Source: Mytilus edulis (Eukaryota). Taken from it: a DNA stretch of 64,000 bases. Numbering within the stretch: the stretch's first letter is position 1; every line of letters begins with the position of its first letter. Below the pieces are notes generated by a model. It was not told the DNA's origin. It did no database searches and saw only the letters and a list, made by a program, of their open reading frames with translations. The stretch covers positions 28,706,001 through 28,770,000 of the forward strand of contig NC_092353.1 in assembly GCF_963676685.1 (NCBI RefSeq), read 5' to 3'. Both the position numbers and the translations under genes were made by a program. Below are positions 1-64,000 of the stretch, piece by piece.

Positions 1-384
1 CAACTAGATAGATCGTTCCTAAGTAACTAAATGTTTAGAGTCAGCACGCAGGCAGAATGTTTTATATTTTAAGTTATAATTTGTTATCCTATTTTTCTTG
101 GAATTGACAATTTATTTCCTGGTTAGTGGAAGCTCTGGGTTACACTTTGTGGTCAGTGTGGTTTTAACGTCCAAGTAACTGCATACCACTGCATTGAAGA
201 GAAGTAGCGCTCCCAGTTATCAATTGAAAAAAAACATAATTTCCTCACCTTTTCATTTTTTCCAGTTCTGAAATTAATTAATTACTTTGTATATGTATAA
301 TTGTTTTTTGTTTTTACATATTATAATGTAAAGTTAACTATATGTACTTTGCATAATGTCAAGGCATTGAACAAATAATCGTTT

Positions 385-583
385 TTGTGACGTAACTTTT
401 TTTTTTAACATGGCCTTAACACTTAGTAGTAATACATCAGTGTATAACGTACAAATATCAAGGACGAATCAAAAACGTTGTTACAAATCCGTAGAAGTTA
501 ATTTCCTCGTTTATGCATATAAATATCCATATTTTCTAGTTTAGAAATCAGATTTAATTTTGACTTGATAAAAGATATTAACA
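385..583 (+). promoter_or_regulatory. A1 promoter/5'UTR (A-proximal half of the shared promoter)
   Basis: Reverse-complement match to about 28766-28967; TGACGTAA 388-395, TATAAATA 518-525, Inr-like TCAGAT 548-553. Confidence 0.7.
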
Positions 584-3500
584 ATGGTAAGCGTTAATTT
601 AAATCAATTTTTGTTGAACAAAAACATACTTATATTTTTATAGTGAAAATGTATGAACATCTCTTAAGATTTCCTAAGTTGTATCTTCTTCTCTACGAAA
701 TGCACATAATGCAATGATCATAATGAAAGAAATATAATTTGGAAAACAAAACTTTTGCAAATGAAAATTTGGAGAAATTCATTTATTTTAAATTAATCTT
801 AAATTATATATATATAAGAGTCTACAAATGGTAAGATTTCAGTTGATTTAAAAAAAAACTACACATTTATATATATTTGTTTTCACTTTTTTATTAATTG
901 GGGATCGTGAATTTGAAACACGATGTCTAATCATTTTTATGAAGATACAAAAAAAAAAAAAAAAAGATCTTAGATTATACAAGTAATTTAAAAATTAATG
1001 CATTTGATTTTCAAAGCATTTTATCCCTGTGACATAAACTTATTATTATTAAATAGATAAATAAAACAGATAGCTGAAGATAATCATTTAGAAAATGTAT
1101 TTATTTGCTCTTAGGTTCCACTTCAACTGTATATTGCTGTTATAGTTGCAACGCTTGCTACTGCTCTCCCTAGTCCGGGTAAGGGTAAGAAATGGGAGCT
1201 CTGTCAGAAATTCGACTTGTTGTATAGACAATGTCTACCACCATCGGACTGGATTTGTGATAAGAGTCAGGTTCCAGAAACCTACGTTTCATTCAACATG
1301 TAAGTATACTCTTATCATAAAAACAATGCTATTGCGATAATTAAAAATATAATGGCAGTACTTCTGAGAAAATAACAAAGGATTGATTTCACAAAATTTT
1401 TAGTGTTCGAAGATAGGGTATTATGATAATTTTGATAAGTACTCCAAATTCACATTTCGATTATTTATGTATAATTAAGAATTAACGCTCAGGATAAAAT
1501 TAACGAATATCACGGCCCAGGCCATGTGTAAATTTCCAAAAATCTATGGCTTCCATGAATTATTTCGATTCTAATAGGACAAATGCGATCATTAAAAAAA
1601 CTGAAGCGATGGTGGGTAAAGCTGTGTGTGCGGCTGTTCTTTTTTACTCCCTGTTAGATAAAGCTAAAACATTCTAATAAATCCGTAGCTTGCATGGATT
1701 ATTTCGTGAACAACCGCTAAAATAAAAATCTGTTTCATTCTCAAAACCAACAATTGTCATTTTGATTTAAATGTTTTTCTCGTAAGCTACCGTCAAATCC
1801 AAAGTTGACATTTCGTAACTAAGGAGCCGCCATGTTGACTTGCTGAAATCAGTAAATATGCGAATAAGCAATAGAATAGAAAATCAAACAAAACCTACCT
1901 TGATAATCAATTTTAATACAATAGTAAACAACATTTCAATGGTTCACGTAACAGAAAACTTTCAACTGTAGCTTTTTCATTTGCATGACGTTATGTTTTG
2001 AAATGACTTAAATGCGCCAAAAACATTAATAGACTTTCGCGGAATTTTATTTTATTTTTATATTTTATTGGTTTCTCCGAGTTCTTGTGCATTACTTCTT
2101 TTTATTATGCATTCGAATAAGAATAAAAGTGATTTTGTCTTTTTTTAATTGCAATTTTAAAACAATAAAATCGGCAAAGGGTTTACAAATAAGTTTCAAT
2201 ACATGTGAATTTACGCGGGAAGTATATTGTAACAGCCATTTTTATGTACACCACGGAGTCTGCGCTAAGTATAGATATATCGAGAATTTTATCACAGTGT
2301 TGTTTACAAAGCGAAAGAAGCACGTCATATTAGAATCGGTTATTCTCGATACAATCGTCGAGGTTAATACAAAGCCCATTTAAACGTCAGTGAGCATTAC
2401 AACAAAAAAGACAAAAAAATGGAGGTCAAGGATCAGAATTCACACAATTGCTTCACTTGGGCACAAACAAATACCAATTAAAATTACAATCGCTAGCTTT
2501 GATATTTCATATTTTTTAAAAGCAGAATATATGTAGTACATTTGTAGATCTTGTATATTTGTTAAATTATGTTTCCGTTTTACACCAAATAGATCATTTA
2601 CCGCTTTATACAATAAAAGATTATAGAACAAGTCATACAATTTCAAATGTGATTGCATCATATAAATGCATGTGTATTTGTAAACAATTAATTTACATCC
2701 ATGTCTCTCTCTCTCTCTTACAGCCGTAAAGCAATGGATCTCTCAGATGTAGGTTTTGTGAATTACTTAAAACACAGCAGAGAATGCAATGGTGTCTCAA
2801 AACACGTATTCTCTAAACAAAATAAAATGGAGGATATCAGAGGAGCTGGGTAAATAAATCTAAAAATAGAGAATTTGCTTTCTTAGCCGTTAAGTCACCA
2901 CTGACGACTTTATAATGTTATCTTCAAACGGACCGGTCAGAGTTAAAATATTTGTTTTTGTTCTGTATCCATTTTTTGCTAGTATACATTAAGTCTTAAG
3001 TCATTCCTAAGTTTGGTTTGAGTTAATTGTTATATGGTATTTAGTAGATTCATTATTTTTGAATATGCATTGAATTTTTGACATTGGAACACCTTCACTA
3101 AAATTAATTTGGCTTGTGTAATTTTCATATTTTTTGTGTGCAAAATATTCACTTTAAAATAACCCTTTGACAAAAAAAATCAAAAAATCAAAAAACTTGA
3201 ACCACACACTTTATTGTAAATCAACCAAAGAGCAGCCAACTCTTACCAACCAAAGAGCAGACAACTCTGTCCAACCAAAGAACATACAACTCTGACCAAC
3301 CAATTTGTTAAACCTAGTTCTTTTAATCTTTTAATCTTTTAATCTTTTTTTCTTATTTTATATGATATAAAAAAATAAACTTCACCATCTGTTCAAACAT
3401 ATCAACATTTACTTCTCAATCATTATAAAACCTACATTAGACTTGTATCAAATTGTCACAAGTTGTTTTAGATTAATATTTTCATATGTTTTTTTTTCAG

Positions 3501-5302
3501 AATGACAAAAATGGCAAGAGTCCTTAAATACCCTATGTGCAGAGAGGTTAAGACGCTTGTAACCCATGTTTATAGACCATTCTATGACGCAATCACTGAT
3601 GTCAAAACAGGCTCTGAAATTTGTGAAGTTGTTTTAAGCGACAAAGCCCAAATTGTTTATAAAGTGGAGTGTTTAGGGTGAGTTAATTTCTTAGTCTCTG
3701 ACAACTATATCATTCTGTTATACAAAGAGAGCACTATGATCCAACAACCAGGTTAAGAATATAAGAAACGTTTGTGCTTTGGATGTGTGTTTGGTTGCTG
3801 TCTTACGGACGTATAAACCACACCACCTTTTATTCATTTTTTTTTATCAATAAACGATAAAATACAGAAATTAAGAAGAAAAAACGCTAAACATTTCTGA
3901 AATACAATGTAACTAACCCAACAAAAATAACATGCAACTCTCAATTCTGTAACATAGTGTGTCTGTATCATGTTAGTCTATACAAACCATAATCCTTTTT
4001 GTCTATTGTACTTTATTAATATGAGTCGGATGGAAATGGTAGGAGATTTAGGTTGTACCAATCTAATTAAAAACCAATCTCTCATCGCTCCTGTTTCTGA
4101 TATGTCGCGTGGGAGATCTAACGAAACCCGCTTTGAGGTCACATGTGAGTGACCTCGTAGGTGTGTCTTTTTCGACCAATGAAATTGAGTCTTCCCCGAT
4201 CTTGGAAGTTTAACGTAAGGCAAAGGGATGTAACTCATTTTATTTACGACGAAATCGTCAGTCATAATAATTCATAAACTTTTTTGATTGGCTTATTAAT
4301 AGGTCGTCAACTCATTTGCATATCTTTATAAATTCATGACTTTTAGTTCACTCACATGTGACCTCAAAGCCGGTTTCGTTAGATCTCCCACGCGACATAT
4401 CAGAAACAGGAGCGATGAGAGATCGGTTTTTAATTAGATTGAGGTTGTACTCTCTAATATTTTCGACATTTCCCGATATTCTTTTAAGTTAACGTATAAG
4501 TAACGGTTTCTCGCTTCCCATACATTCTAATCTTCTACTTTATAGCTTGGTATTAGTCTGCTTTTTTACAATACTATATGAATTGAATTGCCGCAGTGTA
4601 AATGTTAGAGACACATAAGGGTCTGAATTGGGTTTACATACAAGAAAATGGGTCAATATTACAGAAAATAGGCCCAAAATGAGGATAGAGCAAAATAGGC
4701 CAAAAAAGAAAGAATAAAGAGAAATGAGGTGTGAAATATAAAAAATAGAGAGTAATGAACACCCAATATATAGAAAAGACGAAAAACAAAAACATAAGAA
4801 TTAATGAATACAGTAATGGAGGACCATCTTACAGGTTTGTCATTGTAGACTTTTAATATATGCCTGTTTCTTTTTTGTTATTTTGTTCCTGTCTCATTAG
4901 GGTGTATCCCACTTCTGGTTTTATTCAATCCATTTCAAAGCGGATTATATCTCCTGCTTCACATGTTATATCTCCTGCTTCACATGTTATATCTCCTGCT
5001 TCACATGTTATATCTCCTGCTTCACATGTTATATCTCCTGCTTCACATGAAGTTATTTTGGTTATTTAATGTGTTTTTATTATTTATTTTACAGTCATAA
5101 GAGAACAACAAAATGTAGATTCCATTATGCACCACAAAAAGATTATTACTGCCGACCATCCAATTACGTCACTAGAACCATGGTAATTTTATGCCCCAGC
5201 GACAATGGAATATTTACTTACCATGTTGAGAAAATTCCAACAGCCTGTAGCTGCGTAAAGGTTGGATGTGATGATATGTTCACAACAAAAAAACTTATTT
5301 AA
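584..5302 (+). CDS. Family A copy A1: secreted Spaetzle/NGF-like cystine-knot protein, 232 aa, 5 coding exons
   Basis: Exons 584-586 (ATG|gtaag), 1115-1299, 2724-2849, 3501-3677, 5095-5302; all GT-AG, phases 0,2,2,2; 699 nt open frame. Signal-like N-terminus MVPLQLYIAVIVATLATA-LP. Knot-like region PMC...EIC...QIVYKVEC...TTKC...YYCRPSNYVTR...LCP...IPTACSC..GC. AATAAA at 5420-5425. Gene structure is firm; family assignment rests on the Cys/motif pattern only. Confidence 0.85.
4059..4441. mobile_element. Mutator-like MITE in A1 intron 4
   Basis: 94-bp terminal inverted repeats (4059-4152 / 4348-4441) and a perfect 9-bp TSD AGGTTGTAC (4050-4058, 4442-4450); not seen in the equivalent introns of A2-A4. 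Confidence 0.9.
4945..5049. repeat. 21-bp minisatellite x5 (TTATATCTCCTGCTTCACATG)
   Basis: Five perfect units just upstream of the A1 exon 5 acceptor. Confidence 0.95.
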
Positions 5303-6638
5303 AGTGAAGGAACAGTATTAAGTCACTTACAAGGGCATGTGCAATATATCTCATCCTCATCATTTATGTGTATTGTCTTTAATGTTTATGTCTACTTACA
5401 AACAACAACAATAATATTGAATAAAAAATAGATTTAAAATTTGTACTTCTATTATTGGTTATAAATAACAACGACTATGTAATGCGTGTTCTGTAGGTTG
5501 TTTTATTCATTGTATGTTGCTAAAATGTGCATTGGCATTACCTAACATTTACCAATGTCACATGAGGAGCAGGATCTGACTACGTTTCTGTAACACCTTG
5601 AACCACCTCCGGTTTTTATTGGTTTCGTGATGTTCAGTTAGTCTTTATTTTCTATGTTGTATTTTGTGTATGTTGATTGTGTTTCGTCGTGTTTTATTTC
5701 ATGAAATGGCATGGACAATTATTTCGACTTATGATATAAGGATAAAAAGATGTGGTATAATTGACAATGAGATAACTCTCATTCAGAGAGCAAATGACAT
5801 AGAAATTAACAACTAGAGGTCATAGTACGAACTTAAATAACAAGCAAAACCCATGAAACAAAGTCAGCTATAAAAGCCACCGAAAAGACAAATGTAAATC
5901 AATTCAAACGAGAAAATTAACGTATGTACAAAATAATGAACCAAAATACAAATATAATATACAACAACAAATGAAAAAAACTGAATTACAGTCTCATTAT
6001 TTGAGACAGAAAATAGAGGGGGTAATAATATTTTCGGGCACCAAATCCTATCCGATCCAGGAACATTTTGAAACAACACAGCGTATGAGTGATATACCAT
6101 AAAAATCAGTTGAAAAGGGCTACAAGGCACAAGAACACGTGACAGAGTATTTAGACATCCACACATCGAAAAAGACGCGACGTAAATGAGCTTGTGTGCA
6201 TTATTTTTATTCACTGAAACATGGATAATGTGTTGTTAAATTTTAGTTGGCGACATCCTATAATACTCTAGGCAACTGTGATCGAATGAATAGTAACATA
6301 CATGTAACTAATCAATCAAATGTAAAAAAGAAAAAGATAAAATACAAGTAAATGTACTTTTGTCAAAATTTTGTTGAATACTTCTAGTATTTGCATTAAG
6401 AATACTTTTAAAACATCTTATAGTAACATTTAGAAGTGGCTTTACGTACATGAGCTATACTTGACAAATATGTGGATTTTTATTAACTTATCTAGTATAT
6501 ATCATGAGTCTGTCGATCAAATGCAAATTATCAGACGCTAGTATAGAAATTGAGTCTACTACAACATGAGACTAAACAAGAACATTTCGATTTGATTACT
6601 ATAGGGTCACGTGTATCGGTTATACGTTAAACATAGAA

Positions 6639-7081
6639 AGAATGAAATTCAAAACAGTGTGGCTGTGGCCATTGATTGACACATTAAATTCATCCATTGA
6701 CCGGGACAATTTAGGTGAACGTTTGTATGTAACGACCACTGATCACAATGTACTTTTTAAAGACACTTAAACTATGGGGTCACCAAAGGTTCTCAACACC
6801 TTAATAAAGTAATTAGAAAAACTAATCAGAAATAACACGATGTTTTGATTTATATCAATTATATAAATCAAAACATAAAGGTTATTCCTGATTAATTTTT
6901 GAATAATTTTATAATTAAAGGCGTTAAGAAACCTTTGGTGACCCCACAGTTTAAATGTCTATCGTAGGTACGTCGTGAAAAGTGGTCGTTACAGACAAAC
7001 GTTCATGTAAATTGTCCCAGTCAATGGATAATTTAATGTGTCAATCAATGGCCACAGCCACACTGTTTTGAACTTCATTCT
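6639..7081. mobile_element. Foldback/MITE, about 440-bp imperfect palindrome
   Basis: AGAATGAAATTCAAAACAGTGTGGCTGTGGCC... mirrored by ...GGCCACAGCCACACTGTTTTGAACTTCATTCT, arms pairing almost to the centre (about 6857). Confidence 0.85.
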
Positions 7082-7656
7082 AATTTTTACGCAAGTAGAA
7101 ACATAGGGTTTTACACATGAATTGCTTACGAATTGTGAGTTCCCTACTTTCACAATCGCATTTAATTGGTTCGTGTTGTTAAATATTGAGTGATCTATTC
7201 AAGGTTTGCCGTATGCTTATTTTTCTCTCGTCTAAATTATTTTTGCCTCGGTATCGTGCGAACTTTTTCAATGTAAGATTTTTTGATTGCTTTCTTGAAA
7301 ACTTCTTTTTCCTTTCATATTAGAAGTATACCATGTCAGTGAACTATTAAAGAAATGACTGTCCGTAACACACTCGAAGTCTGTTAAAACACTTATATAG
7401 ACGTGTGAGTTATGGGATGTCACTGTCGTCCTTTACAGATATCATTAATTATCATTAGTGGGTTTTTTATGGTGATAAAAATTATCATAATTATGTACAT
7501 TTGACTTAGCACTTCAAAGAATAAATGACTATAATAGCTTTAATATAAATTTATTTACGAACCAATACCTTAACAATAACATAACAAAATTAAAAAGCAC
7601 ATAGCGAAACTTTGTAAAACATAAATATCACAGTCAGTTATATTTTCTTCTGATTT

Positions 7657-10600
7657 TCAAAACAAGCCTGGATTTTTTCTAACTATTGTTTTTTGTCTAA
7701 TTTCTTGGACGTGTACGGGTCCCTGTTTGATACCACGATTGTTAAAGGGTCCAGCAACTTCTCCAGTTAAACATTTGACTTTAACACAGCTACAAGCGGT
7801 TGATACTTTTTCTTTGTAATACTGCAATCCAGTTAATGGACAGTCAATAAGCATGGTTCTGTACACAAAATTTGTTGGTCTACAAAAATATTGCTTGAAC
7901 ACCCCATAGTCGAATCTACAGTAGTTGTTCTGTTTTCTCTCATCTCTGAAAAAAATCAAAAGTTAACTTTCAATTAAAGAATAATGAAAACAAAAAATTT
8001 ACCGTTGAATAGACTGTTTTTTTTTTATTTTTGTTTTTTTTTTATTGATTTACATCATTCAACTTTAAAGTTTATAGGAATATATATACGAGAACGACAC
8101 AATTATAAATAAAAAAATAATAATACGAATAAAAATAATCCCAGGAACGCTCGTTAGACATGTCGCCACCAATTGTTATAAAAGGCATTGCGAACATTTT
8201 GAAAAAAAAACCCCACTTGATTTTTAACGAACAAAAAATACTTCAGCTAACTCTCGAAATGAAAAAAATATTGTCTATAAATCCACAATTTAAACAATTT
8301 CAGTAACGTGAAATCTTGAAAAACAGAAGGGAAAATTGTCAAAAGTATATAGACCCAAACACTAACATCCATAAGGTGTTTCATTGGATAGCTTGAAATA
8401 TATTACACAATCTGTACTTGAGCTAATGAAAACACATGTATTAAATAAATAAGAGTGACATTACTTTACAATTACAAAAGAAAAACCCGAAATAAGTAAA
8501 CAGCCCATCAAACCAACACTCTAAATAATTTTGTAACTTTTAAAATAGATCTGTTAATGATCTAAAGGTCTGAAGCCGACAGGTCAGTCAGAAAAGAGAG
8601 ACAACGAAATACCATAATATCTCAAGACTTAAACAGAATAATGAAAGACTTAGCCAAGATATTATAACTTTTGGCATTGAACATTTTAGTTTATATTCGA
8701 TTTTATTTAAGAATTGAATGCTCTTTTTTGTAACTTTATTGGGGTGTAAAAGCGTTGACCGAAGTACATTTTGTATGAAGCGCTTCCGCGCTTCATACTA
8801 AAAATGTGCGCACGGTCAACGCTTTTACAACCCTATAAAGTTACCAAAAAAAAGCATTCAATACTCATAATTACATTTTTACCTATAGGATCATGAAAAC
8901 ACGCCTTTTATCAAGTTTTTATTTCATTTACCTGAAAAGTTGCATTGTGTAATGCAATTGATTAAGGAATATCACGAGATTTCTAGTTAGCCAATCAGAA
9001 TAACGTATTATAATGAAACATACAGCTAATGTAATTATATTTGAATGACTACTAGACGTTAACCAAGAACCAATCGACGTATTATATTTGGCTGGATAAC
9101 TTTGCAATCAAATTTCCCGTATAAGTTCAAGTGGTGATGTTTTATATCAGCAATCAAATACGATCAGTATTGCTTAGTTGCTTTTCGCGCCATGCGCTTC
9201 ATGCTAGATAAGGATTATGAAGTTTCTTTATTAAATAATGAAATACAGTTTATTATCTTACCCGTTGTAACAGTCCGTCCTGTATATTTTCTGTACGTTT
9301 CTGTCGGGGCCATTCAGTATGACCTGGCACACTTCAAAGCCTTCGGGTAATCCAGTTAGCTCGTGATATACAGTTTTGTTAATGTATTCAATTGGTACCT
9401 TAACTTCACGACAAACTGGTTTCTTTACATAATCTATTTTTTCCCTGAAATATAAATATATATTCACATTGAAACAATGTGTATCTATTGCCAACTGACT
9501 TTTTAAATTGCTATTCAACGATAATATATATATATATTTTAAAATACATTTCCGTAAATATATGAAAATAAAGACAGAAAATTAATTTAGTCATCGTTCA
9601 ACATATTAATTAATTTATGATTGCCTAAGGTCCAGTGGCAAATATTGCGTTCATGTTCAGGACGAGAAAAAACTAACAATAGATACCATAGGTCCTATTA
9701 TAGATGCCGTACGGATTGAAATACGGCGAAATTTAGGTTACCACTGAAAATGAGGATATATCGGATATATAGGTTAAAATTTTAGCCTTGGAACAGTCCA
9801 CCTACAAACCCCTTAAAAGGGTTTCTTAACGTGCAGAGAGCAAGATGCTCTACTGGAGGCATAGTTTAACGTTTATTATTGACTCAAACTGAAGGGATAA
9901 AAGGGGAGGGGATTATATAAGTTATACAAATATACACGAATTTTTGTACCAAAGCGATTCAATTCATTAAATAATCGTGCAAGCTTATTGAGTTATAAAT
10001 GGCACAAAAAAGAAAATTTTGGACTTTTTCATCGACAATAAAACTCTAAAGATCAGAAAAACGTCAATTTTATTAAATCTTAAGCGACATATTCTCATCC
10101 TGAAATACGTGTAATATTTTCAAATCCAATGGGTATTAAAACACCAATCAATTCGCCAAGTTTTTACACATTAACCCCTATCTATTATAAATGATAATTT
10201 TATTTAAAGTTTTTTTTTAGTGTTTTTTCTTTAAACCATCGTAACACTGAATTATTTGTACATTGTGTATTTAAAAAATCATGCAGAAAATTTAAGCGTA
10301 TAAGCAATATCTTCTATGATTTCTTGGTTCCACAATTTGTATTTTAGTTTGCAAGTAAAAATAAATGTGTTGTTAGTCAACTTTGTTGGATGTTTGTATA
10401 ATTTTAGACTATTAATGTACGATGTCTATTATGTAATTTGTTTTTAAATTTGTTAAGTAAATGTGTTACTTAAAAATAATGAAATAAGTTTATCAAATAT
10501 AGTTGAAATGATAATTACCCATATGGAGCAGGATCTCCTAAACATTCACTACATGACTTGATATAGTGGATAAATGATCCATCGCTCTGGGACAATTTCT

Positions 10601-11457
10601 GTCTCAATCCACGCCTACAACACAGAGGAAAAATCAAAATGACCAGACGATGCAATATTTATGAAAGTCTCACCTTTCATTAATTTTTATTTAACATACA
10701 AATAATTTTAAATTTTAATAAATGCTTTTCTCTTTTAAATGTGAACCTTACTGACGTGTCTTTGAAAGATAACGAGTCTATGGAAATACAAAACTCATTA
10801 TAGCGAAAGACTAAACAATTTGAATATATCAAAAATAAATGTAGAAATTGAATATTCAAACATTTGTAAGCATATCCTAAGGTGCATATCTTCGTGTGTG
10901 ATAAAAAAAAATAACATTCAAAAGAACTACTTACATATCTAGTGGCGAATAACCAGCCGGTTTATCACATATCCAACTCCTGTGTGGCATACACTGGTCA
11001 TACAAATACTTGTAGTTGTTGCATACGTCCATAGGTACACACGACACAGAGGCAATGATGGCACAAGTCAGTAGGAGTTTCAACTAAAAAATATTAAAAT
11101 GATTATTTCTTATGCTGATTTTTTTATAAAGACATTTCAGATTCGTATGCTGACTGGTCCAATGGTGGTTTTTAAACAGTTAACTTAATTCAAAACTTGA
11201 ATGTGTGAAATACATGTACGGTATAAGGTTTGAACTAAGAAATGATTTATAATAAAAACAAAAACAAAAACATAAAAAACTTTTGAAGAATTTGCACCAA
11301 AAACATTTTTGAAATAATTATTGTATCAGTTCTAATTATACAGAGGGGTTTATTATTTAGCAATTATTCAAAACTTTGTAAAATTTGATATTTTTATGGA
11401 ACACAGAATCTTTAAAATAAATGAATTCAAATATAACGACATTAGTTCACTTACCAT
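7657..11457 (-). CDS. Family A divergent copy A': secreted cystine-knot protein, 239 aa, with extended basic C-terminal tail
   Basis: Exons 11457-11455, 11083-10935, 10614-10519, 9444-9262, 7945-7657; GT-AG, phases 0,2,2,2; 720 nt. MLKLLLTCAIIASVSC-VPMDVC..DQC..WICDK...PVCREV...VQKIYRTDC...NYC...YFCRPTNF...STACSCVKVKC. PolyA signal (tttatt on + strand) at 7550-7555. Confidence 0.85.
8710..9040. mobile_element. Non-autonomous repeat with 150-bp hairpin in A' intron 4
   Basis: Hairpin 8713-8862 (ATTGAATGCT...AAAAGCGTTGACC...GGTCAACGCTTTT...AGCATTCAAT); right boundary approximate. Confidence 0.6.
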
Positions 11458-11748
11458 TTTTATCAGTGGTCACTTTAAGCAAATTTAAGACGTTTTGATA
11501 TAAATGGTCAAGTGTAGTCTTTATATAGCATATAGGTTGACAAATGGTGTCTTTCTTTTGACAATGATGATGAATTAGCTTACGTACATCATGGACAATG
11601 GCCATAATGACGTAGGTCCTTAGGTCAAACTATAACATACTGGTCAGCGATTGGTCAGTATGCATATATCCTTGTCGCTTAGATTTGTGTATATATAGAC
11701 ACAAGTTACTGGTGGTTAGCAGAACCAAGAAGAGACACAAGAAATAAG
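11458..11748. promoter_or_regulatory. Bidirectional promoter of the divergent pair A'/B'
   Basis: TATATAAA on - strand (11520-11527), TGACGTA 11608-11614, GCGATTGG (CCAAT) 11647-11654, TATA-like run at about 11690-11698 on +. Confidence 0.6.
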
Positions 11749-12200
11749 GTAAACTATTCTATTCTACTTCATTTTCAGCAAAAGCCAAACATTATAAAGA
11801 GTTTAAAACAGATATTTAAATTTTTAACTTTAACGCTTTAACTATTGATTCAATGTTCCATTGTTGGTTTTCCCGTTTGAATGGTTTTACACTAGTATTT
11901 TTGGGGCCCCTTTATAGCTTGCTGTTCGATGTGAGCAACAGCTCCGTGTTGAAGGTCGTAACTTGACCTATAATGGTTTACTTTTATACATTGTTACTTG
12001 TATGAAGAGTTGTCTCATTGGCACTCATACCACATCTTCCTATACCTATTAACAATTGCTTTATCAAATCATATCAAATATTGCATGATATCGTTAAGCA
12101 AAATAAGCGCTTTGGTTTTTTAATTTTGATATTAAACCTACGGCTTCAGATTGCCGTAAAACTAACGATTTGTTAATAATGTGTTCATAACTGTTTGTAG

Positions 12201-14889
12201 ATGAGGCATAGTCTATTTTTCCTCGCTGTATTACCATGTGTGTTTGGAATATTTGGAAAGAAATGTGTTGTTGATCCGATAGAAAACAGATGGCCGGACA
12301 TGGGAAAGATATGTCATGATCCGTTAGAATACAACCAGTAAGTATACATTTTTAAACAGTTGTTTATATTGTAAAATGCATGAATTCTAGAGAAAAAAAA
12401 CTCTGTAATCATACCATTGGTTGCAGTTTGATAATGTTGATTCGAATTGCACTATGAATATTATCAAACGGCCGTAATTCTATTTGCCATTTTTTACCCG
12501 AAATACACGATCACCTAAACTTATTAGTTACAGCTTGAGTAAATTAATTAAAACAATATAATGCCATCTGTCGAAGATGAATATCATGTTATTTTACATT
12601 GTCCTGTTTATAATGATCTTCGACAAGTTCTTTTTACTGAGTCTCTTAAAATTGATGGACATTTTAATAGTTTTACAGATTGTCAGAAAATGGTATTTTT
12701 ATTTTCGAATCAAGATATTATAAGATTATGTGCCAAAACCTGTAATTTTATTCTTAAACGACGCCGAGAAGTTTTATATTGTAAATAATAATTAAATACT
12801 TTTGTTGTATAATTTTACCATTTAGGTTTAATATTTATTATTTACATATACATATTCTTTTAAGTGATTATCGTCTCTCATAAATCTGTACAGATTGGCT
12901 TATGTATACAAAATGTATCTTTTATAAATGTATTATGTAATTTTATACATAAGGTGAGACGTAAATAAAATATTGAATTGAATTGAATCTATCGGTCAAT
13001 GTATAATTTGACCTGCCTGGTTTTGCCCGACTTTCGCATGTGGTATTTATTACGTTTGGGTGTTTGTTTGCTTAACATCCAGTGTCAAATGTCAAATATT
13101 TTATGCACTTTAAGCACGGAAAAAAATTAATGATGTTAAATATAGACCGGTTGAGTACGATGGATAGGTTTGACATTTTTGATTTGCAACGAGCAACCTA
13201 CAAACTCATCAATGAGCTGTTTCAATCATTCACTGGCACTTCAGAGAGTATAAGACTATCCAACATTATGCAATAGATTTAATAACATGCATGTACCTAG
13301 TTATTTCTTTTTATTCTCCCCTCTCCCAGCCAACATGAATCGCCTCGTTAGCATGAGAGAAGTCCAGGTGACCTATTCTTAACTTGTCATTTACAAAAGT
13401 AAGAAATGTAATACTTGGCTAAAAGTATAACTATTATGCTAATGTGTCTTATAAACTTCAAACACATTAACACAATAATTGAACGAAACAAAACAATTTT
13501 GTTTTTATATAAGCTCAATTAAATAACACAGTAAATAAATACCCTTTTCTCTTTATTCAGTATTGCTATAGAACAGGCTATAATAGATGATCCAGAAATC
13601 CAAATGTATTTACAAGACGCCAGTAAAATATACCAACCAGCTGTTCCTTATGATGACCCACAGTAAGTATATTTTTATTCAATTTTGCATACTATCAGAT
13701 TTTTTTAAACATAAAAATGTTCATCCCCAAAAAATACTGTGGTAAAGGAAATGACATACAAATATTCTGCATCCAGATTTTCCGCATACCCTTTAGTGTT
13801 AAATCTTGAAGAAAAAAAAATTGATTGATAGCGTCGAAAAACTATAAATAAATGTTAACAAAAATTATTTTGAGTGAGTAAAAAAACCAACAATGAAATA
13901 ATAGATAACTGTAGAACCCTTGTAAGCAATGCTACATCAATGAACGTCATATATGAATGAGAAATTGATAGTTTTTTTTGTCTTTTACAGTATTTGCCCA
14001 CTTGATATTGGAAATCCCAGTGGACCACAGATCGTAGAATGTGGTAGTATATGTCCCAGCTCTTACACTAACTTGACAACAGTTTGGTATGAGTACGAAC
14101 CAGGAAGGACAACAATGTGTAATGTTATGAGACCATGGCAGCAAATTGTTTATTATATGCAATGCGGGTAAGTATTCCATGAATGACACATTTTTGTTAA
14201 GGGCTAGCTGAAGCACTCCTCCGGGTGCGGGATTTTCTTGCTGTATTGTAGACCAATTGGTGGCTTTCGGCTTTGTTTTTGCTATTTATCCCCCATTTCC
14301 ATTTTCAATTTAATTTAGTTTTACAACAAAATAAGAAAGGAAATACCAATTATTACAGCAAATAAGTTCAATACAACGAAATACATATGTATACATGGCA
14401 GGCAGAGGTATAAATATAATGCAAATCAAAATTGATTTGCTAAATTTTAATGTCCAATATGTCAAATTTAATATGTTAGCTAATGCAAATTTAAAAATGA
14501 ATAGTGTAGAATGCGCTTTTTCAAATTTTAAATACATCTTGATTTGAATATAAATAATTAATTTATATAATTCTCTATTTCAAGAAATCAGAGTTCTTGG
14601 CATTAATGCGTACATATACATTGTTCACTTCCAGACAATAATTCTATATCTATTTCATTTTAGAACCAAATATCCACTGGTTGATGGTATGGATAACTCG
14701 TTCCAATGTGTACCAGAAGATCTCATCAGACGTAAAATAGCTGTGTATTGTCCAAATATTGTACCACAATGTAGAAAAATGGATATTGACCTACCACAAC
14801 ACTGTGCTGCCAGCAAGTTCCAATGTAGACATAAAAAAGTTTCGCAACAATCAAAATTAGACAATCTGTTTGCTTCTTTTGGTTGGTAA
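12201..14889 (+). CDS. Family B divergent copy B': secreted Spaetzle-like protein lacking knot Cys III/VI, 213 aa
   Basis: Probable non-coding exon 1 ending 11748 (aag|gtaaac). Coding exons 12201-12337, 13561-13662, 13991-14167, 14664-14889; 642 nt, internal phases 2,2,2. MRHSLFFLAVLPCVFG...SICPS...RPWQQIVYYMQC...FQCVPEDLIRRKIAVYCP...LPQHCAASKFQC...LDNLFASFGW. Confidence 0.85.
12561..12988 (+). mobile_element. 5'-truncated non-LTR retrotransposon 3' end in B' intron
   Basis: EDEYHVILHCPVYNDLR zinc-knuckle-like ORF2 C-terminus, then AATAAA and an (ATTGA)n tail. Confidence 0.75.
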
Positions 14890-17800
14890 CATCGACGACG
14901 AAAAATCGTTTTACTAGACACACCAATGTGACTTTAAGTTATCTGTGATTATTTAATATGTGTTAAAGATTTTTGTTTAACTATTTGTTGGTACCAATAT
15001 TTAATAATAAAATGTTTTTAAAAAGTAATGTCGTAGTCTTATATATAATTAATATTTATTTTTGTAATCAGACTTGTGACTTTTTAATGAGTTATGCAAA
15101 TGCTGTAAAACACATAAAGATAAAAAAACTGATATGGAAACTGTATAAAATATAAAAATAAGAAGCTTTGATATGATTACCAGTTTTTTTCTTCTCTCAC
15201 TTTAACGCTGACGAATGTATATCATAGGAATTGTTTTGAATTTTTACGTATATGTTAGTTGGTAAATTTACAGAACTAAATAACCTCAAGAGTAGCCTAT
15301 TAGGTGATGCGTAATAATAAATTATTTTTGTAAAAGAAAATCACCATGCGTGCGTGCTAACATGGCCCCTATTTAATACACGAATTTGAACAGAAAGGTA
15401 TTTATTCTAGCGTGAACACTTTTCGAGCATTTTGCAAGACTATGCCATTATATTTAATGTCTCATTTAACATCTTGGACTGTTTATAATCTTATCTCTTC
15501 ACTCTTTGCTGAAACATCATTTTTTCCTGTATTATTTTGACGTACATTTCAAATTTGTTATTGTTGTATAAATGAATAATTCATCACCGTAAACAAGTTT
15601 AGTACCTTTCGCTTTACGTTCTAACATTAATCGTTTTTATAATGTAACAAATTGTAACAACACAGTTATACCTTTGTTCCCAAAATAAAAAACAAAACAA
15701 GGTTAACATTGTGACATATTTATGTAGTAAGTATATGTCAAGTAATAGTTGGATTACAACTTTTCTATCTAAATAAATCTACGGCTTAGCGAAAACAATC
15801 ATTACAATTTCGTAATATCGTAACAAAATAAATATGCACCTGTTGTTCCGTGGTGTCGTCCGACCTACCGTTGAGAATTGATAGGAAGTCCAATAGCACT
15901 ACTGAGCAAATTTTAGGGAAACCCTAACAACTACAGAAATAGGTAGAAAGTTATGTAGAAAGAGAAGATGTGTAATCCATCATACTAGTAATAGAAATCG
16001 AAATTGAGTTTTTTTTTGTGAATCCTAGGAATCTACAAATATAGATAGCGATAAAAATAAATATAAAGAAATAGTATAGTAGGGAAGACTGAATGAATGA
16101 AAAGTAAAACTAGAGGCCTTATGTAAGGATAAAGAAGCCATGTTTTAACAAAAAATACCTCAAAACAATGTCTAGTCAAAATCAATCAACCTCCAGACAT
16201 AAATACGAGATGCCACAGTTATGAAAAGCTAGAGATGTAAATACCATGTTTACATAAAGTATTTTAATGAAACAAAAGCAGAATATGCAATTTTAAGCAA
16301 TGCTGACACAATGTGATTGTGCGCCCACTATATACAAATCAGAGAGGAGCACATAGTTATTGATATGAAAATTACGTAAAAGTGAAGGAAACTATATTAA
16401 CAAATTAAAGAATCAGCAACATAAAATAGATAATGTAACGAGCCCAGAGTTTTAGTCATTTTCAACGTAGAAGTAACAAAATACAGCTGTAATGATGATA
16501 GGGTAAGAGGGATATCAAAAGATGAAGTTGCAAATATTATTGCTAGTACAGCAACAAAAGCAACAGACGAGATAACTAGCGAAAGAGAATAGCATTAGAA
16601 AGTAAACAATTAATAGATATAGGAAGATGTGGCATGAGTTCCAATGAGACAACTCTTCATCCAAGTAATAATTTATAAAAGTAAACCATTATAGGTCAAG
16701 GTACGGCCTTCAACATTGAGCCTTGGCTTACATCGAACAGCAAGCCTTAAAGAACCCCAAAATTACTAGTGTAAAACCATTCAAACGTGAAAACCACCGG
16801 TCTAATTTATTTAAAACGAGAAACGAAAAACACGTATGAACTACATAGACAGACGACTGTACATCAAATTAGAAAGAGAACAGTAACCACAGATTAAGAA
16901 GAAATACATGAAATAACGTAAAACTATTTTATCCTATTTGGTACAAACTGAAATTAGTGAGTTAATCAGGAAAGAATTTATCATCATGTGAACAGTATCA
17001 AAACAACTTTTTTTCGCGATGCGAAAATATATATACATACCGAAAATATAAAATGTATATACAAAAAACTGACCACAAAGGCAAATCAAAAAGGGGATGT
17101 CTATATCATTAATATATTTATCAAGACTAAAGCAAGATAATTTGGCACTCATTAATAAACGCCAAAAAAGATGGACCAAATTTTCTACAATTCTGTATGA
17201 TCTTGAATTCAGATACTTACCAAGAAAAACCTACATTGAAAAAAAACCCAACTAATCACAAATAAATAAAAACAGAAGCGATTTGATTAGAAAAAAGTAT
17301 AAGCTGTTCTATCGCTGCGAAAATAAGATGAAGGATACCAGATATTTTGCTTTAAAACCTTTTAGAGTATAGACAAATAGACAGAAAACGCTAATTAAGA
17401 TGAAGGATACCTAATAAACTGTATTTACACAGTTTTAATGAAAGCCTTTTATAAAGTATCGTATAAGAGACCCTTAAGGTAGCACAATACAAAGATTATT
17501 TTAATCTCAATCAGACAATTTTAAACTAATGTAATTCAATTCATCCTTCTTTAAATTTTATAAATGAGGTACCCTAAGAAAGAAGAAAACCAATTTTATT
17601 TGCTAATTGAAAATTAAGAAAAATAAAATAATTTAAGACAGTAGAGAAGATAATTCTGTTTTAATTGGTTATTTCTAACCGACTTAAATAAAAGAGTCAG
17701 CTTTTAATACTGTAAATGTATGATGTCCCTAGTCTGGTCAAAGGGTCAGAGTGTCCTACTTAATTAAACGATAAATTGTTGAAATTAGATAACATGTTTT

Positions 17801-18129
17801 CACGTGCAGAGAAATTTCACTTATGACCAATGTATGGAACGCGAAAACCACATTAATAGATAATCACAGTTGATCGGGGATAATGATAGTTTATCGGTCG
17901 ATCATTATAGATAGTCAGCGTAAAGTATACTTTACGTTCGACCATCATAGATGATCTAATTAATGTGACTCGCGCGCAGATAATGATGGTTACTTGTGGT
18001 TTTCAATTTTTAGTTCAAGTGCTTTAATCTTGCTTGTCCAAACAATTATGACATCTTGTGAGGCTAAGTTATATGCTCCAATAGAAGGGGTATTATTTTT
18101 TTGGTAAATGTATCTGTCCATATTCCTAG

Positions 18130-18890
18130 ATATAGGAAGATGTGGTGTGAGTGCCAATGAGACAACTCTCCATACAAATAACAATTTAAAAAGTAAACCA
18201 TTATAGGTTAAAGTACGGCCTTCAACACGGAGCCTTAGCTCACACCGAACAACAAGCTATAAAGGGCCCCAAAATTACTAGTGTAAAACCATTCAAACGG
18301 GAAAACCAACGGTCTAATCTATATAAACAAAACGAGAAACGAGAAACACGTATATTACATAAACAAACGACAACTACTGTACATCAGATTCCTGACTTAG
18401 GACAGGTGCAAACATTTGCAGCGGGATTAAACGTTTTAATGGATCCAAACCTTCTCCCCTTTTCTGAAACAATAGCATAACATCACAACAAAGAAAAACA
18501 TACGATAAAATATCAATTGGCAGACTTAACTCAATCAAAAAACGTATGATTAAACAATGAACGAATAAATTTGATCTGCGATATCTGAATACAAATGCAC
18601 AGTTAATTAAATATTAGAGACAAACATTCATGACCAAAAAGCTAACAAACAAATTCAAAAACAGGACATGACTGAGAAATATTTAACCAATCAATGTTCA
18701 CTTTAGAAAAAAACCGTTTTTTTTATAATCTTGAAGTTTATACAAATGTTGTAAGAATAAGTGAAAAATTGAAGATATTACAAATAATCAAAGCTGGTGT
18801 ACAGACAAGATCCATATAAATAAAAATAACAAAAAAGCATTATAAACAGTATCAACAGGTCGAATTAACAAGAACATACGATTTGAGAGT
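18130..18890 (+). repeat. Abundant interspersed repeat family 1 (...GAAGATGTGG...GCCAATGAGACAACTCTCC...)
   Basis: Further partial copies at about 11865-12045(-), 16615-16870, 5745-6130, 22355-22430, 46340-46435, 47335-47445, 50160-50660, 59290-59420, 60330-60470. Confidence 0.75.
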
Positions 18891-19682
18891 CCTGTCTGTT
18901 TCTCAATCCATTCCTAATAATGTTATAGTCTTTAAAGAAGTTTAGGGTGAAGTTGTAGTCACTTCAACTTGAAATTAAATAATAAATGTTCCTTATGATG
19001 TATTCTTTCTAATTTGCAATTCAAATGAGGGCTTTTGACTCCTTTTTCATGCTTCTGGTATGCGGTTAACGATTGAAAAATTAAGGAACAAGAAGTCACA
19101 CCGGGACTAAAAAACACAAACCAGTCCAAGGCCACCAAAGGGCCCTCTATACAGCCAGAAATCCAGCAGCCAGAGGCTGTATGGAGCAGCCTCCCGAAAT
19201 ACTAATGTATACTAGTTCAGGATAATGGACGCCACTCTACACTCCAAAACATAGATATGAACCAAAATGGAAAAAAAATACAAGACTAACAAAGGCAAGA
19301 GGTTCCTGACTTAGGCCTGGTGCAATAATGCTGCCGGCTTAAACGTGTTTACTTTTGTGAGATCTCACCTCCCCCTATAAGCATGATAAGTACATTTTAA
19401 TAAACTTTAAAAAAAAAAAAAACTTTAAATATCCCTTATCAATTAACAAAAGCCCTATACGTATAAAAAAAAATAATGTTTCAAACATATAAAATTTATC
19501 AAGAGTAGACCGAACGGAAAACTATATTTTTTTAAAAAGAGACGGAACTGTTAGACCACTTGCGACCTGTGAGTAGATCAAATGGGAGTAGACCAACTGG
19601 AATGTTACCATTGTCTTGTGTCAAATAACTTGTTTGCGAGTTAAGCAATTTACCAGTAAGATTTTATCACAGTCATATAGAT

Positions 19683-20680
19683 ATATCTCAACTTGTTCGA
19701 TTTGCTCGTGTATGTAACAACGTATTTGATTTTAACGAAAGAAATTTCTGTATTCCTAAAAAAATATTACACCAGGGTTTTCGATATCACAAACTAGTCA
19801 AAACATTTACTAAATTTCATCATAGATACAAGGACATCATATGTAAATATAAATCAACATGCAGACATCTTATACGTTCAGGTACTTAACATCCAATCTT
19901 TTATGGTATTATTATATACAAAGCAAAAGCTAACCAAACCTTTAAACAGACCTATTCAGAAGGGATATAGTTACGATACTGTTGTCAGGTCATTAAAGAT
20001 TGCATTTTTTGGAATTGATATTGATTCACTCATAAGGTCTTTACATCGGAAATAAACACATTTATTCTAAAACCAGTTGTTGGCATGACACGGGTTATGT
20101 TCTTCTCATATATTTTATGATGGTATGATACTAAACCTCTAACGGTAGGGATTGTGCTTGATTTTCATATGATGAAGACATAATCTTTCAATCAGTTTGA
20201 TTGAGGTCTCGAGCTGGCATGTCAGTAACTGCTAGTAGTCCTTTTTTAATTTATGTATCATTGTAATTTTGCCTAGTTTCTTCTGTTACCTATTCTGACA
20301 TCGGACTTGGTCTTCTTTGAAAATGAGTTTTAATCTGCAGCGTGTTGCTGTGTGTTTGTTTATTCTACATTGGCTAGAGATATAGGGGAAGGGTTTGGTT
20401 GAGATCTCACAAAACATGTTTAACCCCGCCTCTGGTCTTTGTTAGTCTTGTATGGTTTTTTTTTAATTTTAGTTCATTTATATGTTTCGGAGTTTAGTGT
20501 GACGTCCATTTTCACTGAACTAGCAACATTTTTGTATAGGGGCCAGCTGAAGCCCACCTCCGGGTGCAGAATTTTCTCGCCGCTGTGTTGAAGACCCATT
20601 GGTGGCATTGGGCCGTTTTCTGCTCTGTAGTCGGGTTGTTGCCTCTTTGACACATTCCCCATTTCCATTTTGAATTTTAT
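19683..20680 (+). mobile_element. Penelope-like retroelement 3' remnant and its abundant terminal repeat
   Basis: 19683 onward translates ISQLVRFARVCNNVFDFNERN...QGFRYHKLVKTFTKF, resembling the PLE RT C-terminal region. The downstream non-coding part recurs at 54920-55665 (inverted, in A4 intron 2), 57650-57840, 14195-14310, 19090-19380, 49800-49930. Confidence 0.65.
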
Positions 20681-21106
20681 CATTATGTAAAAAAAAAAAA
20701 AAACACAAAAAAAAAACAACGAAAGAAAGGACTTTCACAACTTAATAGCTTATAGAGTATAGTATATCATACAATGATTTCAAACAAGAGGACAATTCAA
20801 TTAAAACTGTCTTGCATTTTGCACGACAGATGGCACCTCTGCTGTAAAATGATATTATATGTTTGCGTATAATTAATCACGACATCAGTATCATATGCTT
20901 GTCCTTGGTAAATGTACATCGCAGGTGTTTCAAAATTTAGAACGTTTGCACAGCTGATATATTTTCACATTCAATTTAAAATGTAAATCCGGAGTTGTAT
21001 TATATATATATATATATATATATGTCGAATTTTGTTAAATGTTTCTCAGATTCAAAATAGTAAGGGGTATAACAAAATCACACTTATTTGCAATTCATGC
21101 TTTGTA

Positions 21107-21312
21107 NNNNNNNNNNNNNNNNNNNNNNNNNNNNNNNNNNNNNNNNNNNNNNNNNNNNNNNNNNNNNNNNNNNNNNNNNNNNNNNNNNNNNNNNNNNNNN
21201 NNNNNNNNNNNNNNNNNNNNNNNNNNNNNNNNNNNNNNNNNNNNNNNNNNNNNNNNNNNNNNNNNNNNNNNNNNNNNNNNNNNNNNNNNNNNNNNNNNNN
21301 NNNNNNNNNNNN
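21107..21312. other. Assembly gap (206 N)
   Basis: Run of N. Confidence 1.
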
Positions 21313-23917
21313 TCATTTATCCAAAATGTATAGTAGATGAGGTACGATTGCCGATGAGACAACTGTCCAAGTGTGTTTAATCTCGCAGTTGAAACTTTCC
21401 AATACCCGCTCTTTAACATGCATGAGGTACATTGTCCGAGAAACACGTTCTTTTATTAAAACATATTTGGGTAAATTTTAAGATTACATACCAATCATCT
21501 TTAAAACATTTGTTTTATAATATATTGAGTGAAGTTTTCTGAGATGTTATAGATAATCAGGAGCTTGTTGTTCAGTGGTTGTCTTTAATTCTAAAATTCA
21601 TTTATCTTGGTCACATGATACATGTGTTAACAAACTCTAATTAAAATATTGTTGCATTCAAGGTCAAGATCAATGTGACAAAAAATGAATAAGTTCTTCT
21701 TTTGGTAGTAATGTAGATGTTTAAATTTGGATTTAAATTAACGTACATTTATATTCTATATGTGCAAACCATTATCATTAAATCTCAAACTAAATAAATC
21801 TGCATTTATATTATATAATTATGTACGATGAGTAATTGGTCAAGTGGGGGTTTTCTTTCAACATATATTTTTGTGAGCAGTTATATGTTCAATCGCTTGA
21901 AAAAAATATCACATAAATTCAACAGCAGCTTAGATGATTTAAGCAGATCTCGGAACATCCTGACTCCCTATAACCATTTGATTCCATGACCAATCCGTAA
22001 CATGAATCCGACTAATTTCATTTATATTTCTAGGGGGAGTACTCGATTAGGAATGTTCAGCCCCTATGATGCGAAATTGAAATCCCATGTTTGGTTTAGA
22101 AATTTCTTGAAATTATTTTGATCACAGAATGAATAGAAAATGTTCATATACATCACGGTAAACAGACTGTATATTTGTTTCTATTTAAATGTTCGTTATT
22201 GATAAGCAGGAGTTAACCAGGACGTACAAACGAATAGAAGGGTAACGGATCAGTGTATACCACGACTATGTTTAGCATGGGTGTCAAAATTTTAACATAA
22301 CATTCAAACAAAGATGTGCTTCATTGTTTACCAAATATGTTACAATGATTTTGTGGTATGACTGTCAATGAGATAACTCTCCACAAGAAACCCAATGACA
22401 TAGAGATTGACAGCTATAGGCTACCATGATGGTTGCTGCCTTACACAGTCTAAATGAAAGCCTTTTATAAAGTTCCGTAAATACAAAGATTTTTTCAATC
22501 CCAGTCAGACAACTTTAAACTGATGTAATTCAACGCATTTTTCTTTAAATGTTATAAATAAAGTACCCCTAAAAAGAAGAAAGATTAATCTTTCAAATTG
22601 TGATAATTTCATTATGAAATAACTATCACATAATTAATTGCTATGTAGTTAGTTGCTATATTGTGATGTCCACACCTGAATGAATTTAGCTTCTTTGTTA
22701 TTCCATAACATCCCAAAATATTTTATAGATTCTTGTACAACACAGCTTGACCTCCAAAACCGTTTTCATAAATCATCAATAGAACAAATTGTATACCCAA
22801 TCAAATTCAGTGATCTTTTATTAATTGATGTTTCAAACTTCATTGAAGGTTTATGAGAGAGTGAAATACAATAGGAAAAATCTGAAACATGCTGTGGCTC
22901 GGTCAAACTGTGTTGTACCAGAAATCTAAAAAATATTTTGGTTCGACACTACAATTAATTGCACTATTTGCTAATGAAACTAAAATATTGAAAGAGATCA
23001 TGACACATTGCAAAATGACTTTGAACAGATAGAAAAATGAGTGACACATATCCCCTGGAATTCCAGTCAGAAAATGAAAGCACATTTGTGTACCAAACAA
23101 ACATTTGTGAGATTTTTTTACACACATTTCTTTATAAGACGTAATTATTAACATAAAATAGAAGGACATAGGCGTGGTAATAGATTGAGATCAAAACTTT
23201 GTGAAAAAGTAAATAAGGTAAATAAATTTCCTGCGCTAAAGACATCTTTTAAAATTGTAATGCAGAAACATTTCTTCCGCTATTTAAACCATTTTGTGCC
23301 ATTAAGTTAATTTATGCATTGCAATTACACAAAGCACATGTTGTTATCTTCACAACAAGAATCGCTTAGAAATGTAACACGGTAAGGGGCATGTTTCTTA
23401 GATTATTTTACCTACGGTATATAAAGTACTCCGATTACACTTACATAATAATAATCATCATTGATTTGTTAGTTGAAAAATCAACAAATTTGCACATAAA
23501 TCTAAACCCTGTCTTTGTACCATAGAGAAATGCATATCAAATTATCTCATATAAGCCCATTGTATACCCTACAAAACCGTCGGAATGATTTGTGATAAAA
23601 CTGTTCTTTACACTTCTAGCTGAGCCACCTCATATAATAGAACGGCCTGATTCAGAACAAGGACAGAAATTATCATGGCAATTAGAGAGAAAAACCACGA
23701 AACGACAAACCAAAGAGGGTAAGCATCACAAATCTTAATAAAAACCGAGGATAGCACAACAGAGGATGGCACAACTTTTTGGAATTTCGGGTTCTCAATG
23801 CTCTTCAACTTTGTACTTGTTTGGCTTTATTACTATTTTGATCTGATCATCGCTAATGAGTCATATGTAGACGAAACGCGCGTCTGGCGTATTAAGTTAT
23901 AATCATTTGATTACAGA

Positions 23918-24135
23918 AAAAAAGGGACGAAAGATTTACCAGAGGGACAGTCAAACTCATAAATCGAAAATAAACTGACAACACCATGGCTAAAAATTAA
24001 AAAGACAAATAGACAAACAATAGTACACATGACACAACATAGAAAACTAAAGAATAAACAACACGAACCCCACCAAAAACTGGAGGTGATCTCATGTGCT
24101 CCGGAAGGGTAAGCAGATCCTGCTACGCATATCGT
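23918..24135 (+). repeat. Interspersed repeat family 2 (...ACCAGAGGGACAGTCAAACTCATAAATCG...)
   Basis: Near-identical copy at about 63092-63300; decayed copies at about 40900-41070, 52730-52925, 5560-5730(-). Confidence 0.75.
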
Positions 24136-24327
24136 GCTCCATACGTGGTACCCGTAAACGTTAAAACAGAAGCACACGTAATACAAATTGTAAATATACA
24201 TTTTATTCAATATTTCTGTTGTTGTTTGTAAAAAGACATAAAAGTTAAAACAATACACATAAATGATGAGGATGAAATATATTGCACATGCCCTTGTAAG
24301 TGACTCAATACTGTTTCTTTTTTCATT

Positions 24328-27300
24328 TTAGAGATTTGTTTTGAGGGGGAATGTATCGTCACATCCAACCTTGACACAACTACATGCTGTTGGGATCTTC
24401 TCGGCATGGAGAGTTATTCTTCCATTGTCACTGGGGCATAAAACTGCCATGGTTCTGGTGACGTAATTGGTTGGTCGGCAGTAATAATCCTTTTGTGGTG
24501 CATAATGGAATCTGCATTTTGTTGTTCTCTTATGGCTGTAAATTTAAAAGTAACAACAAATTAAATTAACAAAATAAGGTCAGATTAAACATGATAATAT
24601 TTGCTAGGAATGCGTTCAATGAGATGCAGGCTACACCCCAACGATACAAATACCAAATGATACAAATAACCCAAGGTATATAATGAAAGTGAACACAAGT
24701 ATTCAACGCTAGACATGTGTGAAGGTCTGAATGGGCGGCTTTCATTTCCGTAGTTTTATTTTTTGGTAATTTCCCACCCCCATTCAATTGTGTTTCCTCA
24801 TTATTATCTATTCCTTATTTTTTGGACTATTGTTCTCTTCTTTTTTCCCTTATTTTCTGCATTTGTGGCCCTTTATCATCTATACTGTAAAACCCCACCC
24901 ATACCTTAATGTGTATCATACATTTACGATGGGGCAAAACAATACATGTAGAGTAGAAAAAAAACCACAGACTGATTACTAGCTATAAGGGAAATGATTT
25001 GTAAGTATGGGAAGAGAGGGATTGTTAATTATTCGTCAAAAAGGATATCGGGGACTGTCGAAAGTAATAGACAATAATTTCCATCCGTCTCCTATTATTA
25101 GAAGTATGATAGACAAACAACCAGGAATATGGTTGATACAGACTAACATGAAACTGGCACACTATTTTTGGGCCATCGCAGTTTAACATGCGCAAATATG
25201 TATGTTAAGAATATGAAAATAAGAAACTCATTAACTGGACCAACAAACACATTACATTCTAGGGGATTACCAAAACATGAATCATGAGGATCAGTTACAC
25301 GTACATAGTCACGTTTGGCCTATATTTCAATCTGGCTTAATTACAGTAGCATGTCTTTTTTTCTTGGATTGGTTGCCATTTAATTCAGAAATATTTAGCG
25401 TTTTTTTTTCTCTCATTTTCTGTATTCACTCGTTCACTATTAAAACATGAATAAGATGAAGTGTTACTTATACTTCAGAAAGACGTCAACCAAATTCTAA
25501 ACAGGGCAAACTTTTCTTCTACTTTAAATGATATGTTTGACTCACCCTATACACTCCACTTTATCAATAGTTTGGACTCCCTCTTCGCTTAAAACAACTT
25601 CACAAATTTCCTCGCCCAGTTTTTTACCAGTCATTATTTGGTTGATGGATCTATAAATATGGGTCACAGGTGTGCGCACTTCTCTGCACATAGGAAATTT
25701 ATAGATCTTTGCCATTTTCGTCATTCTAAAATAAAAACATGGAAATATTTATCGAAACCATTATGTGACAATGTGACTTTATTCTAATTATTATTGTAAG
25801 ACATATTAACAGGTGGTAAAGTTTAAATTACTGTGAAATGTTACTAGTAGTACCACAAAAAGTCGAACTGAGTGATTGTGTTGTTTTCAAAATAGATTAA
25901 AATAATAAGAATAAAAAAAAAAGATTATAGAAAAGAAAATATAAAGTGGATTGATTAGAAGAAACACATTAGTTGGTCAGAGTAAAGTGTCTTACGATAT
26001 ATGCCTTTTATTTGCTTTGATCTAAATCATATGCTCATAATCAACATAAAGCAAGGAAGAACAAGAATGTGTCCTCAGAACACAAATGCCCCACTCGCAC
26101 TATCATTTTCTATGTTCAGTGGACCGTGAAATTGGGGTAAAATCTCTAATTTGGCATTAAAATTAGAAAGATCATATCATAGGGAACATGTGTACCAAGT
26201 TTGAAGTTGATTGGACTTCAACTTCATCAAAAACTACCTCGACCAAAAACTTTAACCTGAAGCGGGACAGACGGACGGACGGACAGACGGACGAACGAAC
26301 GGACGCACAGACCAGAAAACATAATGCCCCTCTACTATCGTAGGTGGGGCATAAAAACAAACATAATCTATAAAGTATAAATTTATCAATGAGCTTATAA
26401 TGTCATACTTTCATGTCAAATTTAAAGTCATTACTGGTTATTTATGTTCATTATTGGTCATAACTATTCATAACTTTTTTTCTTTAACATAACAAGTTTT
26501 GATTGTTTAATTATTCGTTTTAGACCAAATCTGAGCTCTTTTTGGGGATTGTGAGCATTTATTTCATACAAAAGAACCAACCAGATAGCAAACATTGAAA
26601 TGTGTTAATGTGAAAGATACGTACCAGCTCCAAATTTAACAAGAGTTCAACTTTCAAAACACATCTCATTTAGATGCCATGTGTTTAGAATAAAACAAAA
26701 AGCAAAAAACATGCACTCTGTCTAAAGACATCTCGGAAGACAACATTATAAAGTCGTCAGTGCTTAATTGAAATTTTCTATTTCTAAAATATATTTACCC
26801 AGTTCCTCTGATATCATCTACTGCATTTTGTTTAGAGAATACGTGTTTTGAGACACCATCGCATTCTTTGCTGTGTTTTAAGTAATTCACAAAACTTCCA
26901 TCTGAGTCTTTCATTGCCTGACGGCTGTAAGAGAGATTTTTATTTATATCTCATCAAATAGTCAATCACATCTTTAATTTCAAGGCTGTTCAATAAGCTT
27001 TGACAGTATGTGGAGATAATATGATTTAATTGGTATGAAGCGGTAAGATGATTTCTTAAGTATGAAATGGAAGCATAATTTGACTAATCTACCTTTTTTT
27101 GTATTAAAACACAATGACTGTTATGATATATATACAAAATTATGAAATATCAGAACTAGCGAATGTTTTTTTTTTAATTTGTATTTGTATTAACTAAGCA
27201 TGTGTGTGAACTCTGATCTTTGATCTTTACTTTTTGCACTTTTTGTTGTATCATATCACCACGTTTTAATGGACTTTGGATAAACCTCAACGATTACCTC

Positions 27301-28765
27301 GGAATCTTATGTATTTTGTAAGTGCTGCTATTATATTTTTAATTATTGCATAACCATGGCATCTATTATGAGTTTACTTGTTAATAACATTTCGTATAAT
27401 AAGAGTACTTACATGTTATATCCAACGTAGGTTTCTGGAACCTTACTCTTATCACAAATCCATTCCTGTGGTGGTAGACATTGTCTATACAACAAGTCGT
27501 ATTTCTGACAGAGCTGCCATTTGTTACTCTTCGGATTAGGGAGAGCAGTGGCAATCGTCACAGCTATGACAGCAATATAAAGTTGAAGTGGAACCTGAGA
27601 GAAATTAAATACATATTTTTCTAAATAAATGTCTTTAAGCTATCTTTTATTTATTTGTTTATTTAATAAAAACATGTTTGGTCACATGTATAAAATGATT
27701 TGAAGATGATCATGCATTACTCCTTGTATTGTTTATATATTCAAATACTTTATAGTTTAATATCTTCAATAGAATGAGAAGACATCATGTTCAAATAAAC
27801 GAACCACAAGTAGGGAAAAAGTGAAAACAGAGACATTTATAAATATTTGATAGATACATCTATATATGTCTCTCTTAATAAAAGTTGATAATGATATTTG
27901 AAATTATTCGTAGACTTTGATTCAAAGATTTCTTTAAAATGAAAAAATATTTCCGAAACATTTACGTTGCAAAAACCTTTTCCAAAAGAAAAAAAAAATG
28001 TTTTAAATTTCACTGCTGTCTTTTTCAAAAAGTAGAAAAAACTATTCATATTTTAAAAGGTGAGCATAAAATTTACCTTAATATAAGTAGTTTCTGTAAT
28101 ATTTACAATTCGTAGACTTTGAATTATAGATAAATTCAGAATAGAGTAATGTATACAGAATATTTCTTTATATATTCAAATACTTTATAGTTTAATATCT
28201 TCAATAGAATGAGAAGACATCATGTTCAAATAAACGAACCACAAGTAGGGAAAAAGTGAAAACAGAGACATTTATAAATATTTGATAGATACATCTATAT
28301 ATGTCTCTCTTAATAAAAGTTGATAATGATATTTGAAATTATTCGTAGACTTTGATTCAATAATTTCTTTAAAATGAAAAAATATTTCCGAAACATTTAC
28401 GTTGCAAAAACCTTTTCCAAATGAAAAAAAAATGTTTTAAATTTCACTGCTGTCTTTTTCAAAAAGTAGAAAAAACTATTCATATTTTAAAAGGTGAGCA
28501 TAAAATTTACCTTAATATAAGTAGTTTCTGTAATATTTACAATTCGTAGACTTTGAATTATAGATAAATTCAGAATAGAGTAATGTATACAGAATATTTC
28601 CTTAACAAAATATTGTTTTTCCAAATAGATCATTTTTGTTTCTTTTCATTACTACCTTCACAGCCAACATTAATTGAAACCTTAGAATATCTTTTGAGGT
28701 GTTAAAACATTATCATCTAATTATAAGTATATCTTTTAAAATTAATTTAGATTACATCTTACCAT
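24328..28765 (-). CDS. Family A copy A2: secreted cystine-knot protein, 232 aa
   Basis: Exons 28765-28763, 27594-27413, 26924-26799, 25725-25546, 24535-24328; 699 nt intact; ends ...IPTACSCVKVGCDDTFPLKTNL*. Confidence 0.87.
26060..26357 (+). mobile_element. pearl/DINE-like (Helentron-associated) non-autonomous element in A2 intron 3
   Basis: Core sequence plus (GACG/GACA)n microsatellite plus 3' hairpin ATGCCCC...GGGGCAT followed by an A run; partial second copy at about 36110-36275. Confidence 0.7.
27732..28600. repeat. About 435-bp near-perfect tandem duplication in A2 intron 1
   Basis: 27732-28166 versus 28167-28600, only a few differences. Confidence 0.9.
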
Positions 28766-29194
28766 TGTTATTTCTTGTATCGAATCAAAATTAAATCTGA
28801 TGTCTAAACTAGAAAATATATAGATATTTATATGCATAAACGAGGAAATTAACTTCTAGGGTTTTATAGCATCGTTTTTTGATTCGTCCTTTTATTAGTA
28901 CGTTATACACTGATGTATTACTTAAAAGTCTTAAGGCTATGTTAACAAAATAAAAGTTACGTCACAACACATAATGTTTATTATATACATGCTTTGCTAT
29001 CTTTCAAATTGCAAAATACTCCTTTGTTTTTCTTTTTAAGTGCATAATTATGGTTTTGACTATTTGACGTAATAGTGTCTTACGCTTACGAGCTGCGATT
29101 GGCTTTCAAATCCTTTTCCTCATGGCTTAAGAATACATAAAAGCAACGAAATTTTGAGGTATTTAGAAAGTACAGTTGTTCACCAGATATTAAG
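28766..29194. promoter_or_regulatory. Bidirectional promoter A2/B2
   Basis: TATAAATA(-) 28825-28832; TGACGTAA(-) 28957-28964; TGACGTAA(+) 29065-29072; ATTGG 29098-29102; CATAAAAG(+) 29136-29143. Much more conserved between copies than the flanking introns. Confidence 0.75.
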
Positions 29195-31453
29195 ATGGTA
29201 AGAGAAGTATTCTTTAATTAATGATATCTTAGTTTAGTAAAGCTGCATACACTACTATATTGTATGTTAACACATTTTATGTACAAATCAGTTTTAAATG
29301 ATTGGTAATATAAAAGTAAATTATAGAACTGTAAATTTTAACATTAGTTCTTTTATATCAAGACATTTTATATACAAATGTACATGAAATCGTATTATAA
29401 CAATTGTAAACTTTTCTTTTATCTAGATGACTATGTTTATTGTTTGGTTTGCGGTACTAGGAGTCACTGGAGCTTACAAGTGTATGGATCCTCCAGAAAT
29501 GCATTGGCCTGATAAGGTCAGAATATGTGATGGAGAATTTGGAAATAGTCCTGGATGTAATGATGACTATACTATCCCGTATAACCAGTAGGTACACCCT
29601 TGACCCAGACATGTTCTAGACATTCTGACAATTAGTATACGTCGTCCTTAAGTCAAAATTTGAAAATTGCCCTTGAATGATTTTAACAGATTTTATGAAT
29701 TAAAATAGTATATGTATATAGCAGCAGTCGATCTCTAATTTATATGACTATGCAAATACTATATGTTTACATCAATTTCGTTGAGCTTTATTGTCTAATT
29801 GCTTGTTAAATAATTTGCTCAACTTTTTATTTTATTAATCGCATCGTATGAATTTTATTTTCATTTGTGTCTATTTTTCAGTAATCATATAGAAAGCGCA
29901 CTTCTTATTTTCATTTTTGTCTATTTTGCAGTAATCATATAGAAAGCGCCCTTCAAGCTGACAGAGATCTTCTATCCTTCGTTGAGGATTCTTGTAAAAT
30001 ATACTCTCCAGAACTTCCCCTTGAATATGAGTAAGTTTTCATTAATACCTATAAGTTATTATACTGACATCTGCCATAATCGCCATAATCAAAGTGATAA
30101 ATATGGTGTAACGAGCTTGTGTGTTATTTGTTGCTATCTGAATGTTCCAAATTCTTCAAAGAGGATAACCAACTTTCTTAGTACATATAACTGTTTAAGA
30201 TTTAACAAATCATCAACGAAAAGATAATTATTAATTTCGTCAATCCGAATCGATCACTTTGGTTTACTTTTATCATGAGCACTCAAACACAAAATATTGA
30301 AAAATATTCTCATTAGTTATTTTATTACAACACAGTCATATTTTATTTCCACTATTGTATTACAGCAAAGTCAAAGCATCTATCCACAATGTGATATTCC
30401 AACAAAGTCAGAAAATTTATCAACACTTTTTTTATTACAAGTCATCCACAATGTGTTATAACAACACAGATACGTCATGACATTCGTGCACACCGTGTAG
30501 TTACAATACAATAATCAAATCTTTTCATAACGTGTTATGACATCAAAGTTCTAAATTTTAACAGCATTTTATTATTACAAAAAAGTTAAAACATTTAATC
30601 GCAACGTGTGATATTTCAACAGAGTCTTATATATGGTTGTGAAATGTCCTGGACGGCTTTGGCGTTAGAATTTCTAAGAAACATATCGTCTATTATTTTC
30701 CCTTAAAGTAAAATTAATATGATATTTCCCCCTTTTTAGACAATGTCCAATTGATGGCGGTGATCTTGGAAAAACGCTAGGAAGATGTGAGAAGGTTTGT
30801 GATGGCAATTATGTTAACGTAACAGCTGTGAATGTGCAAATGGTGGACGAAAAAACACAAAACTTTAGATGGAGCAAATGTTATGTTATACGTCCATGGG
30901 AACAGAAAGTTTACTACATGAAGTGCAAGTAAGTAGTAATATCACACAAAGCTGTATTTTCGGATAAACCTTTTTCAATTTTCAATTATTATCATCATTG
31001 CAGTAGTGGTAGTATAAAAAACACCAAAAATGTTCACATGTATCGATTATAATACTTCGTTTGATATCATATCAACCTTTATTCTCTATTTATTTGTCAA
31101 GTTTACTTAATGGTAAATGATGAGGTTCAGGCTCATCTTCTTAAATACTTTAATATGCTTGATGAAAATTGAAGATTAAAGGCTTCTTTATCTAAATCCA
31201 ACACAGTTATTTTATTTTTTTTATTTTCAGAAGTGATCGACCTACTTTTGAGAGCAGTTCATTTAAGTGTGTTCCAGACAACTTTATCAGACGAAGGGTT
31301 GCTGTTTTCTGTCCAGAATTTAAAGAGCACCAATGTCAAAAAGTGGACCTCGAATTACCAACTAATTGTGCTGCAAGCCGATTTGAATGTGTCCAACCGA
31401 AGAAAACAAAGCAACAAAGCGTAGACAGCTTTTTTGATTCATTGTTTTTGTAG
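29195..31453 (+). CDS. Family B copy B2: secreted Spaetzle-like protein lacking Cys III/VI, 224 aa
   Basis: Exons 29195-29197, 29427-29587, 29932-30030, 30740-30928, 31231-31453; 675 nt. MMTMFIVWFAVLGVTGA-YKCMDPP...KVCDG...RPWEQKVYYMKC...FKCVPDNFIRRRVAVFCP...LPTNCAASRFEC...VDSFFDSLFL*. Confidence 0.87.
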
Positions 31454-32021
31454 TTCAGTCTTTTAAAGAACTATCCGCACGGTGTGCTGCAGGTCAAATC
31501 TAATGGTGTCATAAAAACCATTCTGAACAGACGAAACAGATGAAATGCCTTAAATTGTGACCTCACATATTAGAAAATTTTGTATTTTCTTTTTAAATCC
31601 ATGCAGACTGTGATATTTTGTTGTTTTTTGTAATATTGTGCACATCATCATCCATTATGCCATGTTCTTGTAAAAGTGACTAATGTATATAGATAAAATA
31701 TCATATTTTATATATCTGTGTCTGGTAGTTTCTTTTCCCCCCGTGTAGAATAGTTAGTAATTGACATTAGTTAAAGAGATTTTATTACGAATCAAGATCC
31801 CATTTTTCATCAGTTGATCTAATTTTCCATTATAACAGATAGCATGTCTTGCGAGAGGTTTGGCATGCCATTAAACCAGGTTTAATCCTAAATTTTTATC
31901 TTAAAATGCCCGGTACCAAGTTAGCAATATGACAGTTATTATCAAATAGTTTGTTGTATGTGTGTTGGCGTTTGTTTTTTGTGTTAAATTGTGAAGTGGT
32001 TTAATAATTACATGCAGTTAT

Positions 32022-32790
32022 CTAATCCGAAATTACTCTGATGTCCAACGACTGTTTTGCCAGACAAGCTGGGGCCGTGAGACGTCAGAGCTCCTCCCTT
32101 TTTAAAAAGTTGATACTTGCCCGTCCAAAATGGATGTGCTGCTTCGTTGCTTTTTGGGCCCACTGACGGCCTTGGAATAATATAAATCGAGCGTCAATCT
32201 GTTCATTTTTCATTTAGTCACCCTTCATTTTCCCCTATTTTAACAGTTTTTACAGTGACGCATCAATTCTGTCATTTTAACTTTTATTTTGAAAGATTTT
32301 CATGTGATCCACAAGAAAAAGTAAGGCACAACGTATTATGGGAGCTGATGACCCTAGGTCAATATGAATACATAATCTAACACCTCGTTCATTAACGATG
32401 CAAGTAAGGTCCAAGTGCTTCCGATTGTTATCAGGGTTGGCTACTAAATGTTAAATAACGATCTCCTGTAAAGGAGGTGAAGAAATATACCTAAATATTT
32501 GCATAATTTCAGTCTCGAGGCCGCCAACTCTCTCGTAACTTGACGTCTATTTGAAAATGAAAGTCAAAATGCTGGAATCGATAGGTCACTGTGAAAATTG
32601 TTAAAATAGGGAAAATAATGGGCGGCAGGTAGGTGAAACTTACATGAATGAAGAGATAAATGAACAATGAACAGATTGATGACCGATTTATATAATTCCA
32701 AGGCCGTCAGCAACGAAGCAGCGCATCCCCTTTAGACGGGCAAATATCCACTTTAGCCGTTGGACGTCAGAGTATTAAATCTCGAACTAG
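32022..32790. mobile_element. About 770-bp foldback element with long imperfect TIRs
   Basis: TACTCTGATGTCCAACG / CGTTGGACGTCAGAGTA termini, internal arms about 32100-32300 versus 32545-32755; AGTTAT on both flanks. Confidence 0.75.
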
Positions 32791-33348
32791 TAGTTATCTA
32801 CACGACGTGGATTATGCCTAGGATTGACTTTTTTAAAAATTAATTTCAAACAACTGATTTGCGAGTTATTGAATCAACCAGTAATATTTTATCCCATATT
32901 GTTCCATTGCTTTTCTCGTACTTTTTGTGTGTTTCCATCGGGTTTAGTCTGTAATCTATATTTGTTTTCGCCGAAGCGAGTTATGACTTTTAAACTTTAT
33001 ATGCAAAATGAAGTTAAGGAATTTCTTTCGACAACAGATGCTAGTAGATAAAATTATAAGAAATCTTCAGTCGCACAAAGCAAGTGGTATTGTTGAGATT
33101 CCCAATGAATTTTTAAAGTTTGGTGGCGATGCTCTTTTGGATTTACTTGTTGATCTTTTCACCATTATTACTGACCTTGAAACTGTACCTGATGATTTGC
33201 AAAATTGCATCATTAAATCCCTACTCAAAGCTGGGTCTGTCTATGATATTGATAACTATAAGTGGATTACCTTAACGTCTAATGTGAACAAGGTATATTC
33301 GAAAATTTTTGAGGAATCTGTAAAGACCTACTTAGAAGAAAATAATAT

Positions 33349-36300
33349 TGTTACAAGGGGGCGAGTAGGGGTCGTGTGTACTTTTAACTCCGTATGATTG
33401 CTTAATGATAGTGTTCCTCTACTTAGTCTTGTTTTAAGTGTAGTTTGTTGACTCCAGCATAATCATATATAAAATGATGAATTCAGCGTAAAAGAATGAC
33501 TTTTATTCTTGTCCAGTATGCATATACATGTATATATATATCTCAATAAATAACTCATGCATATATCAGCAATAACATAGTATAATCATCAATTGGAATA
33601 GTAAGATGCTGGCCTTCGGAATCCCAGATGTAACTTTAATATACCGATTTACAAGACTTTATCCTATCAATCATACAATAATGAGAGAATGAAATATACT
33701 TATTTCATTAAATTACGATATTAGAAAGTTGTCAACGTGGTGGGACATCGTATCTTTACATCTTTAATAATTGTATAATTTGCCAAAAACTGCTATTAGA
33801 AATTGTAAACACTGAACTGGTTCCGCATCTTGTTTTAATATGAAGCCACTTCCTGTTGAAGACCTGCTTAAACGGGAATATTTATAAAAAAAATTTGTGG
33901 TTCCTGGACGTCCTTATGTAAGCTTTTAGTTTAATATTCTTAAAGATGTAAGAAGATAAATATAGACTTGAAATGCTATCGCATAGCTTATAGACCTAAC
34001 AGCCTATTCATTTCTGCCAGTGATTTTTCCTTAAAATTTTGTGTGAAGGTATTTCATGATTTGAAGAATAAAATATGATGAAAAAATTGGGGGTCATCGA
34101 CTTAGTTTTGTCGCTATAGCAACCTCAGTTTCGTGTTTTCTAGAATATTAACATAATATTTGCTTGTTATATAAACTCTCCAAAAAATAATTTATATCAA
34201 AGCTACAAACATAATTCTTGTTTCACATTAAACAGTAGGTTTGTATCAATCAAATACAAGTTCAAGAGTTTAAGATTCATATTGTTTTGATCTTTTAATA
34301 TATAATTTATTTCATTCCCGACAAAAATAAAGCGTAAAAATGAAAAAAACGTTTCCAGTATTAAAAAATATCTACCAGTGATTTCTCCATAATAATTTCA
34401 AGAAGAAAAGTGCCACGTGTACTCTTCAAATAAAGCAAAAAAGTATATGTCACCGACCTTTCAAAAAAGTTATGAGTAATTTTCATGTTTTTTTCTCGTT
34501 CGTTTTGAAGAAAAGAGTTGTCTTTCTTCAGAACATTCCATCTGACGTCATAGTACAAACTTTCCTTGCTGGTGTACTATTTGAAAAAAATCGCAAATTG
34601 GACGTTTGAAACCCACATTTAAATTTCCAAGAATAACAACTATATTCAGCTACTTTATTATCCGATAATACAATAGAATAAATGCATGTGTTAGTATCAG
34701 ACATATGATGTTGTTGCCGCACAATATTAACCGTCAGAAACACCATCAATTGTTTGAAATAATCTTTTACGCCGTGTTAAGAAAGTCTGTTTTTGTCCTC
34801 TGTCCATCATTAGCAAAATTATTGAAAATAAAATAAAAAAGAAATGAAAGATGGCACTGGCTAACTACAGAGTATTTGAATATCTCAGACTAGATGTGTG
34901 TGTGCTTTTTCGCGTCTATTTCAGACGTTTGCCGTAACGAACTCATTTGCTACTGTTGACAGACGAACAAAAGCATGGACGGACTTCTTGATCCCATTAT
35001 TTTTTCCTGTTTAAGAAAACGTAAAGAAGTGATTCCATCTAGTTTGTGAATTCATTATTTCTGAATTTAAGATATAAGGAAATTGAAATTATAGGTGTAA
35101 TACATGTATATGATAAATTAAAGTTTTTGATTCTAAAACGTTATACATCTATCATAAAATACAATCCCTGTTATTACTACCTCACGTGTTTTGAATAAAC
35201 GAGACAGAAAATATAAAATACAAAAAGTTTTTAATTCAAAAATTAATTTAGAAATATTTTTTTCTGTTGAAACCTACAAAGTAAGATTTTCACCAACAGG
35301 ATAAAATATTATAAATCTAAATTGCTAATTTTGGAAATTTAAACAAAGACAAGGTTGTCGCCGGCATTGAAATTTGAAATATGTTTTCAATCTTTCCGGT
35401 CATAGTTGTAGCTAAATGAAAGGGAGAGATTTTATGTTGGATATAATTCTTGGAACAATTTTTTTTGTCATCAGTTAAATTTACAACAATTTAGTTTTAA
35501 ACAGGGAAATTTTTTATTTTTAATTCATATTCGCTGAGTATTAATTTTATTAGTATGTTTTAACTTACAGCTAATTTCATACGGCATGTAAGAAAGCCAA
35601 ATTTGGTTGGCTTCCTTACATTGTTTGTATAAATGTTTATTCAAGCTTTGTGATTAAGATTGACATCTTCATATATAGGTATGTAAATCTGCATATATGA
35701 TATTTAAATTCAATTGGACATTATCAAAATATAATTATACAAAATATACAAACAAAGCAAGCAAGCTAACCAAAGTGTTGATCTACATACATTAGGAAAT
35801 TAGCTGTAAGCTTCAGTCAGATCAGGCGAAATGTTTATCATTTCTTCTTAAGTCAATTTGAAATGAAACAAATGACTAACGACTATGACTCTTTGTCTTA
35901 ATTTTATTACTACGATAAGATTTTGTCAAATAAGCAGTATAACTAAAGATTTTATTCTTTCACTTGTGTAACTTCATTGCAAGATAGGACATTATTTTAC
36001 GAGAATCTACCAGACATTAGTTACATGCATACATTGCCAGTATGTCAAAACTTCTAGGAATAATTTTTTATCGGCCTGACCTTCTGAATACTCAATTTTT
36101 GAATAAAAAACTGAGATTAAAACTAGAAGGATCAAATCATAGGGAACTTGTGTACTAAGTTTTAAGTTGATATGACTTCAACTTCATCAAAAACTACCTT
36201 AAGCAAAACTTTAACCTGAACCGGGACGGACGGACGAACAAACGGACAAACGGACGCACAGACCAGAAAACATAAATTGGAAATAAAAATAACTTTCATC

Positions 36301-37778
36301 ATTCTAATTACCTCGATAACCTGTACAAAATCGGCGCAAATGAAAGACAAAATTCACACAAGTGAAAGAATAAAAAAAATTAAATGCAGATCGGCGCAAA
36401 TATAAGACAAAATCTGCACAAGTGAAAGAATTAAAAAAAAAAATGAAATGCAGATCGGCCCAAATATAAGACAAAATCTACCCATGGGTCTGAAAGAATA
36501 AAATTTATATTTTATTATTTTTATTAGAACGAAGGTTAAATATAGTGTAGTATCTTTTGTGTCCATTTGTGTTAAATTTCCACAAAATATCAGCGCAACA
36601 CTTAATTCCTCTTTTCTTGGGAGATGAATTTTTAGGTTTAAACTATGTTGGAATCCGTGAAAAACGCGAAATAGGACGTTATAATTTTACGTTTTTTCAT
36701 TGATAGAAACAACGTCATAGATCTTTTATGTCACTACCAAGTTGCGTTAGTTGATGCACATAGACAATAGGCTTTTTGGTCTTTAAGGTAAAATAGCTTT
36801 GTATCGAAATGCATCCTGTACCTAAATAGCTTTCTTGACTTTAAGTGTTGTTTTCTTTATTGTTCTGCTCTGCTTGATAGACAGATACGATATGCCAAAG
36901 TGCTAGTGCGACGCCGTATTTATACTTGACGGTGGAATACATCCGTGACTCACAGAACTGAAAATCTACTATAACTTTGAAATACTAAGGAAAACTCTGG
37001 CTCATGTCCCAAAATGTCGTTATAAATCCATAAAATCGCGAAAGTTTGCCTTTAATTCCAATAAATAAGTGACATATAAAATATAAACCTTAAAATTCCA
37101 TACTCTTAGCCTTATCACCTATGTTTCTATCTGACGTCATTGAAATCACAAAATAGTTCCTTAACGGCGCGTCACAAAAACGTATTAAACGTAATTATAT
37201 CCTATTACTAAATATCCTACACAATAAAAGGAATGCCAGCAAGTAATTTAATCATATCTTGATAATACTTTTATGCATTACAGTATTATAACTTTATAAA
37301 GTAGTACCGTTACCCGGAAGTGACCATTCGTTGGAATGGCAGCTTCCAATACGTAAACAAGCACTCGCCACGATGGCATTTAAGGGAAAACTACCCAGAT
37401 GTGTCAAATAACACTGAGGCTGAATGAATAGGTAACAACAAACATGTTTTGCAAACCCATTACCCTCTGAAAGTGCGAATTCAATGTAGACCCGTGAAAA
37501 TCGTGATCAAAGTGCCTGTTCACTGACAGTTGAATTTTACCGCTATGTCAACTTGATAATTTGATAAACGTTATGTTAAATGTTATGTTATCTGATAAAA
37601 GTTGTACCAGTTATTAAAATATGCAATTTGATCTCCCCAATTTGAATTGCCAAAGTTGTCTTAGTGTATAAAAATCATCTAAGACCGTTATTTTTCAGGT
37701 TTTCAGATATTGATCCCAATAAAATTTTGAAATATAAATTGTATTGGTTCTTTGTGATAATTTCTCTCTTCCGATCCA
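33349..37778. mobile_element. 4.43-kb non-coding insertion with TG...CA ends and ATAT TSD
   Basis: ATAT at 33345-33348 and 37779-37782; removing the insert restores AAT AAT ATT CTA GGC (NNILG) of the LINE. Confidence 0.65.
36328..36500. repeat. About 60-bp tandem repeat x3
   Basis: ATCGGCGCAAATATAAGACAAAATCTGCACAAGTGAAAGAA-type units. Confidence 0.7.
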
Positions 37779-39185
37779 ATATTCTAGGCGATGTTCAGGG
37801 GGCATTTAGAAACAATGGAAGAACAGAGGATCATAAATTGTCTCTACAAGAGGTATTTGTTCTATTCGAAAAGCTAAAAAATATAAAACAAAAAATTGCT
37901 TTTCTAGACCTATCAAAAGCTTTCTGGCGTGATGGCCTTTTCTATTAATTGTTGAAAACTGGCATTCAAGGTAAGAGTTGAAAACTGCTCTAATCACTTT
38001 ACAGTAATGTATCAAACAAAGTTTTGTTTGGTGATTGTGAAACAGGTTTCTTAGAATTTGGCTTGAAACAAGGTTGTGTCTTGTCTCCGGCTCTTTTTTC
38101 TGTTTTAATGAATGACCCCATAAGCATGCTCGAAGCCAACAATTTTGGTGCCGAACTATCATCACTACTAGTAAATTGCCTTTTAAGTGCTGATGATGTA
38201 GTTCTTATCGGGAAGTCCGAGGCGGAACTACATCGTCTGCTTGATATAACAGCTAATTTTGCTTCAAAGTGGAATCTAAAATTTAACCAAAACAAATCCA
38301 AGGCTATGAAAATAGGTAAGCGTTTAGATAAAGATAGGAAATGGCAATAAGGTAACTGGCTACTTGAGGATGCCAATGAATACAAATATCTTGGAGTTTA
38401 TTTTACCCGTTCTTTGATTTCTGGCTTCCATATAAATTGTAACTTAAAAATAACTTCGAGCGCAAGCTCAATTATATGACTAAGTTGCTGATCACGGATC
38501 TTTCAATCGCATATCCTTCGAAGATTCCCTCTCGAACTCGGTAATACGGCCATCTATTGCACATGGTTGTACTGTATGGCTGCCGTCGTCAGTTTCAAGC
38601 AAACAAATTCTTGAAACGTGGCAATATGAACCGGCGAAATTCATTTTTAGTACTAATACAAATATACGTAAGTCGGCTCTGTTCGTAGATTTGGGTTGGG
38701 AACCGATAAATGGTTTCCTTGATAGACAAGGGTGTCTTATTTTGCTAGAAATCATGACATAGATCAGAAAAGATAATTTCGAATCATATTTGACGAGCTA
38801 AAGGGCTTAGCGCTACATCAAGGATGGGGATTTCCTCAGTATATGAAAAATGTGTTTAAAACTGTCGGTCTTGATTATTTTTAAAAACTCAAATGTTAAC
38901 CTGAATATTTTTAAACAGTTTTTGGGAAAGTTTGTTTGTGAAAGAGAATTTCAAGTTATAAGAAATAAAAGTAGTCTTAATATGTTCTCCAAATTCAACC
39001 TTGCGTCTGGTAGACAGCCTTATTTGTCAAACTTGCTCGATTTTAAGTCTACAAGGTTATTTACATGAATGTTGACTTGTTTTAAAAAAAGAAATATTTT
39101 TTTAACTTTGATATTGTCCTATGTGTATTTTATTTCATTGTACATAATGCATTGTATATGCTCTTAGACGCATTTGTGGGTGCAG

Positions 39186-39770
39186 AACAAGTCAACATTC
39201 ATGTTAAACATAACATCATTATATATTAATATAAAATCTCAACATTTAGAAATCACATCAATTTAGTTGCACACGTAAATCACAGTTAGCCTAATTTTCA
39301 AAAATTGAAGATCTGTAAGTGTACATTTCACTCAACATCTTTTTACTAAAAGTGTCAACATGTTTACAAACATTTGGATTAACCTTTTAAAAATATTCAC
39401 CTAGCAGTATGTTTAATTTTTCGTAGGACGGTATTTCTGTGAAGCAAAAGTCGGGGAAGTTAGTATTTAGGTACTCATTTATATCGGCAAAATACTTATT
39501 TCGTATAGGAGAATATTCACAACATGCGAGAACGAAATGTTTCACGGCCTCCTCAGATATGCATGAACACATTTGACAAATGGGAGTCTCGCACATCTTC
39601 ATTCTATACAAAACTTAATTCATAGGTAAACAATTTGTTCATGCTAACAATTTTAACCTTAAAATTTATCCTTGTAGACATAAAATCGAGCAAGTTTTAC
39701 AAATAAGGCTGTCTACCAGACGCAAGGTAAAATTTGGAGAACGCATTTATACTACTTTTATTTCTTATAA
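39186..39770 (-). mobile_element. Inverted 3' fragment of the same LINE family
   Basis: CQMCSCISEEAVKHFVLACCEYSPIR zinc-knuckle; 39665-39770 is the reverse complement of about 38955-39060. Confidence 0.75.
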
Positions 39771-41327
39771 CAAGAAAACCAACGGAATAGTTTAGGATAA
39801 AATCTAACTGGTTGATAGGATAACTCACACATAAGTTGTTTGAAATAAGAAAAACCAACCGAAGGCATAAACCACACCGTGTAGATAACTACATACAGTT
39901 ATTACAACACTTCACTATATACCGATTAAGAAGACACAAAAGAGGTTATAAAAAAGACTGAATAAATCGCATGAATTTAAAAAAAGAACAACAAGGCAAT
40001 ATGTGTATGTCCAAACGATGATGCAAAGGCTTTGTATTTTTGAAAACGAGAAAACTATTCGAAATAACCACACTAACGATGATTTAAGTAATTTAAGGTT
40101 ACCATACCGCTATATTGACCGAACCCTATACCATACCGTATTTATAAGGCTTCAATATTACCAATGTGAAACAATTCAAACGAAAAAATGATCGGCCATA
40201 ATGTGAGACACATTATAAAGATAAAAACGCATTAAAAATATTGTCAACATGCGACTTCTCTTACTAACGAAACAATATATTTAGAAAAAAATTGAAAACA
40301 ATTATGTCACTTTCAAAAATTTTAAAGTCTACTCCAGATTTAATCAGTCCCAATGTTCATACATGGTCATGAGCTATTTACTAAGTTCTATATACCGAAA
40401 AAGACGGATAAGAAAGAAGGCAGTTCATCCTAAAACTAAACATATATGTAGGACAGGATGTCAGATACTAATACATTAATATATTATATCACTATATAGG
40501 TTATAATCGGCTGTTGACAAAGACTGGGTTTGATGTACTTTTATAGGAAAAATAGTCTTATATCGACCCATTCAAATACTATTATTGTTATATAAGCCCT
40601 GTCCATTTGCCAAAAATAGAACAAACATTCATTTGATTGGTGTTAACTATTAAAATTGTATGTAGGACAAAGATGAAATATACAAAAAGTATCATAGGTT
40701 GTACCATAGGTAAAATCACGAAAATACTGAACTCCGAGGGGAATTCAAAACGGAAAGTCCCTAATCAAAAGTCAAAATCAAAAGATCAAACAGATCAAAC
40801 GAATAGACAACAACTATCATATTCCTGACTTGGTACAGGCATTTTCTTGTGTAGAAAATGGTGGATTAAACCTGATTTTAAAGCGCAAAACCTCTATGTA
40901 AAAGAGAAGTGACCGAAACAAATAAAAAAACGACAACACACAAACAACAGTGCTCAAAACACAGCATAGAATCTAAAGACTGAAAATCAACAACCTAACC
41001 AAAAACTGGATGTGATCTTATGTGCTCCAGCAGGGTAGGCATAATCCGCTTCCCAAGTGGCACCCGTAAATGTTTGTCAACAAACCTAGAAAAAAACCTA
41101 CAAGGTTCGTAAAATATATTTTACAACAAACCATACAATTTATTTGTATAGTTGAGGTTATTGTCATTTCTAATAAATAACAAAAGTACAAAATGTTAAG
41201 GTACTTTTATTAAATATTTCTGTTGTTGTTTGTAAATAAACATAAACGTTAAAACAATACACATAAATGATGAGGATGAAATATATTGCACATGCCCTTG
41301 TACGTGACTTAATACTGTTCTTTCACT

Positions 41328-44014
41328 TTAGATAATTCTTTTTGGTGTAAATGTATCGTCACATCCAACCTTAACACAGCTACAGGCTGTTGGGATTTTC
41401 TCGGCATGGAGAGTTATTCTTCCATTGTCACTGGGGCATAACACTGCCATGGTTCTGGTGACGTAATTGGTTGGTCGGCAGTAATAATTCTTTTGTGGTG
41501 CATAATGAAATCTGCATTTTGTTGTTCTCTTATGACTGTAAAATTCAAAGTAAGAACAAACTAAATCAACAAAATAACGTCTTATTAAACATGATAATAT
41601 TTTGCCAGGAATAAGTTAAGTGAGATGCAGGTGATACTCCAATGATACAAATAACAAATGATACTGATACCAAATGATACCCATATTCAATGGTTTTTAC
41701 TCATTTACTTATTATCTTTTCCTTATTTTGTGGCTTATACTTTAGAAAAGACATCAACCAAACTCTAAACAATGCAAATTTTTCTTCTCTTTTTACTTTA
41801 TTTTTGGTTTATCATAGTGTTCATTTTTTATAACTAAATGATATATTTGAGATTAAAAGTTAACTCACCCAATACACTCCACTTTATCAATAGTTTGGAC
41901 TCCTTGGTCGCTTAAAACGACCTCACAAATTTCCTCGCCCAGTTTTTTACCAGTCATTATTTGGTTGATGGATCTATAAATATGGGTCACAGGCGTACGA
42001 ACTTCTCTGCACATAGGAAATTTAAGGATCTTTGCCATTTTCGTCATTCTGAAATAAAAACATGTAAATATTTATCTAATCCATTTTGTGACAATGTGAC
42101 CTTATTCTAATATAGTTGTTATCACGAAATAAAAAATATTTGAAGACATATTAACAGATGGTAAAGTTTAAATAACTGTGAAATGTTACTAGTAGTACTG
42201 CAAACAGTTGAAATAAGTGATTGTGTTTTTTTTCATATATTAAAATAATAATAATAAAAATTTAAAATTATAGAAAAGAAAATATTAGGTGGAATAATTA
42301 GAAGTAACATATTAGTTGGTCAGAGTAAAGTATCTTACGATATATGCCTTTTATTTGCTTTAATCTAAACCAATAAGTAAGTATTGATTGTTTAATTATT
42401 CATTTTGAACCAAATAGTATTTAATCGATATAAAAAATTAAAACTAGAATCATTATTATTTTTGCAATTGTCTAAATAAAAAAACAAAAATAAAAGAATC
42501 TGAGCTTTTTTTTGTGATTGTGAATATTTATTTCATACAAAAAAAACCAAACAGATAGCAAACATGGAAATGTGTTGATGTAAAGATTCGTATCAGCTCC
42601 AAATTAAACAAGAGATCAATAACAATTCATTTAGATGATTTAGGTTTAGAATGCACCAAAAAAAAGACATTTCTGAAGACAACATTATAAAGTCGTCATC
42701 GCTTCCTTTTTTCCATAATTTGCAAAAAAATATTTACCCAGTTCTTCTGATATCCTCTACTGCATTTTGTTTAGAGAAAACGTGTTTTGAGACACCATCG
42801 CATTCTTTGCTGTGTTTTAAGTAATTCACAAAACTTCCATCTGAGTCTGTCATTGCTTGACGGCTGTAAGAGAGAGTTTTATTTATATTTCATGAAAAAG
42901 TCAATCACATCTTTAATTTCAAGGCTGTTCAATAAGCTTTTACAGTATGAGATATAATATGATTTATTTAGTATAAAATGGAAACATAATTTGACTAATC
43001 TACTCATTTTTGTTTTTAAACATAATGACTGTTTTGCAATACAAAATTATGAAATATCGGATCTAGCGATCTGTATTTGTTTTTGTATTTAGTGAAGCAT
43101 GTGTGTGAATTCTGATCTTTGAACTTTACTATTTGCACTTTTTGTTGTAACATATTACCAACGTTTTAATGAACATTGGATAAACCTCAATGATTACCTC
43201 GATAATCTCATTTATTTTCTCAGAAGTGCTGCAATGAAATTTTTAATTATTGCATAATTTTGGTATCTATGGTAAGTTTATTTATTAATAACATTTCGTA
43301 TGATAAGAGTACTTACATGTTAAATCTAACGTAGTTTTCTGGAACCTTACTCTTATCACAAATCCATTCCTGTGGTGGTAGACATTGTCTATACAACAAG
43401 TCGTATTTCTGACAGAGCTGCCATTTCTTATCCTTATTCGGGAGAGCAGTAGCAAGTGTCACAGCTATGACAACAACATAAATTTGAAGTAGAACCTGAG
43501 AGAAAAATATTACGTGTTTTAAATGAATATCTTACAGCTGTCTTTGGTTTTATCTAATTAATGATAATTCATGGTCACAGGAATAATATGCGTAAAGATT
43601 ATCATGCATTACTTCTAATATTGTTTATATTTTCAAAACAGTTCTCTTACAAAATTTGTTTTTCAAAAAGAAAATTGAGTTTCTTAAGACTGTAATCTTG
43701 AATTAAAAAGTAGAAAAACTTTATAAATGTTGAAAGGTATTCACAAATGTTTATTAAATATAAGTTCTTCTTAAAAAATCTAAATAATCTTACTACTTGT
43801 AGACTTTCATATAGATTTCATTTAAATAAAGCAATACATTCATAATATTTCCCTTAGAAAGTAGCTGTATCCAAATAGGAAATTTGTTTTTCGTTTAACT
43901 GCGACCTTTTCTTTAGATTCAGACAAATTGGTCATATTTTAAAAGTTGTTCAAAAACGTTTACTCTTTATAAAAATTTCTTCTTGAATTAATTAAGATTT
44001 AGTCTTACCATCAT
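41328..44014 (-). CDS. Family A copy A3: secreted cystine-knot protein, about 232 aa
   Basis: Exons 44014-44009 (ATGATG|gtaag), 43495-43317, 42863-42738, 42048-41869, 41535-41328; frame intact; ends ...GCDDTFTPKRII*. Confidence 0.87.
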
Positions 44015-44427
44015 TAATTCTTGTTCTGAGTCAAGATTAAATCTGATTTCTGAACTAGAAAATATGGATATTTATATGAATAAACGAGGAAATTAACTTC
44101 TACGGTTTTGTAACATCGTTTTTTGATTCGTCCTTTTATTTGTACGTTATACACTGATGTATTACTTAAAAGTCTTAAGGCTATGTTAACAAAATAAAAG
44201 TTACGTCACAACAATGATTATCATATAAATTTTTTGACAACATTCGAATTGCAAACTAATCTTTTGTTTTCAACTAAAGTGCATGTTTATGGTTTTGACT
44301 CTTTGACGTAATAGTGTCATATGAGCTGCGATTGGCTCTTAAATTCTTTTCCTCATTGCATTAAAATGTATAAAAGAAACAAAATTATGAGTTATTCATA
44401 ATATACAGTTGTTCTAACGATTTAAAC
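44015..44427. promoter_or_regulatory. Bidirectional promoter A3/B3
   Basis: Same layout: TTACGTCA 44201-44208, TGACGTAA 44304-44311, ATTGG 44331-44335, TATAAAAG 44369-44376. Confidence 0.75.
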
Positions 44428-46851
44428 ATGGTAAGAAAAAACTATCATTCACTTATCATATCTTAGTTCAGTAAAACTGCACAAATGATGAAAATTAATT
44501 GAATTGAAATCAATTTTTGATGATTAGTAATATATAAATATAGTATAAATATCTAGTTATTTTAAAATATAATGACTTTAAATCCGAAGGTTTTACCCAC
44601 AAATATAGTCAAATTGTTGTTACTATAATTCTAAACATTTCTTTTATCTAGATGCATATTTTTGTTGTTTGGTTTGCGGTATTGGGAATATCTTGCGCTT
44701 ACAAATGTATGGATCCTCCAGAAATGCATTGGCCTGATAGGGTCAGAATATGTGATGGAAATTTTAAAAATAATCTTGGATGTGATGATAAAAGATTTCC
44801 GTATAACCAGTAAGTACATTCTTTAACCAGTTTTGTTCTGGCGAGTTCTAAACATCTTTCTAAATCATAAATTGTTCCTGATTGAATTTCTAATTGAGAT
44901 ATTAAGAAATCGGTCATTTTGTTATTCAACTTTTTTCTTGCTAATTGTCAACTGGCATTTTATATGTGTTTCAATCGATGATTGAGCATTACATGTTATA
45001 CACGTACTTGTCAAGATTAAGGATATTCTCAAACAATTACACGACGAGAATTTCTTATGGAAGAGAAGTTCTAGGAAATATTATTATAGACATATTAACA
45101 TATAGATAATAGTTCTTTACTGATCTATGGCATCTATGTTGTTATTTACACACCGAATAATTTTATTGAAATTACATTTTAACACACCGGCCTCTGTGAT
45201 TGTAAAGTAAGCAGCGCACTCCAGAGAACAGATTTATTAAAGATTGTTTGACCCATATTCTATTGAGCATACGTTACCCATACAAAAATCTAGAACATTA
45301 AATTTGTAATTATATAATTATTTTTCACCTATAGATGCTAATTTGTGTGTAATTTCTCTTTAAAGAGTTTTCTTTTTTGCAATCACACCACGACTTCATT
45401 TTCATATTTCAAATTACTAGTGTACTATACTTTGATGAATATTGTAATAAGTAAAATGTATACCTTTTTTCATAGTATTGTAATTTTTATTTCAGTGATC
45501 ATATAGAAAGCGCCCTTCAAGCTGACAGAGATCTCCTATCCTTCGTTGAAGATTCATGTAAAATATACTCTCCAGAACTTCCCCTTGAATATGAGTAAGT
45601 TTATCTATAAATTAGAAAATAATTGTTATTACCTCCGTCACTATCGGGGGGGGGGGGGATAAACACTTTTCTAAACGGGTATGTTTGAGTAGACACTGGA
45701 TGTATTTATAACTATCTGGTTGTCTTTTAATTACATTTTAAAAAAAAGTTAAAGCTTCAATTCTATTTAATGTGTCATTGCATCAATTCAAAACATCAAT
45801 CATCAATGTGTTATTAGAAATCAGTCCAAGTATTCATCCACGATGTGTTGTTACACCAAAGTCCGAATATTCAACAACTTAATGTTATTACAAAAGGTCC
45901 GAATATTTGATCACATTGTGTCATAACATTAACCGTAATATGTTTAATGCAGCAAGGTAACTATTATTGCTACGAATCTACATTGCAGTCTATTCTTTTA
46001 CTTTAAATAAAATTTATATAATTGTCCACCTTTGTTTAAAGGCAATGTCCAATTGATGGCGGAGATCTTGGAAAAACATTAGGGAGATGTGAGAAGGTTT
46101 GTGATGGTGAATATGTTAATGTTACAGCTGTAAATGTGCAAATGGTAGACGATAGAACTAAAGTGTCACGTTGGAGCAAGTGTTATGTTATACGTCCATG
46201 GGAACAGAAAGTTTACTACATGAACTGCAAGTAAGTAGTTATAGTCCACACAGCTGTTTTCTTTCTCTTGTGTTTTTTTATTTTTTTTATTTTTTTTTAA
46301 ATCATTATCAACAATGTAGTAGTGGTAGTGAAAATAAAACAACTCTCCATTCAAGTCACAATTTATAAAAGTCAACCAATATATGTTAAAGTATGGTATC
46401 GAACACAGAGCCGTAGCTCACACCGAACAGCTAGTGTACAATTTCTAATACTTTTTTTATAAACCTTTATCCAAATTTACTTTTCAAATTACCTTATTGG
46501 CAAATGAAGAGATTCAGGCTCATCTTTTTAAATTATTTTGTATGTGTGATCAAAATTGATGATTATAAGCTTGCTTATTTAAATACAACAATAAAACATT
46601 GTTTTTTATTTTATTTCAGAAGTGAGCAACCTACTTTTACTACTTCTTTGAGCAGTTCATTTAAGTGTGTTCCAGACAACTTTATCAGACGTAGGGTTGC
46701 CGTATTCTGTCCAGAATTTAAAGAGCACCAATGTCAAAAGGTGGACATTGAATTACCCACTAACTGTGCTGCAAGCCGATTTGAATGTGTCAAACCAAGG
46801 GAAACAAGGAAGCAACAAGTAGACAGCTTTTTCGATTCATTGTTTTTGTAG
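44428..46851 (+). CDS. Family B copy B3: secreted Spaetzle-like protein lacking Cys III/VI, 226 aa
   Basis: Exons 44428-44430, 44652-44809, 45496-45594, 46042-46230, 46620-46851; 681 nt intact. Confidence 0.87.
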
Positions 46852-48059
46852 ATTTAAAAACAAACTATCCACACGGTGTGCTGTGGGTCAAATTTAATGT
46901 TATCAGCGAAAGCAACAGGGTCAGGAAGAAGTAGATAACATGCTTTAAATTTTGAACCTCACAGATTTGGAAAGTTTTGATTTCCTTTTATAAATCCATG
47001 CAGACTGTGATATTATGTTTTTGTTTGTAATATTGTTCATTTCATCATCAACTATGCCATGTTCTTGTAATAGTGACTTATGTGTAAATAAAACACCAAT
47101 TTTATTTATACGAGACTTGTAATTTTTTTCGTGTAGAATAGTTAATAATTGACATTAGTTAAGGATAATTTAGTACTAATCAAGACCCTATTTGTCATCA
47201 GTTTATTGAATTTTCCATTGCAAAATAGATAGCATGTCTTGTGGGAGGGTTAGCTGTTAAACCAGGTTGAACCCTATATTTTATCTTAAAATGTCCTGTA
47301 CCAAGTCAGGAATATGGCATTTATTATCAAATATAAAAGATGTGGTTTGATTGCCAATGAGACAACTCTCCACAAGAGACCAAGATGACACAGAAATTAA
47401 CAACTATAGGTCACCGTACAGCCATTAACACTCAACAAAGCCCGTAGGTCGTTTTATGTGTGTTTGCGTTTGTTTTTGTTACACTTCGGTGTTCCTTTGT
47501 TTTCCTGTTATAATTTGTGAGTTTCCCTCAGTTTTAGTTTGTAACCCGGTTGCGTTTTTCTCAATCGTTTTATTACTTGTTAACATCGATTTACTAATGT
47601 TGCCTTTATTTATACAACAACTTTACAAATACAATACAAAATTGCAATCCAGGTATCTATGATGAGTTTATTTACAATTGCTCGTTAACTCACTGCCTAT
47701 AACTGGTGGCACTTGATCAAACTCTAGGTAATCGATGACACATGAAGACACGGCATACAACTGATGGCACTTAAATACACTGCCTGCTACTGATGACAAG
47801 TGGACAAAACTCTCTTGATCGGATGGTAAATGAACACACTACCAAAAACTAAAATCACACAAACACACCCCTTTTATACCGAAGACATATCAACACAATG
47901 CCGAATACTGCAGGCATATATAAACTCACTGCTTTATACTAATAGCACATGAATTACTGTCGAAGACTGGTTGCATGTTAACAAACATTTAATGACTATT
48001 AGCACGTGAATACACTTTTTATAACTTATGTCATGTGGATACAATACCTATTGAATAGT

Positions 48060-48500
48060 TTATGCGCCTCTTCATGTCGACCTCTTCTTATTTTCATATG
48101 AGTCCATCTGCCACTTGTGAAAAACATGAAAATCTAAGAAATCCGATCATTTTATTTCACTTTTAGATATATTGATGATGTTCTTTTCATTAACAATGCA
48201 AATTTTTCATTGGTCTTTTGATGGTGTTCCTATAATATGTCCTCCAGAACTAGTAATACATATTTTAGACTTATATATCAAATTGACATAAGCGGTCATC
48301 TCACAACGAGAGTCTATGACAAGCGAGATGATTTTACTTTTGAAATTATAAATTGTTCCCACTTAAGCAGCAATACATGAACGTCACATGCATATGGGAT
48401 ATACATTTCTCAACTCATATGGCATTTAAAAGCTTGCAGCTGCTAGTCAAAAATAATAAAACCAGTGTCTTAAGCCAAGGATATGTCAAAGAACGTCTCG
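48060..48500 (+). mobile_element. Penelope-like RT remnant (duplicated at about 61055-61500)
   Basis: Translates to APLxVDLFLFSYE...FxFTFRYIDDVLxINN...LDLY...VYDKR; carried in the duplicated B3/B4 downstream flank. Confidence 0.7.
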
Positions 48501-51500
48501 TCCTTTTTATATATAAAAAAACATCGTTTATAATACATAAAACGTTGATCGGTTCTTATACATCCCGCCATTGTGTTATTGTGCGAAGGTCAACTGTGAG
48601 TTTTTGTCTTTCCTTTTTGCCTATGTACTGTGTTTAATAGTATAAGCGTTTTTGAGTTTCTTATTTGAAACATTATTGTGTTTTTTAGTGATTAAGATTG
48701 TATGAAAAATTTAACTGATGTACGCAAATGTTTAACGTTGTTATCTATTATCATGATTATGTCTGTGTACTTTGCTCAAACATGGTTGTCAATATAAAGG
48801 AAGTGAAAGGTTTAGCTAGCTACCAAACCAGGTTTAATCCATAACTTTCTACATAAGGAAATGCTTTCACCAAGACAAGAATATGACAATTGTTTTCCAT
48901 TCGTTAGATGTGTTTGAGCATTTAATGTTGCCTTAAAGGACTTTCAATTTTAAATTTCCCTTGCAGTTCAGTGTTTATTGTTTTTTTTTAAATTAGTGAA
49001 ATGGAGTTGAATACAATGCCCACTTCTTATACTTCATTTTATAATTGGTATATAGATGGATTGTAAGGCCTTTTGTAACATAGACCTTAACTTTCTGCCT
49101 ATTGCCGATGTAACGCGAAGACTTTTCGTATTACAAATGGCATATGGGTAGGAAATAAATCCTACAATTATCAGGCAAATTTGACCTTAGATGGATTTGG
49201 TTATATTTTAGGTTCCTTTTTAGTCATGTAGCTCTAATAAATCATTTGCATTCTAAGACTAAGAATAACAGGATAGTCATTCATACTATCTACTGTCACA
49301 AAATGAAATGATTTAAATCCACTACAAAAACCCTCGAACCATCCCACAATTCAAACGGAAATAAAGTGTGGACAATTTTAGACCTCAAACATGTTGTAGC
49401 CAAGCGTACATAAAATGTAATGCACTGCATACAAGGCTTAGGCACCAAAATTGACCAAAGCGATTGCCTAATTGGTAACCTACATTCGAAGTATGTAGTG
49501 AGTAATGCTAAATACTCCCGTGTCTTTCCTTTTGAATATGACATATATCACTTGCTTGAATGACAACTATTTTACGACAAAATAATATCTCTGGTTGAAA
49601 ATCTTATAGATATAAAAATACACATTGATGTTGAAACGCAATTGTTTGGAAAAGAGGAACATAATTACGAAATTCAACTTTGAAAAACGATAGGTAACGT
49701 TGAAGATAAAATAAAACATGTGTAAGCCAGTCGCATTTATGAGCCTCACTCAAATCAGAACTTTTGACATTTGCTAGTTTTTTTTTGTTTATTTGTACAT
49801 TTATATGAATCGGAGTTTAGTGTGACGTTTTATTTCGCTGAACTAGTACACATAATTGTTAAGGGGCCAGCTGAAGCCTGTCTCCGGACGGGAGTTTTTC
49901 GTGCTGTGTTGAGGACCCATTGGAGACCTTTGGTGGCTCAGTGGTCAGATTCTTGATTATGAACTAACAAAGTTTGATTTTAAAAGCGAAATTTCAAACA
50001 AAAGATCAAATAAATACGACAATTATATTTTCCATAATTCATTCAGTACGCTTTTCACAATACATACCTACTTAACCGCAACTGTTGAACAATATGTTAT
50101 GATAAGTTATATTTTGTTTCCATCTTTGTTTGTTCGAAGAGTAAACTGCACTATTTATAAAATAAGAAAATTTTGTATAATTGCAAATGAGACAACTCTC
50201 AACAAGAAACCAAAATGACACAAACATTCAGAGCTATAGGTCACCGTGCGCTCTTCAACAACATACAAAGCTCATACCACATACTCAGCTATAAAAGAGC
50301 CCGAAATCCCAAAACAATTAAACAAGAAAAACAAGGCCTAATTAATGTAAAAAAAATTAACGAAAAAATCAGTTGAAAAAGGTTAACTCATCAGATGGAT
50401 ACAAACACAAATACATAAAACAAAAACGAAGAGTGGACGTAGATGAGTACTGGTACATCTCAACAACAACAAGACATTGACTACTAATGAAAATAAAAAA
50501 AAAGACTAAGACTAAATAGTATATTATTAACATGAAGACTGCCATGATTTGAATATCATAAAATATCATATTGTCATATTCCTGACTTGGTACTGACATT
50601 TCCTTATGTTTAAAATGGCTAATCAAACCTGGTTTTATAGCTAGCTAAACTTCTTACTTGTATGAAAACGGTACAACAAGGACGGTCTGGATCGGATTAA
50701 CAGAATAGAGATAATGAGCACAAAATGAAGAATTAGTTTATCAGAAATAAAGAAGAGAGCAAATCGGGCAAAACAAATAACAAATAAAGACTAAATGGGG
50801 TGCAGAAATATAAGCTGCGATCAACATGCAAGGTTTTATTTGTTCACAAGGTGTAATAAGTGTAATTGTATGCACTACTGTTCTGCATTAAATTATTATT
50901 AAAGCGGTAATCTCTTAATTTTACTGTTCTTTAGATTAACTGTTCTTTACATGTAAAGTACTCACAAATGCTACTAGGCTGAAAATTGTGAACGCCTTCA
51001 TAAAACAATATATGCCCGAGCGAGAAAACCGTAAAAATTTGAAAACAACATTTTATAAAATAGTGGATTCACAGAAAATAAAAATATTAATGATTTTACA
51101 TGTCAACAACTGTGTTCTGAATATGTTAATTCATTCGGGAATGAATTGCTCACATGTAGTGGCATAAAATAATCGAAACAAGCAACCACATTTTTGATTC
51201 TCTTATCAGTGTTTTTTTATCCTCAATATTTCGAAGATAAAAATAAACCAACACTGCTTTTCTGGGTAATGGTTCTTTTCAAATGGGTGTTTTATAACTT
51301 GGGCGGGTGTAGTCAATACTAAAACTACAACATAACATCTTTACATAGAATTAATAATGACATTTTGACGATGTCCGTTTAATAAATGTCCGTAATAGAT
51401 AGTTATGTTTTATTGCAAGTATCACACAGTCTGAAGAATATGATGAGTGCATTGACACCAATGACCTAGTATGGAGAGGTATATATATATATATATATAT

Positions 51501-53174
51501 GGTATATATCGTTGGTAAATTGTATAATCACGGTCAGTAAACTGTATAGAGGTGTAATATATAACATTGTCATCAAATATACAGTTTTAATATTGAACCT
51601 GTGCAGACCTAGTTAAAAGGGTTAATATGATTTCAAGGATGTGAAAACAAACACACAGAAAAAAAACCCCAAACACAATGGCATAGAGAAAGTTGAAGAA
51701 ACATATAAAAAGAAAAATATGGAAGTACAACAATAGACAAATACAACTCATAAGGTACTACATCTATCGAAGCACATAAGTTAATTCCAAGTTTTTGGTT
51801 GTGTTCGTGTTACGTATTAACGAGATATAGACTCCATATAGGACAAGTGTCAGAGACGAAATTATGATAAATTGTATGTTGTACAGACGTGTTAGAAACT
51901 AATATTATAATAGATTATATGTAGGACAGAATTGTCAAATGATATTATTATAATAGATAGTATTTAGGAAAACCGTGTCATATACTATTATTATAAGGCT
52001 ATTGCATAGGTATTGGTATATCGAATATATTCCTATATTAAATGAGTTGATGAGTTCAATATTTAGTCTATGAAATTCACGAAAAAGTTAAGATATAAAG
52101 TTTAAATCAAATAAAAAAGCTTCGAAAACTATTTGAAACCTATTGATGATGTCGACGATTTGAACCTATATTTGTCTATTGCTATATCAAAGACTTTTGC
52201 ACTCTTAATTTGTGTTAAGTGTTGTATAAAACAATTTTTATGCTATAACAGAACATATAGTTATATTCTTTCTATGTGGTCGATACGATGATAATTGACC
52301 TAACAAAATAAAAATTGACAGAGGATGAAGTCCGGGATCGATGTCAACTTTAAGGTTGATATATTGTAGAATCTAATAAACTGATCACAGATACAAGGAA
52401 TGAAATTTTGTATTTGCGACAGACGCGCGTTTCGTGTACAAAAGACCCATCAGACACGCTTAACTATAAGAAAGTTAGAAAGGCTAAATAGAGTACGAAG
52501 TGGTAGAGCAGTGAGAGCCAAATATTCCTAAAAGTTTTGCAAACCAAAGCTTAGGTAAAATATTTGAGAGGTAGAATTGCCTAAGTATTTAAACTCATGG
52601 TAGGGCTACAAATATTAAATAATCACTGTCAATATGTCAACAATAGAAAAAAAAGGTAGGTTGATTCTATCATAATCTTTTAGGACAGAGGTGTACGATA
52701 CTTGTAGTTAAATAGGTTGTATGTAAAAGAGAGACGACAGATACCAAAGAACTATTCAGAAGTCGAAAACATTGTCAAATTGACAATGTCATTACTACCA
52801 ATGAAAAAAGACGAATGAACTAACAACAATGAAACTATAGACTAGAATCACAAACCCCATCAAACATATGGGGATCTTAGGTGCTTCAGAAGTATAGACT
52901 TGTTCTGCTCCACATAGGACAACCGCTAATATTAGTTAATGTTGATAAAATCTTCAATCTATTTTACTACATCATTATGTAATTCTTCAGAATAGTTAGG
53001 GTTGTTGTCATTCATAATAACAATTGAAGTACATATTTAAAATCTAGTTTTTATTTAATACTTCTTTTGTAGTTTATAAATAGAAATGAACATTAAAAAG
53101 ACAATACACATAAATGATGAAGGTGAAATATATTGCACATGCCCTTGTAAGTGACTTGATAATGTTCCTTCACT

Positions 53175-56100
53175 TTAAAGATTTTTTTTGGGTGTGAACA
53201 TATCGTCACATCCAACCTTTACACAACTACATGCTGTTGGGATCTTCTCAGCATGGAGACTTATTCTTCCATTGTCACTGGGGCATAATACTGCCATGGT
53301 TCTGGTGACGTAATTTGTTGGTCGGCAGTAATAATCCTTTTGTGGTGCATAATGGAATCTGCATTTTGTTGTTCTTTTATGACTATAAAAAAAATAATAC
53401 CAACACATTAAATAAGCAAAATAACTTCATATTAAACAGATTATATATTCCGCTCGGAATCAATTAAACAAGATGAGGAGTACACATCAATTAACAGAAT
53501 ATCAATAACACTAATAGATTAATACATACAATGAAAGTAGAGATATGTCTTAAATGACAGACACGTGTGATCATCTGGATGGCGGTCCTTCATTTCTGTA
53601 TTTTTTTTTATTCGAAGTCCCTATTTCTTATGGTGTTTGTCCATTATTCATTCATCGTAATATTTCACCATCTATTATTCCTTATAATTTATTTTATATC
53701 TTTATGAGATAAGAAGAGGTGTGGCTTATAATTCAAAACGACAGAAACCGAACTCTAAACAACACAAACTTTTCTTCTATTTTTATTTCAATTTTGGTTG
53801 ATTATAGGGCTCGTATTTTTCCTAACTTAATGATATATTTGAGACTAAAAATTAACTCACCCTATACACTCCACTTTATCAATAGTTTGGACTCCTTGGT
53901 CGCTTAAAAAGACTTCACAAATTTCATCGCCCAGTTTTTTACCAGTCATTATTTGGTTGATGGATCTATAAATATGGGTCACAGGTGTACGTACTTCTCT
54001 GCACATAGGAAATTTATGGATCTTTGCCATCTTCGTCATTCTGCAAAAAAGGATGGAAATATTTATCTTAAGCATTTTGTGACAAAGTGACCGGTTTCTT
54101 ACGTAGGTTTTATCACGAATTAAAAGAGTATTTTAATACGCCTTCAAAGATAGTCAATTTTAAATCACTGTGAAATATTACTTATATACAGTTGAACTCG
54201 GTGGTTGGGCTCTCTTTTGTGATTGTTAGTATTTATTTTTATTATAAAAAAAACAATCAGATAGCAAAAATTGAAATGTGTTATTGTAATAGTTTTGTAT
54301 AAGCTCCAACTTAAATAAGAGTTCATTTTTCAAAAATCAAGATGCTTTAGGTTTAGAATGAAACAAAAACAAATAATATGCATCATGATCGTTCCGTTTA
54401 AAGACATTTCTGCAGACAAAATAATAAACTCGTCAGTGCCTACTTGTAATTTTCTATTTTTTAAAAGTTATTTACCCAGTTCCTCTGATATCCTCTACTG
54501 CATTTTGTTTAGAGAATACGTGTTTTGAGACACCCTCGCATTCTTTGCTGTGTTTTAAGTAATTCACAAAACTTCCATCTGAGTCTGTCATAGCTTTTCG
54601 GCTGTAAGAGAGAGATACATTAAATTTCATGAAATATTCAATTACATCTTTAATTTCAAGGCTGTTCAATATACAAAATTATGAAATATCAGAGAAAGCA
54701 ATTGGTTTATTTTAAATTTATATTTATTTTCTTTCTAAGTGAAGAATATGTGTGAATTCTGATCCTTACATTTTTCCTTTTTATGTTGTAACATATCACC
54801 AAAGTTATAATGGACTTAAGATAAACCTGAACGATTACCTCGGGAATCTTATTTATTTTCTTAGAAGTGCTGCTATTATATTTTTAATTATTGCATAATC
54901 ATGGTATCTATGATCATAATAAAAATTGAGAATGGAAATGGGGAACATGTCAAAGAGACAACAACCCGACCATAGAACAGAACACAGAAGAAGGTCACCA
55001 ACAGGTCTTCAATGCAGTGAGAAATTTCCGCACCCGGAGGCGTCCTTCAGCTGGCCCCTACACAAATACATATACTAGTTCAGTGATAATGAAGGACATA
55101 CTAAACTCCACATTGTACACAAGAAACTTAAATTAAAAATAATACAAGACTAACAAAGACTAGAGGCTTCTGACTTGGGACAGGCGCAAAAATGCGGCGG
55201 GGTTAAACATGTTTATGAGATCTCAACCCTCCCCTATACCTCTAGCTAATGTAGAAAAGTAAACGCATACCAATATGCACATTACAATTAAATGCAAGAG
55301 AAGTCCGAGTCCGATGTCAGAAGATGTAACCAAAGAAAATAAACAAAATAACAATAGTACATAAATAGCAACAGACTACTAGCAGTTAACTGACATGCCA
55401 GATCCAGACTTCAATTAAACTCATTGAAAGATTATGTCTTCATCATATGAATATCAGGCACAATCCTCCCCGTTAGGGGTTTAGTATCATACCATCATAA
55501 CAAATATGAGAAGAACATAACCCGTGTCATGCCAGCAACTGGTTTTTAGATAGATGTGTTAGTTCCGATGCAAAGACCCTATAAGTGAATCAATATTAAC
55601 GCCAAAATAATCTTTAATGAATTGACAACAGTATCGTAACTATATCCCTTCTTAATAAGTCTATTGAGTTTACTTATTAATAACATGTTGTCTGATAAGA
55701 GTACTTACATGTTATATCTGACGTAGTTTTCTGGAACCTTACTCTTATCACATATCCATCCCTGTGGTGGTAGACATTGTCTATACAACAAGTCGTATTT
55801 CTGACAGAGCTGAAATTTCTTACTCATCGGATTAGGGAGAGCAGTTGCAAGCGTTACAGCTAAAACAGCAATATAAAGTTGAAGTGGAACCTGAGAAAAA
55901 ATCAATACAAGTTTTTAAACGAATATCTTACAGCTATCTTTGGTTTTATCTAATTAATGATAATTTATGGTCACAGGAATAATATGCGTAAAGATTATCA
56001 TTCATTACTTCTAATATTGTTTATATTTCCAAAGCAGTTCTGTTACAAAATTTGTTTTTCAAAAAAGAAAATTTGAGTTTCTTAAGACTGTGATCTTGAA

Positions 56101-56392
56101 TTGAAAAGTAGAAAAATTTTATAAATTTTCAAAGGTGTTCACAAATTTTTACTTAACATAAGTTCTTCTTAAAAAATCTACATTATCTTACCATTTGTAG
56201 ACTTTCATATAGATTTCCTTTAAATATAGCAAAATATTCATAATATTTCCCATAGAAAATAGCTTTATCCGAATAGGAAATTTGTTTGTATTTTAACTGT
56301 GACTTTAACTTAAGATTTAGACAAATTTGTCATATTTAATAATTGTCCATAAACTTTTACTTTTTACATCAATTAAGATTTAACCTTACCAT
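53175..56392 (-). CDS. Family A copy A4: secreted cystine-knot protein, 232 aa
   Basis: Exons 56392-56390, 55890-55709, 54601-54476, 54040-53861, 53382-53175; 699 nt intact. Confidence 0.87.
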
Positions 56393-56808
56393 TGTTAATT
56401 CTTGTTCTGAGTCAAAATTAAATCTGATTTCTAAACTAGAAAATATGGATATTTATATGCATAAACGAGGAAATTAACTTCTACGGTTTTGTTACATCGT
56501 TTTTTGATTCGTCCTTTTAATTGTACGTTATACACTGATGTATTACTTAAAAGTCTTAAGGCTATGTTAACAAAATAAAAGTTATGTCACAACAATCATT
56601 ATTATATAAATATTTTGACAACATTCGAATTGCAAAATAATCTTTTGTTTTCTACGAAAGTGCATGTTTATGGTTTTGACTATTTGACGTAATAGTGTCT
56701 TACGAGCTGCGATTGGCTCTTAAATCCTTTTCCTTGTGGAATTGAAATACATAAAAGAAACGAAATTGTGAGTTATTCAGAATATACAGTTGTTCTAACG
56801 ATTTAAAC
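56393..56808. promoter_or_regulatory. Bidirectional promoter A4/B4
   Basis: Near-identical to 44015-44427; the A-facing CRE-like site is changed to TTATGTCA while the B-facing TGACGTAA is retained. Confidence 0.75.
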
Positions 56809-59800
56809 ATGGTAAGAACAGACTCACATTAACTTATAATATCTTCGTTCAGTAAAGCTCACAAACTATCATATTTGCAATTTATCAATTGAAATCATTT
56901 TTTGATTTATTGGTAACATCAAAATATAGTATATAAATCTAGTAAGTAGTATTAACATAACGTTTTTACTGTCCGGAAATTCTATGTACAAATATATTCA
57001 GAATGTTGTTACATGTGTTACTATTCGAAACTTTTCTTTTATCTAGATGAATATGGTTTTTGTTTGGTTAGCGGTACTAGGAGTAAGTGAAGCGTACAAG
57101 TGTATGGATCCTCCAGAAATGCATTGGCCTGATAGAGTCAGAATATGTGATGGAAATTTTCAAAATAATCTTGGATGTGATGATAAAAGATTTCCGTATA
57201 ACCAGTAAGTATATTCTTTGGCTAGTTTTGTTAAAGACATTCTGACAGGTACTATACATCTGTATAAATTATAAATTTGAAAATTGTTCCCGATTTTATT
57301 CTAATTGAAATATTAAGAATTCAGATATTGTATTATTCAACCTTCTTTTCTTGTTATTTGTAGAAAATTCGTTTGAAGAATTTGCTTTGTATATTGTTTG
57401 GTTTATCACATCTTTTTAATAATTAAAAAAACCAAAAAAACAGCAGAAATCAAAAAGACAAATACAAAATTAAACTAAGAAAGATTAAATACAAAATTAA
57501 TACTGATAAAGATATTACATTTATATATATATATCGATCAGCTGGCATTTCATATGTGTTGTAAACGATGACAAGTGTATAAAATCAAGATATTAGTTGA
57601 ATGTTGTACACTGAATATATTTGACTTCAGCAATTTACATGCAAGTTATAATTCGGAGTTTAGTATGACGTCCATTATCACTGTGGTAGTATACATATTT
57701 TTTAAGGGGCCAGCTGGAGGACGCATCCGGGTGCGGGAGTTTCTCGCTACATTGAAGACCCTTTGGTGGCCTTCGGCTTTTGTCTGCTCTATGGTCGGGT
57801 TGTTGTCGCTTTGACACATTTCCCATTTCCTGTCTCAATTCTTTTTTAAAGCTAATGATAAAATATATGTATGTTTTATATATAAAAAAACATATCTTAC
57901 AAGGTATGTTCAGTTATAAATATAAAAATGCAAACGATTGATGCTGTAGTGCTGGGAAATATCAGTATGGACATATTATTATATAGATGATAGCTTTTTA
58001 CTGATCTATGGCATCTACGTTGTTATTTACCGAAGAGTTTTATTGAAATTACATTTTAACACACCAGCATCTGTGATTGTATAGTAAGCAGCTTACTCCA
58101 GTGAACAGATTTGTTAAAGATTGATTGACACATATTCTTTTGAGAAGACGTTACCCATACACAAATCTTCAACATTAGATTTTTAATTATATATTGAATT
58201 TCTGTGCAATTTCTCTTGTGAAGAGGTGTTATTTGCAATCACACCACGACTTCTCTTTATATTTCAAATTACTAGTGTATTATACTAAGATGAATATTGT
58301 TATAAGTAAAATATATACCTTTTTATTTTTATTTTTGTGCATTTTTTCATTTCAGTGATCATATAGAAAGCGCCCTTCAAGCTGATAGAGATCTCCTATC
58401 CTTTGTTGAGGATTCATGTAAAATATATTCTCCAGAACTTCCCCTTGAATATGAGTAAGTTTATCTTTATATTTGGAAATAATTTTTATGACATCAGCCA
58501 CTATCGAGGGGAGACATACTTTTCTAAACGGGGTGTTTAAGTAGACACTGGATGTATTTATTATTATCTGGTTGTTCTGAAGATGATAGCCAACTGTCTG
58601 ATATTTAGATAATATTCCACGAAATAACATTCTGTTAATTTAATGCGTCCGAAAAGTTTTAATTGATTTACTTTCATCATGAATCATAAAAAAAAATGTA
58701 TAAAAAAGTAAAGACCTTAGAACCTCTATCACAAAGATAGACTTTACATGAATGTCTTTTAATCACATTTTTATAAAAAAAAAGTTTAAGCTTTATTTCT
58801 ATTAAATGTGTCATTGCATCAAAGTCAAAACATCAATCATCAATGTGTTCGACATATTCGACCACATTGTGTCATAACATTAATCGCAATGTGTTTAATG
58901 CAGCAAAATAATTAATATTGCTATGAGTCTGCATTTCAGTTTTTTTTTCCTTTAAAAAAAATTAATATGATTTCCCCCTTTTTTTAGACAATGTCCAATT
59001 GATGGCGGTGAGCTTGGAACAACACTAGGCAGATGTGAGAAGGTTTGTGATGGCGAATATGTTAACGTTACAGCTGTAAATGTGCAGATGGTAGACGAAA
59101 GAACTAAAGTGTCACGTTGGAGCAAGTGTTATGTTATACGTCCATGGGAACAGAAAGTTTACTACATGAACTGCAAGTAAGTAGTTATGTTTCACACAGC
59201 TGTTTTCTTTCTCATGCGCCTTTTTAAAATCTTTCAATTATTATCAACAATGTAGTAGTGGTAGTACCAAAAGACAAACTTGTTCACACAGATATAAGAA
59301 GTTGTTGTATGAGTGCCAATGAAACAACTCTCCATCCAAGTCACAATTTATAAAAGTAAACCATTATTGGTCAAAGTACGGTCTTGAACACATTAGGTCA
59401 CAACGAACAGCTAGTGTATAGTTTCTAATGATTTATTTGTTATTTTTATAAACCTTTATCCTAATTTACTTTTCAAATAAACTTATTGTTAAATGAAGAT
59501 GTTTAGGCTCATCTTCCCAATTTCTTTTGTATGTCTGATCGAAATTGAAGATTAAAAGCTGCTTATTTAAATAAAACAAAAACTGTTTTTTTTTAATTTC
59601 AGAAGTGAGCAACCTACTTTTACTACTTCTTTGAGCAGTTCATTTAAGTGTGTTCCAGACAACTTTATCAGACGTAGGGTTGCCGTATTCTGTCCAGAAT
59701 TTAAAGAACACCAATGTCAAAAAGTGGACATTGAATTACCCACTAACTGTGCTGCAAGTCGATTTGAATGTGTCAAACCAAAGGAAACAAGGAGGCAACA

Positions 59801-59834
59801 AGTAGACAGTTTTTTCGATTCATTGTTTTTGTAG
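56809..59834 (+). CDS. Family B copy B4: secreted Spaetzle-like protein lacking Cys III/VI, 226 aa
   Basis: Exons 56809-56811, 57047-57204, 58356-58454, 58988-59176, 59603-59834; 681 nt intact. Confidence 0.87.
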
Positions 59835-61763
59835 TTTTATCTAAACTACAGAAATGTATCCACACGATGTGATGTGGCTCAATTTAATGTTATCAGTAAA
59901 AGCAACAAGGCAGGAAGAAATAGATAACATGCTTTAAATTTTGAGCCTCATTGATTTGGAAAGTTTTGTTTTCCTATTTTAAATCCATGCAGACTGTGAT
60001 ATTTTGTTGTTGTTTGTAATATTGTTCATTTCATCATCCATTATGCCATGTTCTTGTAATAATGACTTATTTATAAATAAAACACCAACTGTATTTATAC
60101 GAGACTTGTAGTTTTTTTCCGTGTAGAATAGTTAATAATTGATATTAGTTAAGAAGATTTTACTACTTATCAAGACCCCATTTGTCATCAGTTAATTTAA
60201 TTTCCCATTGAAAAATAGATAGCATGTCTTGCGTGAGGTATAGCTATTAAACCATGTAAAACCCTATATTTCATCTTAAAATGTCATGTACCAAGTCAGG
60301 AATATGGCAGTTATTATCAAATATAAAATTGAAGCTTTGGTATGAATGCCAACGAGACAACTCTCCACAAAAGACCAAAATGACACAGAAATTGACAATT
60401 ATAGGTCACTGTACGGCCTTCAACAATGACTATAGGTCACTGTACGACCTTAAACAACGAGCAAAGCCAATAGTTTTTTTTATGTGTATTTGCGTTTGTT
60501 TTTTTGGTACTTCGGTGTTCCTTTGTTTTCCTCTTATAGTTGATGAGTTTCCCTCAGTTTTGGTTTGTAACACGGTTTTGTTTTTTCTCAACCGATTTAT
60601 TACTTTAAACACAGATTTATTACTGTTGACTTTATTTAAACAACAACTTTACATATACAAATAAAGTTGCAATCCAGGTATCTATGAGGAGTTTATTTAC
60701 AATGGCTCGTGAGCTCACTGCCTATTATTGGTGGCATTTGATCAAATTGTCGATAAACGATGACACACGAATACACGGCATACAACTGATGGCTCTTGAA
60801 CACACTGCCTGCTACTGATGACATGTGGAATGAACTCTCTTTATCGGATGGAAAATGAACACACTTTCAAAAACTAAAATCACGCAAACACTCTCTTTTT
60901 ATACTGAAGACATATCAACACAATGATTGATACTAATATAACGTGAATTACTGTCAAAGACTGATTGCACATTAACAAACGTTCAATGACTAATGGCACG
61001 TGAACTAACTTTTTATAGCTCGTGTCATGTGAATATAATACAAATTAAACGAGTTATGCGCCTCTTCTTGTCGACCTCTTCTTATTTTCATATGAGTCTA
61101 CCTGCTACTTATGAAAAACAAGAAAATCTAAGAAATCCGATCATTTAATTTCACATTTCGATACATTGATGATGTTCTTTCCATTAACAATGCAAAGTTT
61201 TCATTTGACTTTTGATTGTGTTCCTATAATATGTCCTTAAGAACTAGAAATACATATTTTAGACTTATACCTCAAATTGACATAAGCGGTCATCTCACAA
61301 CGGAAGTCTATGACAAACGAGATTATTTTACTTTTGAAATTATAAATTGTTCCAACCTACAGCTATACATGAAAGTCAAATACATATAAAATATATATTT
61401 CCCAACTCATATGATATTCAAGAGCTTGCAGCTGCTAGTCAAACTAAATAAAACCAGTATTTGAGGCAAAAGATATGTCAAAGCATGTCTTGTCCTTTTT
61501 ATATAGAAAAAATCTTTTATAATACATATGACGTTGCTCTGTACTTATACATCCCGCCATTGTGTTATTGTGCGAATGTTAATTGTGGGTTATTGTCTTT
61601 TCGTTTTGCTTAATATGTACTTTGTTTGCAAGTAAATGTGTTTTTGAGTTTCTTTGTTGAAACATTTATTTGTTTTTTTTTCTAATGATTAAGATTTTAT
61701 GACAAATTTAACTGTTGTACCCAAACTTTTGACGTTTTTACCTATTATCATGATAATGTCTGC

Positions 61764-62698
61764 GGAAGCAAGTCATTTCGTACTCTGACCATTTCGTACC
61801 TCTGCTATTTCGTACCCAAATCTGCCATGTTGTACCCAACATTTACCATTTGGTACCAACGATAATATCCATTTCGTACCCTATGCCCAAAATGCATCTA
61901 CAATTTCGTACCTCATAGGCTTAATACATGTTATCATATTTTGTAAAGTTTATCATGATTTTAAGTTTTTTTTTTAAATATAATATATCAAATAAAATTA
62001 TGCATCTAGACATACCAATTTTATAAAGTCCGATGATTGGTTTGATTAAGCATCACTTGGAAACTTCAATAGTTATAATTACACTTTGTTTTTTTGTAGG
62101 ATGTGAAACTCTAAAAGTATGAGGTTAATTAACCAACAAAGACATAATTATCTGCTACTGTTTTTATAGTAATTTATAGTTGTATTTGTCAGGAAATGCA
62201 GTGAAAGGGGACACAAGCTGACTTTTACTCAAAAAGTAAGCCATGAGTCAAAGTGTTTGCATAAGTATTTGCAACTTATTTGACCAATCAAAGAACTTGC
62301 TATGGCTTTTTAATTTGAGAAATACAGACAGCCAATAGATCACCTTGTCCGAAGATGATCGTACAAACGGTTTTACTTATAAATCTTTCATGAGGTACGA
62401 AATGGCATGCATATACATGACCTCCGAAAAGGAATAGATATTAATCTTCCATGAAGTACGAAAGGGCATACATATAAATCTTCCATGAGGTACGCAATGG
62501 TATTACATACTAACCTTCCATGAGGTACGAAATGGCATACATATTAATCTTCCATGAGGTACGAAATGGTATTACATGTTAATATGCCATGAGGTACGAA
62601 ATGGTCAAGGTACGAAATGGTCAGGGTACGAAATGGTTTTTTGCCAGGGTACGAAATGGGGGGTACGAAATGGTTAGGTTACCAAATGACTATAATTC
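61764..62698. mobile_element. Non-autonomous TIR-type element with subterminal 11-bp repeats
   Basis: Multiple CATTTCGTACC at the left end and GGTACGAAATG at the right end; absent from the paralogous flank at about 48760-49040. Confidence 0.7.
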
Positions 62699-64000
62699 AT
62701 AAATGGTATATATATCGATTGTAAGGTCTATTATAACATAGACCATAACATTCTGCCTATTACCGATGTCACACAAAGACATTTGTATAACAAATGGCAT
62801 TTGGATCGGAAGTAAATTCTACCATTATAAGGCAAATTTGACCTTAGTTGGATCTGGTTATATTGTAAATCCTTTTTAGGGCATATAATAAATCATAAGA
62901 GGAAAGTCATTCATACTATCTACTGTCAGAAAATTAAATGTTTTAAATCAAACTACAAGAAACCCACGAACTATCCCACAAATTAAAAGGATATACAGTG
63001 TGGACAATTTAGAACTCAAACATATTGTAGTGAAGGGTACAGAAAATTTAATACACTGCATAATAGAATTACCGCCAACTTAGATATATAATAGAGAACG
63101 AAAGATACCAGAGGGACAGTCAAACCCATAAATCGAAAATAAACTGACAACGCCATGGCTAAAAATGAAAAAGACAAACAGACAAACAATAGTACACATG
63201 ACACAACATAGAAAACTAAAGAATAAGCAACACGAACCCCACCAAAAACTAGGGGAGATATCTAGTGTTCCAAAAGGGTAAGCAAATCCTGCTCAACATG
63301 TTTCAAATGAGTAATTTAAAGTCCAATTTCTTTTTGACAAATTATTAGACAAGTCGTTATATGAAAAATACTAACTCCACAGGAACAGCTTATACAGATT
63401 GTCTATCAAGCCGTACTTTATGAACATATTGGTGGTTTTATTGGCATGTTTTTAATGTTGTTCGTGAACACACAACCAATAATTGCTATTGTAATAGATT
63501 ATTTTTGTAGAAACGGTGGCGCGTAATTCATTGTTTTATTGACAAAAAATTGGACTAGCAATACACATTACAAAGTATCAAGTTATATTTTGTAGTCGCA
63601 CAGTTTGAGTTCTGCAACAGTACGTAAGTCTTTCGTTAAGATGTCTAGCGATGTCATCTTATAATAATTAAGTTGTTAAGGGGTAATAAACAAAATATCA
63701 CCTCCCAACAATTTAAGAAACTTTTCACTGGACGTTTAAGATTTATCCGAGAACTCGAGTACTTGCAAGTAAAATGACCGAGTACACGAGTCTTATATTT
63801 CAGATCTTTTGACATTCCCAAAATAAACTCGTCATAGATAGCAGGATTGTAATTTTGTATTGTATTTGTAAAGTTGTTGTATAAATACTTTTTTTAATCT
63901 CGTTGTTCAAAAGTAATAAATCAATTGAGAAAAAAACAAATCCGGGTTACAAACAAAAACTGAGGACAACATATCAACTATAAGAGGAAAAAAGAGAACA

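Follow-up and report, generated by a model that had tools for sequence, protein, structure and literature searches.

Spaetzle and the neurotrophins are homodimers. Members of the Spaetzle/DNT family (PF16077) are secreted precursors in which a signal-like N-terminus and an N-terminal region are followed by a C-terminal knot domain of about 105 aa that holds 7 Cys, with a C-X-C motif close to the C-terminus. GPA2/GPB5, bursicon/partner of bursicon and the vertebrate glycoprotein hormones each combine two paralogous knot subunits into one ligand. At the level of gene arrangement, COL4A1/COL4A2 with the duplicated COL4A pairs and histone H2A/H2B are divergent paralogs served by a short shared promoter, and their products are proven to co-assemble; the COL4A pairs are transcribed divergently from that promoter and have been duplicated as units. 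Outside the arthropods a Spaetzle homolog had, as of 2020, been reported from one clam only, without a link to TLR signalling (PMC7773633). Among the papers available to our literature search, none described a mussel Spaetzle-like pair or the A/B gene family presented here.

We analysed a window of 64,000 nucleotides of Mytilus edulis DNA (NC_092353.1, positions 28,706,001 to 28,770,000; chromosome piece C10), in which splice-aware models placed four head-to-head pairs, c1-c4, each formed by an A gene on the minus strand and a B gene on the plus strand (Table 1). These models agreed with an earlier note, made from the letters alone, that had described four divergent A/B cassettes with eight intact reading frames and start codons 417-430 bp apart in three of them: all eight frames are open (231-239 aa in A, 213-226 aa in B), and the three spacings were recovered in c2, c3 and c4, with c1 being wider. 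The outer limits given for the array coincide exactly with two stop codons, that of A_c1 at 7657 and that of B_c4 at 59834. The heavy transposon traffic proposed for the introns was also supported by copy-to-copy differences in intron size due to repeat insertions, with A intron 1 ranging from 453 to 6141 bp across copies. Intron 0 of A_c2 carries a 435-bp tandem duplication (27732-28604).

Table 1. Features of the A/B array in window coordinates; gene models run from ATG to stop codon.
Feature	Positions	Strand	Exons and remarks
A_c0	584..5302	+	ATG-only exon 584-586; exons 1115-1299, 2724-2849, 3501-3677, 5095-5302; 232 aa
A_c1 (diverged A)	7657..11457	-	ATG 11457-11455; exons 11083-10935, 10614-10519, 9444-9262, 7945-7657; 239 aa
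c1 divergent intergenic region	11458..12200		ATGs 744 bp apart
B_c1 (diverged B)	12201..14889	+	exons 12201-12337, 13561-13662, 13991-14167, 14664-14889; 213 aa
Assembly gap	21107-21312		c1-c2 spacer; crossed by 0 gene models
A_c2	24328..28765	-	ATG 28765-28763; exons 27594-27413, 26924-26799, 25725-25546, 24535-24328; 232 aa
c2 bidirectional promoter	28766..29194		ATGs 430 bp apart
B_c2	29195..31453	+	ATG-ending exon 29195-29197; exons 29427-29587, 29932-30030, 30740-30928, 31231-31453; 224 aa
A_c3	41328..44011	-	ATG 44011-44009; exons 43495-43317, 42863-42738, 42048-41869, 41535-41328; 231 aa
c3 bidirectional promoter	44012..44427		ATGs 417 bp apart
B_c3	44428..46851	+	ATG-ending exon 44428-44430; exons 44652-44809, 45496-45594, 46042-46230, 46620-46851; 226 aa
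A_c4	53175..56392	-	ATG 56392-56390; exons 55890-55709, 54601-54476, 54040-53861, 53382-53175; 232 aa
c4 bidirectional promoter	56393..56808		ATGs 417 bp apart
B_c4	56809..59834	+	ATG-ending exon 56809-56811; exons 57047-57204, 58356-58454, 58988-59176, 59603-59834; 226 aa

A fifth intact A gene, A_c0, overlooked in the earlier note, lies inverted to the left of 7657; it matches M. edulis protein P0008 and M. galloprovincialis protein P0018, and no B exon was found within 10 kb to its left. A_c1, the ortholog of protein P0014, shares about 40% identity with A from c2-c5, and B_c1 lacks two Cys found in the other B copies. Two proteins, P0012 and P0013, are distant A-like fragments. The assembly gap, bordered on the left by a dispersed repeat, lies 6.2 kb beyond the stop codon of B_c1 and 3.0 kb beyond that of A_c2; that c0 and c1 adjoin c2-c4 therefore depends on the scaffold join across this gap.

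Just outside the window, an inverted pair, c5, is arranged head to head with an ATG spacing that is again 417 bp, and c6, also just outside, is a lone intact B with no A within 15 kb. The statement that no B occurs without an A thus held inside the window and failed outside it. A second, old pair of the c1 type, also head to head, is located about 16 Mb away (C10:12.775-12.781 Mb) and differs from c1 by dS values of 0.29-0.45. A and B also share contigs in other species of Mytilus, and in M. trossulus they carry consecutive gene numbers (LOC134686388/389 for B and 390 for A). The cluster arose by segmental duplication of a two-gene unit, which has been copied at least 6 times on this chromosome, and adjacency of the pair has been kept in two lineages with saturated or near-saturated synonymous sites.

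Every pair of copies gave a dN/dS value between 0.08 and 0.54, and all A and B copies are under purifying selection. The highest values (0.37-0.54) came from comparisons of lone with paired copies, against 0.16-0.27 among paired copies. A_c0 and B_c6 resemble a single cassette that was split in two through its promoter, and A_c0 retains the A-side half of the promoter only. Since both unpaired genes are intact, neither gene strictly needs its neighbour. An exhaustive phmmer search with the A knot exon returned 6 representatives among 1.84 billion, and the family looks restricted to mussels as far as such similarity searches can tell.

The shared promoter postulated for the pairs is supported: a conserved region of about 420 bp lies between the two genes, and the pair is duplicated as a unit. 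The predicted 5' ends are divergent and less than 1 kb apart, and in c2-c5 the ATG-ending exons are separated by a conserved spacer of 417-430 bp. These near-equal spacings follow from common descent and are consequently not independent observations. Divergence of the promoter among c3, c4 and c5 was 0.07-0.08 in comparison to dS values of 0.14-0.25, or about one third of the synonymous rate. In c3, TATA-like boxes were located at about 44071-44078 (minus strand) and 44369-44376 (plus strand), together with two TGACGTAA (CRE-like) sites at about 44200 (minus) and 44303 (plus) and an inverted CCAAT box at about 44333. All three kinds of motif, whose regulatory roles are putative, are kept in a four-copy promoter alignment.

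In A, and likewise in B of c2-c6, a short upstream exon ends with the start codon. For B, the loose end of an RNA contig, representing the 5'UTR of the B transcript, maps exactly to 29173-29197 in c2 and confirms the first exon. The first exon of A is deduced from a donor in which GTA directly follows the ATG in 7/7 copies, extended to GTAAG in all except the L006 copy, and annotated A proteins starting with M followed by VPLQ are in line with this exon. An ATG at 44224 was considered as the start of A_c3 and rejected, being absent from c4 and c0 and in the wrong phase; the conserved ATG with GTAAG behind it at 44011 was taken instead.

Within c3, RNA contigs from three studies cover exons only and skip the introns at the modelled junctions, with intron ends reading GT..AG, or CT..AC for the minus-strand A gene. 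In A_c3 the contigs join 41534/5 to 41869-72, 42048 to 42738 and 42863 to 43317, and in B_c3 they join 44809 to 45496 and 45594 to 46042/3 (both GT..AG) and 46230 to about 46620. Contigs from run X9 are near-identical to c3, at a depth of 16.4 for A and 13.9 for B. Spliced A and B contigs occurred at similar depth in 3 runs from 3 studies; these three runs, which make up the RNA evidence, were selected because they contain this stretch.

Both products measure about 225-235 aa. A hydrophobic, signal-like segment opens the N-terminus, the N-terminal half with its 4-5 Cys is poorly modelled, and the C-terminal domain, about 105 aa long, contains 9 Cys. The precursor layout is that of Spaetzle, differing in the 9 rather than 7 Cys of the knot domain, and we know of no paired gene layout of this kind for Spaetzle. 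Where the N-terminal region gives way to the knot domain, no conserved activation-cleavage motif could be identified. Direct tblastn cross-hits between A and B gave E values of 0.006-0.03, and alignment by hhalign gave 6e-5 over 152 columns and 1e-5 over 210 collinear columns. Each gene has three phase-2 coding introns, and in the alignment the positions of the third intron agree to within one residue. Judged from their sequences, A and B are anciently diverged, distant paralogs. Joined window models were used for hhalign, dN/dS and the open reading frame check; for database searches and for fold and complex predictions, database orthologs stood for the full-length proteins and window exons were searched singly.

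The cysteines differ between the two proteins. Mature A has 13 Cys in c0 and c2-c5 and mature B has 14, and because of this difference in parity a single symmetric A-B inter-chain disulfide would not be the obvious reading; the odd count of A is compatible with an A-A disulfide like that of Spaetzle. Near the C-terminus A has an invariant C215-S-C217, a C-X-C that may correspond to that of Spaetzle, whereas B has C-A-A there in all copies. By alignment at 18-21% identity, B lacks the equivalents of A C171 and C217 and has gained two other Cys. B may not form a true knot, since the second Cys of C-X-C and its likely partner are both missing.

AlphaFold2 modelled residues 118-222 of A at pLDDT 70-80 and left the N-terminal 110 residues unmodelled. 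The leading Foldseek and VIA hits of this domain were all cystine-knot growth factors (Z 4-5.9), and an unbiased scan across 48,161 chains was again topped by cystine-knot growth factors. According to this model, the C-terminal domain of A has a cystine-knot growth-factor fold. The best values were obtained with the DAN/sclerostin/CTCK/Norrin group (VWF CTCK 5.5-5.9, sclerostin 5.2-5.3, gremlin 5.1), tied within 1 with VEGF and NGF, yet the C-X-G-X-C ring motif of that group is absent from A. NGF and NT-3 were among the structural hits, placing A in the same fold class as the neurotrophins, as was C. elegans alpha2/beta5 (Z 4.6-4.7). The heterodimeric knot hormones differ from the mussel genes in having no sequence relationship to A or B and in their C-X-G-X-C motif, which neither protein contains. 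Modelled alone from a shallow alignment, B reached a mean pLDDT of 35.7, and its link to the cystine-knot fold would run through homology to A.

Spaetzle (PF16077) was the only recurrent Pfam signal of A, matching 4/6 A proteins at E 0.001-0.05 and 14.7-20 bits, below the gathering threshold of 27; single exons reached at most 15.6 bits, and c1-type A and all B proteins had no Spaetzle match. The NGF profile (PF00243) matched neither A nor B. DAN and Sclerostin profiles gave weak hits far below their cut-offs, those to Sclerostin including B. A genome-wide scan with the Pfam Spaetzle profile returned 0 loci above cut-off, and its best locus was rejected as a relative of A, being a true neurotrophin. 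This open reading frame (L007:1390-2136) matches NGF at E 6e-23, has no profile similarity to A by hhalign and gives the mussel a bona fide neurotrophin of its own. Since it also scores 20 bits on the Spaetzle model, the signal of A is informative at clan level only. A and B profiles found nothing meaningful among PDB sequences, where the matches were an EBS chromatin protein (E 0.008) and BT_0846 (E 0.027). Spaetzle/NGF clusters are the nearest neighbours of A as well as of B in the ESM Atlas (0.92-0.93), and UniRef names some A orthologs 'Spaetzle domain-containing'. The description of both products as secreted Spaetzle-like proteins can therefore be kept in part: they are secreted-looking and Cys-rich, A has a predicted knot fold and B is its distant paralog, but neither passes the Spaetzle threshold.

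Complex prediction for A(108-228) with B(84-212) gave an ipSAE of 0.54, in the 'weak support' band, in comparison to 0.02 for the best of 3 controls; the runs agreed in at least 82% of contacts, with partner pLDDT of at least 75. The pass mark was reached by 51/78 solved complexes and by 2/108 mismatched pairs, and passes at a score of 0.60 or less came from only 5 of the 78 solved complexes and from 4/4 passing mismatches (of 180). The A:B score may merely reflect a fold family rich in solved dimers.

Our preferred reading, to which we assign a probability of roughly 0.5, is that the common promoter would switch both genes on in the same secretory cells and that the A and B chains would act jointly outside the cell as one ligand system. 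Its likeliest form would be an A:B dimer held by the usual cystine-knot dimer interface, and the different cassettes would together yield a small set of these ligands. That the two chains act jointly in some way, either as a heterodimer or as a ligand with its modulator, is marginally favoured. A true A:B heterodimer, as modelled, is a more tentative proposition with odds somewhat short of even; co-assembly of the kind proven for COL4A and H2A/H2B, whose proteins are unrelated to these, is hypothesised for A and B, as is the dimer that would liken them to the two-subunit hormones. Toll-like receptors as the receptor are only a guess. The fuller version, in which the promoter balances obligate Spaetzle-like A:B heterodimers and the cassettes, at least six pairs belonging to two deep types, provide combinatorial endogenous ligands for the greatly expanded Toll-like receptors of mussels, we regard as unlikely.

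Alternatively, A and B could be independent cytokine-like homodimers whose layout is the relic of an ancient inverted duplication with interleaved core promoters, passively copied with each segment duplication and persisting only because such promoters are hard to separate. Established homodimers in Spaetzle and the neurotrophins, the 13 Cys of mature A that would fit one A-A inter-chain disulfide, the survival of A_c0 and B_c6 as lone intact genes under purifying selection, the explanation of equal ATG spacings by descent and the A:B score in the weak band are all consistent with this. Against it, adjacency has been retained in two lineages over which synonymous sites became saturated or nearly so, and the promoter is conserved beyond synonymous sites. 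The two lone genes, moreover, resemble one split cassette rather than independent genes, and it is comparisons of lone with paired copies that show the highest dN/dS values. We therefore judge separate homodimers to be doubtful, with a chance that is still appreciable.

A different role for B, as a co-made modulator of A (a decoy, antagonist or folding/secretion partner) and not a ligand, would have B lose the full knot and keep its binding surface for A or for A's receptor. The apparent absence from B of the knot disulfide assigned to C171 and C217 in A, with gain of two other Cys, the weak Sclerostin hits of B, co-transcription of A and B in the RNA runs and the secreted antagonists sclerostin, gremlin, NBL1 and noggin among the structural neighbours of A would suit such a role; the Cys mapping, however, depends on the 18-21% identity alignment, and B is as conserved as A, so that we hold it to be improbable. 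It is more improbable still that both are non-signalling secreted Cys-rich effector or structural proteins (antimicrobial, shell or byssus) on a reused cystine-knot scaffold. The seemingly mussel-restricted family (those 6 phmmer representatives), a tandem expansion like that of many mussel effector families and the 0 profiles passing a curated threshold can be interpreted in this way, but dN/dS lies well below 1, the diversifying signature common in effector arrays is absent, and size, prodomain-plus-knot layout and feature-space neighbours are those of Spaetzle/NGF-type ligands.

Bivalves possess very large Toll-like receptor families. If obligate A:B heterodimers did act on such receptors, lophotrochozoans would gain their first defined endogenous Toll ligand system, and the Spaetzle/neurotrophin clan its first heterodimeric member made from linked genes. 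Even without A:B pairing, the array is a clean natural case of paralogs that are tied to one bidirectional promoter and were amplified together as a unit, and it includes an apparent single cassette broken across its promoter, leaving one A and one B each on its own. In summary, the A/B pair is a good candidate for a signalling ligand made of two parts, and a conserved, duplicated and co-transcribed Spaetzle/neurotrophin-like pair offers a concrete and cheaply testable ligand hypothesis for mussels.

Splice-aware gene models, built with a local script and guided by database orthologs, bore out the four divergent A(-)/B(+) gene pairs (c1–c4) described in the earlier note, with all eight open reading frames open and with outer stop codons lying exactly at the limits it gave (7657 and 59834). 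The ATG-to-ATG spacing likewise agreed with its figures, at 430 bp in c2, 417 bp in c3, 417 bp in c4 and 744 bp in c1. The window (G000:C10:28706001-28770000) is AT-rich animal DNA (~31% GC), and a six-frame self-comparison demonstrated blocks of conserved exons recurring across it. A genes consist of an upstream exon giving the ATG alone and four coding exons, B genes of c2–c4 are built alike, their upstream exon ending in the ATG, and the ATG/GTAAG exon ends were kept in all copies examined. A fifth intact, inverted A gene (A_c0) had been overlooked, and no B gene was found within 10 kb of it. Joined window models were used in local scripts only, while full-length analyses relied on database orthologs and exons were searched singly.

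The single run of Ns lies in the c1–c2 spacer, 6.2 kb past the B_c1 stop and 3.0 kb past the A_c2 stop, and is bordered on its left by a dispersed repeat. Frame continuity is unaffected since no gene model crosses this gap; the linkage of c0 and c1 to c2–c6 nonetheless depends on the scaffold join made there. A 435-bp tandem duplication accounts for the greater length of intron 0 in A_c2 relative to c3 and c4, and the c2–c3 spacer contains a degenerate reverse-transcriptase fragment with two neighbouring ORFs, the fragment being retroelement debris between cassettes. Short dispersed repeat families also occupy introns and spacers.

Coordinates of features in the window (window positions) and elsewhere on chromosome piece C10 of the genome (G000)
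Feature	Position	Strand	Remarks
A_c0	584-5302		inverted
A_c3 CDS	44011..41328	-
B_c3 CDS	44428..46851	+
B_c2 ATG-ending exon	29195-29197	+
N run (assembly gap)	21107-21312
Tandem duplication, A_c2 intron 0	27732-28604		2.0 copies, 98% match, exact-looking
Reverse-transcriptase fragment	38024-38347	+	Pfam RVT_1 E 1.4e-15
Neighbouring ORFs	33008-33397; 37664-38385
Repeat, B_c3 intron 3	46339-46372
Dispersed repeat families	19945-20678 vs 54922-55665, 57638-57913, 49768-49953
c5 pair	right of window	B- / A+	inverted; ATGs 417 bp apart
B_c6	L003 ~1251-4913 = G000:C10:28791251-28794913		right of window; lone intact B
Second c1-type pair	L006 (G000:C10:12772001-12782000): B 3645-5384, A 5980-8678	B- / A+	head to head
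Neurotrophin ORF	L007:1390-2136 = G000:C10:22368390-22369136	+	single exon, 248 aa, Pfam NGF E 6.4e-23

Contigs from three runs of three studies matched c3 in its exons alone, skipping introns where the models put their splice sites, at GT..AG joints (CT..AC for the minus-strand gene), which indicated spliced transcripts in runs whose RNA nature was otherwise only guessed. The unmatched 5' end of one contig could be placed exactly on the predicted upstream exon of B_c2, and in a single sequencing run (X9) both genes had contigs almost identical to c3, at depth 16.4 for A and 13.9 for B. The repeat in B_c3 intron 3 drew very high RNA contig depth (135-600), with loose ends to either side, which marks it as a repeat expressed from many loci rather than a part of B. 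Exon-by-exon protein searches of the window matched only Mytilus proteins, and window genes correspond to two entries titled 'unnamed protein product [Mytilus edulis]', which places the window in a Mytilus genome, probably that of M. edulis. The public M. edulis model of B_c2 (P0003, 190 aa) skips B exon 2 and that of A_c0 (P0008, 174 aa) skips A exon 3; judged against the RNA-supported structure and RefSeq models of sister species, both skips are probably annotation errors.

A genome search returned seven A and seven B genes, all on chromosome piece C10 and six of each in head-to-head pairs. The earlier note's observation that no B occurs without an A held for c1–c4 inside the window and failed outside it, where B_c6 is intact with no A within 15 kb. 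A second c1-type pair, 16 Mb from the array with both ORFs intact, differs from c1 by dS values of 0.29-0.45 (dN/dS 0.08-0.11), too high for alleles, and is an old dispersed duplicate that has retained its pairing. A_c0 keeps only the A-side promoter half (equivalent to 43986-44221 in c3) and B_c6 only the B-side half (44324-44660), each is the outgroup of its own family at a similar distance, and they sit at opposite edges of the array. Their M. galloprovincialis orthologs (P0018 and P0005) lie on one 337-kb contig, and A_c0 and B_c6 look like two halves of a single cassette split through its promoter. B_c2 falls clearly outside B_c3/c4/c5 (dS 0.32-0.39 vs 0.14-0.25) while A_c2 is no farther from A_c3/c4/c5 than those are from each other (dS 0.16-0.24), an incongruence among c2–c5 that is suggestive of recombination or gene conversion among the cassettes. 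Contigs of M. galloprovincialis, M. coruscus and M. edulis carry A and B together, and in M. trossulus the two are numbered as consecutive genes.

Neither A nor B matched any Pfam family above threshold. Among six full-length A orthologs, four gave sub-threshold Spaetzle matches (15-20 bits, E 0.001-0.05) spanning the model's C-terminal three quarters, with DAN, and for B Sclerostin, matching more weakly; in UniRef, 'Spaetzle domain-containing protein' is the name of some A orthologs and 'uncharacterized' that of B. The Spaetzle model found no locus above cut-off in the whole genome, and its best match was a true neurotrophin ORF (NGF E 6e-23) that itself reached merely 20 bits, so that 15-20 bits reflects clan-level likeness and not membership. 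This neurotrophin, which has a basic RSKR-type stretch ahead of the mature domain and a C-N-C at its end, showed no relationship to the A/B family in hhalign.

The AlphaFold2 model of A was poor as a whole (pLDDT 48), but pLDDT climbed to 70-80 in residues 118-222, a stretch containing long beta hairpins; the model of B, at pLDDT 36, was not usable. Leading Foldseek and VIA-align matches of the A model were all cystine-knot growth factors (Z 4-5.9), as were the top 19 when 48,161 chains were scanned without bias. They included VWF CTCK, sclerostin, gremlin, Norrin, VEGF, GPA2/GPB5, GDNF, NGF and noggin with Z tied within ~1, supporting a predicted cystine-knot growth-factor fold class for residues 118-222 but no particular subfamily. 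Language-model features placed A and B nearest the Spaetzle and NGF clusters (0.92-0.93; 182-196 of 256 features shared), the recognition value for B falling under the level at which such scores count as strong. When the A knot exon was searched exhaustively with phmmer in 1.84 billion representatives, only six proteins matched, suggesting a family of narrow extent within the reach of sequence searching, and our literature search found no paper describing the A/B family.

A and B are distantly related to each other. Profile-profile comparison gave E 6e-5 over 152 columns and, with more sequences, E 1e-5 over 210 collinear columns, and their last exons cross-match by tblastn (E 0.006-0.03). The ATG-only first exon is common to A and to B of c2–c6, each family has three phase-2 introns, and among aligned intron positions the last agrees within one residue and the first within three. 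Mature proteins contain 13 cysteines in A of c0 and c2–c5 and 14 in B; on an alignment with 18-21% identity, C171 and C217 of A (the latter the second cysteine of C-X-C) would be absent from B and replaced by two others. The two secreted Spaetzle-like proteins of the earlier note can be retained as secreted-looking, cystine-knot Spaetzle/neurotrophin-like paralogs, whereas they cannot yet be counted as members of the Spaetzle family proper, since they miss the curated threshold and B lacks C-X-C.

Copies of both genes are maintained under constraint, with dN/dS values of 0.08-0.54 in each pairwise comparison and 0.16-0.27 among the paired copies c2–c5. The inter-ATG region of c3, c4 and c5 diverges by 0.07-0.08 in comparison to dS of 0.14-0.25 in the flanking genes. 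TATA-like boxes are conserved there on each strand, along with an inverted CCAAT box and two TGACGTAA sites, motifs that would act in regulation. A strong rival, if a somewhat unlikely one, is that A and B are independent homodimeric ligands and the promoter is merely common to both. In one set of complex prediction runs on the knot-domain parts, A(108-228) with B(84-212), A:B scored 0.54 against 0.02 for the best of three controls (verdict 'weak support'), and the runs shared at least 82% of contacts with partner pLDDT of at least 75. Among 78 solved complexes 51 attained the mark, as did 2 of 108 mismatched pairs; scores of 0.60 or lower accounted for only 5 of the 78 complexes and for all four passing mismatches (of 180). 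As A and B are paralogs and solved structures include many cystine-knot dimers, the pass may reflect family likeness, and the predicted score of 0.54 does not separate A:B from A:A or B:B. A true A:B heterodimer is a tentative possibility, and a role for these proteins as Toll-like-receptor ligands is speculative. Of the two-subunit ligand system first proposed, the conserved, duplicated and co-transcribed head-to-head paralog pairs stand and the heterodimer prediction is weak; our preferred reading, with a probability of roughly 0.5-0.55, is that A and B act jointly.
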